From the NCBI GenBank assembly GCA_964385355.1, contig CAYLOO010000003.1, positions 2,879 through 66,878 of the forward strand: a stretch of DNA of 64,000 bases, in the 5' to 3' direction. The notes below the pieces were generated by a model that was not told the DNA's origin, did not search any database, and saw only the letters and a list, made by a program, of their open reading frames with translations. The translations under genes and the position numbers were made by a program. The stretch comes from an uncultured Anaerolineaceae bacterium (GTDB taxonomy: Bacteria; Chloroflexota; Anaerolineae; Anaerolineales; E44-bin32). Below, piece by piece: positions 1 through 64,000 of this stretch (positions are counted from its first letter, which is position 1; every line of letters starts with the position of its first letter).

Positions 1-228
1 CTCGCCAGTGATTTACCGGTTTTTCGTGAGATTCTGAATGAGGGGAACGCAGTTTTGCTCCCTCCCAATGATGTAGCGGCGTGGGATCAAGCGCTGAATC
101 AATTGATGGCGGATGATAGCCGCCGGCATTCGCTTGCGGAGAGAGCGGGTAAAGACGCCACTCAATACGACTGGCGTGACCGCGCCAGAAGGCTGCTGGA
201 TGGATTGGAAACAAACGATGCTGCATGA
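1..228 (+). CDS. Glycosyltransferase group 1 (GT4-like), C-terminal fragment; the 5' end lies outside the window
   Basis: Frame +1 is open from nt 1 to TGA 226-228. The translation LASDLPVFREILNEGNAVLLPPNDVAAWDQALNQLMADDSRRHSLAERA... resembles the C-terminal tail of GT4 enzymes. It is absent from the ORF track because it is truncated. Confidence 0.55.
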   Translation, partial: LASDLPVFREILNEGNAVLLPPNDVAAWDQALNQLMADDSRRHSLAERAGKDATQYDWRDRARRLLDGLETNDAA

Positions 229-1579
229 TCTTGGCGCGCGTTTTGGAGCATATTTACGGAAGCGGGAATTCCTATGGCCAGGCTCTCTTCTGCTGCTAGG
301 GATGCCGTTGCGCGCCTGGCTGTGGTTTAGTTATGGATCGATATCCTATGGCGATACAGGATCCTATATGCGTCTGGGGGAAGCCCTCAAAGATCTATCC
401 TTCAGCGGTTATGACGGCACACGTGTCCCCGGCTATCCGGCCTTTCTAGCGCTGCTCGATTTGCAGCCTGATCGTGTGTGGCTCGTGCAGATGCTGTTAG
501 GGTTAATGATATCCATGCTTCTCTACTGGATCACATGGCGGACGACGAACAGTATGGCGCTCGGTTTTGTCGTTGGCGCTCTCTACAATCTAATCCCCGG
601 GCAGTTCCTCTTTGAAGCCAACCTCCTGACGGAAACGCTTACAACGTTCTTTGTCGTTCTAAATCTTTGCCTGTTCGTTTGTTTCACGCGCGTTAGAAGT
701 CCTGCTCGGAGATATAGTATCGTAGTATTACTGGGCGTGGCAATCAGCGTGGTGGGCTTGATCCGTCCTTTGTTTTTCCCATTGACGATATGGTTCCTTC
801 CCTTCGTCTGGCTTGCAGCCAACGGGGATTGGAAAAAAAAGCTGCTGTTCGTGGCGTTGTATTCCCTCGGACCGATAGCCCTGCAGGGCAGCTGGTTGGT
901 CTACATGAAACAGCACTATCACGTACTATCGCCCACAGCAATGGCGGGTTACAGCCTCGTGCAGCATACGGGGGAGTACTTCGAGTTTCTTCCCGATGAG
1001 TACGCTTCTATTCGCGACACCTATATCCACTTCCGGGATGCGCAGATCACTGCGCGCGGGGTGCAGACCAATGCCATTTGGGAGGCGATCCCGGAGATCT
1101 CTAAGGCATCAGGTTTGGGTTTCTATGAGCTCGCGCGCGAGATGCAGCGGCTCTCCTGGTGGTTGATCCGGCATCATCCCGATCTCTATCTAAAGAACGT
1201 AATCGCCGGCTGGATCTCCTTCTGGAAAGCGCCCGTCTATTGGCGTCCAGAGGCGGTACAATCGGTATTCGCAGGGGGAGTCTTGAGTGGGATGGCGACT
1301 GTTGGAAGAGGAATCTCCCTGCTGGCGAATATCCTGTTCCTCGTTCTCAGCGCGTTGGTGGCCGCAAGCGCCAAGTGGCGCCGTAGATTGCAGTTCGATT
1401 TAATTTCATTGGCGGTGGGTGGGATGATCTGGATAATTTCCATCCTGCAAACGCTCCTCGATCATGGCGACAACCCGCGTTTTCTTGTGCCTTTGCAGGT
1501 ATTGGTTATTTACATGGTTGTCCGCAGTCTCTGGTTTTGGAGCAAGGGAAGAGTCGACCTGGAGGTCATTGACCATTGA
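200..1579 (+). CDS. Polytopic membrane protein, GT-C-fold (ArnT/PMT-like) glycosyltransferase candidate
   Basis: Track ORF 113..1579. Its first ~30 codons overlap the preceding CDS, so ATG 200 or ATG 218 is the likelier start. It has many long hydrophobic segments and the first-loop motif YGDTGSYMRLGEAL...RVPGYPAFLALL. Its stop overlaps the next start (TTGA). Confidence 0.5.
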   Translation: MDWKQTMLHDLGARFGAYLRKREFLWPGSLLLLGMPLRAWLWFSYGSISYGDTGSYMRLGEALKDLSFSGYDGTRVPGYPAFLALLDLQPDRVWLVQMLLGLMISMLLYWITWRTTNSMALGFVVGALYNLIPGQFLFEANLLTETLTTFFVVLNLCLFVCFTRVRSPARRYSIVVLLGVAISVVGLIRPLFFPLTIWFLPFVWLAANGDWKKKLLFVALYSLGPIALQGSWLVYMKQHYHVLSPTAMAGYSLVQHTGEYFEFLPDEYASIRDTYIHFRDAQITARGVQTNAIWEAIPEISKASGLGFYELAREMQRLSWWLIRHHPDLYLKNVIAGWISFWKAPVYWRPEAVQSVFAGGVLSGMATVGRGISLLANILFLVLSALVAASAKWRRRLQFDLISLAVGGMIWIISILQTLLDHGDNPRFLVPLQVLVIYMVVRSLWFWSKGRVDLEVIDH

Positions 1580-3156
1580 AGCGAATTGGGTTTGCCCTGG
1601 CGTGGATCCTCCCGACGCTGGCTGCTTGCACCATATTGGCCTGTTCTGATCTCGTTGGTTTCACCATCCAAGGCTGGTTGGCTTATTCACTATTAATGAG
1701 CATCTCCCTGCTCATTATTTATTTCGTTTGGAAGTTTTATAAAAATGAAGGGGCGGGCAAAGCCTTGCTTGTGGCTGCGTTAGTCGCCCTGGGTTTGCGA
1801 GTTCTCGTGGGGATCGTGCTCTATCGGGGTTTGCCAGTCTGGGGTTACGACGAGAAACCACAAAGGGCTGGTTATGTGTTCTGGGATTCTTACAAACGCG
1901 ATACCGATGCCTGGTCGCGGTCCGGAATGGACCAAGCTCTTACAACTGCGTTTACAAACCCGACGGGAAGCGACCAATACGGGGGATTGCTCTTCCTTAG
2001 TTCCAGCATCTATCGCTACCTCAGCCCGGACACCCAGCGTCCTTTATTAATCGTCGTAATGTCAGCCGCGGTTTCGGCGCTGGCGGTGCTTTTCGCTTGG
2101 GGATTTGCGGCTTCTGCTATTGGGGATAAAGCGGCGATGATTACTGCCTGGATAATTACGCTTTACCCTGAATCGGTGCTGCTGGGTTCATCGCAGATGC
2201 GTGAACCCTTTCTCATCGCCGCTCTGGCCGCTGCCTTGTATGGTTATTCGCGGATCCGCAAAGGGGAGTTGAAGGGTGGAATCACACTCGTCGTGGCATC
2301 TGCATTAATAATGGCCTTGCCGATATCACCACCATTTGTGATCGTGATCTTTGCGATTGTCGCTTCGGCCTGGTTTTGGGAAGGGCTTGGAATTGGGCGG
2401 CATAGAAAGTTGTTCGTTCTGGCTCTGCTCGGCGTGCTTATCCTGGCAGCTCTGGCCCTCGCCGTCCGTGCATGGGCGAGTTTAGATGCTATCGCCGGTT
2501 CCCCCTGGGAAGTTGTGCGAGAATGGTGGGTGAATGCAGGGGATCAATGGCGGATTACACTCGTCAGCGAGCAATCAGATATGCTCGATACCCTGCTTGA
2601 TCGTTTGCCAGGTAGTTTTCGGACTCCTTTCCTCGTCCTATATGGACTCATCCAACCCTTCTTGCCGGCTGCCTTGATTGCACCGGGCGCGCCTATCTGG
2701 CGCAGCATCGGTATTTGGCGTAGTCTGGGGTGGTTCTTGATGCTGCCGTTCCTGCTGTATGGGACTTGGCTGGCTTTCAGGAGAAAGGGATGGAGGAGTC
2801 TGGAGTTCTATCTCGCCGTTCTACTCTGGGTGACGGCGTTGGTTTCCTCCTACCGCGCCCCGGGGTACCAGTGGGATAACCCTCGCTATCGGGTACTATT
2901 CCTTGTGGCTCAGGCTGCTCTGATCGCATGGACTTGGGTTGAGGTCCGTCTAACTGAAAGCCCCTGGCTGAAACGCTGGTTCGTAATCCTTAGCGTTGAT
3001 TATCTGCTCGTTACACACTGGTACTTCGGCCGATATTACAATACGCCTACACTCAGCTTGGAAGGAATATTGGGGAGTATCCTCTTCTTCACAGCCATCT
3101 ATCTAGCAGGAACGCTCCTATCTGACGTTATTCGTACGAAAAGGCTACGGGGGTAG
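1576..3156 (+). CDS. Polytopic membrane protein, possible GT-C-like glycosyltransferase
   Basis: 526-aa ORF whose TTG start overlaps the upstream TGA. Hydrophobic helices run throughout, and the loop motif [25 protein letters not shown] is acidic/aromatic. The family was not recognised precisely. Confidence 0.4.
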
Positions 3157-3176
3157 AGAGAAGCCATCTTGAGGGG

Positions 3177-3195
3177 TATAATTCAGCGATTGAAT
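3177..3195 (+). promoter_or_regulatory. TATAAT box (3177-3182) fused to palindrome ATTCA-GCGAT-TGAAT (3181-3195), upstream of gmd
   Basis: The sequence is TATAATTCAGCGATTGAAT, about 40 nt upstream of ATG 3234. It is nearly identical to TATAATTCAGCCACTGAAT at 12512-12530. No good -35 element was seen. Confidence 0.45.
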
Positions 3196-3233
3196 ATTGG
3201 TTCACAAGATTACATGCCAGAGGGAATTGGAAA

Positions 3234-4319
3234 ATGACGAAAGCTTTAATCACCGGTATCACGGGACAGGACGGCTCATATCTGGCAGAGTTGTTGTTGT
3301 ACAAGGGATATGAAGTTCATGGCCTGATTCGGATAACGAGTACGTTTAACACTGAACGCATCGACCATATCTACCAGGACCCACATGACCCCACTGCGAA
3401 GCTGTTCCTGCACTACGGAAACCTGTCGAATGGCGAGCAACTAACGAATATGATCTATAACATTCAGCCGGACGAGATCTACCACATGGGGGCACAATCG
3501 CACGTCAAAGTAAGTTTTGATATGCCGGAGTATACGGGTAACGTAACCGGATTGGGGACGACGCGCATCTTGGAAGCTGTAAGGCGAAGCGGGATTATTA
3601 CACGCTTCTACCAGGCGTCCTCCAGCGAGATGTTCGGCAATGCGCCGCCCCCGCAAAGTGAGGAGACGGTTTTCGAACCGCGCAGCCCGTATGCGATCGC
3701 GAAAGTGTACGCTTATTGGATGACTGTTAACTACCGTGAAGCTTACGATATGTTTGCGGCGAATGGGATATTGTTTAACCACGAAAGCCCTAGGAGGGGA
3801 CCGACGTTCCTGTCGCGTAAAGTGACACGGGCTGTGGCGAGGATCAAGGCCGGACTGCAGCACAAAGTATATCTCGGGAATCTCGACTCGCGCCGTGATT
3901 ACGGATATACGCCGGAGTACGTCGAAGTCATGTGGCAAATCTTGCAGCAGGATCAACCCGACAACTTCGTCATCGGAACTGGGGTCGCCCCAACCATCCG
4001 TGAGTTTGTCGAAGAAGCCTTTACCTACGCTGACATGGATTGGCAGGAGTATGTGGAGATCGACCCGCGCTATTTTCGACCGACGGAGGTCGATTACCTT
4101 CATGCCGACCCTTCAAAAGCTCGCCGTCAATTAGGATGGGAACCTAAGATTACATATAAGAAATTAGTGCCCATCATGGTTGATGCAGACCTCGAGGCGG
4201 TCGGGCAGGAACCCATCGGAGAGGGCTTGAAGATACTGGATGAGCACTTCGGCGATTGGCATCGCTGGGATACGGGGGTTACGGCAGTGATTCAGAACGC
4301 CGGTAACGGCGTGGATTGA
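3234..4319 (+). CDS. gmd: GDP-mannose 4,6-dehydratase
   Basis: 361 aa. The N-terminus [33 protein letters not shown] and downstream motifs ([31 protein letters not shown]) are canonical Gmd. RBS GAGGGA lies upstream. Confidence 0.95.
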
Positions 4320-4498
4320 ACTCTCTGTTTTGTGTAACTTGATTAGATCTTTGCAGAGAGCCTCTTTTCTGCCAGCGTTGTTACACATTTGAGTGGCTTC
4401 AGTCTTCTTGCTTGGCTTTTGTTAAAACCAATGGTCAGTCTTAGCCAACCACTATTCGAATCTGACGATACTGCGGTATCTATATAAAGGATCGAGGC

Positions 4499-6376
4499 TT
4501 GAAGAGTATCGATCGTTTTGCTCACCGTCTTGTAAGTGTACGTTTCCTGCCAGAAGTTCTCGCTCTTCTGGGTGGAGTAGCTTACTTAATTCACGCCTGG
4601 GGGCATGTGCATGGTCAGGTTTCAGTTATTGACGAAGGGCTCTATCTTTTTAAAGGCTTCCAATTTGCTTTAGGTAATTACCAGCCTTTCCAGGATTACG
4701 GTCCACTAACAAATCACATGCCTTTATCGTTTCTCATTCCAGGGTGGGTGCAAGTCTTATTTGGTGCCGGACTTCGTACAGCACGTTATTACGCTTTGAG
4801 TCTGGGTATTTTAATAGTCGTGGGCTTATGGGTGGCATCACGACGATTTACGGGTCCCTGGATGGCTGCGGTTGGTATATGGGCGGTTGCCCTCAACCCT
4901 GCATTAGTCAAAATTTTCAGTCAAGCGACTTCCCAGGTGCTTGTAGCGGCGATGCTGATTTGGTCACTGGCGCTTACATTAGGTGATGGACGTAAGCCCT
5001 GGCAGCTATTCTTAGGCACACTTCTTGGTGGGTTGATAGCTCTGACACGCATTAATATGGTTCCCTTTCCGCTGCTTCTAATTGCATATATCTTTTGGCA
5101 GCATGGGAGAAAGTCGGGATATTGGAGTCTCATCACAGGTGTTGCGATCGTCCTTTTAGGTCATGCTGTATATTGGCCAGATATCCTGAAATTGTGGGCG
5201 AAGTGGATGCCAGCCTCGCTGACCCCTTTCTTAAATTCATTCCGAGAGACAGCCGGGGGGGAACCGGTGTGGGGTCCGGTTAACTTCCTCGGAAGTCGTT
5301 TTCGGATTTTATTTTCCAGCCTTCGTTTACATCTATTATCAGCCCTTGGCTTGATCAGCTTTTGGTTGGTTTTCCAATTCAATCCGAAGAACCGTGAGGG
5401 GAAAACAGACTTTAAAATTGGTTTGTTTTTGTCTGTACTTTACCTAACCTTGATGACAATGCACATATGGGCATCCCTGGGGTTGGAGTATTGCCCATTT
5501 TGTTTACACAATTATTTCGCATTCTTCCACCTTGCAGGTTTGCTGCTATTCATTCTAATGGGCAAATATGCTCTCAGAAGAACAGCGTCTTTTCGGGGAA
5601 TAGCGCTTATCTTAATTCTAATTTTCGTGCCTATTCTGTTTGGCATGTCGCTTGACTCGAGTCTTAGTGAATCGTTACTCGAAACTCAGGTTCCAAGATT
5701 GTCGAACCAGCGATTGGAGCCGGGGACGGTTTTACTTTTACATGCAATTGAAAGCAAGTACAGTATTACGAGCGATGAAATAATTTCTTGGACTAGTCTT
5801 CTGTTGAACGCAGTTATGATGGGCTTTGCTTCAGTGTTTCTCTATTATGCTGTTAGGGTAGTGTATTATCGAGAAAGGTTTGTCAACAGGAACTTCTTAG
5901 GGGTATTTGTGGGAGCGTTTATTGGGATAGAATTAGTGTTGGCAACGATTGTATTTGGCAACACGTATCGTTCTTATGATTGTGGAAAAGATATTATTAC
6001 GGCGCATGAGAAAGTGGGGGAGTACTTGGCTGAGAGAATACCAGCTGATTCACTAATCTATTGGGGGGTTGGCCGATCTCCAGTGCCCCTCCTGTATCTA
6101 TCGAATGCTATAACTTTCCCACCTCAATTAAACGGGGACTACACGCTAAGAGGTGGAGGTGACTCTGATGAATTATTACGATTTGGATACTGGAATGATC
6201 AATTGGCAAATAATTGGTTAGCGGATGCGGATTATATTATGGTTGAGAAGCGGAATTATAGTTCGACAGTTGCGGGATTCCTTGATCCTTTTCACTATGA
6301 TGAGTTTGAACCAACTCCTCCCACTGATCCATGCCGTGAAGATTCCTCGATCCTGGTTTTTAGGAGAATACCGTGA
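4499..6376 (+). CDS. Polytopic membrane protein, GT-C-fold glycosyltransferase candidate with hydrophilic C-terminal domain
   Basis: 625 aa with a TTG start. First-loop motif VSVIDEGLYLFKG...PLTNHMPLSFLIPG, more than 10 hydrophobic segments, and a soluble tail of about 130 aa. A hand-counted line (5881-5940) is 40% GC, lower than its neighbours. Confidence 0.5.
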   Translation: MKSIDRFAHRLVSVRFLPEVLALLGGVAYLIHAWGHVHGQVSVIDEGLYLFKGFQFALGNYQPFQDYGPLTNHMPLSFLIPGWVQVLFGAGLRTARYYALSLGILIVVGLWVASRRFTGPWMAAVGIWAVALNPALVKIFSQATSQVLVAAMLIWSLALTLGDGRKPWQLFLGTLLGGLIALTRINMVPFPLLLIAYIFWQHGRKSGYWSLITGVAIVLLGHAVYWPDILKLWAKWMPASLTPFLNSFRETAGGEPVWGPVNFLGSRFRILFSSLRLHLLSALGLISFWLVFQFNPKNREGKTDFKIGLFLSVLYLTLMTMHIWASLGLEYCPFCLHNYFAFFHLAGLLLFILMGKYALRRTASFRGIALILILIFVPILFGMSLDSSLSESLLETQVPRLSNQRLEPGTVLLLHAIESKYSITSDEIISWTSLLLNAVMMGFASVFLYYAVRVVYYRERFVNRNFLGVFVGAFIGIELVLATIVFGNTYRSYDCGKDIITAHEKVGEYLAERIPADSLIYWGVGRSPVPLLYLSNAITFPPQLNGDYTLRGGGDSDELLRFGYWNDQLANNWLADADYIMVEKRNYSSTVAGFLDPFHYDEFEPTPPTDPCREDSSILVFRRIP

Positions 6377-7326
6377 AGATCTCCGTTGTTGTTCCCGTAT
6401 ATAACGAGGCCGAAAGCCTGCATCCCCTCTTTCAGGCGATTAATGAGGCATTAGCTGGCTTCTCCTACGAAATCATATTCGTGGATGATGGCTCAAAAGA
6501 TGGGAGTGTCGACATCCTCTTCGAAATTGCTCAAGAAGCGAGGGATATTGTCAGCGTAATTCAATTCCGCAGGAATTTTGGACAGACAGCCGCGATCGCG
6601 GCAGGCCTCGATTATTCGGCTGGAGAGATTATTATTCTCTTGGATGCCGATCTTCAAAATGACCCCGCAGATATCCCCATGCTCGTTGAGAAGATCGATG
6701 AAGGCTATGATGTCGTTTCTGGGTGGCGGGTGGATCGGAAAGATACGCTGATAACCCGCACGATCCCCTCCAGGATGGCGAATTGGTTGATCTCGACAGT
6801 TACGGGTGTCAAATTGCACGATTACGGCTGCACATTGAAGGCGTACCGGAGGGATGTCTTTGAGGGATTCCGCCTTTATGGTGAGATGCACCGCTTCATT
6901 CCAGCGTATGCAGTATCTGTGGGGGCTCGCATCATAGAGGTTCCGGTTCAACACCACCCAAGGCGTTTTGGTAAGACAAAATACGGCTTGAGCCGTACGA
7001 TCAAAGTCCTGCTTGACTTATTCACGGTGAAGTTCCTCATCAGTTATGGGCATAAGCCGATCTACCTCTTTGGTGGCGCAGGCATCCTGCTCATCGTGCC
7101 AAGCGTTCTCATTTTATTCTTCCTCATCGTACGCAGACTGTGGCTTGGAATCTCCATTCTTGGGTCGCCGCTGCTTCAACTCAGTACGATGACTATGATC
7201 ATGGGCTTCCAATCGATCTTAATGGGACTGATAGCGGAGTTATTAGTCCGTATTTATCATGAGTCACAGGCCAAGCCAACGTATTCCATCCGCAAGGTCG
7301 TAGCTCCGTCGCGCTCTGAAGCATGA
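6373..7326 (+). CDS. GT2 polyprenyl-phosphate glycosyltransferase (Dpm1/ArnC/GtrB-like)
   Basis: Motifs KISVVVPVYNEAESL, IFVDDGSKDGS and LDADLQNDP, plus two C-terminal TM helices (IYLFGGAGILLIVPSVLILFFLIV, LSTMTMIMGFQSILMGLIAELLV). The GTG start overlaps the upstream stop (GTGA). Confidence 0.85.
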   Translation: MKISVVVPVYNEAESLHPLFQAINEALAGFSYEIIFVDDGSKDGSVDILFEIAQEARDIVSVIQFRRNFGQTAAIAAGLDYSAGEIIILLDADLQNDPADIPMLVEKIDEGYDVVSGWRVDRKDTLITRTIPSRMANWLISTVTGVKLHDYGCTLKAYRRDVFEGFRLYGEMHRFIPAYAVSVGARIIEVPVQHHPRRFGKTKYGLSRTIKVLLDLFTVKFLISYGHKPIYLFGGAGILLIVPSVLILFFLIVRRLWLGISILGSPLLQLSTMTMIMGFQSILMGLIAELLVRIYHESQAKPTYSIRKVVAPSRSEA

Positions 7327-8303
7327 AGCTGCGCCCCGACTTTTTTTCGCGTAAAAACATCATCAGGGTGATTGGAACCTTTCTCTCCATCGCTCTGCTT
7401 ATTTATCTTCTAAGTCAGCAGGGTTGGAGCGAGATCGTCGATGCTTTACGCCAGATCCCCCCAATCCATTTGGTGCTGGTTGTCATCCTAATGGCGATCT
7501 CCCGGATTTCTGTGGGAGCGCGTTGGTATTCCCTTCTTCGGTCTACAACACCGAATATATCGTTTGCGGAAAGTCTGCGGATGACATTCGCAGGTCTGTT
7601 TGCCGCGAATTTCCTTCCGACGACCATTGGTGGAGATGTCGTTCGTTTAGCAGGAACATTGCCACGCTCAGAAGATCGTGTCGGGAGTGCTGCGTCCATT
7701 GCCGCAGACCGTCTCGTAGGGCTTTCTGGGATGGCGATGGCGATTCCCTTAGGACTCGGTGTATTGATCGATTGGATTCAAACGAACGCAGTTGCTGGGG
7801 GTTTATTCTTACAAGTCGTGAGAATCTCCGGTTTTGCTGTAGCGCTCACATTCAATTGGTCTGACGCCTGGACCAAATTCATCAAGATGTTCCGTCGATT
7901 GATCGACGTGATTGTCATGTGGATTCGCCGTCCGCGCGCCTTGATTGCAGCTTTTGGGTTCACTTGGCTGCATATGGCTTGTTTATTTTCCTTATTATGG
8001 CTGTTGCTTACAGGCATGGGACAGACGATATCATTTCCCATGGTCGCGGGTCTTTGGAGTTTTACGTATCTGATAACTCTCATGCCTTTCTCGATTAATG
8101 GTCTGGGAATCCGCGAAGTATCGATCTCGTATATTTTCACGAACTTGGGTGGCGTTTCGATTCAGAGTGCACTGACACTTGCCCTTATCGTGAGAACATT
8201 GGAAATGATCGCAAGCGTTCCCGGAGTATTTTTCCTCCCGGCCATTCTCTCAAGTGCAAACGGGGGGATTAAAGCCGGGGTTGAAGCGGATGCTTCGCCA
8301 TAG
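7323..8303 (+). CDS. Flippase-like membrane protein (lysyl-phosphatidylglycerol synthase TM-region / UPF0104 family)
   Basis: 326 aa and multi-TM. It carries the GGDVVRL motif after a basic N-terminus, which is typical of this family, and is commonly paired with a GT2. Its ATG overlaps the upstream TGA (ATGA). Confidence 0.65.
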   Translation: MKLRPDFFSRKNIIRVIGTFLSIALLIYLLSQQGWSEIVDALRQIPPIHLVLVVILMAISRISVGARWYSLLRSTTPNISFAESLRMTFAGLFAANFLPTTIGGDVVRLAGTLPRSEDRVGSAASIAADRLVGLSGMAMAIPLGLGVLIDWIQTNAVAGGLFLQVVRISGFAVALTFNWSDAWTKFIKMFRRLIDVIVMWIRRPRALIAAFGFTWLHMACLFSLLWLLLTGMGQTISFPMVAGLWSFTYLITLMPFSINGLGIREVSISYIFTNLGGVSIQSALTLALIVRTLEMIASVPGVFFLPAILSSANGGIKAGVEADASP

Positions 8304-8309
8304 AGGACA

Positions 8310-10298
8310 ATGAGTGTGGAAAACTCTCTGAGCGATCGCCTCACCGGGTTGCGGTTCATTCTCTCTGTGACCATTTGGCTAACACTGGGAGCTGTCGTTG
8401 ATCAGTTTCGATTTGCTCAGGAAATCCAGATCCTACCAGTATCGTGGAAGTGGAGGCTGGCACTTCTCCTGGGTGGAGTAGTACTGGCTGTTGAGATAGC
8501 AACTCTCCTCGTTACCTGGACAGCCCTGAGCGATCCGATCACCCGATGGGCCAATAAAATTGCTTCTTTTGTTGAGCGCCTAGGGGTCCTTCGTTATCCG
8601 ATCCTCGCCTTCCTACTGCTGCTTTTACCATTCTTAGTCATGGGGCCATATGGGTATTATTTTCAATCCATTTGCTTACGAGCCCTGGTCTTCTGGTTCA
8701 TACTCATTTTAAACTCTCTAATCCTTCAAAGTATGCGTCCACATTGGACCTACACGAACATCTTCTTGGGCTTAGCGCTCATGCAAGGTGTGCTTTATCG
8801 CATAGCGGTGTTTTTACCGGATCTCTCCATTTATCCGTTCTCATTGGGATGGTCTGAAGCCAGTAGATATTATTACGCATCCTTATTCTTTTCCGAGCGA
8901 ATCTATGACTTGCAGATGAGCCCAAGTGTGCTTCACCCAACACGCTATCTTCTCCAGTCGATACCATTCTTGTTGCCTGGCTCAGCGCTCTGGATGCACC
9001 GCCTTTGGCAAGTTGTTCTATGGCTTGCAACCACTTTTGGGGCGTCGTATCTGCTGACGAAAAGGCTTAAGCTGACGCGGGGATGGTCAGCTGTACTCGC
9101 GATGGCATGGGCGTTCCTATTCTTTTTCCAGGGACCGGTCTACTACCACCTACAAATTACGATCATCCTTATCTTGTGGTGCTTCGATCGAGATAAACCT
9201 GTGCGTACTTTGGTCGTTGTTCTGGTTGCTTCAGCCTGGGCAGGAATCAGCCGAATCAATTGGTTCCCCGTTCCGGGATTGATCGCTGCGCTGCTGTATT
9301 TCTTTGAGACTCTAAGAGGTAATAAATCAGCAGTACGGTATCTTGCATGGCCAGCTATTTTCGTTTTATCTGGCACAATCTCTGCGTTTCTCAGCCAATC
9401 AGCATATGTAACTCTATCAGGGCAGGACGTAAATCGCTTCACGTCCAGTTTCGGCTCCCAGCTCCTTTGGTACAGATTGCTGCCGAATCCCACCTATCCC
9501 TTAGGGGTGCTGCCGGCGATCTTGCTGGCATCATTGCCGGTTTTACTTCTGATGTTAAATCACTGGCGGTCAGGCAAAGGGACCATAGCTCCGCTTCGCC
9601 TGCTTGGGGTTGTCGCCATCACACTGGTGCTTTTCGGGGGCGGTCTGGTGGTGAGTACGAAAATCGGTGGGGGGAGCAACCTGCATAACCTTGATGCCTA
9701 TCTGGTGGTTCTTGCAGTATCTGGTGCCTATATCTTTGCAGGGGGTATTGAGCCCGAGATGGGTGGTGAGGGCGACGAGTTCTATCCAGCCTTGCCTATA
9801 AAAGGACTCCTGGTTGGCATCCCGATCCTATTTGTTCTTGGTGTTGGATCGACAATCGTTAGCTACGATGCGGGACAAGCACAGAGTGCGCTTGATCTTG
9901 TGCAGGAATATGCACAAGGCGCGGCGATTGCAGAGGGCGAGGTGCTCTTCATCTCTCAAAGGCACTTACTGACTTTCGATTTGGTCCAGGACGTGCCGCT
10001 TATCCCTGAGTTCGAGACTGTCTTCCTGATGGAAATGGCCATGTCGGGGAACCAGGCGTATCTTGAGGATTTTCATGACGACCTGAGAGACGGCAGGTTT
10101 GGGTTGATCATAGTTGCGACTCTTGAGAGAGGATATCAAGGCAGATCTCATGCCTTCGGGGAGGAAAATGACGCCTGGGTGCGGGAGGTGTCCGAGCCGA
10201 TCCTTTGCTACTACACGCCAATAGAAACACTGGATTCGCCCCGATTGCAATTGTTAGCGCCGCGGGCAGAGTCTGAATGGTGCGAGTGGGCGAAGTAA
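8310..10298 (+). CDS. Large polytopic membrane protein with soluble C-terminal domain, GT-C-like candidate
   Basis: 662 aa, with RBS GAGGA before ATG 8310. There are more than 12 hydrophobic segments and then a hydrophilic tail of about 150 aa (VLFISQRHLLTFDL...GLIIVATLERG). The family is not recognised. Confidence 0.4.
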   Translation: MSVENSLSDRLTGLRFILSVTIWLTLGAVVDQFRFAQEIQILPVSWKWRLALLLGGVVLAVEIATLLVTWTALSDPITRWANKIASFVERLGVLRYPILAFLLLLLPFLVMGPYGYYFQSICLRALVFWFILILNSLILQSMRPHWTYTNIFLGLALMQGVLYRIAVFLPDLSIYPFSLGWSEASRYYYASLFFSERIYDLQMSPSVLHPTRYLLQSIPFLLPGSALWMHRLWQVVLWLATTFGASYLLTKRLKLTRGWSAVLAMAWAFLFFFQGPVYYHLQITIILILWCFDRDKPVRTLVVVLVASAWAGISRINWFPVPGLIAALLYFFETLRGNKSAVRYLAWPAIFVLSGTISAFLSQSAYVTLSGQDVNRFTSSFGSQLLWYRLLPNPTYPLGVLPAILLASLPVLLLMLNHWRSGKGTIAPLRLLGVVAITLVLFGGGLVVSTKIGGGSNLHNLDAYLVVLAVSGAYIFAGGIEPEMGGEGDEFYPALPIKGLLVGIPILFVLGVGSTIVSYDAGQAQSALDLVQEYAQGAAIAEGEVLFISQRHLLTFDLVQDVPLIPEFETVFLMEMAMSGNQAYLEDFHDDLRDGRFGLIIVATLERGYQGRSHAFGEENDAWVREVSEPILCYYTPIETLDSPRLQLLAPRAESEWCEWAK

Positions 10299-10362
10299 AA
10301 AGGGGAGGGTTGACAAGCGAATGGCCTATGGGGAGAAACCTGCGCGGCATCTCTAAGATGGC

Positions 10363-12402
10363 TTGACGAGGCGTAACATGTATTGGTTTAGAACCGGCAA
10401 CGCGCTAGATGGACTCGCCCTCATTCCTTTCTTCTTTCTTTTCACATTGGGTGGGTGGTTATTATCAACGCACGCTTTCAAACTCAAGTCCCGAGAGCGC
10501 GTAATCGTTGGTTTTGGGCTTGGTTTAGCGCTCACTCTTTGGTTCTCAAATTTGCTTGGGCGATGGATTCCACCCCAGATCGCCTTCTGGGGCGCCGCAG
10601 GATTGGTTCTCCTCTTGGGTTTATTATCCACAATCTGGTCGGATCGCCCATTTCTCGATAAAGCGGATCTTCAGGCCTGGCCTCTACTGCTGTTCTTCAT
10701 GGGGATCACACTTCTCTTTACTTTGATGGGACGCGGTCTGGGGATCTTCGACGATCGCAAGAACCTCTCGATCATTTCAACCATGGCTGCAGGTGACTTA
10801 CCCCCGCATTTCTACATGAATTCAGGGTTCTTGTTTAAATATCATTACGGATTCCAGTTATTCGGAGCGAGTTTAATGCGCGTGGGCGGACTTTTCCCCT
10901 GGAGTGCGTTTGATTTAAGTAAAGGGATAACCGCGGCGTTAGCGATTACCCTTGCTTACCTATGGGGCTGGCGAGTCACATATCGAAAGATCGGTGGTGT
11001 AATCACCGCATTTGTGTTGACCTTCGCATCGGGAGGGCGGTGGTTGTTGACTTTGCTGCCACCCTCGATCCTTTCCCGGGCCGGGGCTCAACTCACCTTG
11101 TGGGGTTCCGGTGCACAATCTGCCCCCGATCTTCTTCAAGGACTCAGTTCCAACTGGGTCATCGCGAACGGGCCACCGGTTCCAATCCCCTTCGCCTTTG
11201 TGAACGGCATCCTCCAACCTTTCATCCTTTATCTACAAGCTGGACCGAAATCTCTTGCACTGGCTTTGCTTCTCCTGCTACTCCTGATCTTCCGTAGCCG
11301 CGTGAACAGATTTGGTTTAATTGTATTAACGCTTCTTTTAGCGATGTGGGGGCTCACTGCAGAAGCGGAATTTGTGCTGTTTGCACTCGGGCTCTTCACC
11401 GCATTTATTGTTCTACGTGCCTGGAGGGTGGGACCCGTCTGGCGGTTGGAGCTTCGCACCGGAATTGTCATGTTGGCTATAGCGTCGGCAATAATCATCT
11501 TCCAGGGTGGGACGATTACCGAGACTGTTAGGGGCATCATATTGCCAACCGAAGTAGCTTTTTCAGGGACAGCAGGTCCATCCGTTGGCTTCTCACTGCG
11601 GTTCCCTCCTGCGATCGTGTCCGCCCACTTGGGTGAGCTGCGAATCACCAAACCGGGAGAGCTACTCATTGGACTTATGGAAATTGGTCCTGCCTTGCTC
11701 TTGGCACCGTTGATCGCATGGGCATCCATCCGTTGGGCAAAACGGGGCCGCTTCCTATACCTCGCCATTGCCATTAGCACCTTCTTTGGTTTTGTCATTC
11801 CCCTGTTTCTTCGCTATGAAGTCGATCGAGATATCACACGCCTAACCTATTATGCTTTGATGGGTTGGATAATCTTAACCGCGCCCCTTTTGAACACGTT
11901 TTGGCATTTAAAGCACCCGAATTGGATCCGGGCTGTTGTCGTGACGGTGGCAGCCTTTGGTGTTTTCGGAGGTTTGGTCGTCGCGGGATCGCTATTTGCA
12001 GCCATTCCAAAAGCAGTGTTTGCCGACGTAATTGAGCCGGTTGATGCTGCCATGACTCGACTCGTGTGGGACGAACTCGAGCCGGGGGTGGAGGTACTTG
12101 ATTCGCGCGGTTGGAGGGCGGTTCCGATTACCGGTCGACTGACGCGTTCTGCGGTTGATAGCTACGACGAGTCAGATTCATGGACTGATCTAGTAGCTTT
12201 CCCCGATGTTCACCAGGTCTCGGATGCGGGTTATCGGTATATCTACGTAGATGAGTTCTGGTGGGATTCCATGCCGGAGGTTGCACGGGATTCTTATATG
12301 GACTCCTGTGTAAAAGTGTTTCAAGAATTGCACGATAATGCTGCTAATGGTTCTCGTTGGTTATTTGATATTAGCGAGTGTGGATTAGACACAGAATCCT
12401 GA
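10363..12402 (+). CDS. Large polytopic membrane protein with soluble C-terminal domain, GT-C-like candidate
   Basis: 679 aa from TTG 10363; ATG 10378 is an alternative start. Loop motif IFDDRKNLSIISTMAAGDLPPHFY, many TM segments, and an acidic C-terminal domain (YRYIYVDEFWWDSMPE). Confidence 0.4.
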   Translation: MTRRNMYWFRTGNALDGLALIPFFFLFTLGGWLLSTHAFKLKSRERVIVGFGLGLALTLWFSNLLGRWIPPQIAFWGAAGLVLLLGLLSTIWSDRPFLDKADLQAWPLLLFFMGITLLFTLMGRGLGIFDDRKNLSIISTMAAGDLPPHFYMNSGFLFKYHYGFQLFGASLMRVGGLFPWSAFDLSKGITAALAITLAYLWGWRVTYRKIGGVITAFVLTFASGGRWLLTLLPPSILSRAGAQLTLWGSGAQSAPDLLQGLSSNWVIANGPPVPIPFAFVNGILQPFILYLQAGPKSLALALLLLLLLIFRSRVNRFGLIVLTLLLAMWGLTAEAEFVLFALGLFTAFIVLRAWRVGPVWRLELRTGIVMLAIASAIIIFQGGTITETVRGIILPTEVAFSGTAGPSVGFSLRFPPAIVSAHLGELRITKPGELLIGLMEIGPALLLAPLIAWASIRWAKRGRFLYLAIAISTFFGFVIPLFLRYEVDRDITRLTYYALMGWIILTAPLLNTFWHLKHPNWIRAVVVTVAAFGVFGGLVVAGSLFAAIPKAVFADVIEPVDAAMTRLVWDELEPGVEVLDSRGWRAVPITGRLTRSAVDSYDESDSWTDLVAFPDVHQVSDAGYRYIYVDEFWWDSMPEVARDSYMDSCVKVFQELHDNAANGSRWLFDISECGLDTES

Positions 12403-12489
12403 ACTGAATAAATCTTTCGACCGGGTATACATGAGTTAACTGGCGTTAGGAATTTCTTTGCCGCCTCCTTTCTGGCCTTTTGGTCATGC

Positions 12490-12517
12490 TTGACTGTGAA
12501 TAACATAGGGTTATAAT
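12490..12517 (+). promoter_or_regulatory. Near-consensus sigma-70-type promoter of the regulator gene
   Basis: TTGACT (12490-12495), a 16-nt spacer, then TATAAT (12512-12517). RBS GAAGGAG sits about 7 nt before ATG 12546. Confidence 0.6.
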
Positions 12518-12530
12518 TCAGCCACTGAAT
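12516..12530 (+). promoter_or_regulatory. Palindromic operator candidate ATTCA-GCCAC-TGAAT overlapping the -10 box
   Basis: The perfect inverted repeat is AATTCAG-CCA-CTGAATT at 12515-12531. The same ATTCA-N5-TGAAT architecture occurs at 3181-3195, and with one mismatch at 35104-35118 and 40969-40983. Confidence 0.45.
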
Positions 12531-12545
12531 TTTAGAAGGAGTACC

Positions 12546-13076
12546 ATGGTGCAAGCAGAGCAATCGGACCGTGAGCTTGGACTGCTTACCGAGATCGAAC
12601 GCGATCCGGATATTACCCAGGCGGGGTTGGCGACTAAACTTGGTGTTGCCGTAGGGACCGTAAATTGGCACCTCAAACGATTGACCGCTAAAGGGTATGT
12701 GAAGGTCAAGCGTGCGGAGCGGAAGAAACTGCGCTATATCATCACGCCGGAAGGGCTTGCCCTGCGTGCTCGATTGACGGTGGCGTATATCGATAATTCA
12801 ATGATGCTCTATCGCCAAGTTAGAGAAGAAGCCCAGCGAATATTATCGACTGCACAGAGGAAAAATGTGTCTGCTGTGCGAATTGTGGGTGACGGAGATA
12901 TCGCAGATATATGCCGTTTGACCTGTCTGGAACTAGGCATCCAGATCGTGGATAGTGAATCAAGGGATCATGTGCCCATAATCATGGTCGAAGGTCGAGA
13001 GATCAATATTATCGACAACAAGACTGGTGAGATTGGCATACCCCAACCAGGCAGTCACATAACACAAGAACTCTAG
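12546..13076 (+). CDS. Winged-helix transcriptional regulator, EPS-associated MarR-like, with extra C-terminal domain
   Basis: The N-terminus LLTEIERDPDITQAGLATKLGVAVGTVNWHLKRLTAKGYVKVKRAERKKLRYIITPEGLALRARL matches my recollection of the EPS-locus MarR family. An extra ~70 aa at the C-terminus (VRIVGDGDIADICRLTCLELGIQIV) belongs to no family I recognise. Confidence 0.65.
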   Translation: MVQAEQSDRELGLLTEIERDPDITQAGLATKLGVAVGTVNWHLKRLTAKGYVKVKRAERKKLRYIITPEGLALRARLTVAYIDNSMMLYRQVREEAQRILSTAQRKNVSAVRIVGDGDIADICRLTCLELGIQIVDSESRDHVPIIMVEGREINIIDNKTGEIGIPQPGSHITQEL

Positions 13077-13142
13077 CGATATGTCTGATCAAGGATCGGT
13101 TGCATTGAATGATCGCCTGTTAGGGCGAGCGTAGAAAACTAA

Positions 13143-14120
<978 letters not shown>

Positions 14121-14135
14121 CGTTCAGGGAAAGTT

Positions 14136-14996
14136 GTGACCCAAACGACATCTTCACTTGAAAAACAAGTAGTAGAGAAGTTAACAGTCATCCGACCCTC
14201 GCGCGGGTGGGCGTGGATCGATCTCCGTGAGCTTTGGCGTTATCGTGAGCTCATCTACTTTCTCGTGTGGCGCGATATCAAGGTTCGATACAAACAAACC
14301 TTGCTTGGTGCAGCCTGGGCGATCTTAAAACCATTCCTAAGTATGGTCATTTTTACCGTGATATTTTCAGGCTTGGCAAATTTGGATACGGACGGTGCTC
14401 CACCCCCTGTTTTCTATTTCTCCGGTTTGCTCCCGTGGGTGCTTTTTCAGGACGGCGTTGCTAAAGCGGGGAACAGCCTTGTTACCGGCAGCAGCCTGAT
14501 CACGAAAGTCTACTTCCCACGTATTGCCATTCCCTTGGCATCTGTCTTGGCCGGCGTCGTTGATTTTTCACTTTCTTTTCTCGTGCTAGTCGGAATGATG
14601 ATTTTTTACGGCGTCCGCCCTACAGAAGCGATATGGACATTACCTTTGTTCCTCCTTCTAGCATTGGTGACCGCTCTAGGTGTGGGGCTATGGCTTTCAG
14701 CGTTGAATGTGCAATACCGCGATGTGGGTTATGTGACACCTTTCCTTCTCCAGGCGTGGATGTATGCTTCACCAGTGGTTTATTCAGCGACGCTAATCCC
14801 GGAAGGCTGGGCGAGGATCGCCTATGGGCTTAACCCGATGGCGGGTGTGGTTCAGGGATTTAGATGGGCGATCCTGGGAGTGGGAGAACCGCCTTCGGGG
14901 CTAATAATCATTTCAATCGTGATGGCGATATCACTTCTCATCAGTGGGATGCTCTACTTCAAACGTATGGAACGAACATTCGCCGATGTGGTGTAA
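14136..14996 (+). CDS. wzm: ABC-2 type polysaccharide export permease
   Basis: 286 aa with a GTG start. The motif YRELIYFLVWRDIKVRYKQTLLGAAWAILKPFLSM is followed by six hydrophobic segments, which is the canonical Wzm/TagG/KpsM pattern. Confidence 0.85.
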   Translation: MTQTTSSLEKQVVEKLTVIRPSRGWAWIDLRELWRYRELIYFLVWRDIKVRYKQTLLGAAWAILKPFLSMVIFTVIFSGLANLDTDGAPPPVFYFSGLLPWVLFQDGVAKAGNSLVTGSSLITKVYFPRIAIPLASVLAGVVDFSLSFLVLVGMMIFYGVRPTEAIWTLPLFLLLALVTALGVGLWLSALNVQYRDVGYVTPFLLQAWMYASPVVYSATLIPEGWARIAYGLNPMAGVVQGFRWAILGVGEPPSGLIIISIVMAISLLISGMLYFKRMERTFADVV

Positions 14997-14999
14997 CGA

Positions 15000-16265
15000 A
15001 TGATGAAGGACGCAATTAGGGTTGATGATCTTGGTAAGCGGTATCGAATCGGCGGTTTGCCGAGTGGGTATCGTACATTGCGAGATGCTCTGGCGAGCAG
15101 CCTACGCCTGTTGAGTCGCCGCGACCCCCCACCATCGAAAGACACCATTTGGGCGTTGCGACATATTAATTTCAATGTGGAACGAGGACAAGTGCTCGGT
15201 ATTATCGGCCGGAATGGCGCCGGGAAAAGCACACTCTTAAAGTTGCTCTCACGCGTTACGGATCCTACAGAGGGAAAAGCGGAGATCTATGGGCGCGTCG
15301 GATCTCTTTTAGAGGTCGGCACAGGCTTTCACCCCGAACTCACCGGACGGGAAAATATTTATCTTAATGGCGCCATCCTGGGTATGAAGCGCACCGAGAT
15401 CAAGAGCAAGTTCGATGAAATCGTGGACTTCGCGGAGGTGCGAAAATTCATCGAGACACCGGTGAAACGCTATTCCAGTGGCATGTACCTTCGCCTTGCT
15501 TTCGCTGTAGCGGCTCATTTAGAACCGGAGATCCTCGTCGTTGACGAGGTTCTAGCAGTCGGAGATGCAGAGTTTCAGCGCAAATGTCTGGGCAAGATGA
15601 GCGATGTTGCCCATGAGGGGCGGACAGTACTTTTTGTCAGTCATAATATGTCGGCAATTCTTCGCCTGACCGAAGAGACGATTGTGTTGGATAAGGGTCA
15701 GATTGTAATGCGGGGCCCCACGTCTGAGGCCGTGGATTTCTATATGACCTCGGAAATGGCGCGTTCGGGGGAGCGCCGGTGGGAACCAGGCGATGATTAC
15801 CAGACCAACAACCTGTTTCATCCGCTTGCCATTCGCGTTCTTGATTCTCAAGGTCGAGTAGCAGATCGAGTGATCTCTTCCGAGGATTTCAGTGTGGAGT
15901 TCGAGTATGAGCTTCAGGAGGAGATAACCGGTTTGCGAGTGGGGATGTACTTGGCTACAAGCCGAGGCGAGCAGGTTTTCACATCCTTTGATACAGATAA
16001 TCCAGAGACATACGAACGTCTCATGGAACGACGCAAGGGTCACTATATCAGCCGCTGCTGCATCCCTCGAGACCTTCTCAATGGGGGGATCTTCATCCTC
16101 GGTGTAAATGCCAGTTCATTTCGTATACGGTCGTACTTCACAGATGAACATGCGCTGACCTTCACCGTCGATCCAACGGGCGCTCCGGGCAGCCAGTGGG
16201 CAGAACCTCGGCGTGGACCTGTTCGCCCGGCACTGAACTGGGAAATCACCGAGGCGGTCGCTTGA
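15000..16265 (+). CDS. wzt: Polysaccharide ABC exporter ATP-binding protein with C-terminal Wzt_C-like glycan-binding domain
   Basis: Walker A GIIGRNGAGKSTLLK, signature YSSGMYLRLAFA and Walker B ILVVDEVLAVGD. About 170 extra C-terminal residues (AIRVLDSQGRV...SVEFEYELQEE...GVNASSF) look like the beta-sandwich carbohydrate-binding module of O-antigen Wzt proteins. Confidence 0.85.
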   Translation: MMKDAIRVDDLGKRYRIGGLPSGYRTLRDALASSLRLLSRRDPPPSKDTIWALRHINFNVERGQVLGIIGRNGAGKSTLLKLLSRVTDPTEGKAEIYGRVGSLLEVGTGFHPELTGRENIYLNGAILGMKRTEIKSKFDEIVDFAEVRKFIETPVKRYSSGMYLRLAFAVAAHLEPEILVVDEVLAVGDAEFQRKCLGKMSDVAHEGRTVLFVSHNMSAILRLTEETIVLDKGQIVMRGPTSEAVDFYMTSEMARSGERRWEPGDDYQTNNLFHPLAIRVLDSQGRVADRVISSEDFSVEFEYELQEEITGLRVGMYLATSRGEQVFTSFDTDNPETYERLMERRKGHYISRCCIPRDLLNGGIFILGVNASSFRIRSYFTDEHALTFTVDPTGAPGSQWAEPRRGPVRPALNWEITEAVA

Positions 16266-17872
16266 CGTCCGTGAAGGAATTTTTGCGAAATAGTGCCGCG
16301 AGAATACCGCTCAGCGCTGAGATCTATCAGTCGTGCTTCTCCAGAGGCAATGTGCCTACGGAGGGATATTCTCTGGAGCGTTTGGACAACATTTTACCCG
16401 CGTGGGTCGAGGCTGTAGAAATACTCCACGAGAACGCCAACATCCATCAGCGCCGCCGGATCCTCGTCATCGGTTATCTTCGATGGTGGCTTGAGTATGC
16501 AGTTGCTGTCAGCCTTCTACTCGCAAGTCGAGGGCACCATGTAGACTTGGGTTTTCTCCCTTATAGGGATTGGAAAACTCCAGTACCCCTTTTTGATATT
16601 CGCCGTCAAAGAGTCTATCTGCGGAAGGTCCTCGCACCCATTCTGAACCTTATAAGCCTGCATGATTTATCTGTGTCCCAAAGCAAAGCACTGCCAACGG
16701 AGCTGGTTAAAATCATTGACAATGCAGCCAGGATTGATGTGCAATACAGCACGATGCGTGAGGAACTGGATCTTCGGGATGGCGGGCCGGATGCAGAAAT
16801 CTACCAATTACGCTTGGAGCGGAATCAAGCGGCAGCCGCGAACACTTTAAGTCTCCTTGACGAGATTTCTTATGACACAATCGTGATCCCCAATGGGAGT
16901 GTCCTGGAATTTGGGGTGATTTTTCAGACGGCGAGGTTTCTCAATACCAACGTGGTCACGTATGAGTTCGGTGAACAGCGGGAAAGGATATGGCTGGCTC
17001 AGAATGATGAAGTTATGCGGCTGAATACAACCAGCCTTTGGAAGGCAAAGGATGATGAGCCGCTGTCAAAGGCGCAAGAGAATGAACTGCGAGACCTATA
17101 TCGTGCACGTCGTGGCGGACGCACTTGGGAGAACTTTGGCCGTCAGTGGCAAACTGCCGAGAGCAAGGACGCTCAGGAAGAACTCGCACTTCTTGGAATT
17201 GACCCAGAAAAGCCCGTGGTTCTATTGTGTACGAATGTTGTAGGGGATAGCTTGGCCCTCGACCGGCAGGTATTCACTGAAGGCATGGCTGAGTGGCTCA
17301 GGATGACTGTCGATTATTTTTCTGGTTGCTCGGATGCCCAATTGGTCGTTCGTGTACACCCTGCTGAACTCATTTTGGCGGGTAATCCATCGGTGGAGAT
17401 TGTGCGCGACTCATTCCCGGATCTCCCCGAAAACGTCATCCTCATTCCACCGGAATCGAAGATAAACACCTATGATTTAATTGAAATCGCGCATCTAGGT
17501 CTGGTTTACACGACGACTGTGGGTTTAGAGATGGCGATGAGTGGGGTACCGGTTATTTCCGCGGGGTGTTCTCATTATCGGGGGAGAGGGTTTACCTATG
17601 ATCCTTCAACTTCAGAGGATTATTTAAAGGCAATCGATCAGAGGCTTGCGGAGCCACTTGATCGGCGTCTACCAGATGATCAGATTGAGCTTGCTATCCG
17701 TTATGCCTACCTGTTCTTCTTTAAATACCCGTTCCGATTTCCCTGGCATTTGCTACAGTTCTGGGAAGACATAACTGAACGACCTCTGGAGCAGGTCATT
17801 CAGCCGGGGTTTATTTCGGTGTACGAAGAGACGTTGAATGCATTGTCAGGTGAACCGATCGTCAGGGAGTGA
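16262..17872 (+). CDS. GT-B-like protein resembling capsule biosynthesis KpsC/KpsS family (Capsule_synth-like); paralogue of 45094..46722
   Basis: Track ORF 16196..17872. TTG 16262 overlaps the wzt TGA (TTGA) and is the likelier start. Motifs VVLLCTNVVGDSLALD, LVVRVHPAE and GLVYTTTVGLEMAMSGVPVISAG resemble the KpsS/KpsC C-terminal pattern. The assignment rests on recalled motifs only. Confidence 0.4.
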   Translation: MTSVKEFLRNSAARIPLSAEIYQSCFSRGNVPTEGYSLERLDNILPAWVEAVEILHENANIHQRRRILVIGYLRWWLEYAVAVSLLLASRGHHVDLGFLPYRDWKTPVPLFDIRRQRVYLRKVLAPILNLISLHDLSVSQSKALPTELVKIIDNAARIDVQYSTMREELDLRDGGPDAEIYQLRLERNQAAAANTLSLLDEISYDTIVIPNGSVLEFGVIFQTARFLNTNVVTYEFGEQRERIWLAQNDEVMRLNTTSLWKAKDDEPLSKAQENELRDLYRARRGGRTWENFGRQWQTAESKDAQEELALLGIDPEKPVVLLCTNVVGDSLALDRQVFTEGMAEWLRMTVDYFSGCSDAQLVVRVHPAELILAGNPSVEIVRDSFPDLPENVILIPPESKINTYDLIEIAHLGLVYTTTVGLEMAMSGVPVISAGCSHYRGRGFTYDPSTSEDYLKAIDQRLAEPLDRRLPDDQIELAIRYAYLFFFKYPFRFPWHLLQFWEDITERPLEQVIQPGFISVYEETLNALSGEPIVRE

Positions 17873-17878
17873 GCGGAA

Positions 17879-18811
17879 TTGGAAAACGAAATACTCGGAT
17901 TACCTGAAATCGAGCCCGATGTTAAGCAACGGGTGCGCGAGTTCTACGATTCCGTTGGTTGGAAACAGGTAGGCTCAGGTCTTTATCAGAACGCGCGCTA
18001 CGAGGACCTAAGACCGGTTTCTCGTGAATATATCCACCGGTGCCATATGCGAGTTAACCGTTACCTGAAGAAGACGGGGAAATTCCTGCTTGATGCGGGA
18101 TCAGGACCGATTCAGTATCCGGAGTACCTTGAATATTCTTCCGGTTATCAATATCGTGTTTGCCTGGATATATCATTTCTTGCTCTGGACGAAGCCCGAG
18201 AACGTATCGTGAGTCACGGCTTGTTCGTTGTCGGTGATGCGGCGAATTTACCTTTCAAACGCGAGGCATTTGATGGGGTTGTGTCGCTGCACATGGTTCA
18301 CCATCTCCCGGCGGTGCAACAGCGGCAAGCGTTCGATGAGTTCCACCGTGTGCTTGCTCCGGGGGGGCAGGTGGTTGTGGTCTATAGCTGGGGTGAGCAT
18401 GCTCTCATTGTGCGTCTCACACGACCATTTATCCGATTCGCTTTTTCCCTACAGAGGGGCTACGGTCGGTTGCGACAAAAAAGTGAAGGTATAACACCTC
18501 AAGCAGAGATACAGAGCCACGATGGCAATACCCAACCGGCTCAAGCTACAGGCACCTTCACATACAAGCATGATTACCACTGGGTACGGCAAGAATTGCG
18601 CAATCTTCCTGATCTGCGGGTTGTTGTCTGGAGGAGTGTAAGCACGTCTTTCATGCGGGCCTTTATCTTCCGCCGCCTGCTCGGGCGTTGGTGGTTGCGC
18701 CTGCTCTATTGGCTTGAGGAGCGCGCCCCACATCTTTTCGGTAGGATTGGCCAGTACCCCATGATATTAATTAGCAAACCGCCTGTCGTCGAGAAGCCAT
18801 ATTCGAGGTGA
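17879..18811 (+). CDS. Class I SAM-dependent methyltransferase (paralogue of 26731..27642)
   Basis: Motif I LLDAGSGPIQ, then GDAANLPFKREAFDGVVSLHMVHHL and LAPGGQVVVV. TTG start. Confidence 0.8.
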   Translation: MENEILGLPEIEPDVKQRVREFYDSVGWKQVGSGLYQNARYEDLRPVSREYIHRCHMRVNRYLKKTGKFLLDAGSGPIQYPEYLEYSSGYQYRVCLDISFLALDEARERIVSHGLFVVGDAANLPFKREAFDGVVSLHMVHHLPAVQQRQAFDEFHRVLAPGGQVVVVYSWGEHALIVRLTRPFIRFAFSLQRGYGRLRQKSEGITPQAEIQSHDGNTQPAQATGTFTYKHDYHWVRQELRNLPDLRVVVWRSVSTSFMRAFIFRRLLGRWWLRLLYWLEERAPHLFGRIGQYPMILISKPPVVEKPYSR

Positions 18812-18816
18812 AGATT

Positions 18817-19821
18817 ATGGATTGGAATGAGAAAACCATCCTGGTTACAGGTGGAACAGGTTCGTTTGGCCGTAAATTTGTGAAGATCATGCTAGAGGGT
18901 TATCAACCGGCAAAGCTGATCGTGTTTAGCCGGGATGAACTCAAGCAGCATGAGATGCGCTCTACCGGGTTTGACCATCCCAGTCTGCGCTACTTCATCG
19001 GGGATGTGCGGGATTTAATGCGTCTGCGACGAGCGATGCAGGGTGTAGATATCGTCGTCCATGCCGCCGCACTTAAACAGGTGCCTGCCTGCGAATACAA
19101 CCCCATCGAAGCCATTATGACCAATATCATCGGTGGGCGAAACGTCGTCGAAGCTGCGCTCGATACCGGCGTTGAGAAAGTTATGGCGCTAAGCACCGAC
19201 AAAGCAGTCAACCCCATCAACTTATATGGCGCGACCAAGTTGGCGGCTGAGAAATTGTTTATCCAGTCCAATGCCTATGCAGGAGGTGGGGGGACAAGAT
19301 TCTCGTGTGTGCGTTACGGAAACGTTGTCGGCAGTCGGGGGAGTGTGGTCCCGATGTTCCTCGAGCAAAGGCCAACAGGGCGCATCACCATTACCGACGA
19401 GCGCATGACCCGGTTCTGGCTCTCGTTAGAAGAAGGCGTTCGATTCACCATCCGGTGTATCGAACAAATGGAGGGCGGGGAGGTTTTCGTCCCCAAGATC
19501 CCCTCCATGCGGGTCTTGGATCTGGCTAAGGCGATCGCTCCTGAAGCTGATATCGAAGTGATCGGCATTCGCCCGGGGGAGAAACTACACGAAGTATTGG
19601 TGTCCGAAGATGAAGCGCGGCATACCCTGGAACTGGAGGACATGTACGTTGTTGAACCTGCCGGGGCATTGTGGTTTGGCCATGAATGGCGGAGTTTGGG
19701 GAAGCCATTGGTGGAAGGCTTTCGCTATGCCAGCAACAGTAACGAGAACTGGCTCGAGGAGGGTGAAATTCGCAAGCTGGTAGCGCCATTCGATAATACA
19801 TCTGCGAGGGGGCAGAAGTAG
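18817..19821 (+). CDS. pseB: UDP-N-acetylglucosamine 4,6-dehydratase (inverting), PseB/FlaA1-type
   Basis: MDWNEKTILVTGGTGSFG, FSRDELKQHEM, FIGDVRD, STDKAVNPINLYGATKL, VRYGNVVGSRGSVVP, RMTRFW, FVPKIPSM and GIRPGEKLHE are nearly colinear with H. pylori FlaA1/PseB as recalled. GAGGTGA lies 7 nt before ATG 18817; GTG 18808 is an alternative start. Confidence 0.8.
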   Translation: MDWNEKTILVTGGTGSFGRKFVKIMLEGYQPAKLIVFSRDELKQHEMRSTGFDHPSLRYFIGDVRDLMRLRRAMQGVDIVVHAAALKQVPACEYNPIEAIMTNIIGGRNVVEAALDTGVEKVMALSTDKAVNPINLYGATKLAAEKLFIQSNAYAGGGGTRFSCVRYGNVVGSRGSVVPMFLEQRPTGRITITDERMTRFWLSLEEGVRFTIRCIEQMEGGEVFVPKIPSMRVLDLAKAIAPEADIEVIGIRPGEKLHEVLVSEDEARHTLELEDMYVVEPAGALWFGHEWRSLGKPLVEGFRYASNSNENWLEEGEIRKLVAPFDNTSARGQK

Positions 19822-19823
19822 TC

Positions 19824-20744
19824 TTGGTGCGATTGCTGATCACCGGCGCTAGCGGTTTGCTGGGAGCAAACATCGTCCTGGATGCGCACAGGGAACACGA
19901 GGTAATCGCGGTCTATCATCGGCATGCGATTGAACTGAAAGGGGCTCAATCAGTATCAGCTGATCTGAGTCAGCCGGGTAGAGTGAAGGAGTTGTTCGAT
20001 CGTTTTCAGCCGGAATGGGTAATCCACTGCGCAGCGGATACATCGATCGATGAACTTGAGGGTGATCCTACGCGAGCATTTCGCGCGAACCGGGATATGG
20101 CGGCTAACGTGGCTGAAGCGGCGCGGGAAATCGGAGCCAAGATGGTGCACATTTCAACGGATGCGGTCTTCGATGGCCGCGAGGGACCATACCGGGAGGG
20201 TGACCCGACGGAGCCAGTGAATGTCTATGGGAAGAGCAAGCTCGCCGGTGAGCATGCCGTACAAGCGGTCTGCCCAGAAGCCCTGATCATCCGTACGAAT
20301 ATCTTTGGCTGGAATGCTCAACCGAAGAGTTCTCTAGCGGAGTGGTTTATCAACAACCTTAAGCAAGGAATACCGTGCAAGGGATTTGTTGATGTGTATT
20401 TCAATCCATTACTCGTAAATCATCTATGGGTAATCATCAAGAATTTATTGAAATCAGATTTGTGGGGTGTATTTCATGTGGGGTCGGATCAATGTATATC
20501 AAAGTTCGAGTTTGGGGTCCGTCTTGCAGAATCCTTTGATCTTAAGAAGGAACTAATTAGCGCCATTGAGATTGAGAAGGTAAGTTTTCGAACTCCCCGT
20601 CCCAAAAACACTTGTCTTGATTGCTCTAAGACTAGAAAAGTTATTAACGTAGGATTGCTGGACCTAGAATCAAATATTGATTTCTTCCATGAACTTGAGC
20701 AATTGGGTTATGTTGAAGAAATCAGGAAAATGGTTGTCCAATAA
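19824..20744 (+). CDS. NAD(P)-dependent sugar-nucleotide reductase, RmlD (dTDP-4-dehydrorhamnose reductase)-like
   Basis: Motifs LLITGASGLLGANI, VIHCAADTSID, VHISTDAVFDG and NVYGKSKLAGE (YxxxK). The length and layout fit the RmlD substrate-binding family. Confidence 0.65.
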   Translation: MVRLLITGASGLLGANIVLDAHREHEVIAVYHRHAIELKGAQSVSADLSQPGRVKELFDRFQPEWVIHCAADTSIDELEGDPTRAFRANRDMAANVAEAAREIGAKMVHISTDAVFDGREGPYREGDPTEPVNVYGKSKLAGEHAVQAVCPEALIIRTNIFGWNAQPKSSLAEWFINNLKQGIPCKGFVDVYFNPLLVNHLWVIIKNLLKSDLWGVFHVGSDQCISKFEFGVRLAESFDLKKELISAIEIEKVSFRTPRPKNTCLDCSKTRKVINVGLLDLESNIDFFHELEQLGYVEEIRKMVVQ

Positions 20745-20778
20745 TTCGTCCACACCGCAGAACTTAAGGATATCCGAA

Positions 20779-21594
20779 ATGTACGAACTGATTGAGATCT
20801 CATTGGCCGACACCCAGCGCTTGTTGTCTTACAAAAGGGATCTGGATCTAGAAATCCATCTAAACATTAAGGGGTTTGATTACGGCTGGATTTTGAGTTC
20901 AGTAGAGTGGAAACCGGAAATGAAGGTTTTGGATGTTGGAGCAGGTTACTCTCGATTACCTTTGTATATTGCTCGAACATTTGATTGCGAAGTTTGGTCA
21001 GTCGATGATTTCGGTTTAGGTGACGACGGGTATTGGAAGCGGAACCAGGATCCAAACGCATATATTCGCGAGAATTCCGAGGTGAAGTACATTCTTGAGA
21101 AGGTTGGCGATTCCCAAGAATCAAGTCTCCCGGAAGATTATTTCGATGTCATTTATAGTGCATCTGCATTGGAGCATATTGAGCCATCCCAAGTGCCTGG
21201 TGTGTGGTTGCACATGAGCAAGATTCTCAAATCTGGCGGTCTGATGCTGCATGCGCTCGATATTGCTTTCCCCACCAGTAGAGGATGGCCGCATGTCTTT
21301 ATGGCAGAAGCCTTTGATGTTCTCTATCCCGTTCTCCCTAATAGTATTCGCATGAAGTATCTTTATGAAACACCAAAATCTTATGTTAGACATATCGCAA
21401 AGACAATTGATTTAAACACGTACGGCAGACTCAGGGATATTGGTATAGTTAACATGATTGTTGACCCGGAGATAGTTATTGAACCCCTGGATTACACACT
21501 CAACCGCATGATCAAGGATGGCGACGAAACGGCGAGGTATTTTCGTATAGGCTCGCTGCAAATTGCTCTAAAAAAGACTAACGGGGAGGGTTAA
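20779..21594 (+). CDS. SAM-dependent methyltransferase
   Basis: Track ORF 20677..21594 overlaps the upstream gene; ATG 20779 (MYELIEISL) avoids that. Motifs VLDVGAGYSRLP, FDVIYSASALEHI and LKSGGLMLHALD. Confidence 0.6.
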   Translation: MYELIEISLADTQRLLSYKRDLDLEIHLNIKGFDYGWILSSVEWKPEMKVLDVGAGYSRLPLYIARTFDCEVWSVDDFGLGDDGYWKRNQDPNAYIRENSEVKYILEKVGDSQESSLPEDYFDVIYSASALEHIEPSQVPGVWLHMSKILKSGGLMLHALDIAFPTSRGWPHVFMAEAFDVLYPVLPNSIRMKYLYETPKSYVRHIAKTIDLNTYGRLRDIGIVNMIVDPEIVIEPLDYTLNRMIKDGDETARYFRIGSLQIALKKTNGEG

Positions 21595-21598
21595 TTTT

Positions 21599-22669
21599 AT
21601 GGTGCAAATCATGATTGGGGATCGTCTCATAGGTGAATCTCACCCTGTCTATTTTATCGCCGACATCGCCGCGAACCATGACGGTGATCTCGAACGGGCG
21701 AAGATGCTTATCCGAATGGCGAAGGATGCAGGCGCAGAAGCAGCGAAATTCCAGAACTTCAGCGCACCGAAAATCGTTTCGGATTACGGTTTCAAGGCCT
21801 TGGGCGGTCAATTATCCCATCAAGCCAAATGGAAGAAATCTGTTTTCGAGGTCTATCAAGATGCCTCCGTCCCCTGGGATTGGACACCCATCTTGAAGGA
21901 AGAGTGCGATAAAGTAGGCATTCACTATTTCTCTTCCCCCTATGATTTCGAGACAATCGACATGCTTGACCCTTTTGTTCCAGCCTTTAAAGCTGGTTCT
22001 GGGTTGATGAGTTGGCCCGAAGCGCTGGTTTATATGGCCAGCAAAGGAAAACCTTTAATCATGGCAACGGGCGCGAGCGAGTTGGGCGAAGTGGTAGAGA
22101 ACGTGAGTGCTGTTCTGGAAGTAAATCCAGATCTCGTGTTGATGCAATGCAACACCAACTATACCGCCAGCCTGGAGAACTTCGATCATATCCACTTGAA
22201 TGTGCTGAAGACCTACGCGTCGCTCTTCCCGAATGTTGTCTTGGGTTTATCGGACCACACCCCGGGACATGCGACGGTCCTCGGCGCCGTAACCTTAGGC
22301 GCACGGGCGGTTGAGAAGCATTTTACGGATAACAACGACCGCGAGGGTCCAGACCATAAATTTGCTTTGGATCCAGATGCCTGGGCGGAGATGGTCGCTA
22401 GAACGCGCGAACTCGAACGCGCATTTGGTTCTTCTGTAAAACGTGTGGCAGACAATGAGCGGGAAACTGTGGTTCTTCAACGGCGGTGCCTGAGGGCGGC
22501 GCGCGATATTAAAAAGGACGAGGTCATCACGAGAGAGATGGTTGATGTTCTGCGGCCGGCCACGCCCGGTGCAATTTCACCCAAAGAGATCGAGGCTGTA
22601 GTTGGCACAAAAGCAGGGGTGGACATACCGATGGGTGAAGCCCTATTCTGGACAGTGCTGGGGGCCTAG
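21599..22669 (+). CDS. NeuB-family nonulosonic acid synthase with C-terminal SAF domain (NeuB/PseI/LegI type)
   Basis: Motifs PVYFIADIAANHDGDLERAKMLI, KFQNF, LIMATGAS and LGLSDHTPG, with a C-terminal SAF-like segment (RRCLRAARDIKKDEVITREMV). RBS GGGGAGGG precedes ATG 21599. Confidence 0.85.
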   Translation: MVQIMIGDRLIGESHPVYFIADIAANHDGDLERAKMLIRMAKDAGAEAAKFQNFSAPKIVSDYGFKALGGQLSHQAKWKKSVFEVYQDASVPWDWTPILKEECDKVGIHYFSSPYDFETIDMLDPFVPAFKAGSGLMSWPEALVYMASKGKPLIMATGASELGEVVENVSAVLEVNPDLVLMQCNTNYTASLENFDHIHLNVLKTYASLFPNVVLGLSDHTPGHATVLGAVTLGARAVEKHFTDNNDREGPDHKFALDPDAWAEMVARTRELERAFGSSVKRVADNERETVVLQRRCLRAARDIKKDEVITREMVDVLRPATPGAISPKEIEAVVGTKAGVDIPMGEALFWTVLGA

Positions 22670-23772
22670 TGCGCGTCCTTTACTTCTCGCAGGATTACAC
22701 GCCACATGATTTTCGTTTCTTAAGTGCCCTCTCGAAGACGGAGCATGACGTTTTCTATCTCCCGTTAGAGCGAATTATGGCTTCTGAGAGTAGGAAGTTG
22801 CCTGAAGGTGTGCAAATGGTCCATGGCTGGGGGCACACAGAGCCAGTGAGAGCGTTCGATGTCCCCTTCCTAAGGCGAAGGCTTCGAAAGCTGTTGGGGG
22901 AGATTCGACCGGATGTAGTACATGCCGGTCCTGTTCAGAAGAGTGCCTTCCTGACCGCGCTTGCTGGATACCAACCGCTGGTCACAATGTCGTGGGGATC
23001 AGATTTGCTTATGGATGCCCAGAGGGGAGTGGGTCGATGCGCAGCTCGTTATGCGCTGTCAAGAAGCGCGATCCTCGTGTGTGATTGTAAGGCTGTTCGC
23101 GATGTGGCTGTGAATCTGGGGATGCCTGAAGATCGGGTCGTGATTTTTCCTTGGGGGGTCGACCTGAATCATTTCAATCCTGATCAGTCAGGGGATGTTC
23201 GAAGAGGCCTGGGATGGGAGAATAATTTTGTCTTGATCTCCACCAGAGCTTGGGAGCCGCTTTATGGCCTTGATGTTCTCGTAGATGGTTTCATCGATGC
23301 GGCACGGATTGAAGCGAATCTCCGCCTCCTTTTGCTCGGAGTAGGCTCGCTAGAACCCGTTATCCGGAGCAAACTCGAGAACGCTGATATGCTTGATCGT
23401 GTTCACTTCGCCGGTCAAGTAGGCTATGATGATTTGCCTGACCATTATCGTTCGGCGGATCTATATATCAGCGCCTCCTATAGCGACGGCTCGTCTATTT
23501 CTTTACTCGAAGCGATGGCGTGTGGCGTTCCCGCCCTCGTTTCCGATATTCCAGGTAATCGCGAGTGGGTTACGCCGGAGAAAGAGGGGTGGTGGTTTAT
23601 CAAGGGCGATCCACGATCCCTTTCCGAAGGGATTCTCATGAGCCTCAGAAATCGGAAAGCGCTGTATGAGATGGCAGGGGCAGCTCGGCAAATTACAGAA
23701 AAGCGTGCAAACTGGCAAGAGAATTTCACATCTCTGCTAGATGCCTATACACTTGCAGTCGCTCAGGTGTGA
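22669..23772 (+). CDS. Glycosyltransferase family 4 (group 1, GT-B)
   Basis: 367 aa; the GTG start overlaps the upstream TAG by 1 nt. It carries an EX7E-type motif, SISLLEAMACGVPALVSDIPGNREWV. Confidence 0.85.
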   Translation: MRVLYFSQDYTPHDFRFLSALSKTEHDVFYLPLERIMASESRKLPEGVQMVHGWGHTEPVRAFDVPFLRRRLRKLLGEIRPDVVHAGPVQKSAFLTALAGYQPLVTMSWGSDLLMDAQRGVGRCAARYALSRSAILVCDCKAVRDVAVNLGMPEDRVVIFPWGVDLNHFNPDQSGDVRRGLGWENNFVLISTRAWEPLYGLDVLVDGFIDAARIEANLRLLLLGVGSLEPVIRSKLENADMLDRVHFAGQVGYDDLPDHYRSADLYISASYSDGSSISLLEAMACGVPALVSDIPGNREWVTPEKEGWWFIKGDPRSLSEGILMSLRNRKALYEMAGAARQITEKRANWQENFTSLLDAYTLAVAQV

Positions 23773-23793
23773 TCCCTTTCCGGGAGGGAGATT

Positions 23794-24555
23794 ATGCTAG
23801 GTTTCGATGAATTAGTTACTGGGCTTCAGCAATTAAACCTCAGCGATGATGACGTCCTGATGGTCCATAGCTCTTATAAATCCCTGGGTGGTGTGGAAGG
23901 TGGAGCCGAGACTGTTATCGATGCTCTGCAAGAGGCAGCTGGCACACACGGCACCGTGCTTTATCCGACGTTCAATTTCCAATCCTGGACCGAAACCCAC
24001 TACTATGACATCCGAGAGACTCACTCGAATATGGGTGTGATCACCGAGTTAGCCCGTTTGAGACCGGATGCGGTCCGAACTCCACATCCGATTTACTCCT
24101 TCGCGGTTTTGGGCGCGCGAAAGAAGGAGTTCGCTGCCTGTAACGATCCCGAGGCGTACGGGGAAAATTCAGTCTTTGGCCTTTTCCACAGGTTGAATGG
24201 GAAGATCTTAAGTATTGGGCTTCACTTCAACAGCACCTTCTCCATGCATCATTACGTTGAGTATCATACGGGCTGTAATTACCGTCGACAAAAAAACTTT
24301 TCGGGAATTTATATTGATTATGAGGGACCGCCACAACTGAGGACATACTCCATGTTTGTGCGGGCGACACCACGGATACAAACCGACATCGTTCCGGGCA
24401 TGACCGAACTTGTCGAGAAGGGCGTTATTCAAGAGGGGAAAGTGGGTCAAACGACGATTCACTTCTCCAGAGCAGAAGATTTTTACGACAATATGTCGGT
24501 CATTGTTAAAGAACATCCAGAAAAGCTGCATCATGCACCAGAAGCAACCCAATAA
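23794..24555 (+). CDS. AAC(3)-family (Antibiotic_NAT fold) N-acetyltransferase, probably acting on an amino sugar
   Basis: The N-terminal pattern VLMVHSSYKSLGGVEGGAETVIDALQEAAGTHGTVLYPTFNF is the hallmark of aminoglycoside 3-N-acetyltransferase-like proteins. RBS GGGAGGGAG. Confidence 0.7.
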   Translation: MLGFDELVTGLQQLNLSDDDVLMVHSSYKSLGGVEGGAETVIDALQEAAGTHGTVLYPTFNFQSWTETHYYDIRETHSNMGVITELARLRPDAVRTPHPIYSFAVLGARKKEFAACNDPEAYGENSVFGLFHRLNGKILSIGLHFNSTFSMHHYVEYHTGCNYRRQKNFSGIYIDYEGPPQLRTYSMFVRATPRIQTDIVPGMTELVEKGVIQEGKVGQTTIHFSRAEDFYDNMSVIVKEHPEKLHHAPEATQ

Positions 24556-24561
24556 CGAGTA

Positions 24562-25896
24562 ATGATAATGAAACAGGTCCCACTTAAATCAATTCTTGCT
24601 GAAATCTACCCTCTGCACCGGACACTGGCTAGTGACGGGACAGATGAAGCCCTCGAGATTATCGGGGGTTACATGCCGGATGAGTCAGGCTATACCATCG
24701 AGACCTACACCCCGGGGAAGCCTGTGTGGACCTGGCGAGTGCCGGAGAGGTATGTAGTTCATGAGGCTTATCTTGAGATCGCAGATGGGGAGCGGGTACT
24801 TGATTTCTCCGAAAACTCGCTGCATCTCGTTTCTTATTCGCTGCCGATTGATAGTACTCTCTCTTGGGACGAACTCGAACCCCATTTGTTCTTCAACGAG
24901 AAACGCCCAGAGGCGATTCCCTGGGAATTTAAATACTACGAGCGAAGCTGGGGTTTCTGTCTTCCCAAAAATACGTTCGATCAATTGCCACGCGATCAGA
25001 AGTACCGCGCAGTGATCCGCTCGGAATTCATTGCGGACCCGAAGCGTGGGTTCCGGGTTGGGACCGGGCTGATCCACCCAGATGACGGTCCGAATCCATC
25101 GGTAGGCGAAATCATCATCGCCTCCCATATCTGCCATCCGATGCAGGCGAATGATGACGCCGCAGGTGTTGTGACGGCTATTGGGTTAGCCCAGCGATTG
25201 ATCGAAGAGCCACTTCGCAAGGGATCGATGAACGTCCGCTTCCTTTTCTGCCCAGAAACGATTGGAAGTATTGCTTATTTAGCCCACCATGAAGATCTTA
25301 TCCCCCACATGAAAGGTGGAATTTTCCTTGAAATGACGGGAAATGAAAATACACTTGTGCTTCAGCACTCACGTCAAGACACACATCTCATCGATCGTGT
25401 GGCTGGGTATGTTCTTGGTCAGCGAGATGAGCGCTATAGAGAGGGCGAGTTCGCACAGGTCGTCGCCAACGATGAGCGTGTGATCAATGGTCCCGGCGTG
25501 AACGTCCCCTGCATCTCGTTGAGTCGCTGGCCCTATGATGAGTATCACACAAGTGACGACAACCTCAGCATCATCAGTGAGGAAATGCTCCAGGATGCTG
25601 CAAAGATCGGCGAGGATATTATCCGGATTTTCGCGTCGAACTATATTCCCAAGAGGAATTTCCGAGGTCCGGTTTTTCTTTCCGGTCACGATCTGTGGGT
25701 GGATTGGAGAGAGGATTGGGATCTCAATCGAGCTATCGAGAAGATCATGATGCGCTTCGAAGGGCAACAAAGCATCTTCGATATCAGTGAGGAACTCGGG
25801 CTTGATTACTGGGCAACCTACAATTATGTGGAGAAATTTCGCGAGAAGGGGCTCATCGAACGATTGCCGATCCCTAGCGAATCGTCCGCAGAATAG
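24562..25896 (+). CDS. Aminopeptidase-like domain protein (DUF2172/DUF4910, COG4310-type) with C-terminal winged-helix-like tail
   Basis: 444 aa. IYPLHRTLASDGTDEAL, IIASHICHPMQANDDAAGV and FLFCPETIGSIAYL match my recollection of this family, which recurs in polysaccharide loci. Its function is unknown. Confidence 0.55.
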   Translation: MIMKQVPLKSILAEIYPLHRTLASDGTDEALEIIGGYMPDESGYTIETYTPGKPVWTWRVPERYVVHEAYLEIADGERVLDFSENSLHLVSYSLPIDSTLSWDELEPHLFFNEKRPEAIPWEFKYYERSWGFCLPKNTFDQLPRDQKYRAVIRSEFIADPKRGFRVGTGLIHPDDGPNPSVGEIIIASHICHPMQANDDAAGVVTAIGLAQRLIEEPLRKGSMNVRFLFCPETIGSIAYLAHHEDLIPHMKGGIFLEMTGNENTLVLQHSRQDTHLIDRVAGYVLGQRDERYREGEFAQVVANDERVINGPGVNVPCISLSRWPYDEYHTSDDNLSIISEEMLQDAAKIGEDIIRIFASNYIPKRNFRGPVFLSGHDLWVDWREDWDLNRAIEKIMMRFEGQQSIFDISEELGLDYWATYNYVEKFREKGLIERLPIPSESSAE

Positions 25897-25923
25897 CAGG
25901 CACTTCGTGAAGAAGAGGTCTAA

Positions 25924-26694
25924 TTGGTGCAGGTAGGTAAGTCAAGGGATGGAACAATAGCGATTGTCCAGGCCAGGATGGCTTCGACTCGCTTGCCAGG
26001 AAAGGTACTGGCCGACATCGCCGGCCAATCGATGCTGGCCCGTGTCGTCATGCGAGCACGGAGATCGAAACGAATTGACCGACTTGTCGTGGCGACAAGC
26101 ACAGAGTCTAGAGATGATCCAATTGTTGCACTCTGCGAGCAGATGGAGTTTGAATATTCACGCGGCAGTGCCTTGGACGTCCTGGACCGGTATTTCCAAG
26201 TTTCCCAGGAATTCGAGGCGCAGACCGTTGTGCGTCTAACTGCAGACTGCCCGGTGATCGATCCAGATGTAATCGATCAAACTATCGAAGAATTCTTCGC
26301 TGCAGAACCCGCGGCAGATTTCGCAGCAAACCGCTTTCCCTGGGAGAGGACATTCCCGATCGGCTTGGATGTAGAGGTCTGCACAATGAAGGCATTGGAA
26401 ACTGCCTGGAGTGAAGCGGATCAGCAGCACCAGCGCGAGCATGTCATGCCGTTTCTATATGAGAGGCCCGAACGATTCCGGATCCTACACGTGCGGAATG
26501 ACGAGGATTATGGTCACATACGCTGGACAGTTGACACCGTTGATGATCTGGCCTTTGTCCGCGAGATTTATAAGCGTTTCCGCGGCCGGGATGACTTCAA
26601 TTGGCGGGAGATCCTGGAATTACTTGAGAAGGAACCTGAACTAGCGCAGATCAACGCGCATGTTCAGCATAAATCACATCTGGATGTGGGTTGA
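25924..26694 (+). CDS. SpsF/FlmC-type cytidylyltransferase (CMP-nonulosonate synthetase candidate)
   Basis: IAIVQARMASTRLPGKVLADIAGQSML...RLVVATS...VLDRYF...VRLTADCP is the SpsF-like CTP_transf_3 pattern. The start (TTG 25924 or GTG 25927) is uncertain. Confidence 0.7.
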   Translation: MVQVGKSRDGTIAIVQARMASTRLPGKVLADIAGQSMLARVVMRARRSKRIDRLVVATSTESRDDPIVALCEQMEFEYSRGSALDVLDRYFQVSQEFEAQTVVRLTADCPVIDPDVIDQTIEEFFAAEPAADFAANRFPWERTFPIGLDVEVCTMKALETAWSEADQQHQREHVMPFLYERPERFRILHVRNDEDYGHIRWTVDTVDDLAFVREIYKRFRGRDDFNWREILELLEKEPELAQINAHVQHKSHLDVG

Positions 26695-26730
26695 TAGGAT
26701 GGGAGCTATGAGCAATTTTGGAGGCGTTCT

Positions 26731-27642
26731 TTGAGCGATGGAGTTGATGTCAAGCGACAAGTTCGTGAATTCTATGACACCTTCGGTTGGAAGCCGCTCG
26801 CCGAAGGGCTCTATCATGACGCGCGCTACGAAGATCTGCGACTCGTGTCTCGCGAGTATGTCCAGCGATGTCGCCTCCGCGTGATACAGCATCTGCCGCC
26901 TACAGGTCGTTACCTCTTAGATGGCGGATCGGGACCTATTCAGTATTCGGAATATCTTGAATACTCTCATGGTTATCGCCATCGCGTTTGTTTAGATATT
27001 TCTCACCTTGCGTTGAGAGAAGCGCGTTCGCGTATAGGTGACCATGGGTTGTTTGTTGTTGGGGATATTTCCAAGCTCCCCTTTGAATCAAATGTATTTG
27101 AAGGTGTGGTTTCCATGCATGTCGTTTATCACCTCCCGAGAGAGGAACAGGCCAACACATTCCGAGAATTCTTTCGGGTCCTGCAACCCTCTGGAAAGGG
27201 GGTAATCGTCTACAGTTGGGGAGAGCACTCAGCCCTTATGAGGTTAGCGCGTTTCCCGATGTGGATAGCGTCGTGGCTGGTAAAAGCGTACAGCTACGTG
27301 CGTAATAAGGAGCAGCGCATCGAGGATGTACAGGGGCACCGTATGGATACTGATCAAATGAAGGTCGTCCAGGCTCCATCTCTCTTCAGCTTCAAGTACG
27401 ATTATCAATGGCTTCGGCAACAAGCGGGGCATCTGCCAGGATTTGATATTCGTGTCTGGAGGACAGCGAGTTCTGCTTTCCTTCGTGCGTTCATCTTTAA
27501 ACCGTTATTCGGTCAGTTCTGGTTGAGAGTTCTTTATTGGGTTGAGGAACGGGCACCACGCCTTATGGGTCGCGTGGGTCAATACCCCATGGTTCTCTTC
27601 GAGAAACCACCCATCCGTAAGCAAGAGAGTGTTGGGCAGTAA
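26731..27642 (+). CDS. Class I SAM-dependent methyltransferase (paralogue of 17879..18811)
   Basis: Colinear with the 17879 protein: VREFYD.GWK, ARYEDLR.VSREY, LLDGGSGPIQYSEYLEYS, RVCLDIS and a C-terminal ERAP.L.GR.GQYPM motif. GGAGG lies 7 nt before TTG 26731. Confidence 0.8.
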   Translation: MSDGVDVKRQVREFYDTFGWKPLAEGLYHDARYEDLRLVSREYVQRCRLRVIQHLPPTGRYLLDGGSGPIQYSEYLEYSHGYRHRVCLDISHLALREARSRIGDHGLFVVGDISKLPFESNVFEGVVSMHVVYHLPREEQANTFREFFRVLQPSGKGVIVYSWGEHSALMRLARFPMWIASWLVKAYSYVRNKEQRIEDVQGHRMDTDQMKVVQAPSLFSFKYDYQWLRQQAGHLPGFDIRVWRTASSAFLRAFIFKPLFGQFWLRVLYWVEERAPRLMGRVGQYPMVLFEKPPIRKQESVGQ

Positions 27643-27691
27643 CTGTGGGGATGAACGTACCAGACAGGCCGCTCTTCTTGAGACACAATTC

Positions 27692-28645
27692 ATGTTGACA
27701 ATCTTCAGCGCACCGAAATCGTTCTCCGACCCTCATATCGCTCTGATCCAGCGCAACGCGATAAGCTCTTGGCTTCAATTGGGCGAGGATGTCGAAGTGC
27801 TTTTGATGGGGGATGAACCAGGTCTTGATGAGGCTGCGATTTCGCTGGGGGTCCGCCGCCTGAGCGTACCCGAACGAGCGCCAAGCGGCACGCCGTTGAT
27901 AAACGCTCTCTTCAGACAAGCCCGAGAAGCTGCCAGCTATCGACTTCTATGTTATATAAACGCTGACATCGTCCCACTAGACGATTTCCTTCCTGGCCTG
28001 CGAACGGTGGCTGAGCGATTAGAATCATTCCTCCTTGTGGGCACCCGCTGGGACCTCTCAGTCCAGCGACCACTATCCTTCGAAAAAAGTTGGATCCAGG
28101 ATCTGCGTCGGCGGTTGGAGTTTGAAGGGCAGTTGCACCCTCCTATGGGTAGTGATTACTTTATTTTTCCGGCTAACCGATTTACGCATATTCCAGATTT
28201 TTCTCTGGGTCGAGCGGGCTGGGATAACTGGATGATTTTCCAGGCTAGACGGGAACGTATCCCTGTTGTTGACGCAAGTTCGGCGATCACTGTGGTTCAT
28301 CAGGATCATAGCTATGCCCACCTCCCTGGCGGCCAACCTCATTACCGCCACTCGGAAAGCATTCGAAACGTTGAACTCGCTGGTGGATTGGAAACAATGT
28401 TCCGCCTGCGCGACGCCGATTGGATTCTGGTTCCCAGTGGGTTAGAGCGAAAGTCGTGGGACAAGTGGGAATGGCCAAGGAAAATCGAAGCCGATCTGAT
28501 TGCCTTGCTGGGTCCAGGCCGAGGTGCGAAGATGGTAAGGATGGCTTTCCATCCTAAAGATACCTTAACCTATTTCTGGCGCAGGGCTTTGAGAATTCGT
28601 CGACTTGTGGACAAAGATGGAGATGAAGGGAAACAGGGAGGTTAG
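27692..28645 (+). CDS. Uncharacterised protein, possible GT-A-fold glycosyltransferase
   Basis: Track ORF 27542..28645 overlaps the upstream gene; ATG 27692 (MLTIFSAPKSFSDPHIALIQRNAISSW) is the plausible start. YINADIV and GSDYFIF motifs suggest a nucleotide-diphospho-sugar transferase fold. The family is not firmly recognised. Confidence 0.35.
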   Translation: MLTIFSAPKSFSDPHIALIQRNAISSWLQLGEDVEVLLMGDEPGLDEAAISLGVRRLSVPERAPSGTPLINALFRQAREAASYRLLCYINADIVPLDDFLPGLRTVAERLESFLLVGTRWDLSVQRPLSFEKSWIQDLRRRLEFEGQLHPPMGSDYFIFPANRFTHIPDFSLGRAGWDNWMIFQARRERIPVVDASSAITVVHQDHSYAHLPGGQPHYRHSESIRNVELAGGLETMFRLRDADWILVPSGLERKSWDKWEWPRKIEADLIALLGPGRGAKMVRMAFHPKDTLTYFWRRALRIRRLVDKDGDEGKQGG

Positions 28646-28646
28646 T

Positions 28647-29687
28647 GTGACGCGAATCGGAATGAACCCCGCTAGGCATCGCGTCTCGGATTTCACACCA
28701 GAGCGTGTCACCGTAGCTATGTTGGTTTATCTACCGCATTTGACAGGTTACTTCCAGCATCGCCTTGATGTGGTCAAACTCTCTGTAGCCAGCCTGCTTA
28801 ATAACACCGAGTTGAACTACGACCTACTCATCTTTGACAATGGCAGCTGTGAGGAGGTTAAGGCCTGGTTGCGGAAGCTAGAGGAGACTGGGAGCATACG
28901 TTTTTTGTTTAGTTCTTCCGAGAACATTGGTAAACTAAACGCATTGCGCCTTATCGTTGGTGCTGCCCCGGGCGAGCTGATTGCTTACACCGACGATGAT
29001 ACCTTCTTCTATCCTGGGTGGCTCTCGGCGCATGTCGAAATACTTGATGCCTTTCCTAATGTTGGCATGGTAAGCGGATCGCCTGAACGCACTTTATTTG
29101 ATCATGGAATTCAAAGCAATATTCGCCTGGCTCAGTCTGATCCAGAGGTAACCATGAGCTACGGCAAGCGAATCCCAGAGCAGTGGGAGTTAGAGTGGGC
29201 GGTTGCGTTGGGGAATGACCCTGAGGATTTCATACAGCAGGTCCAAGATATTGAGGATATCGTCGTGGAGCGGCACGGGGTGAGAGCCTATGCGACGGCT
29301 TGCCATAATCAATTCCTGAGTCCGAAGTCAGTAATGCAGAAGTTTCTTCAGGGGAAGTGGACCGGGCGTCTGATGGGAGGTCTCAACGAATTGGATAATA
29401 CCATCGATGCGGATGGTTACCTGCGATTGACTACGATCGATCGTACAACACGCCTGATCGGAAACGTCTTGGGCTCCGCGTTGATAGAAGAGGCGAACCG
29501 CTTCAATATTCAGGTTGGTGGGCGTATTTGGCAGGGATCGTTCACTCGGCGGAGTGGATTGGGAGCAAAACTTGTGAACTGGGGACCTATCCACTGGCTT
29601 CTCCAAGGGGTATACAATCGCCTCTTTTGGCTCTTAACTGGTCAGAGGGGCGGGTGGCTCGACGTGGAGCAAGGTAAAGAGGAATAA
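28647..29687 (+). CDS. Glycosyltransferase family 2 (tandem paralogue 1)
   Basis: GTG 28647 lies 6 nt after AGGGAGG and directly after the upstream TAG. Motifs VAMLVYLPHLTGYF, LLIFDNGSCEEV and AYTDDDTFFYPGWL. Colinear with the next gene. Confidence 0.7.
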   Translation: MTRIGMNPARHRVSDFTPERVTVAMLVYLPHLTGYFQHRLDVVKLSVASLLNNTELNYDLLIFDNGSCEEVKAWLRKLEETGSIRFLFSSSENIGKLNALRLIVGAAPGELIAYTDDDTFFYPGWLSAHVEILDAFPNVGMVSGSPERTLFDHGIQSNIRLAQSDPEVTMSYGKRIPEQWELEWAVALGNDPEDFIQQVQDIEDIVVERHGVRAYATACHNQFLSPKSVMQKFLQGKWTGRLMGGLNELDNTIDADGYLRLTTIDRTTRLIGNVLGSALIEEANRFNIQVGGRIWQGSFTRRSGLGAKLVNWGPIHWLLQGVYNRLFWLLTGQRGGWLDVEQGKEE

Positions 29688-29809
29688 TTGCGAGGTATGA
29701 CTAACAGATCAGGGGAGATCCTGGTTTCGGTTACCAGCGTCTTTGGCGCAAGAGCCGCGGTCTGGGTCAGCTGCAATACCTGATTAAGGGGAGAGATGCG
29801 AGAGCAGCT

Positions 29810-30778
29810 ATGCGTACAGGGCAGAACCCGGCTAAGTTTGTAAAACGCGTGGATGACCCGGAGAGGATTACTATTGCTGTCGTAACGTATATCCCTTTCC
29901 TGAGTGGGTACTATGCCCAAGCGCTTGAAGTGCTCGAGACCTGCCTCCACAGCCTATGGCAAAACACCAGCCAGCCATATGACCTATTGGTTTTCGACAA
30001 CGCCAGCGGTCCCGAGACGGTTGAATACCTGCAGGCTTTGCACCGCGACGGACGAATACAGTATTTGCTGCTCTCAGAGCGCAACCTGGGAAAAGGCAGG
30101 GCTTGGGATTTTATTTTCAACGCCGCCCCTGGAGAGATCATCGCCTACGCTGATAGTGACGTATTCTTCTACACCAATTGGCTCTCCAGAGCGATGACGA
30201 TCCTCGAATCATTCCCTCGCGTGGGGATGGTCACCTGCCGGCCTATGCGCACGCTGCCTGAACTCTATTCGGCTACGGAGACGTGGGCGAGTAGCGAGCC
30301 TACAGCCCGTCTGGAGAGCGGACAGTGGATGACGTGGGAAACGTTCCGAGAACATGATCTAAGCCTTGGGCAGGATGAGGAATCCGTACGCAGGCGCTAT
30401 GCGGAAACCGAAGATTTACGGATAGAGTACGCGGGGCAGTCAGCGCTGGTCGGAGCAGCCCATTGGCAGTTTGTAGCGCGTAAGAGTGTGCTGCAAAAGT
30501 TCACGCCCCTTGGAATTGAGCGCCCACTGGGTGACGATCGCAAACTGGATACTAGCGTCAATCAGGCGGGGTACCTGCGCCTGATGACATCTGAACCTCT
30601 GGTCCGGCATCTGGGCAATACTTTACCCGCCGATATTTCGAAGGCAATTGATGTGGACCCGCAAGCTCCTGTGAAAGATAAGCCAAGGTGGCGCAAGCGA
30701 ATACTTGAGTGGCCACCAGTGCGTCGTGTGCTCCTTTTTATCCACAACACCATTTTTCGATGGTACTTTAGCGCTTGA
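29810..30778 (+). CDS. Glycosyltransferase family 2 (tandem paralogue 2)
   Basis: Motifs MRTGQNPAKF, IAVVTYIPFLSGYY, LLVFDNASGPETV, AYADSDVFFYTNWL and FPRVGMV align position by position with 28647..29687. Confidence 0.7.
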   Translation: MRTGQNPAKFVKRVDDPERITIAVVTYIPFLSGYYAQALEVLETCLHSLWQNTSQPYDLLVFDNASGPETVEYLQALHRDGRIQYLLLSERNLGKGRAWDFIFNAAPGEIIAYADSDVFFYTNWLSRAMTILESFPRVGMVTCRPMRTLPELYSATETWASSEPTARLESGQWMTWETFREHDLSLGQDEESVRRRYAETEDLRIEYAGQSALVGAAHWQFVARKSVLQKFTPLGIERPLGDDRKLDTSVNQAGYLRLMTSEPLVRHLGNTLPADISKAIDVDPQAPVKDKPRWRKRILEWPPVRRVLLFIHNTIFRWYFSA

Positions 30779-30815
30779 CAAGCACGGATTCGACAAGTGA
30801 GGCCGGTATCTTGAA

Positions 30816-32273
30816 ATGAGACCTAAGCGAGCTTTCATCATCGCCGATCATGGTTTGGCGATCGTCTATTTCCTGCAGACGGATGTGCAGAAAGTATTTC
30901 AAGAGCAGGGTGTCGAGATCGTGTTCTTTACCGATGATGCCCTTGTCGAGCGTATCAAGGAACGGTTTGGGCGCCCAGGTTTGTTTGTGGAGGGAATGCG
31001 GCTGGATCGTGTCCGAGTGTATGAGAATGTCCACCGTGAACTCCAGTGGTGGTTAGGATTCTTGCGGCGAGTAGGGGGGTCAAACCAGATCAACACAACC
31101 GCAATGGATAGTTATGTCGATCAGGTCACGGTCGAAGTCCAGCTCCGGCAACTTCCATTCTTGCCATTTGCAAGGGGGTTGGTTTGGCTGCTACGCAGAT
31201 CCAAGCGCACCCGTCAAGCGCTAATCGAGGTTCAACGTCGGTTTACAACTGAGATTTACAAAGATCTATTCGCAACCTATCAACCGGATCTTGTCATTGG
31301 CAGCACGCCAGGCTGGCGGCAGGACCGGTACTTGCTTCGCGAGGCTTCTGTGCGCGAAGTCCGCACCGCCTCTATAGTGCTAGGCTGGGATAACCCGAGC
31401 AGCTATAGTCTTCCGGGAGCGTCCGTTGATCGTATTACCTGCTGGTCCGAAATCCAGAAAGAAGAACTTATACTGGGATCGGACTGGTCTCCTGAGCAGG
31501 TGAACATTGGCGGAATCCCGATCTATGATGGTTATTTCGAGGATCGGTGGTTGATGCCCCGAGAGGAATACTTCAAACTTCATGGCTTGGATCCCGATCG
31601 GAAACTGCTTTCGTACGCGTGCAGCTTTATCAGTTTCTCACCGAATTACCAGAATATCGAAGCCTTGGTGGACCTGGTCTCCTCAGATGCACTCGTCGCG
31701 CCGTCACAATTGCTGATCAGGCTGCACCCCAACCATTTCTGGGATAACTGGTTGTTTCAGGATGAGCGAGAGCGAATCTATCGTCTAGCAGAACAGTACC
31801 CCCATGTACATGTCGTCGATCCGGTTCCTATAGGCGGGGAGTTGGGGTATTACTCAGGGGAAGATATGCCTGAGAAAACCTCAATGATGGCACATGCGGA
31901 CGTCTTTTTAACTGTCTATTCGACAATGGTTGTTGAGGCGGCAATCCACGATCGACCGATTGTAAGTGTTTGCATCGATGCACCAAGAGGATGGGGCTAC
32001 GTAAGGCGTTTTTACTTACGGAAATATTCTCTTCCGCTTTCGAAGATAGGCGATTGGCCCACTCACGATCGATTCAGAAAATCGGGCGCTGGGAAGGTTG
32101 TCTACAGCAAGACTCAGCTACTTGACGCCGTCAATGATTACTTGACTCATCCCGAAGCGGATGCAGAGAACCGAAGGTCTTTTGTCGAGCGTGAGGTGGT
32201 ATTCACAGACGGCAGTGCAGGACGAAAGACAGGGGAATACCTACTTTCGTTACTCGAGGGTGAAGCACAATGA
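30816..32273 (+). CDS. GT-B-like transferase candidate (TagF/KpsS-like C-terminal pattern)
   Basis: 485 aa. LLIRLHPNH and ADVFLTVYSTMVVEAAIHDRPIVSV resemble the C-terminal half of CDP-glycerol glycerophosphotransferase or capsule-synthesis type enzymes. The assignment is weak. Confidence 0.3.
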   Translation: MRPKRAFIIADHGLAIVYFLQTDVQKVFQEQGVEIVFFTDDALVERIKERFGRPGLFVEGMRLDRVRVYENVHRELQWWLGFLRRVGGSNQINTTAMDSYVDQVTVEVQLRQLPFLPFARGLVWLLRRSKRTRQALIEVQRRFTTEIYKDLFATYQPDLVIGSTPGWRQDRYLLREASVREVRTASIVLGWDNPSSYSLPGASVDRITCWSEIQKEELILGSDWSPEQVNIGGIPIYDGYFEDRWLMPREEYFKLHGLDPDRKLLSYACSFISFSPNYQNIEALVDLVSSDALVAPSQLLIRLHPNHFWDNWLFQDERERIYRLAEQYPHVHVVDPVPIGGELGYYSGEDMPEKTSMMAHADVFLTVYSTMVVEAAIHDRPIVSVCIDAPRGWGYVRRFYLRKYSLPLSKIGDWPTHDRFRKSGAGKVVYSKTQLLDAVNDYLTHPEADAENRRSFVEREVVFTDGSAGRKTGEYLLSLLEGEAQ

Positions 32274-33244
32274 AGTTCATGATCGCTGGTTTGGGCTCAA
32301 TTGGTCGACGACACTTGAGAAATCTTATTGCCTTAGGCGAGGAGGACATTGTGCTCTTCCGGTCTGGCAAGAGCACACTGCCGGATGATGAATTAAAGGG
32401 GTACATCAACGAAACGGATCTCGATTCGGCTTTGGCCCATGAACCCGATGCCGTCATTGTGTCCAACCCAACAGCTCTACATCTCGATGTAGCCATTCCA
32501 GCCGCGGAGGCGGGCTGTCATTTGCTGCTTGAGAAACCGATCTCCCACACCCTGGAGCGCATAGACGAATTGGATGCGGCGGTGGGGCGTGGTGGCGGGA
32601 AGGTATTGGTCGGATATCAATTCCGATTCCATCCCGGGTTGCAGGCGGTGAAGCGTTGGCTGGAGGAAGGGCTTATCGGCAAACCGATCAGCGCGCATGC
32701 GCATTGGGGGGAGCACTTGCCGGACTGGCACCCATGGGAGAATTATCAAAATTCCTACGCCGCACGCGAGGATTTGGGCGGCGGGGTTGTTTTAACACTC
32801 TGCCATCCTTTTGATTACTTAAGGTGGTTGCTTGGAGATGTTGAATTAGTATTGGGAATGGTGGGTAATATAGGCGAACTAGGATTGGAAGTTGAGGATA
32901 CGGCAGATGTTGTGCTCAAATTTGAGTCCGGTGCACACGGCAGCGTTCACCTAGATTACTACCAACGACCGGGCACGCATAACCTTGAAATCATTGGATC
33001 AGAGGGCACGATTCATTGGAACAATGAAGATGGTACAACGCGAATATATCACGCAAGCAAGCAGGAATGGGAACTGATCTCTCCTCCGGAAGGGTTCGAG
33101 AGAAATGACCTCTTTCTCGCCGAGATGAGCCATTTCATCGAGGTCGTGGCAGGTGTCGCAGAGCCAGTATGCGATCTTGTTGATGGAATAAGAGCGCTGA
33201 ACATTGCAGTGGCTGCAAGGAGTTCCACACTAACGAACACATGA
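32270..33244 (+). CDS. Gfo/Idh/MocA-family NAD(P)-dependent oxidoreductase
   Basis: MKFMIAGLGSIGRRHLRNL is a Rossmann motif, followed by LLLEKPIS (EKP motif). The ATG overlaps the upstream TGA (ATGA). Confidence 0.8.
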   Translation: MKFMIAGLGSIGRRHLRNLIALGEEDIVLFRSGKSTLPDDELKGYINETDLDSALAHEPDAVIVSNPTALHLDVAIPAAEAGCHLLLEKPISHTLERIDELDAAVGRGGGKVLVGYQFRFHPGLQAVKRWLEEGLIGKPISAHAHWGEHLPDWHPWENYQNSYAAREDLGGGVVLTLCHPFDYLRWLLGDVELVLGMVGNIGELGLEVEDTADVVLKFESGAHGSVHLDYYQRPGTHNLEIIGSEGTIHWNNEDGTTRIYHASKQEWELISPPEGFERNDLFLAEMSHFIEVVAGVAEPVCDLVDGIRALNIAVAARSSTLTNT

Positions 33245-33359
33245 GTTCTACATGCCGGAAGGGAAGTTATATCCGGATGAATCATTCTTAGTGATTGGAT
33301 CCGGAACCCTCTCGTTTGATTAGTGGTTGGTGGTCAGGGTTAAGTATCGAGGTTCGTTG

Positions 33360-34811
33360 ATGCTTCGAGCACAAAGAAACATGCGACACTACACTAGTTG
33401 GGCCACCCAATTTATTTGTAATAATAAGGTGGTATTTCTTTTACTCATCGTCATCAACGGAATCGTCTTGGTAAATGCTATTCTCCACGATCCGGCTATT
33501 GGATATGATACGTTAGACTACTTCAAGTACATCGAAATCCTTTCGACTGGAAGATTCCCAACCCCAACAGAGACGCGGGAATTCTTCTCCCCGCCATTGC
33601 CGTTTATTTTCCCGTCGCTACTCATGACACTTTTCCATGTTGATGTATTGGCCGCAGCTAAACTCGCTCAATTAGCTAATGTCCTGTTGTCTATCGGTGT
33701 CACCGTCATCTTACTAAAAGTTTGTAAAATCATTCAGCGAAATTCCAGTAGTCTTCAAATCGCTTCCCTAGCATTTCTGGGAATCCTGCCCGTCTATTAC
33801 AAATCGATGGCTTTTATTAGAAGTGAACCGTATAGCATCTTCCTTGCTTTACTCTCAGTCAAAATACTCTTGGATATTTTGATTCAAGAACAAAGATCCT
33901 TCGCAAAGGCTTTGACTCTTGGAATATGCATTGGCCTTCTGCTCCTAACTCGCCAGTGGGTTTTCTTTCTTCTTCCTGCGATGATAATCACTGTTGTAAT
34001 CGATGCTTTGAAGCATTCTGAACGAATACCGGATTACCTCAAAATGTCTGTCGTGAGCTTTATAGTTATTCTAATATTATCTTCTTGGTTTTATATCCAC
34101 CTTTTCATGAGTGCAGGTTCACCTGTGGCATTCAATCGAGCAGCTGCGGATCAGTTCAATTTCTCTAATCAACCGAGATCTTTTTATCTGGGTAAAGGAT
34201 CAGGGAAGCTATTTAAAGATCCAGTGCGCGAATCTTTTCCTCGTCAATTTATTCCAATTTTCTATTCTGAGACTTGGGGGGATTATTGGTGTTACTTTGC
34301 GGTATTCGGATGGGATTCTAGAGAAAGTACATACCTAGCGGGAGATCTCCTTTCATCTTATGTGTCAACAGCACCTGAATGGTTGACAACGAATAGACCT
34401 GCCATGGGAGCATATTTAGGCAGGGTGAATCTTGTTTCGATACTTCCAACACTTCTGGCATTCCTCGGATTCTGTTCGGGCTTCATTGCATTTTTCTATA
34501 TGCTGTTGCAAAAACGTCCGTCAACTGAAAATGTTAGTTACTCCTTCTTCATGCTTCTTATCCTTTCATCGATGCTTGGGTATCTATGGTTTCATCTTAA
34601 ATATCCAGTGCCTGGCGAGGGCGACACAATCAAAGCTACATACATGCTTCAGATTTTTCCCTTTGTTGCACTGCTAGCTGGCGGTGTAATGGAGCGACTT
34701 AGAAGGATTTCTACTTTACCTTACTTTTTGTGGTTGGGCACACTGGCGATCGTGTTTCTTCATAATTTCAACACGATGCTTACACACTATCTTCCTCCAG
34801 GGATTCCCTGA
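33360..34811 (+). CDS. Polytopic membrane protein, GT-C-fold glycosyltransferase candidate (low-GC block)
   Basis: Track ORF 33327..34811. ATG 33360 lies 8 nt after GAGG. First-loop motif GYDTLDYFKYIEILSTGRFP...FSPPLPFIFPSLL, with many TM segments. Line 33421-33480 is 35% GC by hand count. Confidence 0.5.
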   Translation: MLRAQRNMRHYTSWATQFICNNKVVFLLLIVINGIVLVNAILHDPAIGYDTLDYFKYIEILSTGRFPTPTETREFFSPPLPFIFPSLLMTLFHVDVLAAAKLAQLANVLLSIGVTVILLKVCKIIQRNSSSLQIASLAFLGILPVYYKSMAFIRSEPYSIFLALLSVKILLDILIQEQRSFAKALTLGICIGLLLLTRQWVFFLLPAMIITVVIDALKHSERIPDYLKMSVVSFIVILILSSWFYIHLFMSAGSPVAFNRAAADQFNFSNQPRSFYLGKGSGKLFKDPVRESFPRQFIPIFYSETWGDYWCYFAVFGWDSRESTYLAGDLLSSYVSTAPEWLTTNRPAMGAYLGRVNLVSILPTLLAFLGFCSGFIAFFYMLLQKRPSTENVSYSFFMLLILSSMLGYLWFHLKYPVPGEGDTIKATYMLQIFPFVALLAGGVMERLRRISTLPYFLWLGTLAIVFLHNFNTMLTHYLPPGIP

Positions 34812-35103
34812 TCTTTGATTTGTTCTAAATTGAAGGTACTTGCTGGTAGTAGCCTAACAAGACTAAATCCTGTTGTTATTTTGTGTGTGGACCAAGCATA
34901 ATCTCGTGTCTTATTTTTGCCATTTGGAGTCTAAAGGTGCCCTCGATTACCCTCGCTCAGAACATGATCGCTTCGATTAACAGTAGTCGCATCTCACTGA
35001 TGGGAGGAATAGGGAGGAAGTGGTAAACTTGATTTTGAAGGTTCCAGAATAGCGGAACGACCGGCAGATTTCGAGTAACAATCGTCGCGATTCTCATATT
35101 TGT

Positions 35104-35118
35104 AGTCAGTTATTGAAT
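35104..35118 (+). promoter_or_regulatory. One-mismatch copy of the ATTCA-N5-TGAAT palindrome (AGTCA-GTTAT-TGAAT)
   Basis: TCAGTTATTGAAT at 35106-35118 shares TCAG-NN-A.TGAAT with 3183-3195 and 12518-12530. It lies about 50 nt upstream of ATG 35167. Confidence 0.35.
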
Positions 35119-35166
35119 GGCGGCGTGGAATATATTGGGCAAACCGTAATAAAAAGGCTGAATCTG

Positions 35167-36723
35167 ATGGGGTTTCAAGATTTTCATCGAGACCATAGAT
35201 GGATTTTCTATCTGAGTGGCCTCGCCTTGCTAGGCGTTGCCGTTATTCTGGTTTTTACACGCTTCGGTCCTGGCGCCAGTGGAGATTCCGTATATTACAT
35301 CATGGGTGGTCAAAACATTGCCGATGGTAATGGTTTTAGTCGGACTTCTGGTGGTGGTGAGATTAAACCCATAACTGGTTTTCCACCCTTCTTCTCCCTT
35401 GTGATGTCGATCTTCGCTTATATTGGAATAAACATGTTTGCCGGGGGACGAGGTCTTAACGCACTTCTGTTTGCTGCTAATATCTTTCTGACAGGTTTTA
35501 TTATTTATCGCTATTGTCGATCAATGTGGCCAGCGCTTATCGGAGGTGCGCTTGTTTTATCCTCTAACACCATAATTGAGAGCCATGGCTGGATCATGTC
35601 AGAACCGCTCTATGTTTTCCTGATGTTGCTCGCGATCTATACGCTAGTAAGATATCTCGAAGGGCACAACCGGAGTTTCTGGGTTCTATCCATTATTTTC
35701 ATCAGCTTAGCGAGCCTGACGAGATTTGTCGGTGTAGCACTCACCGCGGCGGGTGTATTTGCCATCCTAGTTCTAGATAAGAGGAAGTTTACCCGTCGAC
35801 TAATTGACAGCATCTTATTTGGAATTTTGAGTCTCATTCCGTTAGTCCTATGGATGATGCGAAATTCTTTTATCGCTGGAACGTCGACGAATCGAGCGTG
35901 GATATATCATCCAATTCGCCCAGAATTAGCAATTCAATATCTAGCGGAGATCAGCTCATGGTTTGCGCCTGGGCAATTACCATTCCCGGAAGTCATACGG
36001 GCGGCGATCTCTATTTCTATCGTTCTCATCCTGCTATCCATACTTCTATATCGTGATATTAAGAAGGGTTTATTGAATCGAGAGAAAAAGGCTGAATTAT
36101 TTGATGCGCTTCCTTGGATTCTTTGTGCATATATCTTGAGTTATCTCGCGATCATTGTTATCAATTCCTTATTTTTAGATGCCGCAACTACACCTGCCGC
36201 TCCGCCCCGATATTTGCTTCCCGTTTATATTGCCTGTGTCATTCTATTCACATCCATTATTTATCGGTTGACAAGTTGGAATTCGCGCTCTTTAAGCTTG
36301 AAGTATATTGCCGCGGCGTATGGTGTGATGCTATTAGTGATAAATTCCATCCTTTCATTCAATATCTTGAGATACCCTTTGCCAATGATGGGCTACACGG
36401 GTTTAAAGCAACAATGGCCGGATGTGGTTGCCCGTTTGAAGGAAGTTGATCCTTCCACGGCGATTATTTCAAATAATCCTGAGATGGTCTATGTTTTTAC
36501 AGAACGACCAGCCTATATGCGGCCAATTAGTTTTGATGTATATAAATTGACCATCAGGGAAGATTACAGTGAACAACTGGAATGGGTACAATCCTTATTA
36601 GATGGCGGCGGAGTTTACGTCCAGCTCCGCGAACCAGGCCCCGATGATATTGAGGCCATCGAAGACTTAAACATCGAAGTTCGTTACTCGTTTCCCGCGG
36701 CGTGGATATACGTCGCCCGATGA
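35167..36723 (+). CDS. Polytopic membrane protein, GT-C-fold glycosyltransferase candidate (paralogue of 39102..40733)
   Basis: The track ORF starts at TTG 35113, inside the palindrome, so ATG 35167 (MGFQDFHRD) is preferred; the start remains uncertain. Motif GASGDSVYYIMGGQNIADGNGFS...GFPPFFSLV, and a C-terminal soluble domain (IISNNPEMVYVFTERPAYMRP). Confidence 0.5.
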   Translation: MGFQDFHRDHRWIFYLSGLALLGVAVILVFTRFGPGASGDSVYYIMGGQNIADGNGFSRTSGGGEIKPITGFPPFFSLVMSIFAYIGINMFAGGRGLNALLFAANIFLTGFIIYRYCRSMWPALIGGALVLSSNTIIESHGWIMSEPLYVFLMLLAIYTLVRYLEGHNRSFWVLSIIFISLASLTRFVGVALTAAGVFAILVLDKRKFTRRLIDSILFGILSLIPLVLWMMRNSFIAGTSTNRAWIYHPIRPELAIQYLAEISSWFAPGQLPFPEVIRAAISISIVLILLSILLYRDIKKGLLNREKKAELFDALPWILCAYILSYLAIIVINSLFLDAATTPAAPPRYLLPVYIACVILFTSIIYRLTSWNSRSLSLKYIAAAYGVMLLVINSILSFNILRYPLPMMGYTGLKQQWPDVVARLKEVDPSTAIISNNPEMVYVFTERPAYMRPISFDVYKLTIREDYSEQLEWVQSLLDGGGVYVQLREPGPDDIEAIEDLNIEVRYSFPAAWIYVAR

Positions 36724-36807
36724 TGGATAACCCAAAGCTCAATAAACGACTTAACATAAAGTAAATAATCAATAACAATGTCTACTAATTAAAATCGAGG
36801 CAATGCT

Positions 36808-37821
36808 GTGAAAGGGAATAAGGGCAAATTGGAAAAATCAACCTTCCAGGGTGAGAATGCACCGAGTATCACTGGGCGTGGATATGATGAAATTGAAATC
36901 TCGGTGGTCTTGCCGATTTTTGAGGAAGAAGAGACGATAAAGAGTCTGATTCCGAGCATCATCCATGTTCTGAGCGAGCAAGGTTTCACTTTCGAGGTAA
37001 TCGCAGTCGATGATGGATCTAAGGATGATTCATTACGTGTGCTGCGTGATCTTAAACAGATGAATCCTGATACTCTTAGAGTCGTTCAACATCTCCATAA
37101 TAGGGGAAACGGAACTTCATTGCGGACGGGCATCCGCGTTGCTCGAGGGGTCATCGTTGTCACGATGGATGCCGATGCTCAACATGATCCAGAGGACATT
37201 CTCAAATTCCTGGCTGAGATCCCTCCTTATGACTTGGTCATCGGAGCGCGCACTGAGAGTTACAAAGGAAGCTGGTCTCGCGGGGTCGCAAACCGTTTCT
37301 ATAATTGGTTTGCTAGCTGGTTATCGCGAACTGAAGTAGAAGATCTTACTTCAGGATTTCGGGCAATGCGGAGAGATGCAGTTTTACACTTCTTGCCGCT
37401 GTTCCCAGATGGTTTTTCTGCGCCTACGACTACAACCTTGGCATTCCTCAAGGCAGGTTATAACGTCACCTTTCTACCTATTCATGTGGGTAAGCGAGCA
37501 GCCGGAAAAAGTAAGATAAATCTATGGGGTGATGGTACACAGTTCATCATGATCATCTTGAGAATAATCATGCTCTATGACCCCCTGCGGATCTTCTTTC
37601 CAGCCGGTGTTGTGCTTGGCTTTCTCGGATTTCTAGCAGGGATTGCCGGAATACTGAACGCTCACCGTTTGGTTATATCCAACTCGGCAATCTTGCTCTT
37701 CTTTGCAGCGATTCTGATCTGGTTGTTGGGATTAATCGCGAGTCAGGTGGCTAGCACATTGATACAATATCATGGTGATGAGACCATTATTGTGGATGAT
37801 TCCCCTGCTGGCCTCAGCTGA
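36808..37821 (+). CDS. GT2 polyprenyl-phosphate glycosyltransferase (Dpm1/ArnC/GtrB-like), second copy
   Basis: Motifs ISVVLPIFEEEETI, VIAVDDGSKDDS and MDADAQHDPED, with C-terminal TM helices (IFFPAGVVLGFLGFLAGIAGIL, ILLFFAAILIWLLGLIASQV). GAGG lies 8 nt before GTG 36808. Confidence 0.85.
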   Translation: MKGNKGKLEKSTFQGENAPSITGRGYDEIEISVVLPIFEEEETIKSLIPSIIHVLSEQGFTFEVIAVDDGSKDDSLRVLRDLKQMNPDTLRVVQHLHNRGNGTSLRTGIRVARGVIVVTMDADAQHDPEDILKFLAEIPPYDLVIGARTESYKGSWSRGVANRFYNWFASWLSRTEVEDLTSGFRAMRRDAVLHFLPLFPDGFSAPTTTTLAFLKAGYNVTFLPIHVGKRAAGKSKINLWGDGTQFIMIILRIIMLYDPLRIFFPAGVVLGFLGFLAGIAGILNAHRLVISNSAILLFFAAILIWLLGLIASQVASTLIQYHGDETIIVDDSPAGLS

Positions 37822-38017
37822 TCCGCTTGATAATCGATCAAGCTATCAATGGAATTAGTAGTCAAGGATTCAGCTGGCACTGGTAAATCCACATCTGCAG
37901 AGAGCGGAATTTGACGTATCCCCCACCATACAATTCGATATCGCTATGTCCGTTTGAAGCGATAGTTTGATTGGGGCTTCCTTTCTCCTTGTCGCTTCTA
38001 TGAAAACATTGATGCGC

Positions 38018-38686
38018 TTATGAAAACCGATGTAATGCTGGGGATTGAAAATCGGATATCTTCTCCGCGAGGACGAAAGTCCAGAGGAGTGGGGTTTCAA
38101 CCTTTATGATTTTAAAGTGTTTGCTTATTAACGCCTTGAAACTTCGAACCGACCAGTGATTGATGTGCTCGGGAGTATTTCCAAGGTCGCGAATGTATTT
38201 TAATCGAGCGAGGTTACCTAACCGCCACCATGGTTCATTAGGGACACTAGCGAGGAGATATTTGCTCGTAACTCGAAAAGCCTCTTGAAGCACGGTGTCT
38301 GGCTCGCCTACGTGTTCCAGGACTTCAAGAATCGTGACTAAGTCAATTGAGTTGTCACCAAAAGGTAATTCTTGTGCGTTTCCGATGATGAAGGGGATAT
38401 CTCCAGCTTGGTCCTTGGCTAAATGTATCCGGGCTGGGTCTAAATCGATGCCCAGAGAAGGAACGACAAGATCTTTCCGGAGCCGTTCCAGAACCATGCC
38501 TTCACCACAGCCAACATCTAAGATCCTACTTGGTGAGATTGAGTCTACAAATGTATATATCGTATGAAAGAAGCGAGAATTAGCATACCGAACGATCCAA
38601 CTGGAGTCATGGTACTTGGCCTGGTACGCTGCCAGGTTTTCGCTAGAATCGCGCTTGTGCACAGGATTATTTTCCGCTTTATTCAT
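38018..38686 (-). CDS. Class I SAM-dependent methyltransferase (the only minus-strand gene called)
   Basis: Track ORF 38018..38899. The internal ATG at 38686 (MNKAENNPV) is preceded by GAAGGTGG. Motifs ILDVGCGEGMVLERL, GNAQELPFGDNSIDLVTILEVLEHV and a NEPWW tail. Confidence 0.8.
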   Translation of the reverse strand: MNKAENNPVHKRDSSENLAAYQAKYHDSSWIVRYANSRFFHTIYTFVDSISPSRILDVGCGEGMVLERLRKDLVVPSLGIDLDPARIHLAKDQAGDIPFIIGNAQELPFGDNSIDLVTILEVLEHVGEPDTVLQEAFRVTSKYLLASVPNEPWWRLGNLARLKYIRDLGNTPEHINHWSVRSFKALISKHFKIIKVETPLLWTFVLAEKISDFQSPALHRFS

Positions 38687-39101
38687 GATCAAATTACCAC
38701 CTTCGATAGATTTTATACTACTTTGAGTATGCTTCAAACCTGATCCCATCCATATGTAGAACGGAGAAGGTATTCGTGAGCTAGCTTGGGTCCTTCCAGG
38801 GTGAAAGATCGTGAGGAGTGAAGATTCTAATGTGTGGATTGTTATCAAGAACAGGTTATAAAGTAAAATAATTTTGCACGTCGCTTTAAAAAAACGCAAC
38901 CCAGTTAGTTCATCAACAATCTACATAGGAGCAAATGAGTTCGGTACGGATGATTATGCGGTTTAATTGGAGATAGCTCTCGATTTTCTGATTATTGGTA
39001 CCACCTGACTTTTTATCTCAAGGGTTTATATCAGCTTATTTCTGCCTGATAGAGATCTTGTCTGCATAATCAATTTATGAATATATTGGGAGTGACCAAC
39101 A

Positions 39102-47629: not shown

Positions 47630-48268
47630 GTGTATTTATATGGAAAGAAAATATTGTTTCTCGGCGCACATCCCGATGACATTGAATTGGGCTGCGGGGC
47701 ATTACTAGCAAATATCAACAAGCACGTGGACATCATAGCCGTCACGCTTTCAGATAATCAAAAGAACCCCTCCCTTGAGAAAATTGTTGATGAACATTAT
47801 CGCAGCATGGAAATCCTGGGTGTAGGTCCGGAGCAGGTTGTCCTGGGTCCTTTCGAAACACGCAATTTCCCCCGCGATCGACAAGAGATCCTGGAGTTCT
47901 TGTTTGATCTTAATGCCAAACACCACCCGGATATGGTCTTTGTGCACACTCGTGCTGACATCCACCAGGATCACAGCGTGACGACAATGGAAGCTCTAAG
48001 GGCATTCCGGGGCACGACAGTGTTAGGTTTTGATGTGATGCGCAGCAGCTATGGATTTTTCCCGCATTTTCTGATCGAAGTCACACAGGAGGACGTCGAA
48101 AGGAAAGTCGAAGCTCTAGCGGCCTACGAGACGTATAAGGATAAGTATTACTTCTCACCCGAGATTATTCGATCGACCTCTGTGCGCCATGGATCCTTGG
48201 CCGAACGCCCCTTTGCAGAGGGGTTTGACATCTTGCGTGTTATTGGAAACTTTGGGCTCGATGGCTAG
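47630..48268 (+). CDS. PIG-L/LmbE-family N-acetyl-sugar deacetylase
   Basis: Motifs KILFLGAHPDDIELGCG and DIHQDH are typical of this zinc-dependent deacetylase family. GTG start after GGAGAG. Confidence 0.8.
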   Translation: MYLYGKKILFLGAHPDDIELGCGALLANINKHVDIIAVTLSDNQKNPSLEKIVDEHYRSMEILGVGPEQVVLGPFETRNFPRDRQEILEFLFDLNAKHHPDMVFVHTRADIHQDHSVTTMEALRAFRGTTVLGFDVMRSSYGFFPHFLIEVTQEDVERKVEALAAYETYKDKYYFSPEIIRSTSVRHGSLAERPFAEGFDILRVIGNFGLDG

Positions 48269-48346
48269 AATCTACCCATGAATTCAAGATCCGGTCTTCG
48301 CTAGGGACTGCAGTAAAACTCGATCTCCCTCACATATGAAAACTTC

Positions 48347-49351
48347 GTGATGTCTACTTCCGAAAAAACCACTTCCACCAATCCGGCATGTTCGATCGTC
48401 CTTAGAGCATTCAACGAGGAGAAGCATATCGGACGCTTGCTCAGCGGTATTCTTGAGCAGAAGATGTCCGCTGTAGAAATCATCCTGGTTGACTCCGGAT
48501 CTACGGACGCAACGCTGGCTATTGCCTCGCGGTATCCAGTGCGAGTCTTGTCTATTCTTCCTGAAGAGTTCACATTTGGCCGATCGTTGAACATAGGATG
48601 TTCCGCTGCGCAGGGCGAATTCATCGTCCTTGCCAGCGCGCATGTTTATCCGGTTTACCCGGATTGGCTTGAGTGCTTGCTAGCTCCCTTTGAGGATGAG
48701 AAGGTCGCGCTTGTATATGGAAAACAGCGCGGAAACAAGGCAACACGCTTCAGCGAGCATCAAATATATGCGAAGTGGTTCCCGGATGCCTCGAAACCCC
48801 ACCAGGAGATTCCCTTTTGCAATAATGCAAACGCGGCGATCCGCCGCTCCTTGTGGCAGATGCGGCCTTACGACGAAGAGCTGCCTGGTTTGGAGGATCT
48901 TGACTGGGCAACATGGGCGATGGAAGAAGGTTTTCATATTGCATACGTTGCGGAAGCCGAGATCATCCATGTGCACGATGAAACGCCAAGAGCCGTGTTT
49001 AACCGCTACCGCCGCGAGGCGATGGCGCTTCATCGGATCAGACCTCAGGAACAGTTCGGCCTTGCTGACTTTGGGCAGCTCTATATCTCCAATGTGATCA
49101 GCGATATCTGGCATGCTCTTAATCAGGGCGAAGCACTCAACAAACTCTGGGAGATTCTCTGGTTTCGGTGGATGCAATTCTGGGGGACGTACCGAGGCTT
49201 CACGATAGCGGGCTCCCTTACAGGGGAGTTGAAGGAAACATTCTATTACCCACAGAGTTTACGGAAGAGAAAGATATCACGGGAGAGAGAAATTCAACCC
49301 ATCGAATATGGTATTGTTTCTGAAGACCACTCGATTGGGGATACGGAATGA
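48347..49351 (+). CDS. Glycosyltransferase family 2
   Basis: Motifs CSIVLRAFNEEKHIGRLL, IILVDSGSTDAT and FIVLASAHVYP, with LEDLDW further downstream. Confidence 0.8.
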   Translation: MMSTSEKTTSTNPACSIVLRAFNEEKHIGRLLSGILEQKMSAVEIILVDSGSTDATLAIASRYPVRVLSILPEEFTFGRSLNIGCSAAQGEFIVLASAHVYPVYPDWLECLLAPFEDEKVALVYGKQRGNKATRFSEHQIYAKWFPDASKPHQEIPFCNNANAAIRRSLWQMRPYDEELPGLEDLDWATWAMEEGFHIAYVAEAEIIHVHDETPRAVFNRYRREAMALHRIRPQEQFGLADFGQLYISNVISDIWHALNQGEALNKLWEILWFRWMQFWGTYRGFTIAGSLTGELKETFYYPQSLRKRKISREREIQPIEYGIVSEDHSIGDTE

Positions 49352-49424
49352 TTTCTAAATTTTAAGTTTTAGACCCTGATGGCCCAATAGATCAAATGTT
49401 TAAGGGATTAGATGGGAGTTCATT

Positions 49425-50129
49425 GTGACTTCTGAGTCGGCGGTTGGTCCAGGGATAGTGGCTCTCGTGCCCATGCGGCATCACTCTGAACGTGTCCCAG
49501 GAAAAAACTACAGAATGCTCTCCGGCAAACCTCTCTATGGCTATATCATCGAGACGCTTCTAGCATGTCCGGGAATTAATCAGATTGTCGTCAATACAGA
49601 CAGCCCAGTCATCGAAGAAGGTATTTCTGATCAGTACCCGTCGGTCAAGTTGATTCAACGGCCAGCCCATTTATGTGGGGATATGGTTCCGATGAATGAA
49701 ATCCTGCTCTACGACATCGAGCAGGTACCTGCCGATTTCTACCTTCAGACACACAGCACGAACCCCTTATTACGCGCAGAAACGATCTCGCGGGCAATCC
49801 AAACGTTTCTTGCTGATCGAGAACGGACCTCATTATTTTCTGTAACCAGAGTTCAGACTCGGCTATGGTCGGAAGACAGCAAACCCCTGAACCATAATCC
49901 CAAAGAGCTTCTCAGGACCCAGGATCTGCCGCCGGTTTACGAGGAGAACTCATGTATCTATTTATTTAACCGGAACACACTCATCGAAAGCAAGAATCGG
50001 CTTGGGGAGAGGCCACGGTTATTTGAGATTGATCCCTCGGAAGCCTGGGATATCGATGACGAATTGGATATGGTCATTGTAGGATCGTTAGTGGCCGGAA
50101 GAGCGACAATGGATTCGGGAGAGATATAG
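49425..50129 (+). CDS. Acylneuraminate-type cytidylyltransferase (third CMP-sugar synthetase candidate)
   Basis: VALVPMRHHSERVPGKNYRMLSGKPLYGYIIETL, QIVVNTDS and LQTHSTNPL fit the CTP_transf_3 pattern. GTG start after GGGAG. Confidence 0.7.
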   Translation: MTSESAVGPGIVALVPMRHHSERVPGKNYRMLSGKPLYGYIIETLLACPGINQIVVNTDSPVIEEGISDQYPSVKLIQRPAHLCGDMVPMNEILLYDIEQVPADFYLQTHSTNPLLRAETISRAIQTFLADRERTSLFSVTRVQTRLWSEDSKPLNHNPKELLRTQDLPPVYEENSCIYLFNRNTLIESKNRLGERPRLFEIDPSEAWDIDDELDMVIVGSLVAGRATMDSGEI

Positions 50130-50133
50130 CCGA

Positions 50134-51126
50134 ATGGGTTTACGCGTCCTTGTATCAGCGCCTTATATGCTTCCGGTGATCGAGCGTTTCCAGCCGATCT
50201 TCGATGAGTTAGGCGTCGAGGTGATACTCGCCGAGGTTGAAGAGCGTCTTTCGGAGGATGAGCTCTTAGCATTCGCGGGCTCAATCGACGGAGTTATCTG
50301 TGGTGACGATCGTTTCACAGAAAAAGTCCTCAAAGCGGCAGCCCCACGTTTGCAGGTGATCTCCAAATGGGGGACGGGCATCGATTCGATTGACGGAGAA
50401 GCGGCAAGTGACCTCGGGATCCAGGTCATGAACACACCCGGGGCGTTCACCGATCCGGCGGCAGACAGCGTGCTTGGGTATGTTCTAGCCTTTGCCCGCT
50501 CCCAGCCGTGGATGACTCAGCAGATGAAAGATGGGAAGTGGGAGAAGATTCTGGGGTGCGCGCTTAGCGAGTGCACATTGGGGGTAGTGGGGGTAGGGAA
50601 GATAGGCAAAGCTGTGCTCAAAAGAGCGCGGGCCTTTGGCATGGACCTACGAGGAAATGATGTCGTAGATATTGATCCGGAGTTCATCGCAGAGGTAGGG
50701 GTCCAGATGATAGCCCTCGAGAATCTTCTCGAGCAAGCTGATTTCATCAGCATCAACTGCGATCTTAATCCCACATCGAGGGGATTGATCGATCGCGGGG
50801 CGTTCGGACTCATGCAGGCAAATGCTGTGCTCATCAACACAGCCCGCGGTCCAATCGTCGTCGAGGAGGCGTTAATCGAGGCGCTCCGCGACAAATCGAT
50901 CGCCGGCGCAGCCCTGGATGTTTTTGAAGAAGAGCCGCTGCCTGGAGAAAGCCCATTGCGTGCCATGGACAATGTGCTGCTAGCGCCACATAATGCCAAC
51001 AGCAGCCCCGGTGCCTGGGAGAGGGTTCACCTGAATACACTTCGCAACTTGATAACTGGATTGGGGCTATCCGTTCCCACAAGCCTGGGCAAGATGGAAT
51101 CAAACGGACAGAAGAACTCCGATTAG
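50134..51126 (+). CDS. D-isomer-specific 2-hydroxyacid dehydrogenase (phosphoglycerate dehydrogenase-like)
   Basis: Motifs GVVGVGKIGKAV, INTARGPIVVEEAL, AALDVFEEEP and APHNA. Confidence 0.85.
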   Translation: MGLRVLVSAPYMLPVIERFQPIFDELGVEVILAEVEERLSEDELLAFAGSIDGVICGDDRFTEKVLKAAAPRLQVISKWGTGIDSIDGEAASDLGIQVMNTPGAFTDPAADSVLGYVLAFARSQPWMTQQMKDGKWEKILGCALSECTLGVVGVGKIGKAVLKRARAFGMDLRGNDVVDIDPEFIAEVGVQMIALENLLEQADFISINCDLNPTSRGLIDRGAFGLMQANAVLINTARGPIVVEEALIEALRDKSIAGAALDVFEEEPLPGESPLRAMDNVLLAPHNANSSPGAWERVHLNTLRNLITGLGLSVPTSLGKMESNGQKNSD

Positions 51127-51186
51127 AAATAGGCTCTTTATAGCATCTCTTTTGTTTTAGGGGTGCGTGGATCAAGGAGTTACACA

Positions 51187-51936
51187 ATGGACCGAATTGC
51201 GCTGATCACTGGCGCGGCAGGGGGAATTGGAACCGCGGCAGTTGAAGCCTTCAACAAGGCAGGTTGGACCGTTCTGGCTGTGGATCGATCTGAAGAGGGC
51301 GTTTTTCCGGAAGGCACAACTTTCTTCAAGGCAGATGTGTCCGAACCCGCTTCTGTTTCTGAGTTATTTAAGGCTGTTCAGGAGAAGACGGATCGCTTGG
51401 ATGCCCTCGTCAACAACGCAGCCATTCAGATTTGCAAACCATTGGTTGAAATGCACGTAGAAGAATGGGATGCAGTCCTGAATTCTAATTTGCGCTCAGT
51501 TTTCCTAATGGCTCGCGATGCACTAGGCTTGTTGAAGAATGCCAGGGGTTCGATCGTCAACGTCAGTTCGATTCATGCAGTTTCCACATCGAAGAACATC
51601 GCTGCCTACGCGGCGAGTAAGGGGGGCATGGTCGCGCTTACGCGCGCAATGGCGATCGAATTCGCGGATGCTGGAGTGCGGGTAAACGCCATCCTGCCCG
51701 GTGCAGTTGACACGCAGATGCTGCGGGAGGGTTTGAGCCGGGGACACGTAAAGGGTTCCAATATCGAGGATCAATTGAACGATCTTGGTCAGCGAACAGT
51801 GATGGGGCGCGTCGGGGATCCCCGCGAGATTGCACAGAGCATTCTATTCTTAGCTGACGAAGAACAATCTTCTTTTGTGACGGGCCACGCAATGGTCGTG
51901 GATGGGGGAGCGACGATTCGATTGAGCACGGAGTAG
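51187..51936 (+). CDS. Short-chain dehydrogenase/reductase (SDR)
   Basis: ATG 51187 is preceded by AAGGAG. Motifs ALITGAAGGIGTA, NNAA and YAASKGG. Confidence 0.85.
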   Translation: MDRIALITGAAGGIGTAAVEAFNKAGWTVLAVDRSEEGVFPEGTTFFKADVSEPASVSELFKAVQEKTDRLDALVNNAAIQICKPLVEMHVEEWDAVLNSNLRSVFLMARDALGLLKNARGSIVNVSSIHAVSTSKNIAAYAASKGGMVALTRAMAIEFADAGVRVNAILPGAVDTQMLREGLSRGHVKGSNIEDQLNDLGQRTVMGRVGDPREIAQSILFLADEEQSSFVTGHAMVVDGGATIRLSTE

Positions 51937-52179
51937 GGGGTTTTAGATTCCTTTCTTTCAAATGCGGTCTTTTTGGGGGATTATATATTGAGTTTGGTAG
52001 GTACAGTGTTTGGGGCATTCTTCAAAGATATTGGCTTTTGCAAGGTCAAGCCACACGGGGCAATAGTATTAACAAGCAAACCTCATTAGGGGGTCATGTA
52101 ATTAATCATCAGAGACTTCCATGGTCTTAGCCGCTTCACATTTGAGGATAGATATTAAATACTCTACTGGGTTTATCTC

Positions 52180-54147
52180 ATGCTCCTTTTAATATCTATA
52201 CTTACATTTTTAGCGATTTTTCTTCACCTGTTTGGTCGATCTGAAACCCTTGAGAGAAGTAATTTCAATGGCCGAGCTGCATTCCTGGGTGCAGTTGTTG
52301 TCTGGGGAGTATTGGTAACTCTCACTTTAGAGACTCTCAGCCTTATTAATGCGATTTCGAAAATCTGGCTCGGATTTGCTTGGGTAGCGGTGTTTCTAGG
52401 AATAGTCTGGATAATCATACGGAGCGGCTCTCACAAAGCAGCTTTCGAAGCGTTGAAACGAAGTCATCAGCGCATCCCATGGCTTGGTGGCATCGTCATC
52501 TTTGGGATGGGCATCATCGTTGTCGCCCAGTTAATTACTGCGATCATCTCCCCGTCGAATAATGCCGATTCATTGCTCTATCATATGACCCGCGTCATGC
52601 ACTGGGCTCAGAATCGATCCCTCGACCACTACCCAACAGCCTATCACTACCAACTTATGATGCCTCCGTGGGCAGAAATGGCAATCTTGACCCTTCGGAC
52701 ATTATGGGGAAATGATCGATTTGCTAATTTGGTTCAATGGTTCAGCATGGTCGGCTCAGCGGTAGGGGTTTCGACCCTAGCGGCAATATTGGGGGCGAGA
52801 TTCCGAGGTCAACTCCTGGCTACGGTATTCGCGGTGACTATTCCAATGGGCGTATTACAAGCAACGAGTACGCAGAATGATTATGTTGTTGCTTTCTGGC
52901 TTGTGTGCCTGGCTTACTTTGTGCTGTTGAGTAAAAAGCGTCCGCTCGACCGTGTGGAGCAGCTTATCATGGCCGGGGCGGTCGGGTTAGGAATGCTCAC
53001 AAAAGTCACTTTTTATATTTATGCGCTACCCTGGCTTATATGGTTTATCTTCTCCCAGAACTTTAAGTCGAATAGAAGGCGATTTGTATTTGATTTTGCA
53101 GCTATGACTCTCATAGTTGTCACTCTCAACCTGGGCTATTGGTCGAGGAATATCTTGACCTATGAAACACCTTTTGGGCCTGGAGACATCGTCCGCAGGT
53201 TTACCGCGACGGAAATCATGCCGCTTGATGCATCACCTAGTAGGGATCCCTCGATTTCAAAAAATTGTTCAGAGCCAAGTCTTCCACGGCGTATCTATTC
53301 TGCAGAAGTGAAAATGATTGGTCGTAATCTTATCACGCCATCAAATACCATCAACCAGTGGTTTAGAGGACTAATGGCGGAATCCCCATGCGTCTTTGGG
53401 TCTAATTACGCCACAACAATGACCGGGGCAATATGGAACCATGAAGACACCGCAGGGAACATTCTGCACACCGGGCTCGTTGGCTTCTCGTTAGTGTTGC
53501 TTGGTCTTAAGTTTCATGATGCTCGGAAACGATATGTGATTACGTATGCTTTAATGAGCCTTATCGGTTATTTATTACTCCCGGTTATCATCGGCAATGG
53601 TTCCAGTCTAGTAGGTCTACGTTTTCAGCTGCCTTTTTTTGTAATGTGGGGACCCGTATTCGGTTCGGTGATAGAGGGATCTACGAAACCGAGGCTCGGA
53701 TGGTTGGTTGCTGTAGGGCTTCTTATCGCGGCTATGCCATGGGTTTTCTTTAACAATACAAGACCTCTCATCGGGGCTCAGCCCTGGACGACAAAACTCC
53801 CCAGTGTTCTGGGAACTCCACCTGAGGAGATTCTATTTGCCATGAATCATGGGAGTTATGATGAATACCTTGACATTGCAAAAACCATAAGGCAGTCCGA
53901 TTGCAAGGATATCGGTTTAGTGCTCGATTCGCATGACTTTGAGTATCAGCTATGGTGGCTGCTTGACGCACCCCAGAGTGGGCTTAAAATGAGATCGATT
54001 GAAACGTTTGTCAGTTTAGAACGGTATCTTGACCTCGCGTATGAGCCCTGCGCAATCATCTGTACAATATGCGGTGATAGATCCGAGTACGCCGGGATGC
54101 CTTTGGCGAAGAGCTATGGATCTCTGAGCCTCTATCTTGAGAATTGA
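52180..54147 (+). CDS. Large polytopic membrane protein, GT-C-like candidate
   Basis: 655 aa. Loop motif SNNADSLLYHMTRVMHWAQNRSLDHYP...MMPPWAEM, with more than 12 hydrophobic segments and a C-terminal soluble region. Confidence 0.45.
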   Translation: MLLLISILTFLAIFLHLFGRSETLERSNFNGRAAFLGAVVVWGVLVTLTLETLSLINAISKIWLGFAWVAVFLGIVWIIIRSGSHKAAFEALKRSHQRIPWLGGIVIFGMGIIVVAQLITAIISPSNNADSLLYHMTRVMHWAQNRSLDHYPTAYHYQLMMPPWAEMAILTLRTLWGNDRFANLVQWFSMVGSAVGVSTLAAILGARFRGQLLATVFAVTIPMGVLQATSTQNDYVVAFWLVCLAYFVLLSKKRPLDRVEQLIMAGAVGLGMLTKVTFYIYALPWLIWFIFSQNFKSNRRRFVFDFAAMTLIVVTLNLGYWSRNILTYETPFGPGDIVRRFTATEIMPLDASPSRDPSISKNCSEPSLPRRIYSAEVKMIGRNLITPSNTINQWFRGLMAESPCVFGSNYATTMTGAIWNHEDTAGNILHTGLVGFSLVLLGLKFHDARKRYVITYALMSLIGYLLLPVIIGNGSSLVGLRFQLPFFVMWGPVFGSVIEGSTKPRLGWLVAVGLLIAAMPWVFFNNTRPLIGAQPWTTKLPSVLGTPPEEILFAMNHGSYDEYLDIAKTIRQSDCKDIGLVLDSHDFEYQLWWLLDAPQSGLKMRSIETFVSLERYLDLAYEPCAIICTICGDRSEYAGMPLAKSYGSLSLYLEN

Positions 54148-54304
54148 ATGGTTGTGGTTTCTAGTTATTACGTCCGATTCCATGCGGTGTTGTAAGGAGT
54201 TATCTCGCCGTGATTGTTATTCATGAAAGTGATTTCTTCAAATCCCAGGAAGTCAATCGTTGGGCAAGCTTTACGTGAGCTAATACACAGCGGAAGTGTT
54301 TAGG

Positions 54305-54619
54305 ATGCTTGCCTTTCTACCCATCTTGGGTTTCTTATGTCTAGTTATTTATCTAGGACAGGGCCGCCCAATCTAGGGTTGGAGGCTGACTTTCTTGTGG
54401 GCTGCTGTAATTTTAGGCACATATAGTGTCCTATCAGTTGAGACTCTTAGCCTTCTCGATACGGTCACGCGAGCTACTCTTACGAACGACTGGCCGCTGC
54501 CACTCCTGAGTCTAAGTAACGCGTTTGGCATCTTATGGCGTCGCGATCGAAGATTGCGTCTCCATGCGTTCACCTTTCATGAAGGGTGGGATTTCGTCTC
54601 TACATGGACGGCACGGTAG
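54305..54619 (+). pseudogene. Decayed duplicate of the 5' end of the 52180..54147 gene (in-frame TAG at 54374-54376, truncated after ~104 codons)
   Basis: A single frame reads MLAFLPILGFLCLVIYLGQGRPI*GWRLTFLWAAVILGTYSVLSVETLSLLDTVTRATL.... This parallels MLLLISILTFLAIFLHLFG...AAFLGAVVVWGVLVTLTLETLSLINAISKIWL of the upstream gene. GAGACTCTTAGCCTT (54440-54454) matches GAGACTCTCAGCCTT (52330-52344) at 14 of 15 nt. Confidence 0.55.
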
Positions 54620-54649
54620 AATGGGGCTTGGTAGGTTAACATTTAATCC

Positions 54650-55477
54650 ATGAGTAAACCAAGAGATTTCATCTACTCAATAAAGAAATACATACCCTTT
54701 ACGCTGTGGCGGAAGCTGACAGCGCCCTATTGGTGGTGGTATAACCGCGCAAGCCATCAACTGGCGGCATTCTTAAGCACGCGGCGTCGGAAAAGTGCAG
54801 CTAGGATCAAATCCTTTCGAAATATACATCAAGGCGAACGCTGCTTCATCATCGGCAACGGTCCAAGTTTGAAGCACACTGATCTGAGCCTTCTGAGGAA
54901 TGAGATTACCTTTGGGATGAATCGAATTTATCTCCTCTTCCCAGAGATTGGGTATCCTACTAGCTACTATCTCGCAATCAACACTTTGGTGATTAAACAG
55001 TGTGCGAACGAGATCATGGCTTTGGATATCCCTCATTTCGTAAGCTGGCGCGGTCGGAAATGGTTACGCCCTGATCCCGACGTGATTTATTTCGACACGG
55101 ACTACACAGATCCTCCCACCTTCTCTCGGGATGTGTCTGGGCGGATCTTTGAAGGGTCAACGGTAACATACGTCGCGATGCAGCTTGCTTATCACATGGG
55201 TTTCGAAGAGGTGATCCTCGTTGGGGTAGACCATAGCTTCACGACCAAAGGAAAACCGAATGTAACCGTCGTTTCCGATGGGGAAGATCCCAACCATTTC
55301 TCTGTCGAATACTTCGGAAAAGGGTTCCGTTGGCAGCTCCCTGATCTTGATGCATCGGAAAGGGCATATTTGATGGCCCGTGAAGCTTTCGAAGCTTCTG
55401 GTCGACGGGTACTCGATGCTACGATTGGCGGGAAACTCGAGATCTTCCCGAAGATTCAGTTGGAGGATCTCTTCTAA
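54650..55477 (+). CDS. DUF115 (MptE/Maf-like) protein resembling CstII-type (GT42) sialyltransferases; candidate nonulosonate transferase
   Basis: CFIIGNGPSLKHTDLSLL...TFGMNRIY parallels the CstII N-terminus (IIAGNGPSLKEIDY...FRCNQFY as recalled). YVAMQLAYHMGFEEVILVGVDHSF parallels CAVAIALGYKEIYLSGIDFY. Confidence 0.55.
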   Translation: MSKPRDFIYSIKKYIPFTLWRKLTAPYWWWYNRASHQLAAFLSTRRRKSAARIKSFRNIHQGERCFIIGNGPSLKHTDLSLLRNEITFGMNRIYLLFPEIGYPTSYYLAINTLVIKQCANEIMALDIPHFVSWRGRKWLRPDPDVIYFDTDYTDPPTFSRDVSGRIFEGSTVTYVAMQLAYHMGFEEVILVGVDHSFTTKGKPNVTVVSDGEDPNHFSVEYFGKGFRWQLPDLDASERAYLMAREAFEASGRRVLDATIGGKLEIFPKIQLEDLF

Positions 55478-57079
55478 GTGCAAAGGTCCAATGACGTGTT
55501 GAGAAAACAGGGAACACGATTATGGGTGGCTTTCGCTCTTATTTTCTTAGGCTTCGTCGTTTTTCGCGTTTCATGGCTTTGCGATGATGCCTATATCACC
55601 TTCCGATCTATTCAAAACTTCATTAATGGATATGGTCTAGTCTATAACGTCGGCGAACGAGTCCAATCGTTCACACATCCACTTTGGATGCTCCTAATAT
55701 CAACCCTCTATTTTGTAGTATCCAAAGTCGCCGGCTTAAATTTCCCCAGCCAATTACCTATGATCGCAATTGCCTTGTCATTGGGGATTAGCTTTTCGGC
55801 TGTACTCATCTTCGCGATTGCTCATAAAGACAAGCCTTCAGCCACCATCCTCGGAATTCTCATCTTAGCCTCTTCTAAGGCTTTTACTGATTTCGCTGCC
55901 GCGGGGCTTGAGAACCCATTGACATATTTTCTCATCGCGGTTTTCTACTGGCGTTTTTTCTTATTGTTTCGTGATGAAAGTTCGATCAGACCTATTGATT
56001 TATTCGTCATGTCGCTGATCGTGGGGCTGTCAACTCTTAATCGGATGGACACGGTACTGATTTTCCTGCCGGCTTTAGTAACACTTTGGTGGTCAACGCC
56101 AAATAAGTTAAGAGGGGCACTTACGATTTTCGCTGGTTTTTTTCCTTTCATCCTGTGGGAGTTGTTCTCGACCTTGTACTACGGCTTCCCCTTCCCTAAT
56201 ACTGCCTATGCCAAACTCAATAGTGGTATCTCAGTCGGGGCTTATTTTTATCAAGGCTTTATGTATTTTCTAAATTCAATCTCGTTGGACCCAATCACCC
56301 TTCTGACGATCATGACAGCAGGTATCGCGCTTATCGGATTAAGAGAGAAACGCTTCCTTCCCGTGATACTTGGTTTATGGCTTTATATTTTTTATATCTT
56401 GCGTATCGGTGGAGACTACATGAGCGGGCGGTTTCTTAGCACGCTTGTGTTCTTGTCCGTGATGACTCTTGCCTATGTGGATCTCGAATGGAATAAATTT
56501 GCCTTACCTGCTTCAATGTTGATCTTGCTTTTTGGAATCAGCACTCAAACAGCGCCATTTCTGAGTGATTCTAGTTATGATGATACCCTCATTGATAACA
56601 ATGCTATTGCCAATGAGAGAGGATTCCGTTATCAAGAATGGGGTTTCCTTCGTATGAACCGCAATAGATTACTCCCTGATTCTCCATACGCGAACGATAA
56701 GTGGACAACCGAAGGATCAAGAGAGATCGTTGAGTCTGGTGCGATTGGTCTGCAGGGGTATATCCAAGGTCCTAATGTCCATATTCTGGATGTGATGGCT
56801 CTGACTGACCCTTTGCTTTCTCGTCTACCAGCTATGGATCGAGTTCATTGGCGCATCGGGCATATTGAGCGTTTGGTCCCTGAAGGTTATCGGGAGACGT
56901 TGCTAACTGGAGAAAATCTGATTTCTGATCCCAACTTGAAAGAATACTACGATTATCTCTCCCTGGTTACTCATAGCCCTATATGGGACCGCAACCGAGT
57001 AATCACGATCTGGAAATTTACGATCGGAGCGTACTCCGACCTTCTGGACTCCTATATCAATGAACAGTCCAATAACTGA
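55478..57079 (+). CDS. Polytopic membrane protein, GT-C-fold glycosyltransferase candidate (tandem paralogue 1, DD motif intact)
   Basis: The GTG start is adjacent to the upstream TAA. Motif WLCDDAYITFRSIQNFINGYGLVYNVGERVQSFTHPLW, and a C-terminal domain (LTDPLLSRLP...VPEGYRETLLTGEN). Confidence 0.5.
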   Translation: MQRSNDVLRKQGTRLWVAFALIFLGFVVFRVSWLCDDAYITFRSIQNFINGYGLVYNVGERVQSFTHPLWMLLISTLYFVVSKVAGLNFPSQLPMIAIALSLGISFSAVLIFAIAHKDKPSATILGILILASSKAFTDFAAAGLENPLTYFLIAVFYWRFFLLFRDESSIRPIDLFVMSLIVGLSTLNRMDTVLIFLPALVTLWWSTPNKLRGALTIFAGFFPFILWELFSTLYYGFPFPNTAYAKLNSGISVGAYFYQGFMYFLNSISLDPITLLTIMTAGIALIGLREKRFLPVILGLWLYIFYILRIGGDYMSGRFLSTLVFLSVMTLAYVDLEWNKFALPASMLILLFGISTQTAPFLSDSSYDDTLIDNNAIANERGFRYQEWGFLRMNRNRLLPDSPYANDKWTTEGSREIVESGAIGLQGYIQGPNVHILDVMALTDPLLSRLPAMDRVHWRIGHIERLVPEGYRETLLTGENLISDPNLKEYYDYLSLVTHSPIWDRNRVITIWKFTIGAYSDLLDSYINEQSNN

Positions 57080-57130
57080 TAATATTTCCTAAATAAGGAA
57101 TCTTGATACCTTAAGCACGAAAGCTGTTGC

Positions 57131-58705
57131 ATGGAAAAAAAGAGCAATTCACATCAAGTAATTAAAGTGATCCTGGTTCTTGCATTCCTCATCATCCTGA
57201 TACGAAATGCATGGGTGAGCCAGACGGCGTATTTCCTTTTTCGTTCGATTGAAAATTTCGTCCAAGGATATGGATTGGTTTTTAACCCTGGTGAGCGGGT
57301 ATTGCCTATTAGCCAGCCACTTTGGCCGATTATCCTTGGGGCGGTTTATTCTCTGACGCTTAATGTCTTCCATTACTCAACTCATAGCCAGCTATATTTC
57401 ATAGTTATTTTCTTCTCCATCGCAGTCACGCTCATCACGATCAGTCTATATACCTTTCGCTATTCAAAGCATTTGCTGGTTGTAGTAACCGGTTTTGTCG
57501 TATTAATGTCTTCAAAAGCCTTTGTTGACTATTCCACATCAGGATTCGAGAACCCACTTATCCATCTACTCCTAATCTTAAGTTTTATTGGATACGAGCA
57601 GATGATTAACAGTGCCAATGAAGACGGGAAATGGGTTATCCGGCTACCTGTTTTGATATCTGTGACAGCACTTCTACGATGGGAGGCTGCTCTGCTAGTT
57701 CTCCCCTTGCTTGGTGTGGTATTTGCAAAATCCAGAAATCGTGTGAACATTAATACCAAGCTTGCTGCTTTTCTCCCTTTTCTGTTCTTTCTACTGTTTA
57801 CCTTCCTGTATTACGGCGTAATCGTATCAAATGACCTTATCGCACGGCTGCATTCAGATGTGGGGATCTTGCGATTCATTAGACAGGGAGGCATGTATAT
57901 ATTCCACTCAATTGATTACGACCCTGTCTCAATCCTTGCAATTGTTTTCGCCGGGGTTGGTTCATTCATAATAAAGGATAAGAAAAACACACCGATATTG
58001 ATAGGATTAGCTGCATATTTGATGGTTGTGATTCTCGAGGGGGGCGATTCTCTGGGGGGACGCATGTTGTCTCCGGCGGTATTAGGTGGAGTTCTTCTCC
58101 TTTCAAGGTTTGAAATGCGTCCTTCCCAAGCATGGAAAATGGGGATCGTAGTATTCATCGCATTTGGGATTGCTACGCCCTTATCCCCAATTACGAGCGG
58201 TTTCGATTATGAAAATCCAGACCCCGATCATCGCGGCATCTTCGATGGTCGGGGCCTGGATTACTCGAGGACAGGCCTTCTGAGTATTTATCGCGGCTCC
58301 GTGAATCCCCCTGACTCAGAATGGGCAGGTGACGACTGGCATTTCGACGAGTATGACTCGGTGATGATAGTCGAATGGGGAAAGGGTTTTGATGCTTATC
58401 GTGTAGGTCCGAACGTATATATCCTTCCACTCTCCGGGATTGGTGATTCCCTGCTGGCAAGGTTGCCGGTAGAAGATAAAGTCACCTGGGATATACACAC
58501 GCTTAATCGTAAGGTTCCTGATGGATATGAGGAAACACTTCTTACAGGAGATAATGTGATCGTTTGTGAGCCGATGGCAGAATTCTATGAATCCGTTTTG
58601 AAGATCACAACGGGCGAGCTCTTTTCGCGTGAGAGGATTGCGCTATTGGCTAGAGAGATCGATCCTTTCGAAAGCGCATTCGTGCCACCAGAATGCCTAG
58701 AGTGA
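57131..58705 (+). CDS. Polytopic membrane protein, GT-C-like (tandem paralogue 2, DD replaced by QT)
   Basis: Colinear with 55478..57079: WVSQTAYFLFRSIENFVQGYGLVFNPGERVLPISQPLW, and C-terminal IGDSLLARLP...VPDGYEETLLTGDN. Line 57361-57420 is 32% GC by hand count. Confidence 0.5.
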   Translation: MEKKSNSHQVIKVILVLAFLIILIRNAWVSQTAYFLFRSIENFVQGYGLVFNPGERVLPISQPLWPIILGAVYSLTLNVFHYSTHSQLYFIVIFFSIAVTLITISLYTFRYSKHLLVVVTGFVVLMSSKAFVDYSTSGFENPLIHLLLILSFIGYEQMINSANEDGKWVIRLPVLISVTALLRWEAALLVLPLLGVVFAKSRNRVNINTKLAAFLPFLFFLLFTFLYYGVIVSNDLIARLHSDVGILRFIRQGGMYIFHSIDYDPVSILAIVFAGVGSFIIKDKKNTPILIGLAAYLMVVILEGGDSLGGRMLSPAVLGGVLLLSRFEMRPSQAWKMGIVVFIAFGIATPLSPITSGFDYENPDPDHRGIFDGRGLDYSRTGLLSIYRGSVNPPDSEWAGDDWHFDEYDSVMIVEWGKGFDAYRVGPNVYILPLSGIGDSLLARLPVEDKVTWDIHTLNRKVPDGYEETLLTGDNVIVCEPMAEFYESVLKITTGELFSRERIALLAREIDPFESAFVPPECLE

Positions 58706-59086
58706 ATAGAAAACGGAAATTATGTGTCCATGTACCATAGGCTTCATTAAATTATGAAAAGCTTCCTGACATTGAAGGTTCATGCGGCAGTAAGATAGAA
58801 TCACGACACTATTTCTGCAAGCAGATTTGAATAAGAGATAACTCAAGATCTGCGTTGGAAGCTAACGAATATTTCAATCGCAAATCGGACCCGATCCGCC
58901 ATCATCAAATATAATGATTATGACATTAGCAACCATTCATAAGGTAGGTGGGTTGGGAACCATGGCGTCCTCCTTCTGGAGGCAAGCATGTGGTATGCGT
59001 TGTTTTTAGGTGGGTCAGAGTTATCATGGTTCTGATAGCAAGTATTCACCATCCCTCTTAGTACCAAGTAATGAGGTGTACGGCAT

Positions 59087-60628
59087 ATGCATGACAATAA
59101 GCTATTGATACAGGCATGGACCTCGTCAGCATGGAATTCCTCGAGGACCTTGTTGTTCTTCGTTGTTGTAGCGATCTTCGCTGGTGGTCTTGGATTGAGA
59201 ATGTTAGATCTTACAGATCCACCTTTGGACTTTCACCCATCTCGTCAACTTTACGCATACACAAATGCTCGTGGACTCTATTATCAGATAACGCCGTCGG
59301 ATACCTCTCAAGTACGCGAAAGCGCCATTGAGGCGTGGAAATCAACCGATCACTATGAACCGCGTATCTTTGAGGGTTTGGTCGCCGGATTCTATTTTCT
59401 TGCGGGAGGGGAACACTTTTGGATTGCACGCATCATCGCATCAATCTTCTGGCTAATAGGGGGTTGGTTCCTATTTCTCCTAGCGAAGCGCGCAACGAAT
59501 TGGGATGGAGCGCTGTTGGCGGTTGCTTACTATCTATTCTTACCTTTTTCGATAATTGGGAGTCGGTCATTCCAACCTGACGTCCTGATGGTCATGTTGA
59601 TGATGATCACGGCTTTTTGTCTATATCGTTGGAGCGAGGAGCATACCTGGAAATGGGCCTTAACCTCAGGGATCTTCGGAGGTTTGACCATTTTATCAAA
59701 GGCACAAGGTGTATTCGCGGTAGCTGGAATGGCTTTTTTTGTGACGATGATGGGGAAGGGGCTCAAGCGGACATTAACGGACTGGCAGGTTTGGGTCATG
59801 GGTTTGCTCATGATAGGTATACCGGGCTTGTATTACCTAGGACCCTATCGCTCTGCCGCCGTAGGCTATTTCAACAACTTTACAATTGGGATGTCTGGGT
59901 TACTCAAGGATCCGGGTTTCTTCGTGCGATGGGCGAATTTCATCCATACCTTTATGGATTTTGCCGTCGTGGTTTTAAGCCTGATGGGCACGCTTCTTAT
60001 GCCGAAAAAGGGCAAGGCGATCGCATTAGGTTTATGGGTGGGATATGTCATGTTAGGCCTCTTTTTCCCATGGCAGATTCCGACGCATGATTATTACAGT
60101 CTCCCTTTAATTCCAACGGTGGCTTTCGGGTTGGCCCCCATCGGGGCGTTGCTATTTCATGCAATCAGGAAGCAAAATAGACTTTGGCGGTGGGCTTTTG
60201 TGATTGTATGTCTTGCTGCGATTGCTTATCCAGCTTGGCATGCACGATCAGGGCTATTAGGAAAGGATTACCGGAACGAACCTGCTGCTTGGAGAAACAT
60301 GGGCGACGAGCTTCCCCGTGATGGTGAGATCATTGCGTTGACGCATGATTATGGGATGCGTTTATTGTATTGGGGGTACACGCCAGTAAGGCTCTGGCCC
60401 TACCAAGCGGATTTCCAATTGCATCTTGCGCGTGGTGGTAATCTGTCACCAGAAGTACGGTCTTATTTCGATGATATGACAGGGGGGTCGAGGTACTTCC
60501 TTGTAACGGCGTACAACGAATTCGACGCTCAGCAACAAGTAAAAGAAATCCTCACAACTGAATATCCGCTCATACAACGGGGAGATGGATATATGCTCTT
60601 CGATCTCTCCCAATCGAAGATAGACTAA
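59087..60628 (+). CDS. Polytopic membrane protein, ArnT/GT39/GT83-like GT-C glycosyltransferase candidate
   Basis: 513 aa. Motifs PPLDFHPSRQLYAYTNARGLYY...YEPRIFEGLVAGFYFL and IIASIFWLIGGWFLFLLAKR, with a soluble C-terminal domain (IIALTHDYGMRLLYWGYTP). Confidence 0.55.
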   Translation: MHDNKLLIQAWTSSAWNSSRTLLFFVVVAIFAGGLGLRMLDLTDPPLDFHPSRQLYAYTNARGLYYQITPSDTSQVRESAIEAWKSTDHYEPRIFEGLVAGFYFLAGGEHFWIARIIASIFWLIGGWFLFLLAKRATNWDGALLAVAYYLFLPFSIIGSRSFQPDVLMVMLMMITAFCLYRWSEEHTWKWALTSGIFGGLTILSKAQGVFAVAGMAFFVTMMGKGLKRTLTDWQVWVMGLLMIGIPGLYYLGPYRSAAVGYFNNFTIGMSGLLKDPGFFVRWANFIHTFMDFAVVVLSLMGTLLMPKKGKAIALGLWVGYVMLGLFFPWQIPTHDYYSLPLIPTVAFGLAPIGALLFHAIRKQNRLWRWAFVIVCLAAIAYPAWHARSGLLGKDYRNEPAAWRNMGDELPRDGEIIALTHDYGMRLLYWGYTPVRLWPYQADFQLHLARGGNLSPEVRSYFDDMTGGSRYFLVTAYNEFDAQQQVKEILTTEYPLIQRGDGYMLFDLSQSKID

Positions 60629-60634
60629 GGCAAG

Positions 60635-61645
60635 ATGCCTACTCCTGAGCGTATCCAGTCCGATGGAACGAAAGAACACGATTTAAATGCCCAGTTACCG
60701 CTGGTTTCTATTGTCATGCCCTCCTTCAACCAGGCACGCTTCCTGGAGGATGCAATTCGCAGTGTGCTTGAGCAGGATTACCCGCGGATTGAACTCATCG
60801 TCATCGACGGGGGGTCAACGGACAGCAGCCAGGAGATCTTACAGCGATATCGGGATCGAATGGCACGTTGTATCTCAGAACCAGACCAGGGTCAGGCGGA
60901 GGCGATTAATAAAGGGTTTCGCCTTACCCGAGGGGATGTCGTTGCCTGGCTGAACTCCGATGATGTCTACCTGCCTGGGATTGTGACGCAGGCTGTAAAT
61001 GCACTAGAAGATAATCCAGATGCAGGGATGGTGTACGCCGATGGGTTGATGGTTGATGCTGATCTCGTATTGCTGGATCGTCATTATTACAAGTCGCTTA
61101 GTGCCGTGGACCTACTCTCTTTTGAGGTGCTGCTTCAACCAACCGTATTCATGCGCAGAGCTGCACTTGAAGAGGTGGGCTGGGTAAACGATGATTACCA
61201 TTTGATCTTGGACCATGAGCTTTGGGTTCGTATCGCCAGCCGCTATCCAATAGTTCACATAAAAAGCTTTTGGGCTCTTGAGCGAACGCATGCTGAGGCC
61301 AAGACCATTTCTCAGGCGAAAGGGTTTGTTGAAGAAGCTCAGCGGCTGGTTGCATGGGCCGGTCAAACAGAAGAACTCGGAGATTTAGTCCACAGAGAGC
61401 GCAGGCGGATCCAGGCGGGTTTGCATGTCTTTGCCGGACGGCGGCTGATCGATTCGGGCGAGTACAAACGTGCATTTCGGTATCTGATGCAAGCCGTGAC
61501 AGAACATCCGCCGACTGTGATGAGATACTGGTATAAAGTAGTCCAGGCTGGACTGAGCGCCGTAGGTCTTCCCGGTTTATTCGAATGGTATCGGACTACA
61601 CGTCGTAGGATAACCTATGGCACGGAGCACATAGAGCCGTTATGA
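60635..61645 (+). CDS. Glycosyltransferase family 2 (tandem paralogue 1)
   Basis: Motifs VSIVMPSFNQARFLEDAIRSVLEQDYPRIELIVIDGGSTDSS, AINKGF and WLNSDDVY. Confidence 0.85.
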   Translation: MPTPERIQSDGTKEHDLNAQLPLVSIVMPSFNQARFLEDAIRSVLEQDYPRIELIVIDGGSTDSSQEILQRYRDRMARCISEPDQGQAEAINKGFRLTRGDVVAWLNSDDVYLPGIVTQAVNALEDNPDAGMVYADGLMVDADLVLLDRHYYKSLSAVDLLSFEVLLQPTVFMRRAALEEVGWVNDDYHLILDHELWVRIASRYPIVHIKSFWALERTHAEAKTISQAKGFVEEAQRLVAWAGQTEELGDLVHRERRRIQAGLHVFAGRRLIDSGEYKRAFRYLMQAVTEHPPTVMRYWYKVVQAGLSAVGLPGLFEWYRTTRRRITYGTEHIEPL

Positions 61646-61694
61646 TAGGGCAAGTTCTGCGCTGAACTCGGTCGATCGAACCATGCCGGCTAAT

Positions 61695-61713
61695 TTCTTG
61701 CGGGCAGCAAGAA
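61695..61713 (+). other. Hairpin TTCTTGC-GGGCA-GCAAGAA between the two GT2 paralogues
   Basis: A perfect 7-bp stem with a 5-nt loop and no downstream T-tract. This may be mRNA structure rather than a terminator. Confidence 0.25.
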
Positions 61714-61738
61714 TAGAAACTCAATATTCGAGGCGAAG

Positions 61739-62581
61739 TTGAAAACCGACAAACCATTGGTTTCTATCGTAACTCCTTCCTTCAATCAAGGACTGTATCT
61801 TGAGGAAACTATTCAATCGGTCCTAAATCAGGATTATCCCAACATCGAGTACATCATCATTGATGGCGGCTCGACGGATGGAAGCGTGGAAATTATTAAG
61901 CGCTATGATGGTCGCATAGGTTACTGGGAGTCTGAACCCGATCTTGGTCAAACCGATGCGATTAACAAAGGTTTCGCCCTCGCCAATGGGAAAATATTGG
62001 CGTGGTTGAATTCCGATGACACCTATCGTCCCGGTGCGATACAGGAGGCGGTAGATTACCTTAATGACCACCCTGAATTGGGAATGGTTTATGGACATGC
62101 TTTCTATATTGATGAAGAGGGTTCAAGCATTGCCCAATTCCCCACGAACAAAACGGATTATTATAAATTGCGGCGGGGAAACTCAACGATCCCACAGCAA
62201 GCCGCGTTCTTCCGATCTTCCCTCTGGAAGATGGTTGGGCCGTTGGACCCTTCGTTCTACTATGCCATGGACTATGACCTTTGGATTCGAATATCTAGCG
62301 TCTCTCCGATTGGCTACAATCCACGACTCTGGGCAAACTTCCGACTGCAGGACTCATCTAAATCGATGCAGGAGGCGCATCGTTGCTGGCCAGAGATCAT
62401 CCGCATCCATTTCCGGGATGGTGGCAGCGTGTTCTCAATCCTGTATATGAAGTATCTTCTGCGCCGAGCACTCGAACCGATCATGCCATTGCGGATGGCG
62501 TTCTGGAAATGGAAGTTTGCATTAGAGAAAAGAGGAAAGCAGACTTCCTGGCAGGTGAAGGATCCTTCAAAGCGATCCTAA
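61739..62581 (+). CDS. Glycosyltransferase family 2 (tandem paralogue 2)
   Basis: VSIVTPSFNQGLYLEETIQSVLNQDYPNIEYIIIDGGSTDGS, AINKGF and WLNSDDTY are colinear with 60635..61645. TTG start after GAGG. Confidence 0.85.
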   Translation: MKTDKPLVSIVTPSFNQGLYLEETIQSVLNQDYPNIEYIIIDGGSTDGSVEIIKRYDGRIGYWESEPDLGQTDAINKGFALANGKILAWLNSDDTYRPGAIQEAVDYLNDHPELGMVYGHAFYIDEEGSSIAQFPTNKTDYYKLRRGNSTIPQQAAFFRSSLWKMVGPLDPSFYYAMDYDLWIRISSVSPIGYNPRLWANFRLQDSSKSMQEAHRCWPEIIRIHFRDGGSVFSILYMKYLLRRALEPIMPLRMAFWKWKFALEKRGKQTSWQVKDPSKRS

Positions 62582-62590
62582 AAAATGAGC

Positions 62591-62689
62591 GTGTAAATTA
62601 AGTGAATGAAAGCGGCTGGGAATTGAATCATCGCTGGAGTAATGCTGCGTGAATGTTCCTGTAGTGAGAAGTGTAAATTAAAGGAATGG
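62591..62689 (+). repeat. Direct repeat GTGTAAATTAA(G/AG)-GAATG, two copies 80 bp apart, upstream of the Wzz-like gene
   Basis: The copies are GTGTAAATTAAGTGAATG (62591-62608) and GTGTAAATTAAAGGAATG (62671-62688). GTGAATG also occurs at 62649-62655 and ATTGAAT at 62622-62628. Confidence 0.5.
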
Positions 62690-62699
62690 GCTAAGAATT

Positions 62700-63476
62700 T
62701 TGCTAAAAAGAGACATTGATGCAGTGGCAATGCTCCACAGGGCAATATCCTCATGGTATGTATTATTGCTAGCCGGCTTGGTGGGTGCAATTATCGGATG
62801 GCTGATTTCATTCGCAAGACCACCTTTGTATCAGGCGTCAGTGCTTATTGAGTACGCGGTCGACTATTCACGCACAGCTCATTTGGATGACATTACTGTC
62901 CATCAAGCCTACGAGCAAGTCCGAAGGGTGTTGCTGGCTGATGCGACACTCCAGACTACGCTGGATGCCGCTCAAGAGAGGGTCGGCGAGAAATTAACCT
63001 TCACAGATATTGCAGACTTTCGTTCACAGATACAACTTTCGCGTTACCCGGGAGGTTTCGAACTCATCGTGTACGACCAAGACCCTGAGCAGTCCGCTGC
63101 TGCCGTGAATGCATGGGCCGAGGTTGCGTTGGATGAGACGGAGAAGGCGATCAGCCATGCAATCCGGGCAGCAGAACTTCAATCAGAGATCTATAAGGCT
63201 GGATGCAAATTATCCTCAGACCCTGAAAACCCGGATCGGGTAGTCTGGCTTTGCGCCTCGGGTTATCCAGATCTCGACTCTGATGAACTGGCCGATGATT
63301 TGCTCCGTGAAATTCAACACACTAGAGGCATCCTTCCGATCTTCACATTCTCACTGCTTCAGGAAGCTCAGGTTCCAATGGATCCGGTTGCCTGGAGTCG
63401 AGGCAGCATTGTCCTGGCTTGTGCGCTGGTCGGTCTTTTGCTTGGGTTCATCGGGGCAATTATTTATAAAGAGTGA
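62700..63476 (+). CDS. Polysaccharide co-polymerase / chain-length determinant (Wzz-like)
   Basis: The N-terminal TM (YVLLLAGLVGAIIGWLISF) is followed by PPLYQASVLIEY. A helical, hydrophilic middle of about 170 aa and a C-terminal TM (IVLACALVGLLLGFIGAIIY) complete the PCP topology. Starts at TTG 62700 or ATG 62730. Confidence 0.5.
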   Translation: MLKRDIDAVAMLHRAISSWYVLLLAGLVGAIIGWLISFARPPLYQASVLIEYAVDYSRTAHLDDITVHQAYEQVRRVLLADATLQTTLDAAQERVGEKLTFTDIADFRSQIQLSRYPGGFELIVYDQDPEQSAAAVNAWAEVALDETEKAISHAIRAAELQSEIYKAGCKLSSDPENPDRVVWLCASGYPDLDSDELADDLLREIQHTRGILPIFTFSLLQEAQVPMDPVAWSRGSIVLACALVGLLLGFIGAIIYKE

Positions 63477-63686
63477 AGAGTAGGGTAATTTCCATCCAGA
63501 CTTTTCCTTCTCAATCCAGTTTTTGTGAGGATTATCCATCATTGGACTACCTTTCAGAAGGGACTAACCAGGGGCTTTCACGAGGATTGATCCAGGTTTA
63601 TCGCATGTTGGGTTGCGGCTTGCGTTAAGGATCGGGCCTGGATAGCAGCAGCGCATCCAAACGCATTCAAAGCAGGGTAGATTGAT

Positions 63687-64000
63687 TTGAAATCTTCTCT
63701 TTCTCGATGGAGTGAATTAGGCCAGGAAATTTCCTGGTATCTCTGGCTACTTCTGTTGGTCACGATTCCAGTGACGAGTTCTCCGCTTATAGCGCGCTTC
63801 TCCGGAGGGGAAACACCCGTCAGCCCGCTTTCTATTTACCCCCTAATAGGGATTATGCTCCTCTGGTTTTTCCCTTACCTATTGCGAGGGGGTAAATTAC
63901 CAGCGATCTCATGGCCTTTGCTTGTCTTCTTCCTTTTTGCGCTTCTCTCTGCAGCAATTGCAGTTATGCTTCCTATTTTGCCCTTTAAAGGGCAGACGTT
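63687..64000 (+). CDS. Membrane protein, 5' fragment (possibly O-antigen ligase/polymerase-like); continues beyond the window
   Basis: The frame is open from TAG 63678-63680 to the window end, with the first start candidate at TTG 63687. The translation is LKSSLSRWSELGQEISWYLWLLLLVTIPVTSSPLIARFSGGETPVSPLSIYPLIGIMLLWFF.... The family guess is weak. Confidence 0.3.
   Translation, partial: MKSSLSRWSELGQEISWYLWLLLLVTIPVTSSPLIARFSGGETPVSPLSIYPLIGIMLLWFFPYLLRGGKLPAISWPLLVFFLFALLSAAIAVMLPILPFKGQT

What the first reader, a model, noticed from the sequence alone, without database searches (positions are those of the whole stretch)
1..64000. One ~64-kb co-directional super-locus mixing ABC-exporter, Wzz/ligase-like and polyprenyl-P-sugar/GT-C glycan assembly
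Seen in the sequence: 54 of the 55 protein-coding genes called are on the + strand. Most are separated by fewer than 60 nt or overlap by 1-8 nt, and only about ten gaps exceed 140 nt. Content recognised by motif: GDP-Fuc synthesis, a PseB-type dehydratase, two NeuB-family synthases and three CMP-type cytidylyltransferases. The locus also holds at least seven GT2/GT4 enzymes, twelve GT-C-like membrane proteins, two Dpm1/ArnC-like GT2s and Wzm/Wzt. Completing it are a Wzz-like protein, a ligase/polymerase-like membrane protein, a sulfotransferase, five methyltransferases and a deacetylase. Inference: one very complex, acidic, methylated and possibly sulfated envelope glycan or glycoconjugate family. 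Its core would be exported by Wzm/Wzt and then elaborated outside the membrane by GT-Cs using lipid-linked monosaccharides. That logic is best known from mycobacterial arabinogalactan/LAM and ArnC/ArnT-type modification, not from standard O-antigen or capsule loci. I recognise no priming phosphoglycosyltransferase (WecA/WbaP/PglC type) and no sugar aminotransferase in the window.
Basis: partly seen in the sequence, partly recalled or inferred. Interest (0 to 1): 0.8.

Follow-up and report, generated by a model that had tools for sequence, protein, structure and literature searches.

The report
Giant envelope-glycan gene cluster, Anaerolineales
This is a real, evolutionarily conserved gene cluster of more than 70 kb from an uncultured Anaerolineales (Chloroflexota) bacterium; it most likely builds a complex acidic surface glycan inside the cell, exports it through an ABC transporter and decorates it outside the membrane, which makes it a candidate source of the still unidentified outer envelope layers of this phylum.

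Summary
There are 52 complete ORFs plus two cut genes; 51 of the 52 complete ORFs are on the + strand, about 94% of the window is coding, and nine gaps exceed 140 nt.

Of the 12 polytopic membrane proteins, none looks like a transporter. Support for a GT-C fold is strong for eight, moderate for two (g4, g29) and weak for two (g1, g2). The strong cases include two families with no Pfam or NCBIfam model (g7, g8), whose confident AlphaFold models match only GT-C enzymes.

The missing priming enzyme, a WecA/MraY-type transferase, lies 2.2 kb beyond the window end. It follows a Wzy_C ligase-like gene.

The source is an Anaerolineales MAG. Gene order is conserved in relatives down to 44-54% protein identity, but as separate blocks. 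Variable, low-GC accessory genes are interspersed.

ABC export followed by extracytoplasmic GT-C decoration fits the data. However, this logic is already known from Gram-positive rhamnose-rich wall polysaccharides, S-layer glycans and O-antigen three-component systems. "One glycan" remains untested.

Verdict: a new variant of a known kind, of moderate interest.

The parts
1..111 (+). 3' end of a GT4-type glycosyltransferase gene (cut by the window start)
   Evidence: Translation. Relatives carry a GT4 and a Wzx-like Polysacc_synt gene at this position.
113..1579 (+). g1: polytopic membrane protein, weakly supported GT-C
   Evidence: No Pfam or NCBIfam hit. The family profile against the AftB-like family gives hhalign prob 44%, E 2.4e-4; a local re-run with other alignment settings gave below 20%. 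Syntenic in relatives.
1576..3156 (+). g2: polytopic membrane protein, weakly supported GT-C
   Evidence: No family or PDB hit. A deep MSA against the g49 PMT_2 family gives hhalign prob 40%, E 3e-4.
3234..4319 (+). g3: GDP-mannose 4,6-dehydratase
   Evidence: Pfam GDP_Man_Dehyd, 438 bits.
4499..6376 (+). g4: accessory GT-C (low GC)
   Evidence: PMT_2 22 bits, below the cut-off. hhalign against the AftB-like family gives prob 83%. Present in 11 of 71 relatives. GC 0.447.
6373..7326 (+). g5: polyprenyl-phosphate sugar synthase (ArnC/GtrB/Dpm1 type GT2 with C-terminal TM helices)
   Evidence: ArnC 9hwj E 4e-63 over the full length; GtrB 5ekp 9e-40; DPMS 5mlz 7e-22. NCBIfam ArnC 240 bits, below the cut-off.
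7323..8303 (+). g6: flippase-like membrane protein (MprF flippase-domain family)
   Evidence: Pfam LPG_synthase_TM 114 bits. TIGR00374 flippase-like, 62.5 bits, above the cut-off.
8310..10298 (+). g7: GT-C fold glycosyltransferase, family without a Pfam or NCBIfam model
   Evidence: AF2 pLDDT 91, pTM 0.90. Foldseek matches: AftA 8if8 E 5.5e-4, STT3, ArnT, PimE.
10363..12402 (+). g8: GT-C fold glycosyltransferase, family without a Pfam or NCBIfam model
   Evidence: AF2 pLDDT 91.5, pTM 0.93. The top 13 Foldseek hits are all GT-C: DPY19, AglB, ALG12, STT3, ArnT, PglB. D130 invariant and D131 conserved in at least 90% of sequences.
12546..13076 (+). g9: MarR/HTH_24 regulator
   Evidence: Pfam. Conserved directly after g8 in class A relatives.
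13155..14120 (+). g10: GDP-L-fucose synthase-like epimerase/reductase
   Evidence: NCBIfam Fcl 299 bits, below the 500-bit cut-off.
14136..14996 (+). g11: Wzm ABC-2 permease
   Evidence: Pfam ABC2_membrane. NCBIfam galactan Wzm and KpsM.
15000..16265 (+). g12: Wzt ATPase with a C-terminal Wzt_C domain
   Evidence: ABC_tran 75.6 bits; Wzt_C 30.8 bits against a cut-off of 30.4.
16196..17872 (+). g13: KpsC/KpsS-like (Capsule_synth) GT-B, candidate ulosonic-acid transferase / chain terminator
   Evidence: Capsule_synth, weak. The family profile hits KpsC 6mgd at E 0.004. Always follows Wzt in class A relatives.
17879..18811 (+). g14: SAM methyltransferase
   Evidence: Pfam. Conserved after g13.
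18808..19821 (+). g15: PseB, UDP-GlcNAc 4,6-dehydratase (inverting)
   Evidence: TIGR03589 492 bits against a cut-off of 408.
19824..20744 (+). g16: RmlD-like 4-reductase
   Evidence: RmlD_sub_bind 194 bits.
20677..21594 (+). g17: accessory methyltransferase (low GC)
   Evidence: Pfam. Replaced by a sulfotransferase in L002 and L091.
21599..22669 (+). g18: NeuB-family nonulosonic acid synthase with a SAF domain
   Evidence: Pfam NeuB + SAF. Below both the NeuB and the PseI cut-offs.
22669..23772 (+). g19: GT4 glycosyltransferase
   Evidence: Pfam.
23794..24555 (+). g20: AAC(3)-like N-acetyltransferase
   Evidence: Antibiotic_NAT 148 bits.
24562..25896 (+). g21: DUF4910/DUF2172/M28-like protein
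   Evidence: Pfam. Absent together with g20 in L092.
25924..26694 (+). g22: CMP-sugar cytidylyltransferase
   Evidence: CTP_transf_3 120 bits.
26731..27642 (+). g23: methyltransferase (paralogue of g14, 56% identity)
27542..28645 (+). g24: soluble protein of unknown family
   Evidence: No hits. Conserved in L089.
28605..29687 (+). g25: GT2
29810..30778 (+). g26: GT2 (paralogue of g25)
30816..32273 (+). g27: GT-B-like, weak match to the BFO_1060 (NulO transferase) family and to TagF
   Evidence: BFO_1060 is a homologue of the T. forsythia Pse/Leg transferases (PMC5420450).
32270..33244 (+). g28: GFO/IDH/MocA sugar oxidoreductase
33327..34811 (+). g29: GT-C (low-GC island)
   Evidence: PMT_2 20.8 bits, below the cut-off. 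hhalign against g30/g33 gives prob 60%.
35113..36723 (+). g30: GT-C, PMT-like
   Evidence: Pfam PMT 32.5 bits against a cut-off of 22.7. LA_3751/2 family.
36808..37821 (+). g31: second polyprenyl-P sugar synthase-type GT2 with C-terminal TM helices
   Evidence: Paralogue of g5. AglJ, ArnC and PpgS hits.
38018..38899 (-). g32: methyltransferase, the only minus-strand gene
39102..40733 (+). g33: GT-C (paralogue of g30)
   Evidence: BLASTP E 2e-34 against g30.
41021..41845 (+). g34: SDR
41823..42899 (+). g35: PAPS-type sulfotransferase (accessory)
   Evidence: Sulfotransfer_3 103 bits. Absent in L087 and L088.
42961..44211 (+). g36: CMP-sugar cytidylyltransferase fused to a KdsC/KDN-9-P-phosphatase-like HAD domain
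44204..45079 (+). g37: NeuB-family synthase without a SAF domain
45094..46722 (+). g38: Capsule_synth / BFO_1060-like GT-B, candidate NulO transferase
   Evidence: Capsule_synth 41 bits. BFO_1060 E 7e-12.
46815..47615 (+). g39: methyltransferase
47630..48268 (+). g40: PIG-L family de-N-acetylase
48347..49351 (+). g41: GT2
49425..50129 (+). g42: third CMP-sugar cytidylyltransferase
50134..51126 (+). g43: D-2-hydroxyacid dehydrogenase
51163..51936 (+). g44: SDR (accessory)
   Evidence: Absent in L006.
52180..54147 (+). g45: GT-C, PMT_2 (accessory)
   Evidence: PMT_2 27.2 bits against a cut-off of 26.1. Absent in L006.
54650..55477 (+). g46: MptE-like (DUF115) protein, candidate Kdo/NulO-type transferase
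   Evidence: MptE-like 47.8 bits. Weak WaaZ and PseD hits.
55478..57079 (+). g47: GT-C related to the N-terminal membrane domain of mycobacterial AftB
   Evidence: NF041481 E 4e-24, positions 9-284 of the model. More than 4000 homologues, named GT39 or arabinofuranosyltransferase by their sources.
57131..58705 (+). g48: GT-C (paralogue of g47)
   Evidence: BLASTP E 4e-74. AftB model E 7e-7.
59087..60628 (+). g49: GT-C, PMT_2
   Evidence: 65.6 bits.
60635..61645 (+). g50: GT2
61739..62581 (+). g51: GT2 (paralogue of g50)
62700..63476 (+). g52: small bitopic Wzz/PCP-like protein
   Evidence: Wzz 18.8 bits, below the cut-off; TM helices at both ends. Conserved before Wzy_C in L006 and L007.
63687..64000 (+). 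g53: 5' part of a Wzy_C (O-antigen ligase / polymerase / O-OTase family) gene. In L001 it continues and is followed by the WecA-like priming transferase, a third Dpm1-like GT2, a second sulfotransferase and a second flippase-like gene.
   Evidence: L001 equals the window from position 63036 (965 of 965 bases identical). Wzy_C 59.9 bits; Glycos_transf_4 111 bits. WecA is the best NCBIfam hit.

Best explanation
The window is most of a modular cell-envelope glycan biosynthesis locus of more than 70 kb from an uncultured Anaerolineales bacterium. Chloroflexota are regarded as lacking LPS and a canonical outer membrane.

Proposed mechanism (inferred unless marked as shown):
1. A WecA-type transferase (g54, just outside the window) primes a polyprenyl phosphate.
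2. Cytoplasmic GT2, GT4 and GT-B enzymes elongate the chain. They use GDP-fucose-type, UDP-6-deoxy-HexNAc-type and up to three CMP-activated ulosonic-acid donors.
3. Methyl- and sulfotransferases modify the chain. A KpsC-like transferase (g13) plus a methyltransferase (g14), encoded directly after Wzt, provide a chain-end cap.
4. The CBM-bearing Wzt/Wzm transporter exports the chain.
5. Outside the membrane the polymer is decorated by many GT-C enzymes. Their donors are polyprenyl-P-monosaccharides made by three ArnC/Dpm1-type GT2s (g5, g31, g55) and translocated by MprF-type flippase-like proteins (g6, g57).
6. A Wzy_C protein (g53), together with a Wzz-like partner (g52), transfers or polymerises the product onto its final acceptor, which may be a protein, a second chain or the wall.

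Shown here: the gene families, the GT-C folds of g7 and g8, the ArnC homology of g5, and conserved synteny. Inferred: the donors, the order of steps, the acceptor, and whether a single product is made.
For: Gene families.

GT-C identity: Pfam or NCBIfam for g30, g45, g47, g49. Paralogy for g33 and g48. Confident AF2 models of g8 and g7 match only GT-C enzymes at high probability. Profile links exist for g4, g29, g1 and g2.

g5 matches ArnC, GtrB and DPMS over its full length. g6 passes the flippase-like TIGR00374 cut-off. Wzt carries a Wzt_C domain.

The order Wzt, g13 (KpsC-like), methyltransferase, PseB, reductase, NeuB is kept in relatives at 44-90% identity. The priming WecA-like gene, Wzy_C and Wzz-like gene are conserved together with g46-g51.

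Of 57 species-level Anaerolineae genomes with enough downstream flank, 26 keep Wzm and Wzt downstream of the g5-g8 module. One 28.9-kb contig of a close relative runs uninterrupted from Wzm to a g31-like gene.

The same overall scheme is established for Rha-CWPS (PMC9574508).
Against: Nothing biochemical is available.
- g1 and g2 are only weakly linked to GT-C.
- The Wzt_C and Wzz hits are marginal.
- The g5-g8 core occurs without Wzm/Wzt within 10 kb in many genomes (class B), so the two need not act on the same polymer.
- Three separate CMP-sugar sets, three lipid-sugar synthases, and both ABC-type and (in relatives) Wzx-type flippases could mean more than one product.
- Co-location of the left and right halves was seen only in this window.
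- In relative L087 the DNA upstream of g34 is unrelated and partly on the other strand.
- No LCP ligase, and no acceptor protein that could be identified as such, is in the window.
Confidence: 0.55

Rival explanations
1. Glyco-island holding several pathways. The window is a cluster of two or more partly independent pathways that happen to be kept together:
(i) an ancient module of Wzx-like flippase, GT4, GMD, ArnC-like GT2, flippase-like protein and two GT-Cs;
(ii) a Wzm/Wzt polymer with a nonulosonic-acid cap;
(iii) a WecA/Wzy_C/Wzz unit with its own GT-Cs;
(iv) swappable accessory decorators.
These would make different glycoconjugates rather than one.
For: Class B loci carry module (i) without Wzm/Wzt within 10 kb. 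Only 26 of 57 genomes link them. There are three cytidylyltransferase sets and three lipid-sugar synthases. Low-GC accessory genes come and go between relatives. The junction upstream of g34 differs in L087.
Against: Co-orientation is tight, with overlapping stop and start codons across module borders. The order from g1 through g19 is conserved across 44-90% identity. The extended locus holds a single priming transferase. Dual-chain pathways that end in one product are known (PMC9574508).
Confidence: 0.3
2. General protein O-glycosylation system. The exported lipid-linked glycan is transferred by the Wzy_C protein (a WsaB/PglL-type O-oligosaccharyltransferase). PMT-like GT-Cs mannosylate S-layer, sheath or other surface proteins, as in Gram-positive S-layer glycan (slg) clusters and actinobacterial Pmt/Ppm systems.
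For: Wzy_C is the domain of the O-OTases WsaB, WsfB, PilO and PglL, and slg clusters combine Wzm/Wzt, a methyl cap and such an OTase (PMC2943079). Chloroflexota lack the LPS pathway, so a lipid A-core acceptor is unlikely (PMC13319060). g30 passes the PMT model and sits next to a Dpm1-like GT2. NulO transferase-like genes recall the T. forsythia protein O-glycan (PMC5420450).
Against: No gene identifiable as an S-layer or acceptor protein, and no TPR partner, was found in the window or in L001. Wzy_C does not discriminate ligase, polymerase and OTase. This rival concerns the acceptor and is compatible with the main explanation.
Confidence: 0.12
3. Ordinary LPS O-antigen locus of a diderm bacterium, with WaaL ligation to lipid A-core and periplasmic Gtr-like modification.
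For: Wzm/Wzt, a WecA-like gene, Wzy_C and Wzz-like genes are the usual O-antigen parts.
Against: All relatives are Anaerolineales/Chloroflexota. The phylum lacks LPS and BAM genes according to the literature quoted in PMC13319060. Twelve GT-Cs in one locus is far beyond any O-antigen cluster I know of (my own knowledge).
Confidence: 0.03

Closest known systems
Rhamnose-rich cell-wall polysaccharide (Rha-CWPS) loci of streptococci, lactococci and enterococci (gac, rgp, cwps, epa)
   Same: A WecA/TagO-type primer; a backbone made in the cytoplasm and exported by an ABC transporter; extracytoplasmic decoration by GT-C enzymes using C55-P-sugars made by membrane GT-A enzymes; an optional second chain with a Wzx flippase, a polymerase and a Wzz-like co-polymerase. 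All are encoded in one large, variable locus (PMC9574508, PMC8035078).
   Different: No rml or rhamnosyltransferase set, and no LCP ligase, was seen. There are 12 GT-Cs instead of 1-3. The candidate flippase is MprF-type flippase-like rather than GtrA- or Wzx-type. The locus adds GDP-fucose-type, nonulosonic-acid, sulfate and methyl chemistry. The phylum is different (Chloroflexota).
Three-component extracytoplasmic glycosylation systems (Gtr, ArnC/ArnT, Csd, GT136 pentofuranose systems)
   Same: A polyprenyl-P-sugar synthase, a flippase and a GT-C, encoded side by side. g5-g6-g7-g8 is such a unit. g5 is a full-length ArnC homologue (PMC11127046).
   Different: There are two GT-Cs per module. 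Both belong to families without a Pfam or NCBIfam model. The module is linked to GMD and a reductase in both locus classes. The flippase family differs.
Mycobacterial arabinogalactan / LAM assembly (Aft and Emb GT-Cs, Wzm/Wzt galactan exporter, Ppm1, PpgS)
   Same: Many GT-Cs act after ABC export. g47 and g48 match the AftB membrane domain. g7 is structurally closest to AftA. g11 and g12 match the galactan exporter models best or second best.
   Different: Scores are far below the equivalog cut-offs (85 against 1050 bits). No decaprenyl-P-arabinose synthesis genes are in the window. No mycolate context exists.
S-layer glycoprotein glycan (slg) clusters of Geobacillus and Paenibacillus
   Same: Monoderm context, Wzm/Wzt export, methyl capping, and a Wzy_C-type transferase in place of WaaL (PMC2943079).
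   Different: slg clusters are 15-25 kb, have a WbaP-type primer and lack arrays of GT-Cs.
ABC-transporter O-antigen pathways with terminal capping (E. coli O8/O9a WbdD; Klebsiella/Raoultella WbbB beta-Kdo cap)
   Same: Wzt with a C-terminal carbohydrate-binding domain. A methyltransferase and a KpsC-like (ulosonic-acid transferase-like) gene lie next to it. The Kdo-cap paradigm is from my own knowledge.
   Different: The cap chemistry is unknown. The g13 match to KpsC is weak (E 0.004).

Membership tests
ABC-transporter-dependent (Wzm/Wzt) glycan pathway | ABC-2 permease plus a dedicated ATPase | tested here: met
   g11 ABC2_membrane 70 bits; g12 ABC_tran 75.6 bits. Best NCBIfam hits are teichoic-acid and galactan exporters.
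ABC-transporter-dependent (Wzm/Wzt) glycan pathway | Wzt C-terminal carbohydrate-binding domain coupled to a chain-end cap | tested here: inconclusive
   Wzt_C 30.8 bits against a cut-off of 30.4; clearer in relatives. Candidate capping genes g13 and g14 are adjacent. Cap chemistry was not tested.
ABC-transporter-dependent (Wzm/Wzt) glycan pathway | Polyprenyl-P HexNAc-1-P transferase (WecA type) as primer | tested here: met
   Not in the window. L001:2227-3306 has Glycos_transf_4 at 111 bits, with WecA as the best NCBIfam hit (112 bits, below the cut-off).
Three-component extracytoplasmic glycosylation system | Membrane-anchored GT2 that makes polyprenyl-P-monosaccharide | tested here: met
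   g5 against ArnC structures: E 4e-63 over residues 2-316; also GtrB and DPMS. g31 and g55 are of the same type. Activity was not assayed.
Three-component extracytoplasmic glycosylation system | Dedicated flippase (GtrA, Wzx or MATE type) | tested here: not met
   No GtrA, Wzx or MatE hit in the window. Instead g6 is LPG_synthase_TM / TIGR00374 flippase-like. A Wzx-like gene lies just upstream in relatives.
Three-component extracytoplasmic glycosylation system | GT-C fold transferase | tested here: met
GT-C superfamily (for g7 and g8) | GT-C membrane fold | tested here: met
   Models with pLDDT 91. All high-probability Foldseek hits are GT-C, with TM-scores of 0.25-0.47; transporters score below prob 0.25.
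GT-C superfamily (for g7 and g8) | Conserved acidic residue(s) in the first extracytoplasmic loop | tested here: inconclusive
   g8 has invariant D130 and D131 conserved in at least 90% of sequences. g7 has invariant E183 in the motif WSExSR. Their position relative to catalytic sites of solved GT-Cs was not mapped.
GT-C superfamily (for g7 and g8) | Use of a lipid-phosphate-linked donor | not testable with these tools
   Needs biochemistry.
GT-C superfamily (for g1 and g2) | Detectable homology or fold match to a GT-C | tested here: inconclusive
   g1 against the AftB-like family: prob 44%, E 2.4e-4; below 20% in a local re-run. g2 against the PMT_2-type g49 family: prob 40%, E 3e-4. No PDB profile hits.
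Mycobacterial AftB (terminal beta-1,2-arabinofuranosyltransferase) | Score above the equivalog cut-off over the whole protein | tested here: not met
   g47 scores 84.8 bits against a cut-off of 1050; only model positions 9-284 of 633 are matched.
Mycobacterial AftB (terminal beta-1,2-arabinofuranosyltransferase) | Decaprenyl-P-arabinose donor pathway nearby (UbiA-type PRTase, DprE1/E2) | tested here: not met
   No such family hit any protein of the window or of L001.
Canonical pseudaminic acid pathway (PseBCHGIF) | PseB | tested here: met
   g15 scores 492 bits against a cut-off of 408.
Canonical pseudaminic acid pathway (PseBCHGIF) | PseC aminotransferase, PseH, PseG | tested here: not met
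   No aminotransferase, GNAT or PseG-type hit. Instead there are an RmlD-like reductase (g16) and an AAC(3)-like acetyltransferase (g20).
Canonical pseudaminic acid pathway (PseBCHGIF) | PseI and PseF at equivalog level | tested here: not met
   g18 scores 239 bits against 340 (PseI) and 253 against 400 (NeuB). g22 scores 31 bits against 206 for PseF.
Wzx/Wzy-dependent pathway | Wzx flippase, Wzy polymerase, Wzz co-polymerase | tested here: inconclusive
   There is no Wzx in the window, but one lies upstream in relatives. g53 carries Wzy_C, which does not separate polymerase from ligase. g52 scores 18.8 bits on Wzz, below the cut-off.
Rha-CWPS locus | rmlABCD, rhamnosyltransferases and an LCP ligase | tested here: not met
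   Only an RmlD-like reductase was found; there is no LCP hit. The locus resembles Rha-CWPS in logic, not in membership.

The most novel reading that the evidence does not exclude
The deeply conserved core is GMD plus a reductase, an ArnC-like synthase, an MprF-type flippase-like protein, and two GT-C families (g7, g8) that have no Pfam or NCBIfam model. This could be a new kind of multi-component glycosylation system that uses a lipid-phosphate-linked 6-deoxyhexose (fucose-type) donor. On this reading the whole locus of more than 70 kb assembles one sulfated, methylated, nonulosonic-acid-capped heteropolymer. That polymer would form the so far unidentified outer layer(s) of the Anaerolineae / Chloroflexota envelope.
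Probability: 0.15. Interest if true: 0.8.

Novelty: new variant of a known kind. Interest (0 to 1): 0.55.

Why it matters
Chloroflexota stain Gram-negative but lack LPS and BAM. The composition of their multilayered envelopes is unknown and has been guessed to be polysaccharide or protein (PMC13319060, PMC7332563).

This locus, and its conserved core found in 79 species-level Anaerolineae genomes, is a concrete genetic candidate for such a layer.

It also yields two widespread GT-C families without a Pfam or NCBIfam model. The g8 family gave 371 hits. The fused g7+g38 query gave 1401 hits, and the 120 listed were all g7-type.

The locus shows an unusually dense use of lipid-linked-donor glycosyltransferases: 12 in 64 kb. 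It also suggests a non-canonical nonulosonic-acid route (PseB plus a reductase, with no aminotransferase).

Relatives occur in the genera Anaerolinea, Pelolinea and Leptolinea (seen here as MAGs). Those genera have cultured members (my own knowledge), so the hypotheses are testable in principle.

Tried and rejected
- Exact look-ups of the source contig failed or were blocked. The source is an 80,560-bp NCBI/JGI contig that could not be fetched. Only L001 extends the right end.
- Sequence-profile searches of the g1, g2 and g7 families against PDB found nothing.
- hhalign of these families against the g8 family found nothing. The positive control, g8 family against the AftB-like family, also failed. 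These negatives are therefore uninformative.
- A fused g7+g38 query, meant to recover right-block homologues on the same long contigs as left-block ones, listed only g7 homologues. Left/right co-location in distant relatives therefore stayed untested. Contig-length matching between the hit lists found no shared contig.
- Rfam found no RNA family and there are no tRNAs.
- Promoter and terminator consensus scans of 33-42 kb were not above shuffled controls, so operon borders could not be set.
- No tandem repeats were found, and there are no meaningful long direct or inverted repeats or IS-like ends flanking the low-GC island.
- The transporter reading of the polytopic proteins was rejected. Transporters appear only at probability below 0.25 and TM-score about 0.1 in the fold searches.

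Full report
OBSERVATION. The window holds 52 complete long ORFs. A gene is cut at each end: a GT4 C-terminus at 1-111, and a membrane protein from about 63.69 kb. 51 of the 52 complete ORFs are on the + strand; the exception is a methyltransferase at 38018-38899. Coding density is about 94%. Nine intergenic gaps exceed 140 nt. Many neighbours overlap by 1-8 nt; the larger apparent overlaps come from taking the first possible start codon. There are no tRNAs, no Rfam families and no tandem repeats.

SOURCE AND EXTENSION. Exact look-ups of the contig failed. A 48-mer from the right end, however, hit JGI metagenome contig Ga0307421_1005258 (L001). It is identical over the 965-base overlap and adds 5.5 kb. 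Exact-sequence look-ups show that the window proteins come from one 80,560-bp contig held by NCBI and JGI. Homologues of g8 and g7 that carry a source name are all from Anaerolineales MAGs. A scan of one genome per species returned 79 loci, all from Anaerolineales, Anaerolineae or Chloroflexota MAGs. The closest is the uncultured Anaerolineales MAG_101, with 89% identity for g8.

GENE CONTENT. Pfam and NCBIfam give the following:
- GMD (g3) and an Fcl-like enzyme (g10, below the equivalog cut-off).
- A true PseB (g15, 492 bits against 408) followed by an RmlD-like reductase (g16).
- Two NeuB-family synthases (g18 with a SAF domain, g37 without), both below the NeuB and PseI cut-offs.
- Three CTP_transf_3 cytidylyltransferases (g22, g36, g42). 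g36 is fused to a KdsC/KDN-9-P-phosphatase-like HAD domain.
- Seven GT2, plus one complete GT4 (g19) and a second GT4 cut at the left end.
- Wzm (g11) and Wzt (g12) with a marginal Wzt_C domain.
- Five methyltransferases, a sulfotransferase (g35) and a PIG-L deacetylase (g40).
- An AAC(3)-like N-acetyltransferase with a DUF4910/M28-like partner (g20, g21).
- A GFO/IDH/MocA oxidoreductase, two SDRs, a 2-hydroxyacid dehydrogenase and a MarR-type regulator (g9).
- An MptE-like protein (g46).
- Three GT-B-like proteins (g13, g27, g38) with weak to moderate matches to Capsule_synth (KpsC/KpsS) and to the BFO_1060 family.

BFO_1060 is a homologue of the Tannerella forsythia pseudaminic/legionaminic-acid transferases (PMC5420450). 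A profile of the g13/g38 family hits KpsC at E 0.004. No aminotransferase and no phosphoglycosyltransferase family hit any window protein.

THE PRIMING ENZYME. L001 shows that the cut gene at the right end is a 511-aa Wzy_C protein (59.9 bits). It is followed by, in order:
- a 359-aa Glycos_transf_4 protein (111 bits; WecA is the best NCBIfam model);
- a third GT2 with C-terminal TM helices (AglJ/PpgS-like);
- a second sulfotransferase;
- the start of a second protein that looks flippase-like by eye (no family search was run on it).

The order Wzz-like, Wzy_C, WecA-like, GT2 is kept in relatives with 53-54% identical g47 orthologues.

ARE THE MEMBRANE PROTEINS GT-C? Twelve proteins have about 6-13 predicted TM helices.
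- g30 (PMT), g45 and g49 (PMT_2) pass the Pfam cut-offs.
- g47 matches the N-terminal 280 positions of the mycobacterial AftB model (E 4e-24). It has more than 4000 homologues, named GT39 or arabinofuranosyltransferase by their sources.
- g48 and g33 are clear paralogues of g47 and g30.
- g4 and g29 have sub-threshold PMT_2 hits. They link by hhalign to the AftB-like family (83%) and to g30/g33 (60%).
- g7 and g8 had no Pfam, NCBIfam or PDB sequence hit.

With alignments of 49 and 52 homologues, AlphaFold gave confident models for g8 and g7: pLDDT 91.5 and 91.0, pTM 0.93 and 0.90.
- For g8, the 13 best PDB matches are all GT-C enzymes: DPY19, AglB, ALG12, STT3, ArnT and PglB.
- For g7, every hit with probability of 0.4 or more is a GT-C: AftA, STT3, ArnT, AftD, PimE and PglB. 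Transporters score below 0.25, with TM-scores of about 0.1.

TM-scores to the GT-Cs are modest (about 0.25-0.47), as expected for a very divergent superfamily. g1 and g2 remain weak. g1 against the AftB-like family gave 44%, E 2.4e-4, but fell below 20% in a local re-run with different alignment settings. g2 against the g49 family gave 40%, E 3e-4, using 104 representatives. Nothing points to transporters. The first refutation criterion of the finding is therefore not met.

LIPID-LINKED DONOR MACHINERY. g5 aligns end to end with the solved ArnC structures (E 4e-63). It also matches GtrB and archaeal DPMS. g31 is its paralogue, and g55 is of the same type. g6 passes the flippase-like TIGR00374 model and Pfam LPG_synthase_TM, the flippase domain family of MprF. 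g5-g6-g7-g8 is thus a synthase, flippase-like protein and two-GT-C unit.

COMPARATIVE GENOMICS. I ran tblastn of all window proteins against 85 related loci.

Class A order is: (Wzx-like, GT4), g1, g2, GMD, (g4), g5, g6, g7, g8, MarR, Fcl, Wzm, Wzt, g13, methyltransferase, PseB, reductase, NeuB, GT4. It is kept in relatives at 44-90% identity of g8. Wzm and Wzt lie downstream of g8 in 26 of 57 genomes with at least 5 kb of flank. PseB is present in 23 of 46 with at least 9.5 kb.

Class B loci (for example L038) carry UDP-sugar dehydrogenase, epimerase, Wzx-like, GT4, GMD, g8, g5, g6, g7, GT4 and AsnB. They have no ABC exporter within 10 kb. The most tightly conserved unit is therefore GMD plus the g5-g8 module, next to a Wzx-like flippase and a GT4.

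The right block keeps its order in L006 and L007, where g47 orthologues are 53-54% identical. That block runs Capsule_synth, methyltransferase, PIG-L, GT2, cytidylyltransferase, 2-hydroxyacid DH, MptE-like, g47, g48, PMT_2, GT2, GT2, Wzz-like, Wzy_C, WecA-like, GT2. It is also kept from g34 onward in L087 and L088, at 81-95% protein identity.

A single 28.9-kb JGI contig of a close relative runs from Wzm through g27 and g29 to a g31-like gene.

Co-orientation holds for 615 of 624 hits.

VARIABLE PARTS. Genes with GC at least one SD below the mean are g4, g17, g29, g30, g32, g33, g47 and g48.
- g4 occurs in only 11 of 71 relatives.
- g17 is replaced by a sulfotransferase in L002 and L091.
- g20 and g21 are missing in L092.
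- g35 is missing in L087 and L088.
- g44 and g45 are missing in L006.
- The 33.3-40.7 kb island (three GT-Cs, a Dpm1-like GT2 and the only minus-strand gene) is rearranged in L089, with extra g30-like genes and fragments of g28.
- In L087 the 8 kb upstream of g34 are unrelated genes, three of them on the other strand.

The locus therefore behaves like other surface-glycan loci: a conserved scaffold with swappable decorators. I could not test whether the left and right halves are neighbours in distant relatives (see Tried and rejected).

MECHANISM (inference). The steps would be:
1. WecA-like priming on a polyprenyl phosphate.
2. Cytoplasmic elongation and modification. Donors would be GDP-fucose-type, PseB-derived 6-deoxy-HexNAc-type, and up to three CMP-ulosonic acids. 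The chain would also be O-methylated and sulfated.
3. Capping by g13 and g14. These are always encoded directly after the CBM-bearing Wzt, which echoes the methyl-cap paradigm of ABC-dependent glycans (PMC2943079) and the Kdo-cap paradigm (my own knowledge).
4. Wzm/Wzt export.
5. Extracytoplasmic decoration by GT-Cs using lipid-P-sugars.
6. Final transfer or polymerisation by the Wzy_C protein with its Wzz-like partner.

Chloroflexota are considered to lack LPS (PMC13319060). The acceptor is therefore more likely a protein, a second chain or the wall than lipid A-core.

The pathway PseB plus reductase plus NeuB, without an aminotransferase, is not the canonical pseudaminic route. It may give a 7-hydroxy-type nonulosonic acid; this is my inference and is untested.

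COMPARISON AND NOVELTY. The logic is the one established for Gram-positive Rha-CWPS (PMC9574508, PMC8035078). Pieces of it occur in O-antigen three-component systems (PMC11127046), S-layer glycan clusters (PMC2943079) and mycobacterial arabinan/LAM assembly. Membership in any of these families fails on defining features: no rml or LCP genes, no DPA pathway, no PseC/H/G, and no GtrA- or Wzx-type flippase inside the module.

What is new:
- the phylum;
- the scale (12 GT-Cs, three lipid-sugar synthases, three CMP-sugar sets and two sulfotransferases in about 70 kb);
- two widespread GT-C families without a Pfam or NCBIfam model;
- the MprF-type flippase-like partner;
- the conserved linkage of the module to GMD.

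I rate it a new variant of a known kind, of moderate interest. It is a testable genetic candidate for the unidentified envelope layers of Chloroflexota.

Noticed in passing
window 33327-40733: Low-GC island (gene GC 0.42-0.47 against a mean of 0.50). It holds three GT-Cs, a Dpm1-like GT2 and the only minus-strand gene, and is flanked by the largest gaps. In close relative L089 the same site carries other g30-like GT-Cs and fragments or copies of the GFO/IDH/MocA gene g28, which suggests a recombination hot spot.
   Followed up: partly
window 54148-54649: The largest gap (502 nt). A 74-codon ORF at 54395-54619 resembles the N-terminus of the upstream GT-C g45 (BLASTP E 0.003). It may be a remnant of a duplicated or replaced GT-C gene.
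   Followed up: partly
window 42961-45079: g36 fuses a CMP-sugar cytidylyltransferase to a KdsC/KDN-9-P-phosphatase-like HAD domain and overlaps a SAF-less NeuB (g37). This arrangement suggests a 9-phosphate (Kdn/Neu-9-P-type) route distinct from the g15-g22 set.
   Followed up: no
window 18808-26694: PseB sits with an RmlD-like reductase, a NeuB-family synthase, an AAC(3)-like N-acetyltransferase, a DUF4910/M28-like protein and a cytidylyltransferase. There is no aminotransferase, PseH or PseG, so this is a non-canonical nonulosonic-acid gene set. g20 and g21 are absent from relative L092.
   Followed up: partly
window 20677-21594; L002:20402-21262; L091:7460-8317: The methyltransferase g17 (low GC) is replaced at the same position by a Sulfotransfer_1 gene in several relatives. 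This is a methyl-for-sulfate swap at one locus position.
   Followed up: partly
L038 1-22067 (and L036-L041, L045, L047, L051, L053, L055, L060, L063, L066, L081): Compact class B loci: UDP-sugar dehydrogenase, epimerase, Wzx-like, GT4, GMD, g8-like, g5-like, g6-like, g7-like, GT4, asparagine synthase. The GT-C/ArnC-like core lies next to GMD with no ABC exporter within 10 kb.
   Followed up: partly
L087 1-7900: In a relative whose right-block proteins are 81-95% identical, the DNA upstream of g34 encodes unrelated proteins with no Pfam hit (575, 446, 523 and 464 aa), three of them on the opposite strand. The middle/right junction is therefore not conserved.
   Followed up: no
window 52132-52215: An inverted repeat with 28-nt arms (79% complementary) and a 28-nt spacer spans the start codon of GT-C gene g45. 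Its significance is unknown.
   Followed up: no
window 49425-51936: The third cytidylyltransferase (g42) is followed by a D-2-hydroxyacid (glycerate/phosphoglycerate-type) dehydrogenase and an SDR. These might supply an acyl (for example glyceroyl or lactyl) substituent or another acidic sugar. This is untested.
   Followed up: no

What the first reader, a model, noticed from the sequence alone, without database searches (positions are those of the whole stretch)
200..60628. Twelve GT-C-like polytopic membrane proteins (plus a decayed 13th) in a single locus
The genes are at 200-1579, 1576-3156, 4499-6376, 8310-10298, 10363-12402, 33360-34811, 35167-36723, 39102-40733, 52180-54147, 55478-57079, 57131-58705 and 59087-60628. 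Each encodes 460-680 aa with many long hydrophobic segments. An acidic/aromatic motif sits in the first loop (IDEGLY, GDSVYY, PDSTRY, YDTLDY, CDDAYITFRS, NADSLLYH, FDDRKN). Many also carry a 100-150-aa hydrophilic C-terminal domain. From general knowledge, typical bacterial polysaccharide loci carry none to two such proteins. Comparable multiplicity is known for the mycobacterial Emb/Aft/PimE-type enzymes. Two clear paralogue pairs (35167/39102 and 55478/57131) show local expansion. This suggests an unusually elaborate extracytoplasmic glycosylation stage whose acceptors and donors are unknown.
Basis: partly seen in the sequence, partly recalled or inferred. Interest (0 to 1): 0.75.

Follow-up and report, generated by a model that had tools for sequence, protein, structure and literature searches.

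The report
Twelve GT-C glycosyltransferases in one locus
A 64-kb surface-sugar gene cluster from an uncultured Anaerolineales (Chloroflexota) bacterium really does carry twelve membrane-embedded GT-C-type sugar-adding enzymes, five of them part of a module conserved across the class, which points to an unusually elaborate and still uncharacterised sugar-building step outside the cell membrane, comparable to mycobacterial cell-wall arabinan synthesis.

Summary
All twelve ORFs exist on the + strand, encode 459-679 aa proteins with about 8-13 hydrophobic segments, and take up 32% of the window. Each one has independent support for a GT-C fold.

- Direct Pfam PMT/PMT_2 hits above threshold: 59087, 52180, 35167.
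- AftB homology, with the catalytic DD aligned: 55478.
- Paralogy to those genes: 39102, 57131.
- PMT_2 hits in orthologues or homologues: 1576, 4499, 33360.
- Profile-profile matches of 90-93%: 200.
- AlphaFold plus Foldseek, top hits AftA, ArnT, DPY19, AglB and PglB: 8310 and 10363, two large families with no Pfam model.

None looks like Wzy, an O-antigen ligase, a flippase or a permease.

Refinements:
- The source is an Anaerolineales MAG.
- Five of the genes sit in a module conserved across Anaerolineae, together with an ArnC-like lipid-sugar synthase, a flippase-like protein, GDP-fucose genes and Wzm/Wzt.
- The other seven lie in a variable, lower-GC part of the locus.
- The two paralogue pairs are old (24% and 32% identity).
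- 57131 has lost the catalytic DD.

Most likely function: decoration or extension, outside the membrane, of an ABC-exported envelope glycan. This is a new variant of a known kind, of moderate interest.

The parts
200..1579 (+). GT-C-like protein of the conserved core (459 aa)
   Evidence: It has no direct Pfam hit. The family has 1120 representative clusters. D52, R75, E139 and E145 are invariant in 59 sequences. hhalign gives 93% to the 33360 family, 91% to the 4499 family and 90% to 35113/39102, colinear over the N-terminal 170-220 columns. Two of 25 orthologues hit PMT_2.
1576..3156 (+). GT-C (PMT_2-type) protein of the conserved core (526 aa)
   Evidence: Fifteen of 25 orthologues hit Pfam PMT_2, best E 1.1e-8. 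D104, R108 and D109 are invariant. It is present in 30 of 41 full related loci.
4499..6376 (+). GT-C (PMT_2-type) accessory gene with a 140-aa C-terminal domain (625 aa)
   Evidence: PMT_2 scores 22.4 bits for the window protein and hits 17 of 19 orthologues, best E 1.3e-9. D45 and E46 are invariant. The gene is absent from the closest relatives L006 and L003, and its GC3 is low at 0.42.
6373..7326 (+). ArnC/GtrB-type polyprenyl-phosphate glycosyltransferase (lipid-linked donor synthase)
   Evidence: It matches solved ArnC structures over its full length (9hwj, E 4e-63) and GtrB (5ekp, E 9e-40). The NCBIfam ArnC model scores 240 bits. It has two C-terminal TM segments.
7323..8303 (+). Flippase-like membrane protein (LPG_synthase_TM / TIGR00374)
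   Evidence: Pfam gives E 1.2e-32. TIGR00374 scores 62.5 bits against a cutoff of 43.2. It is present in 40 of 41 full related loci and lies directly upstream of the 8310 orthologue in 36 of 41.
8310..10298 (+). GT-C-fold protein of an unannotated family (662 aa), conserved core
   Evidence: It has no Pfam or NCBIfam hit. There are at least 2773 homologues, all named hypothetical. The AF2 model has pLDDT 87 and pTM 0.87. Foldseek top hits are AftA 8if8 (E 9.6e-4, TM 0.40-0.42) and ArnT 5f15/5ezm (TM 0.35-0.43), all with probability 0.99-1.00. The motif GWSEASRYYYAS has E183 invariant.
10363..12402 (+). GT-C-fold protein of a second unannotated family (about 674 aa), conserved core
   Evidence: Only 3 of 30 members give a weak DUF2298 hit. 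The AF2 model has pLDDT 88 and pTM 0.91. The nine best Foldseek hits are all GT-C enzymes (DPY19, AglB, AftA, PglB, ArnT), each with probability 1.00; rank 10 drops to 0.08. D130 is invariant in IFDDRKN.
14136..16265 (+). Wzm/Wzt polysaccharide ABC transporter (14136-14996 permease; 15000-16265 ATPase with Wzt_C domain)
   Evidence: Pfam hits ABC2_membrane, ABC_tran and Wzt_C. It is conserved in 37 of 41 related loci.
33360..34811 (+). GT-C (PMT_2-type) protein (483 aa), variable region
   Evidence: PMT_2 scores 20.8 bits. Full-length homologues at 40-46% identity carry PF13231 or PF02366, and some are named ArnT-like. BLASTP to 35113 gives E 5e-4.
35167..36723 (+). GT-C (PMT family) protein (518 aa) with a 120-aa C-terminal domain
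   Evidence: Pfam PMT scores 32.5 bits (cutoff 22.7) and PMT_2 26.6 bits (cutoff 26.1). The LA_3751/LA_3752 family model gives E 1.9e-10. The orthologue in L081 is annotated PF02366.
36808..37821 (+). Second polyprenyl-phosphate glycosyltransferase (AglJ/ArnC/PgfS-like GT2)
   Evidence: NCBIfam matches AglJ, ArnC and PgfS over the full length, E 1e-22 to 1e-24. It is 29% identical to 6373 over 311 aa and has two C-terminal TM segments.
39102..40733 (+). GT-C, old paralogue of 35167 (543 aa)
   Evidence: BLASTP gives 24% identity over 520 aa, E 7e-35. phmmer gives E 6e-42. hhalign probability is 99.6%.
52180..54147 (+). GT-C (PMT_2) protein with four extra N-terminal TM segments (655 aa)
   Evidence: PMT_2 scores 27.2 bits against a cutoff of 26.1. 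The NADSLLYH motif lies at residue 128, after four hydrophobic segments.
54395..54619 (+). Candidate remnant of a 52180-like gene (possibly the 'decayed 13th')
   Evidence: The 74-aa ORF aligns with residues 37-77 of the 52180 protein. The score is 59, against 32.9 +/- 5 (maximum 49) in shuffles. This is weak evidence.
55478..57079 (+). AftB-like GT-C (533 aa) with a 174-aa C-terminal domain
   Evidence: NCBIfam NF041481 gives E 3.7e-24. PDB 9dlf (AftB) gives E 4.2e-20, with query D36-D37 aligned to AftB D61-D62. D62 is catalytically essential (PMC12041299).
57131..58705 (+). AftB-like paralogue lacking the DD motif (524 aa), probably non-catalytic
   Evidence: It is 32% identical to 55478 over 511 aa, with Q-T in place of D36-D37. 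NF041481 gives E 7e-7.
59087..60628 (+). GT-C (PMT_2) protein (513 aa) with a 129-aa C-terminal domain
   Evidence: Pfam PMT_2 scores 65.6 bits, E 8e-18.

Best explanation
The window is part of a very large envelope-glycan biosynthesis locus of an uncultured Anaerolineales (Chloroflexota) bacterium.

**What is shown.**
- The twelve genes encode GT-C-fold, membrane-embedded glycosyltransferases.
- Eleven keep the acidic residue of the first outward-facing loop. One (57131) has lost it and is probably a non-catalytic partner.

**Proposed mechanism (inferred).**
1. Soluble GT2, GT4 and KpsC/S-like transferases build a glycan chain on a polyprenyl carrier in the cytoplasm. They use GDP-fucose, CMP-nonulosonic acids and other nucleotide sugars made by enzymes of the locus. 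Methyl and sulfate groups are added.
2. The chain is exported by Wzm/Wzt, whose Wzt carries a C-terminal carbohydrate-binding domain.
3. In parallel, two ArnC/GtrB-type GT2 enzymes (6373 and 36808) load single sugars onto polyprenyl phosphate.
4. A flippase-like protein (7323), and perhaps others, moves these lipid-linked sugars to the outer face of the membrane.
5. There the GT-C enzymes each add a particular residue or linkage to the exported glycan. Their C-terminal soluble domains probably hold the acceptor.

**Organisation.**
- Five of the GT-C genes (200, 1576, 4499, 8310, 10363) belong to a module that recurs across Anaerolineae. Four of them are common in related loci, whereas 4499 occurs in only 8 of 41 and is missing from the closest relatives.
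- The other seven lie in a variable, lower-GC part of the locus and probably provide strain-specific decoration.
For: **GT-C identity of all twelve.**
- Pfam PMT or PMT_2 above threshold for 59087, 52180 and 35113.
- AftB homology for 55478, with the DD aligned, and for 57131.
- Paralogy of 39102 to 35113.
- PMT_2 in 15 of 25 orthologues of 1576 and 17 of 19 of 4499.
- PF13231 or PF02366 in homologues of 33360.
- hhalign probabilities of 90-93% linking the 200 family to three PMT-type families.
- Confident AF2 models of 8310 and 10363 whose only convincing Foldseek matches are GT-C enzymes.
- Invariant acidic residues in six family alignments.

**Donor supply.**
- 6373 is a full-length ArnC/GtrB homologue.
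- 36808 is AglJ/ArnC-like.
- Both have two C-terminal TM segments.
- 7323 passes the TIGR00374 flippase-like cutoff.

**Export and precursors.**
- Wzm, and Wzt with a Wzt_C domain.
- Gmd and Fcl at 299 bits.
- Two NeuB, three CMP-sugar synthases, methyltransferases and a sulfotransferase.

**Conservation.**
- The gene order 200, 1576, gmd, (4499), GT2, flippase-like, 8310, 10363, MarR, fcl, wzm, wzt recurs in Anaerolineae MAGs.
- The flippase-like gene lies directly upstream of the 8310 orthologue in 36 of 41 full loci.

**Precedent.** Three-component systems and mycobacterial arabinan, including C-terminal carbohydrate-binding domains on GT-C enzymes (PMC11127046).
Against: - No activity, donor or acceptor has been shown for any of these proteins or their close relatives.
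- Foldseek TM-scores for 8310 and 10363 are modest (0.32-0.46). Sequence profiles of five families found nothing in the PDB.
- Only two lipid-sugar synthases and one flippase-like gene are visible for twelve GT-C genes, and five of those genes are not next to any of them.
- No UbiA/DPPR-synthase-type gene is present that could supply a pentofuranose donor to the AftB-like pair.
- PMT-type enzymes can glycosylate proteins rather than glycans, so the acceptor could be protein for some copies.
- The topology (motif facing outward) rests on a crude hydropathy scan and secondary-structure strings, not on inspected coordinates.
- A Wzz-like gene (62700) and a truncated polytopic ORF at the right end hint at a second assembly route that was not analysed.
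Confidence: 0.65

Rival explanations
1. Several of the twelve, above all the PMT/PMT_2-type copies (35167, 39102, 33360, 59087, 52180), are protein glycosyltransferases. They would O-glycosylate secreted or envelope proteins (S-layer or sheath proteins) from polyprenyl-phosphate sugars, as Pmt does in actinobacteria. They would not act on a polysaccharide.
For: - Their best family matches are the protein O-mannosyltransferase models PMT and PMT_2.
- They sit next to a polyprenyl-phosphate sugar synthase (36808), as Pmt depends on Ppm1.
- One structural neighbour of 10363 is the protein C-mannosyltransferase DPY19, and others are oligosaccharyltransferases.
Against: - PMT_2 is a catch-all model that also covers ArnT-like lipid and glycan transferases.
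- The genes are embedded among polysaccharide genes (Wzm/Wzt, GT2, GT4, nucleotide-sugar pathways).
- No obvious target protein gene lies in the window.
Confidence: 0.2
2. Some copies are not sugar-adding enzymes. They would act as polymerases, ligases or scaffolds: joining preassembled blocks, attaching the finished glycan to the wall, or holding partners together. The twelve would then reflect a multi-subunit assembly machine rather than twelve transfer steps.
For: - 57131 has lost the catalytic DD but is otherwise intact.
- It lies directly after its DD-bearing paralogue.
- A Wzz-like chain-length protein (62700) and a truncated polytopic ORF follow at the right end.
- The families of 8310 and 10363 have no functional annotation at all.
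Against: - Eleven of the twelve keep the acidic residue, and it is invariant in the family alignments.
- No Wzy_C or O-antigen-ligase match was found.
- The structural neighbours are all transferases.
Confidence: 0.1
3. The apparent multiplicity is an assembly artefact. A metagenome-assembled contig would have joined glycan loci from different strains or organisms.
For: - GC content falls from about 0.51-0.53 to 0.42-0.47 in the segments that hold seven of the GT-C genes.
- The window's own proteins could not be traced to a contig in the gene-position index.
Against: - The first 22 kb is colinear with L006 at 87-96% protein identity.
- An independent ENA assembly (L081) keeps the order from the CMP-sugar synthase through the 33360, 35167 and 36808 homologues.
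- All but one gene lie on one strand with short gaps.
- Low GC3 in hydrophobic accessory genes also fits horizontal acquisition.
Confidence: 0.03

Closest known systems
Mycobacterial arabinogalactan/lipoarabinomannan arabinan assembly (AftA, AftB, AftC, AftD, EmbA/B/C, with Wzm-Wzt galactan export and decaprenyl-phosphate arabinose)
   Same: - Several different GT-C enzymes act in series on a glycan that an ABC transporter has carried across the membrane, using a polyprenyl-phosphate monosaccharide donor.
- The GT-C genes are clustered with wzm/wzt.
- Some of the GT-C enzymes carry extracytoplasmic C-terminal domains.
- 55478 and 57131 are sequence homologues of AftB.
- 8310 is closest in fold to AftA.
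   Different: - The phylum is different (Chloroflexota).
- There are more GT-C genes in one locus: twelve, against about five in the core mycobacterial cluster (that figure is from general knowledge).
- The window has no DPPR synthase and no DprE1/E2. The donor synthases here are ArnC/GtrB-type GT2 enzymes, so the donors are probably hexoses or modified hexoses, not arabinofuranose.
- The match to AftB covers only the N-terminal ~280 residues and lies far below the equivalog cutoff (84.8 against 1050 bits).
Three-component extracytoplasmic glycosylation systems (GtrA/GtrB/Gtr* of Shigella and Salmonella; ArnC/ArnEF/ArnT; the PPPRS + MATE flippase + GT136 system of Citrobacter youngae, PMC11127046)
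   Same: - A lipid-sugar synthase, a flippase and a GT-C gene lie side by side: 6373, 7323 and 8310.
- The arrangement sits in an ABC-transporter-dependent locus.
- The GT-C enzymes have C-terminal soluble domains, as GT136 has its carbohydrate-binding module.
   Different: - The candidate flippase is a TIGR00374 / LPG_synthase_TM protein, not GtrA, ArnE/F or MATE.
- One synthase seems to serve several GT-C enzymes.
- The known systems add one side-chain sugar with one GT-C, whereas this locus has twelve.
- The module is a conserved core feature of a bacterial class, not a serotype-converting accessory.
Pfam PMT_2 (PF13231) / PMT (PF02366) families: ArnT-like and protein O-mannosyltransferase-like GT-C enzymes (CAZy GT83/GT39)
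   Same: - The N-terminal core matches the models over about 150 residues.
- An acidic residue follows the first core helix.
- Three window proteins pass the gathering score. Four more are linked through their orthologues, homologues or a paralogue.
   Different: - Most copies score at or below threshold.
- 8310 and 10363 do not match at all.
- Three proteins carry four or five extra N-terminal hydrophobic segments ahead of the motif.

Membership tests
GT-C glycosyltransferase superfamily (fold class) | Polytopic membrane domain of about 7-13 TM helices | tested here: met
   A hydropathy scan gives 8-13 segments for all twelve. The AF2 secondary structure of 8310 and 10363 shows 12 or more long helices followed by an alpha/beta C-terminal domain. 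The scan is crude, because no dedicated topology predictor was available.
GT-C glycosyltransferase superfamily (fold class) | Conserved, catalytically essential acidic residue in the first extracytoplasmic loop (tip of JM1) | tested here: met
   An acidic residue is invariant in six family alignments: D52 (200 family), D104 and D109 (1576), D45 and E46 (4499), E183 (8310), D130 (10363). D36-D37 of 55478 align with the catalytic D61-D62 of AftB. The location on JM1 and the outward orientation were not checked on coordinates. For 33360, 35167, 39102, 52180 and 59087 the motif was seen only in the single sequence.
GT-C glycosyltransferase superfamily (fold class) | The same acidic residue, in gene 57131 | tested here: not met
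   BLASTP against its paralogue puts Q-T where 55478 has D36-D37. The fold is retained, but catalytic competence is doubtful.
GT-C glycosyltransferase superfamily (fold class) | Structural similarity to solved GT-C enzymes | tested here: met
   Tested only for 8310 and 10363. For 8310 the hits are AftA and ArnT, with probability 0.99-1.00 and TM 0.35-0.43. For 10363 the top nine hits are all GT-C, with probability 1.00 and TM 0.27-0.46, followed by a sharp drop. The TM-scores are moderate.
GT-C glycosyltransferase superfamily (fold class) | Use of a polyprenyl-phosphate-linked sugar donor at the outer face of the membrane | not testable with these tools
   Only context supports this: two ArnC/GtrB-type synthases and a flippase-like protein lie next to GT-C genes.
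Pfam PMT_2 (PF13231) / PMT (PF02366) | Score at or above the curated gathering threshold | tested here: inconclusive
   - Met by 59087 (65.6 against 26.1), 52180 (27.2 against 26.1) and 35113 (PMT 32.5 against 22.7).
- Below threshold for 4499 (22.4) and 33327 (20.8).
- No hit for 113, 1576, 8310, 10363, 39102 and 55478; 57131 gives only a weak Glyco_transf_22 hit at 16.6 bits.
- Orthologues or homologues of 1576, 4499 and 33327 do hit.
AftB, terminal beta-(1->2)-arabinofuranosyltransferase (NCBIfam NF041481 equivalog) | Full-length match above the equivalog cutoff (1050 bits) | tested here: not met
   55478 scores 84.8 bits over model positions 9-284 of 633, and 57131 scores 27.7 bits. They are homologues of AftB, not AftB itself.
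AftB, terminal beta-(1->2)-arabinofuranosyltransferase (NCBIfam NF041481 equivalog) | DD motif carrying the catalytic aspartate (D62 in M. chubuense AftB) | tested here: met
   Met for 55478. Not met for 57131.
Three-component (Gtr/Arn-type) extracytoplasmic glycosylation system | Polyprenyl-phosphate glycosyltransferase (GT2 with C-terminal TM helices) | tested here: met
   6373 matches ArnC structures at E 4e-63 and GtrB at E 9e-40 over its full length. 36808 is AglJ/ArnC/PgfS-like. Both have two C-terminal TM segments.
Three-component (Gtr/Arn-type) extracytoplasmic glycosylation system | Dedicated flippase for the lipid-linked monosaccharide (GtrA, ArnE/F or MATE type) | tested here: inconclusive
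   No GtrA, ArnE/F or MATE match was found in the window. Instead 7323 matches TIGR00374, 'flippase-like domain', above its cutoff and is tightly linked to 8310. Its substrate is unknown.
Wzy polymerase / O-antigen ligase (Wzy_C) or Wzx/MOP flippase | Match to the family models | tested here: not met
   No such hit appeared for any of the twelve: at E <= 0.01 for all of them, and at E <= 10 for the seven with no hit or only a weak one.
ABC-transporter-dependent polysaccharide pathway | Wzm permease and Wzt ATPase, with Wzt carrying a C-terminal carbohydrate-binding domain | tested here: met
   14136 hits ABC2_membrane. 15000 hits ABC_tran plus Wzt_C, at 30.8 bits against a cutoff of 30.4. The pair is conserved in 37 of 41 related loci.

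The most novel reading that the evidence does not exclude
The module conserved across Anaerolineae consists of up to five different GT-C enzymes, an ArnC-like synthase, a TIGR00374 flippase-like protein, Gmd/Fcl and Wzm/Wzt. On this reading it builds a class-wide structural cell-wall heteropolysaccharide, functionally analogous to mycobacterial arabinogalactan. Much of that polymer would be assembled outside the membrane from polyprenyl-phosphate sugars, possibly including a polyprenyl-phosphate 6-deoxyhexose such as fucose. The families of 8310 and 10363 would found two new GT-C (CAZy) families. The DD-less 57131 would be a regulatory pseudo-glycosyltransferase paired with its active neighbour.
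Probability: 0.25. Interest if true: 0.7.

Novelty: new variant of a known kind. Interest (0 to 1): 0.55.

Why it matters
Chloroflexota of the class Anaerolineae are abundant in sediments, soils, digesters and wastewater plants, yet the chemistry of their multilayered envelope is essentially unknown.

- **A class-wide pathway to test.** The conserved gene module points to a specific route for an envelope glycan and names the genes to test.
- **Two large protein families get a fold assignment.** The families of 8310 and 10363 were previously unannotated. The 8310 family has at least 2773 database clusters and relatives in at least 450 of the species genomes scanned. Both are assigned here to the GT-C fold.
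- **Multi-GT-C assembly is not confined to one lineage.** Assembly lines of the mycobacterial type also occur outside the Actinomycetota.
- **The densest such cluster I know of.** Twelve divergent GT-C enzymes in one locus offer a compact panel for studying how donor and acceptor specificity evolve in this fold.
- **A natural catalytic-motif knockout.** 57131 sits directly next to its intact paralogue 55478.

Tried and rejected
- **PDB sequence searches.** Profiles of the 8310, 200, 1576, 4499 and expanded 200 families, and the single sequences 59087 and 35167, found no GT-C entry. Only 55478 found one, AftB.
- **NCBIfam.** It gave nothing for eight of the twelve.
- **All-against-all hhalign.** In the first round only the two paralogue pairs and 200~4499 (67%) stood out. 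A common recent origin of the twelve is therefore rejected. A run with -glob timed out.
- **C-terminal domains.** They showed no significant similarity to one another (best probability 1.7-8.9%).
- **The look-up of encoding contigs.** It could not locate the window's own 59087 or 8310 proteins.
- **Further decayed copies.** tblastn of the twelve proteins against the window found none.
- **Upstream polytopic ORF in relatives (A6).** The idea that it is a further GT-C was dropped. It shows no similarity to the twelve and looks like a MOP/Wzx-type protein by eye. It also had no PDB hit, so its class remains unverified.
- **Literature.** Searches found no paper on GT-C enzymes of Anaerolineae or Chloroflexota.

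Full report
**1. Observation**

The ORF list shows all twelve genes on the + strand at the stated ends.
- An upstream gene ends at nt 228, so the first gene starts at 200, not 113.
- The identical database protein P0241 is 483 aa, which gives a start at 33360.
- The orthologue called in an independent assembly is 518 aa, which gives a start at 35167.

The proteins are 459-679 aa. A simple hydropathy scan finds 8-13 hydrophobic segments in each, and nine of the twelve end in a hydrophilic tail of 120-175 aa. All seven quoted motifs are present. The twelve genes cover 20.4 kb, 32% of the window.

The two paralogue pairs are real but old.
- 35113/39102: 24% identity, E 7e-35.
- 55478/57131: 32% identity, E 1e-74.
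- No other pair is detectable by BLASTP or phmmer.

For the 'decayed 13th', which was given no coordinates, the only candidate I found is a 74-aa ORF at 54395-54619. It resembles residues 37-77 of the 52180 protein: score 59, against 32.9 +/- 5 in shuffles. tblastn found no other remnant.

**2. Source and setting**

The closest homologues of three of the proteins are all from Anaerolineales or Anaerolineae metagenome-assembled genomes. A scan of species-representative genomes found 450 relatives of the 8310 protein, all in Chloroflexota MAGs among the 80 loci kept.

The remaining genes of the window form a very large glycan locus:
- GDP-mannose dehydratase and GDP-fucose synthase
- Wzm, and Wzt with a Wzt_C domain
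- two NeuB enzymes, three CMP-sugar synthases and a PseB-like dehydratase
- KpsC/S-like and MptE/WaaZ-like transferases
- seven GT2 and one GT4 glycosyltransferase
- six methyltransferases and a sulfotransferase
- a MarR regulator and a Wzz-like protein

All but one gene are on the + strand.

**3. Are the twelve GT-C enzymes?**

| Gene | Evidence |
|---|---|
| 59087 | Pfam PMT_2, 65.6 bits |
| 52180 | Pfam PMT_2, 27.2 bits (cutoff 26.1) |
| 35113 | Pfam PMT 32.5 bits and PMT_2 26.6 bits; LA_3751/LA_3752 family |
| 39102 | Paralogue of 35113; hhalign 99.6% |
| 55478 | Homologue of AftB: NCBIfam E 3.7e-24; PDB 9dlf E 4.2e-20 |
| 57131 | Paralogue of 55478; NF041481 E 7e-7; catalytic DD replaced by Q-T |
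| 1576 | No Pfam hit itself; 15 of 25 orthologues hit PMT_2 |
| 4499 | PMT_2 below threshold; 17 of 19 orthologues hit it |
| 33360 | PMT_2 below threshold; full-length homologues at 40-46% identity carry PF13231 or PF02366 |
| 200 | Weakest case; profile-profile links to three PMT-type families (see below) |
| 8310 | No family match; AF2 model with GT-C structural neighbours |
| 10363 | No usable family match; AF2 model with GT-C structural neighbours |

For 55478, D36-D37 align with D61-D62 of M. chubuense AftB. D62 is the catalytic residue, and D62A abolishes activity (PMC12041299).

For 200, only 2 of 25 orthologues hit PMT_2. A broader family alignment was built from an exhaustive search that returned 1120 representative clusters. 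It aligns colinearly over the N-terminal core, at 90-93% hhalign probability, with the 33360 family, the 4499 family and 35113/39102.

8310 and 10363 belong to large families with no usable Pfam or NCBIfam match, annotated only as hypothetical. AlphaFold models built from 30-sequence alignments are confident: pLDDT 87 and 88, pTM 0.87 and 0.91.
- For 8310 the only Foldseek hits with probability near 1 are AftA and ArnT, TM 0.35-0.43.
- For 10363 the nine best hits are DPY19, AglB, AftA, PglB and ArnT. After them the probability falls from 1.00 to 0.08.

In every family alignment I could build, an acidic residue in the motif region is invariant. None of the twelve matches Wzy, O-antigen-ligase, MOP or permease models.

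**4. Anatomy of the locus**

Comparison with 80 related loci shows a conserved order:

200 - 1576 - gmd - (4499) - ArnC-like GT2 - flippase-like - 8310 - 10363 - MarR - fcl - wzm - wzt - KpsC/S-like - methyltransferase - PseB-like

Presence in the 41 full-length related loci:

| Gene | Loci with it (of 41) |
|---|---|
| Flippase-like 7323 | 40 (directly upstream of the 8310 orthologue in 36) |
| wzm/wzt | 37 |
| fcl | 36 |
| gmd | 32 |
| 1576 | 30 |
| ArnC-like GT2 | 26 |
| 200 | 22 |
| 10363 | 17 |
| 4499 | 8 |

Those loci hold 1-6 (mean 3.5) large polytopic ORFs per 22 kb. Clustering of several GT-C genes is thus a trait of the class, not only of this window.

- 4499 is missing from the two closest relatives and has low GC3.
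- The seven GT-C genes downstream of 33 kb had no counterparts in those loci. They lie in lower-GC segments.
- An independent assembly keeps the gene order around 33360-36808. That argues against a chimeric contig.

**5. Mechanism**

*Shown:*
- 6373 is a full-length homologue of ArnC and GtrB.
- 36808 is of the same type.
- Both have the two C-terminal TM segments typical of polyprenyl-phosphate sugar synthases.
- 7323 passes the curated cutoff of the 'flippase-like' model TIGR00374.
- The transporter is of the Wzm/Wzt type with a carbohydrate-binding Wzt_C domain.

*Inferred:*
1. A glycan is built in the cytoplasm and exported by Wzm/Wzt.
2. It is then decorated or extended at the outer face of the membrane by the GT-C enzymes.
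3. These use lipid-linked single sugars supplied by the two synthases and the flippase-like protein.
4. The C-terminal soluble domains bind the acceptor, as described for EmbC, AftD and GT136 (PMC11127046).

Neither the sugars nor the acceptor can be named from sequence. The tight linkage with gmd and fcl makes a 6-deoxyhexose donor conceivable, but that is speculation. 57131 is best read as a non-catalytic paralogue working with 55478.

**6. Comparison with known systems**

- **Closest in logic: mycobacterial arabinan assembly.** It combines several Aft/Emb GT-C enzymes with Wzm-Wzt and a polyprenyl-phosphate sugar.
- **Also close: three-component Gtr/Arn/GT136 systems.**
- **Differences:** the phylum; the number of GT-C genes; an ArnC-type rather than UbiA-type donor synthase; a TIGR00374-type candidate flippase; and the fact that part of the system is a conserved core of a whole class.
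- **Membership limits:** the AftB-like pair fails the equivalog test (84.8 against 1050 bits). It should be called AftB-like GT-C, not AftB.

**7. Verdict**

This is a new variant of a known kind. The enzymology is conventional GT-C chemistry. The density of twelve divergent GT-C genes is unusual, and two large families are newly assigned to the fold. The implied envelope polymer of Anaerolineae is undescribed in the literature I could search.

Interest is moderate, at 0.55.

Noticed in passing
window 57131-58705: This AftB-like paralogue has Q-T where its neighbour 55478 has D36-D37. Those residues align with the catalytic D61-D62 of AftB. The rest of the protein is intact, so it may be a natural pseudo-glycosyltransferase sitting next to its active copy.
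   Followed up: partly
window 63687-64000 (runs off the right end): An ORF that begins with TTG at 63687 encodes at least 104 aa with at least three hydrophobic segments. It lies directly after the Wzz-like gene 62700-63476. It is a further polytopic membrane protein of unknown class (another GT-C, or a Wzy/ligase-type protein), so the cluster continues beyond the window.
   Followed up: no
L006:1357-2727 and orthologues in about 40 related loci (alignment A6); upstream of the window: Relatives carry a conserved 456-aa polytopic ORF two genes upstream of the orthologue of gene 200. By eye it looks like a MOP/Wzx-type flippase. It has no similarity to the twelve and no PDB hit, so its class is unverified.
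   Followed up: partly
window 4499-6376: This GT-C gene is absent from the two closest related loci (L006 and L003), where gmd is followed directly by the GT2 gene. Its best orthologue is only 44% identical, while its neighbours are about 90% identical. Its GC3 is 0.42, against about 0.55 around it. It is probably an inserted accessory gene.
   Followed up: partly
window 18808-27642 and 42961-50129: There are at least two separate nonulosonic-acid modules. They comprise NeuB at 21599 and 44204; CMP-sugar synthases at 25924, 42961 (fused to a HAD domain) and 49425; and a PseB-like gene at 18808. KpsC/S-like genes (16196, 45094) and an MptE/WaaZ-like gene (54650) may be the matching transferases or chain terminators read by the Wzt_C domain.
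   Followed up: no
window 41823-42899: A sulfotransferase gene, together with six methyltransferase genes (17879, 20677, 26731, 38018 on the - strand, 46815 and others), suggests a sulfated and methylated glycan.
   Followed up: no
window 12546-13076: A MarR-family regulator sits in the middle of the conserved core, between the 10363 gene and fcl. It is kept there in 25 of 41 related loci.
   Followed up: no
L081:7611-9900: In an independent assembly of a relative (85% identity), a WD40 beta-propeller gene and two GFO/IDH/MocA fragments are inserted just upstream of the 33360 homologue. This marks the junction as a hotspot for rearrangement.
   Followed up: no
window 60635-62581: Two adjacent soluble GT2 genes (60635 and 61739) are 44% identical paralogues, and 28605/29810 are 37% identical. 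Tandem duplication in this locus therefore also affects the cytoplasmic transferases.
   Followed up: no

What the first reader, a model, noticed from the sequence alone, without database searches (positions are those of the whole stretch)
17879..27642. PseB/NeuB/SpsF-type nonulosonate cassette bracketed by paralogous methyltransferases and lacking aminotransferase and hydrolase steps
Seen: the paralogous methyltransferases at 17879-18811 and 26731-27642 share long identical stretches (for example GSGPIQY.EYLEYS). They flank a block containing PseB, an RmlD-like reductase, another methyltransferase, a SAF-containing NeuB, a GT4, an AAC(3)-type acetyltransferase, a DUF4910 protein and an SpsF-type cytidylyltransferase. 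Established knowledge: the canonical CMP-pseudaminic acid pathway needs PseB, PseC (a PLP aminotransferase), PseH, PseG, PseI and PseF. No PLP aminotransferase and no PseG/LegG-type hydrolase or 2-epimerase is recognisable anywhere in the window. Inference, option one: the missing steps are encoded elsewhere. Option two: the PseB plus RmlD-like reductase pair makes a 6-deoxy-HexNAc, analogous to the L-RhaNAc/L-QuiNAc routes, and NeuB condenses a non-aminated or differently derived hexose to give a non-canonical nonulosonate. The flanking paralogues also suggest cassette duplication or insertion.
Basis: partly seen in the sequence, partly recalled or inferred. Interest (0 to 1): 0.6.

Follow-up and report, generated by a model that had tools for sequence, protein, structure and literature searches.

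The report
Aminotransferase-free sialic-acid-like sugar cassette
This Anaerolineae surface-glycan locus carries a widely conserved but uncharacterised gene set that resembles the pseudaminic acid pathway with a reductase where the amino-adding steps should be, so it probably makes a rare one-nitrogen, 9-deoxy sialic-acid-like sugar, decorated here by optional acyl-swapping and methylating enzymes.

Summary
All ten genes lie at the stated coordinates. The whole window has no PLP aminotransferase, PseG or hydrolysing 2-epimerase. The genome (89.6% complete) has no PseG either; its one DegT gene lies in an unrelated operon.

The core is PseB, an RmlD-like reductase, a divergent NeuB/SAF synthase, a GT4 and an SpsF-like cytidylyltransferase. 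All 25 loci fetched from the same order have it, and none has DegT or PseG within 20 kb. Two closed relatives lack PseG genome-wide. The same core occurs in Acidobacteriota, Verrucomicrobiota, Ignavibacteriota and, without GT4, in Campylobacterota. Its NeuB forms a separate clade with invariant motifs.

The most likely product is a CMP-activated 5-acylamino-3,5,9-trideoxy-nonulosonic acid with a 7-hydroxyl. This rests on gene content only. The UDP-releasing enzyme is unidentified.

AAC(3) and DUF4910 are optional accessories, the same pair by annotation as C. jejuni Cj1296/7 and Cj1295, and probably swap the N5 acyl group.

The bracketing methyltransferases do not mark a cassette insertion. 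MT1 is a conserved member, MT3 is its lineage-specific duplicate, and MT2 is a compositionally foreign insert.

This scan has found the same cassette before on other DNA. I found no published pathway for it.

The parts
14136..16265 (+). Wzm (14136-14996) and Wzt (15000-16265, with a Wzt_C glycan-binding domain): the ABC exporter of the glycan. A conserved left flank of the cassette.
   Evidence: Pfam ABC2_membrane, ABC_tran and Wzt_C. The order Fcl-Wzm-Wzt-ORF558 precedes PseB in the fetched relatives.
16196..17872 (+). ORF558, a KpsS/KpsC-like (Capsule_synth) protein: the probable transferase for the CMP-activated ulosonic acid.
   Evidence: Weak PF05159 match, E 0.0031. The related ORF at 45094-46722, beside the window's second NeuB module, matches PF05159 at 1.7e-10. 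Homologues also sit beside NeuB in other Chloroflexota families (L056, L048, L176).
17879..18811 (+). MT1, a SAM methyltransferase and a conserved cassette member.
   Evidence: Pfam Methyltransf_11/25. Orthologues lie between ORF558 and PseB in most relatives.
18808..19821 (+). [quoted passage not shown]
   Evidence: TIGR03589 492 bits against a cut-off of 408. It has the STDK...YGATK signature, which PMC8987622 gives for this class. It is 59-70% identical to the PseB of canonical Chloroflexota pse loci.
19824..20744 (+). RmlD-like NAD(P)H reductase: the proposed 4-ketoreductase acting on the PseB product.
   Evidence: PF04321, E 3.9e-57. GxxGxxG, STD and YGKSK motifs are intact. The best PDB relatives are RmlD enzymes. 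It sits immediately before NeuB in nearly every locus of this type; a few have one accessory gene between them, as here.
20677..21594 (+). MT2, an unrelated methyltransferase in the variable slot between the reductase and NeuB. Probably a recent acquisition. The true start is probably downstream of 20744.
   Evidence: Pfam Methyltransf_11. No similarity to MT1. GC3 is 0.35 against 0.45-0.62 in the other cassette genes. It is absent from this slot in all relatives; a near relative has a sulfotransferase there.
21599..22669 (+). Divergent NeuB+SAF nonulosonate synthase, the marker of the cassette type.
   Evidence: It scores below both the NeuB and PseI cut-offs. It forms a separate clade on a stem of 1.26 with SH-aLRT 100. 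The motifs KxGSG and CNTNYT are present together in 352 of 358 fetched homologues.
22669..23772 (+). GT4 (GT-B fold) protein whose start overlaps the NeuB stop. Role unresolved: either a dedicated glycosyltransferase or the missing UDP-sugar hydrolase.
   Evidence: Pfam Glycos_transf_1. An orthologous GT4 follows NeuB in Chloroflexota, Acidobacteriota, Verrucomicrobiota and Ignavibacteriota. It is absent from the two Campylobacterota loci; a Maf gene is visible in the Poseidonibacter one. No PseG-model match anywhere in the genome.
23794..24555 (+). AAC(3)-fold N-acyltransferase, an optional accessory.
   Evidence: PF02522, E 3e-43. The best PDB relative is FrbF, 3sma. It is absent from the cassette of family f3 relatives and of a near relative.
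24562..25896 (+). DUF4910/DUF2172 metallohydrolase-like protein of the CA_C2195/Cj1295 family: an optional accessory and the proposed N-deacetylase.
   Evidence: PF16254 and PF09940. PDB 3k9t matches at E 2.8e-51, and the residues aligned with its Zn ligands (His, Asp, His) are conserved. Genetic evidence on Cj1295 comes from PMC3068675.
25924..26694 (+). SpsF-like CTP_transf_3 cytidylyltransferase, which would make the CMP-activated sugar.
   Evidence: PF02348, E 2e-34. It is 36-51% identical to the cytidylyltransferase of canonical Chloroflexota pse loci and 44-51% to those of same-order core loci.
26731..27642 (+). MT3, a lineage-specific and fast-evolving duplicate of MT1.
   Evidence: 56% identical to MT1. 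In the tree it groups only with this window's MT1 and a near relative's MT1 (SH-aLRT 100), on a branch of 0.92 against 0.28 and 0.14. It is absent from relatives.
27542..33244 (+). Conserved right flank: ORF367 (no family), two GT2 paralogues, ORF485 (TagF-like C-terminus) and a GFO/IDH/MocA oxidoreductase.
   Evidence: Pfam. The same order follows the cytidylyltransferase in relatives.

Best explanation
The region is this genome's copy of a conserved 'aminotransferase-free' nonulosonic acid cassette, embedded in an ABC-transporter-exported surface glycan locus.

Proposed route:
1. PseB converts UDP-GlcNAc to UDP-2-acetamido-2,6-dideoxy-L-arabino-hexos-4-ulose. This is supported at equivalog level.
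2. The RmlD-like enzyme reduces the 4-keto group instead of PseC aminating it, giving a UDP-6-deoxy-L-HexNAc such as 6-deoxy-L-AltNAc (inferred).
3. UDP is removed by an unidentified enzyme. GT4 is one candidate (weak inference).
4. The divergent NeuB/SAF synthase condenses the free sugar with PEP, giving a 5-acetamido-3,5,9-trideoxy-nonulosonic acid with a 7-hydroxyl (inferred; stereochemistry unknown).
5. The SpsF-like enzyme makes the CMP sugar.

In this genome, optional decorating genes then act. DUF4910 probably removes the N5-acetyl group and the AAC(3)-fold enzyme re-acylates the amine. MT1, MT2 and MT3 methylate the sugar or its acyl group.

The KpsS-like ORF558 probably installs the residue. 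Wzm/Wzt export the glycan.
For: - Enzyme identities. PseB is above the curated cut-off and has the class signature. The reductase has intact catalytic motifs.
- Conservation in the order. 25 of 25 loci fetched from the same order have PseB, the RmlD-like gene and this NeuB type. None of the 25 has DegT or a PseG-like gene within 20 kb. PseB is present in 34 of 34 genomes of the order.
- No PseG elsewhere. None was found in the own genome or in four relatives, including two single-contig genomes.
- Contrast with canonical loci. Other Chloroflexota families carry PseB-DegT-cytidylyltransferase-PseG-like-NeuB. Their PseB (59-70%) and cytidylyltransferase (36-51%) come close to the range seen in same-order core loci (67-78% and 44-51%), but their NeuB is only 35-36% identical. 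So the middle steps look swapped.
- A transitional form. Candidatus Chloroploca asiatica has PseB, a 175-aa DegT remnant, a cytidylyltransferase, the RmlD-like gene, NeuB and GT4.
- Breadth. The same core occurs in Acidobacteriota, Terriglobales, Ignavibacteriota, Verrucomicrobiota and Campylobacterota.
- NeuB. It forms a separate clade nearest to PseI-type synthases, with an altered sugar pocket.
- Chemical precedent. The F. nucleatum 25586 O-chain contains 6-deoxy-L-AltNAc together with a 5-amino-3,5,9-trideoxy-nonulosonic acid (reference 4 in PMC7371886).
- Accessory pair. Cj1295 is needed for the N5-(di-O-methylglyceroyl) form of pseudaminic acid, and its neighbour Cj1296/7 is annotated as AAC(3)-like. 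Non-homologous deacylase plus acyltransferase pairs follow the core in Acidobacteriota (Polysacc_deac_1 with Acetyltransf_6) and in Poseidonibacter (Amidase with a GNAT).
Against: - There is no chemistry or enzymology. Everything rests on gene content, synteny and phylogeny.
- No UDP-releasing enzyme is identified. GT4 has no PseG-model match and is missing from the Campylobacterota loci.
- Verrucomicrobiota loci carry a full-length DegT between the cytidylyltransferase and the reductase. Campylobacterota and Terriglobales loci carry a cytidylyltransferase, GFO oxidoreductase and aminotransferase set. So the reductase does not simply exclude amination everywhere.
- The NeuB pocket has Gly where PseI enzymes have Phe, a position PMC7371886 links to the C2 configuration. 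The substrate may therefore not be L-altro-configured.
- The grouping of this NeuB clade with PseI has only moderate support: SH-aLRT 91, a quick tree and a long stem.
Confidence: 0.55

Rival explanations
1. Two separate products. PseB and the RmlD-like reductase make UDP-6-deoxy-L-HexNAc, which GT4 transfers into the glycan as an ordinary residue. NeuB and the SpsF-like enzyme make an unrelated nonulosonic acid from a sugar supplied by general metabolism.
For: - No UDP-sugar hydrolase is recognisable.
- GT4 is a normal-looking retaining GT-B glycosyltransferase whose closest solved relatives are PimB-type enzymes.
- GT4 is present in polysaccharide-type loci but absent from the two Campylobacterota loci; the Poseidonibacter one carries Maf.
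- 6-deoxy-L-AltNAc is itself a glycan residue in F. nucleatum 25586.
Against: - PseB, the RmlD-like gene and this NeuB clade stay adjacent in every locus seen, in at least five phyla and under different assembly systems (ABC transporter, Wzx/Wzy, flagellin Maf). This includes loci without GT4.
- The genome offers no other source of a free NeuB substrate. Its only Epimerase_2 is a non-hydrolysing WecB beside a UDP-ManNAc dehydrogenase.
- The window has a separate phosphatase-linked NeuB module for a Kdn-type sugar.
Confidence: 0.15
2. Late amination. The cassette first makes the 7-hydroxy acid. After CMP activation, an oxidoreductase and an aminotransferase convert a hydroxyl into an amine, so the final product is a diamino acid (pseudaminic-like) made by a different order of steps.
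For: - A cytidylyltransferase, GFO/MocA oxidoreductase and aminotransferase set accompanies the core in Poseidonibacter and Sulfurimonas.
- Terriglobales has a single 1027-aa fusion of GFO, CTP_transf_3 and Aminotran_3.
- A GFO oxidoreductase is a conserved right-flank gene here.
- The AAC(3)-fold enzyme needs an amine to acylate.
Against: - There is no aminotransferase in the window.
- The genome's only DegT lies in an operon with E1 alpha, E1 beta and a lipoyl/PglD-type acyltransferase on another contig, among housekeeping genes.
- No DegT lies within 20 kb of the cassette in 25 relatives.
- AAC(3) and DUF4910 are dispensable in many relatives, so they are not core steps.
Confidence: 0.12
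3. Split canonical pathway. Ordinary Pse5Ac7Ac is made, with PseC, PseH and PseG encoded elsewhere or on unassembled DNA. The RmlD-like enzyme serves another sugar.
For: - The genome is a 207-contig assembly estimated 89.6% complete.
- One DegT exists, scoring 291 bits against the PseC model (cut-off 423).
- Relatives hold three or four DegT genes each.
Against: - No PseG match in this genome or in four relatives, two of them single-contig genomes estimated 99% complete.
- The NeuB is not a PseI equivalog and lacks the Phe typical of PseI.
- Canonical pse loci in the same phylum keep all their genes together, so a split would be unusual.
- The reductase is always glued to PseB and NeuB.
Confidence: 0.07

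Closest known systems
CMP-pseudaminic acid pathway (PseB, PseC, PseH, PseG, PseI, PseF) of Campylobacter jejuni and Helicobacter pylori
   Same: The first enzyme is a PseB at equivalog level. The last two steps use the same families, a NeuB-family synthase with a SAF domain and a CTP_transf_3 cytidylyltransferase. PseB and the cytidylyltransferase are close to those of canonical pse loci in the same phylum. The NeuB clade sits nearest to PseI-type synthases.
   Different: There is no PseC aminotransferase, PseH or PseG. An RmlD-like reductase and a GT4 stand in those positions. The synthase falls below the PseI cut-off and has Gly where PseI has Phe. The predicted product carries one nitrogen and a 7-hydroxyl.
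[quoted passage not shown] 2017, cited in PMC7371886)
   Same: This is the only natural nonulosonic acid of the predicted class reported in the papers I read. It occurs together with the sugar that PseB plus a 4-reductase would make.
   Different: This is a chemical precedent only. I could not reach the strain's genome, so no gene-to-sugar link was tested here. The stereochemistry of the product here is unknown.
CA_C2195 / Cj1295 (DUF4910) gene neighbourhood, with the AAC(3)-like Cj1296/7
   Same: It has the same DUF4910+DUF2172 architecture with conserved Zn ligands. An AAC(3)-fold acyltransferase is adjacent. NeuB, SpsF, an SDR, methyltransferase and glycosyltransferase genes lie nearby, as Das et al. 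2014 described. Cj1295 is genetically tied to replacement of the N5-acetyl of pseudaminic acid by a di-O-methylglyceroyl group.
   Different: In C. jejuni the pair decorates a canonical diamino pseudaminic acid on flagellin. Here it accompanies the aminotransferase-free core in an ABC-transporter glycan locus. No biochemical activity has been shown for any family member.
UDP-L-RhaNAc / UDP-L-QuiNAc route (WbvB, WbvR, WbvD of Vibrio cholerae O37; recalled from memory)
   Same: A UDP-GlcNAc dehydratase is followed by an RmlD-family 4-reductase.
   Different: The dehydratase here is PseB-type, not FnlA/WbvB-type (237 bits against a cut-off of 730). There is no 2-epimerase. The pair is locked to a NeuB synthase and a cytidylyltransferase.

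Membership tests
Canonical CMP-pseudaminic acid pathway | [quoted passage not shown] | tested here: met
   TIGR03589 492 bits against a cut-off of 408. STDK...YxxxK signature present.
Canonical CMP-pseudaminic acid pathway | PseC, the PLP aminotransferase acting on the 4-keto sugar | tested here: not met
   No PF01041 match on the window's contig. The only strong DegT in the genome is on contig C13, scores 291 bits against the PseC cut-off of 423, and lies in an E1/lipoyl-acyltransferase operon.
Canonical CMP-pseudaminic acid pathway | PseG, the UDP-sugar hydrolase | tested here: not met
   TIGR03590 has no match at E<=0.01 in the own genome or in four relatives, two of them closed. The same search does find a PseG-like gene in a canonical locus of genome G360.
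Canonical CMP-pseudaminic acid pathway | PseH, the GNAT N-acetyltransferase | tested here: inconclusive
   No GNAT gene is in the cassette. The acyltransferase present has the AAC(3) fold and is optional in relatives. TIGR03585 was not searched genome-wide.
Canonical CMP-pseudaminic acid pathway | PseI synthase at equivalog level | tested here: not met
   TIGR03586 240 bits against a cut-off of 340. It has KxGSG where PseI-context synthases have K[IV]ASF (one has P). It forms a separate clade.
Canonical CMP-pseudaminic acid pathway | PseF cytidylyltransferase at equivalog level | tested here: not met
   TIGR03584 31 bits against a cut-off of 206. The CTP_transf_3 family match itself is clear. 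The gene is 36-51% identical to the cytidylyltransferase of canonical Chloroflexota pse loci.
Aminotransferase-free nonulosonate cassette (uncharacterised; defined by this scan and this report) | PseB-type dehydratase, RmlD-like reductase and NeuB/SAF synthase linked together, with a CTP_transf_3 gene nearby | tested here: met
   All are present in the window. The same set is in 25 of 25 same-order loci and in other phyla, though not every locus shows a nearby cytidylyltransferase.
Aminotransferase-free nonulosonate cassette (uncharacterised; defined by this scan and this report) | NeuB belongs to the clade with the KxGSG, CNTNYT and SHQxxWxKS motifs | tested here: met
   The window protein has KAGSG, CNTNYT and SHQAKWKKS. 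KxGSG and CNTNYT occur together in 352 of 358 fetched homologues. The clade has SH-aLRT 100.
Aminotransferase-free nonulosonate cassette (uncharacterised; defined by this scan and this report) | The product is a 7-hydroxy, 9-deoxy, one-nitrogen nonulosonic acid | not testable with these tools
   This needs enzymology or mass spectrometry/NMR of a carrier's glycan.
DUF4910 (CA_C2195 / Cj1295) modification module | DUF4910 metallopeptidase-like domain with an inserted DUF2172 and the His/Asp/His zinc site | tested here: met
   PF16254 192 bits and PF09940 100 bits. In the alignment to 3k9t, the CHP...ND and YHTS ligand positions are conserved.
DUF4910 (CA_C2195 / Cj1295) modification module | An adjacent AAC(3)-fold acyltransferase within a sugar-acid locus | tested here: met
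   The gene at 23794-24555 lies immediately upstream. The same pairing is annotated in C. jejuni as Cj1295 with Cj1296/7.
L-RhaNAc/L-QuiNAc (WbvB/WbvR/WbvD-type) route | FnlA/WbvB-type 4,6-dehydratase/5-epimerase, plus a 2-epimerase | tested here: not met
   FnlA model 237 bits against a cut-off of 730. No Epimerase_2 match in the window.
ABC-transporter-dependent glycan assembly | Wzm and Wzt, with a C-terminal glycan-binding domain on Wzt | tested here: met
   ABC2_membrane, ABC_tran and Wzt_C hits.

The most novel reading that the evidence does not exclude
The cassette encodes a complete, undescribed route to a CMP-activated 5-N-acyl-7-hydroxy-9-deoxy nonulosonic acid. A GT4-family protein acts as the UDP-sugar hydrolase, a non-orthologous replacement of PseG. 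The DUF4910/AAC(3) pair exchanges the N5 acyl group on the free or CMP-linked sugar. This would assign first activities to DUF4910 and to this GT4 subfamily.
Probability: 0.2. Interest if true: 0.75.

Novelty: new variant of a known kind. Interest (0 to 1): 0.6.

Why it matters
Nonulosonic acids (sialic, legionaminic and pseudaminic acids) shape how microbial surfaces are recognised. All described bacterial 9-deoxy routes add a second amino group.

If this cassette makes a 7-hydroxy, 9-deoxy acid, three things follow:
- It would give genes to a sugar class known from a single O-antigen.
- It would show that this class is common in environmental bacteria, including essentially a whole order of Anaerolineae and members of at least four other phyla.
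- It would provide a sequence marker, the NeuB clade motifs, for finding it.

This window also ties the long-unexplained DUF4910/AAC(3) pair to an optional decoration step. The pair sits in one of three variable slots that swap methyltransferase, sulfotransferase and acyl-exchange genes, a pattern resembling serotype diversification.

Cultured carriers such as Poseidonibacter lekithochrous make the idea directly testable.

Tried and rejected
1. Cassette insertion or duplication marked by the paralogous methyltransferases: rejected.
- No DNA repeat is detected beyond a 45-nt stretch at 71% identity.
- The flanks and gene order are conserved across the order.
- MT3 is a duplicate of MT1 alone.

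2. AAC(3) and DUF4910 as stand-ins for PseH and PseG: rejected as core steps.
- Many relatives with the same core lack both genes.
- A canonical locus (G360) has DegT and a PseG-like gene as well as the pair.

3. GT4 as a PseG homologue.
- There is no TIGR03590 match, and the solved relatives are ordinary GT4 transferases.
- GT4 stays only as a candidate by position, and its absence from Campylobacterota loci weakens that.

4. Assigning the synthase to the Neu, Leg or Pse type from the diagnostic positions of PMC7371886: mixed result.
- It has Gly like the Neu/Leg types at one position and Thr at the other, so no assignment is possible.

5. Linking the cassette to the F. nucleatum ATCC 25586 genome.
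- A 16S probe pattern reached Fusobacterium genomes.
- The species representative is strain SB042, which has no NeuB.
- The NeuB loci fetched from a 101-genome sample of Fusobacteriaceae are Leg-, Neu- or Pse-type.
- One 3-kb contig with the core type (G412:C208) carries a NeuB identical to a protein that NCBI assigns to an Acetoanaerobium MAG. It is probably a binning error, so I make no claim for Fusobacteriaceae.

6. Paper searches for a described pathway to the trideoxy acid found none.

Full report
**Observation.** Their family assignments hold.
- 18808-19821 is a PseB at equivalog level (TIGR03589 492 bits, cut-off 408; FnlA 237 against 730). [quoted passage not shown]
- 19824-20744 is an RmlD-family reductase. 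It scores just below the RmlD cut-off and has intact GxxGxxG, STD and YGKSK motifs.
- 21599-22669 is a NeuB+SAF protein that scores below both the NeuB (253/400) and PseI (240/340) cut-offs.
- 22669-23772 is a GT4. 23794-24555 has the AAC(3) fold. 24562-25896 is DUF4910+DUF2172.
- 25924-26694 is a CTP_transf_3 protein that is not an equivalog of PseF, NeuA or KdsB.
- The methyltransferases at 17879-18811 (MT1) and 26731-27642 (MT3) are 56% identical (E 3e-120). The one at 20677-21594 (MT2) is unrelated to them.

**Absence of the 'missing' steps.** Pfam scans of the window's ORFs of 150 aa or more found no aminotransferase, PseG-like protein or Epimerase_2 protein. ORFs nested inside longer ones, and one at 62700-63476, were not scanned.
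- The window is G000:C3:2879-66878 of a 207-contig assembly estimated 89.6% complete.
- Genome-wide there is one strong DegT on contig C13, no PseG match, and one Epimerase_2.
- That Epimerase_2 is a non-hydrolysing WecB beside a UDP-ManNAc dehydrogenase.
- The DegT scores 291 bits against the PseC cut-off of 423. It lies in an operon with E1 alpha, E1 beta and a lipoyl-domain/PglD-type acyltransferase, among housekeeping genes.
- PseB, NeuB, AAC(3), DUF4910 and the SpsF-like gene have no close second copy in the genome. The only other NeuB is the SAF-less one at 44204-45079.

**Setting.** The cassette sits in an ABC-transporter glycan locus.
- Upstream lie an Fcl-like gene, Wzm, Wzt with a Wzt_C domain, and ORF558.
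- ORF558 matches Capsule_synth (KpsS/KpsC family) weakly, at E 0.0031. A related ORF at 45094-46722, beside the window's second NeuB module, matches the same family at 1.7e-10.
- ORF558-like genes also sit beside NeuB in other Chloroflexota families. This makes ORF558 the best candidate for the ulosonic acid transferase.
- Downstream lie ORF367, two GT2 genes, ORF485 with a TagF-like C-terminus, and a GFO/MocA oxidoreductase.

**Conservation in the bacterial order.**
- PseB is present in 34 of 34 sampled genomes of the same order: families f2 24/24, f3 9/9, f4 1/1.
- I fetched 20 kb around it in 25 of these genomes. All 25 have PseB, the RmlD-like gene and a NeuB 62-72% identical to the window's. 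Twenty-four have the GT4 next to NeuB.
- The whole order Fcl-Wzm-Wzt-ORF558-(MT1)-PseB-RmlD-like-NeuB-GT4-...-SpsF-ORF367-GT2-(ORF485)-GFO recurs.
- None of the 25 has a DegT or PseG-like gene in the fetched stretch.
- Four relatives have no PseG match anywhere. Two of them are single-contig genomes estimated 99% complete.
- So the absence is not an assembly artefact of this MAG.

**Contrast with canonical loci.** Other Chloroflexota families carry PseB-DegT-cytidylyltransferase-PseG-like-NeuB.
- Their PseB is 59-70% identical to the window's, against 67-78% in same-order core loci. Their cytidylyltransferase is 36-51% identical, against 44-51%. The ranges overlap.
- Their NeuB is only 35-36% identical.
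- The first and last enzymes therefore look orthologous to those of a normal pse operon, while the middle of the pathway has been exchanged.
- Candidatus Chloroploca asiatica (named) shows a transitional arrangement: PseB, a 175-aa DegT fragment, a cytidylyltransferase, the RmlD-like gene, NeuB (59% identical) and GT4. The fragment covers only the N-terminal half of the family, and no trace of the rest is found.

**The synthase.**
- In a tree of 52 NeuB-family proteins labelled by gene context, the reductase-linked synthases form one clade (SH-aLRT 100, stem 1.26).
- This clade joins the PseI-type synthases of PseB/DegT/PseG loci with moderate support (SH-aLRT 91), apart from the NeuD-associated Leg/Neu types.
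- This was a quick tree with long branches, so I treat the sister relation as a lead.
- The clade has its own pocket. It reads KxGSG where PseI-context enzymes read K[IV]ASF. PMC7371886 links that Phe to the C2 configuration of the pseudaminic acid substrate.
- It also has CNTNYT and a longer, conserved SHQxxWxKS loop in the region the same paper assigns to recognition of C4-C6.
- KxGSG and CNTNYT occur together in 352 of 358 homologues fetched from three searches.

**Beyond the phylum.** Homologues 57-65% identical, with the same neighbours, occur in several phyla.
- Acidobacteriota and a related metagenome contig: PseB, cytidylyltransferase, RmlD-like, NeuB, GT4.
- Terriglobales and Ignavibacteriota.
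- Verrucomicrobiota, where a full-length DegT and an aldo-keto reductase are also present.
- Campylobacterota: Poseidonibacter lekithochrous CP054052.1 and a Sulfurimonas isolate CP093397.1. There GT4 is absent, and a cytidylyltransferase, GFO and DegT set is present. A Maf flagellin-glycosylation gene is visible in the Poseidonibacter locus.
- The strict linkage is therefore PseB, RmlD-like and NeuB. GT4 is linked in polysaccharide-type loci only.

**Mechanism proposed.** PseB makes the 4-keto-6-deoxy-L-sugar. The reductase reduces C4 instead of PseC aminating it. UDP is removed. NeuB condenses the free 6-deoxy-HexNAc with PEP. The SpsF-like enzyme activates the product with CMP.
- The product would be a 5-acetamido-3,5,9-trideoxy-nonulosonic acid with a 7-hydroxyl.
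- One such acid is known: the 5-acetimidoylamino-3,5,9-trideoxy-gluco-nonulosonic acid of the F. nucleatum 25586 O-chain. It occurs together with 6-deoxy-L-AltNAc, the expected product of PseB plus a 4-reductase (reference 4 in PMC7371886).
- That paper calls it the single reported trideoxy compound.
- I found no paper describing its genes.
- Only the PseB step is supported at equivalog level. All other steps are inference from family, synteny and co-occurrence.

**Unresolved step.** No UDP-releasing enzyme is identified.
- GT4 is a GT-B protein whose start overlaps the NeuB stop, and an orthologous GT4 follows NeuB in four phyla.
- Against this, it has no PseG-model match, its solved relatives are ordinary transferases, and the Campylobacterota loci lack it.
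- One relative (G019) has a NUDIX gene between the reductase and NeuB, and its GT4 lies elsewhere.
- I put the GT4-as-hydrolase idea at roughly one in four.

**The accessory pair.** AAC(3) and DUF4910 are not core.
- DUF4910 is present in 23 of 24 f2 genomes but only 3 of 9 f3 genomes.
- Many loci go straight from GT4 to the cytidylyltransferase, or have an unrelated small ORF there.
- A near relative with 89% identical NeuB lacks both genes.
- DUF4910 is the CA_C2195 family. The crystal structure 3k9t matches at E 2.8e-51, and its Zn ligands His189, Asp195 and His324 align with conserved residues here.
- Das et al. (PMC4000134) described its neighbourhood of SDR, nucleotidyltransferase, glycosyltransferase, amino-sugar N-acetyltransferase and methylase genes. 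They suggested a sugar-modifying, non-peptidase role.
- The C. jejuni member Cj1295 is required for the pseudaminic acid form whose N5-acetyl is replaced by a di-O-methylglyceroyl group. The authors proposed that it removes the N5-acetyl (PMC3068675).
- Its neighbour Cj1296/7 is annotated as an aminoglycoside N3'-acetyltransferase (PMC3025981), which by annotation is the same pairing as here.
- The closest solved relative of the window's AAC(3)-fold protein is FrbF. From memory, FrbF acetylates a CMP-linked amine.
- Non-homologous deacylase plus acyltransferase pairs follow the core elsewhere: Polysacc_deac_1 with Acetyltransf_6 in Acidobacteriota, and Amidase with a GNAT in Poseidonibacter.
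- Together these point to exchange of the N5 acyl group as a recurrent, optional decoration.

**The methyltransferases and variable slots.**
- MT1 is a regular member, found between ORF558 and PseB in most relatives.
- MT3 groups only with this window's MT1 and a near relative's MT1 (SH-aLRT 100) and sits on a long branch. It is a duplicate of MT1 made within this lineage, and it is evolving fast.
- MT2 has GC3 of 0.35 against 0.45-0.62 in the other cassette genes. No relative has it in that slot.
- The slot between the reductase and NeuB holds a sulfotransferase in the near relative, a PMT_2 gene in G112 and a NUDIX gene in G019.
- The slot after the cytidylyltransferase holds a different methyltransferase in some f3 genomes.
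- No flanking DNA repeats exist.
- The 'bracketing' is therefore a by-product of decoration genes turning over in fixed slots around a stable core. It is not a sign of cassette insertion.

**Cautions.**
- Verrucomicrobiota loci keep a full DegT beside the reductase. Several phyla add a GFO plus aminotransferase set, once fused to the cytidylyltransferase. A late-amination variant is therefore possible in some lineages.
- In this window there is a GFO gene but no aminotransferase.
- The Gly-for-Phe change in the synthase may mean that the substrate is not L-altro-configured.
- Kin are not independent, so the 25/25 count overstates the number of independent observations. The cross-phylum loci are the stronger evidence.

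**Earlier notes of this scan.** After forming this reading I found that the scan has noted the same cassette many times on other DNA. Several follow-ups reached the same reading and also left the hydrolase unidentified.
- One note says the F. nucleatum 25586 annotation shows the cassette. I could not test this.
- My attempt through Fusobacterium genomes failed. The one apparent hit is probably a mis-binned contig.

**Verdict.**
- The feature is a new variant of a known kind of pathway, uncharacterised in the literature I could search.
- What this window adds is the link between the core and the optional DUF4910/AAC(3) and methyltransferase decorations.

Noticed in passing
G000 contig C13:32843-37376 (locus L196 8843-13376, minus strand): The genome's only DegT aminotransferase lies in an apparent operon. 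Its partners are 2-oxoacid dehydrogenase E1 alpha and E1 beta subunits and a fusion of a lipoyl domain with a PglD-type hexapeptide N-acyltransferase. This suggests lipoyl-dependent delivery of an acyl group to an amino sugar. The contig ends just upstream.
   Followed up: partly
window 49425-51936: A third CTP_transf_3 cytidylyltransferase is followed by a D-2-hydroxyacid dehydrogenase and an SDR. With the SpsF-like gene and the NeuA-HAD fusion at 42961-44211, the window has three cytidylyltransferases and two NeuB genes.
   Followed up: no
window 54650-55477: A 275-aa protein carries an MptE-like domain. In the Poseidonibacter locus L194 the same domain occurs in a Maf_flag10-type gene. Here it sits in a locus with no flagellar genes in view.
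   Followed up: no
window 46815-48268: A methyltransferase and a PIG-L family de-N-acetylase directly follow the second KpsS-like gene (45094-46722). This is another deacetylase associated with an ulosonic acid module.
   Followed up: no
L192 (ENA scaffold; NeuB 89% identical to the window's): Divergence from the window is mosaic. Fcl, Wzm and Wzt are 92-94% identical, NeuB 89% and PseB 85%. By contrast the RmlD-like gene is 53%, GT4 48%, ORF558 56%, and ORF367 and the GT2 genes 51-58%. This looks like serotype-type replacement of the specificity genes between close relatives.
   Followed up: partly
L168 8967-9494 (Candidatus Chloroploca asiatica, G391:C62): A 175-aa DegT fragment sits between PseB and the cytidylyltransferase of a reductase-type cassette. 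Only the N-terminal half of the family is present. It may be a relic of a canonical pse operon.
   Followed up: partly
L189 4876-7959 (Terriglobales MAG); L194 15550-18539 and L195 15288-18264 (Campylobacterota): A 1027-aa fusion of GFO/MocA oxidoreductase, CTP_transf_3 and a class-III aminotransferase lies beside the cassette in Terriglobales. In Poseidonibacter and Sulfurimonas the same three functions occur as adjacent genes (cytidylyltransferase, GFO, DegT). This hints at oxidation and amination of a CMP-linked sugar.
   Followed up: no
L166 11689-12237 (G019): A NUDIX hydrolase gene sits between the RmlD-like reductase and NeuB. In this genome the cassette is split: GT4, AAC(3), DUF4910 and the cytidylyltransferase lie 78 kb away (L041).
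   Followed up: no
The contig is probably mis-binned.
   Followed up: partly
window 41823-42899: A sulfotransferase (Sulfotransfer_3/1) lies in the same glycan locus. A different sulfotransferase occupies the reductase|NeuB slot in the near relative L192.
   Followed up: no
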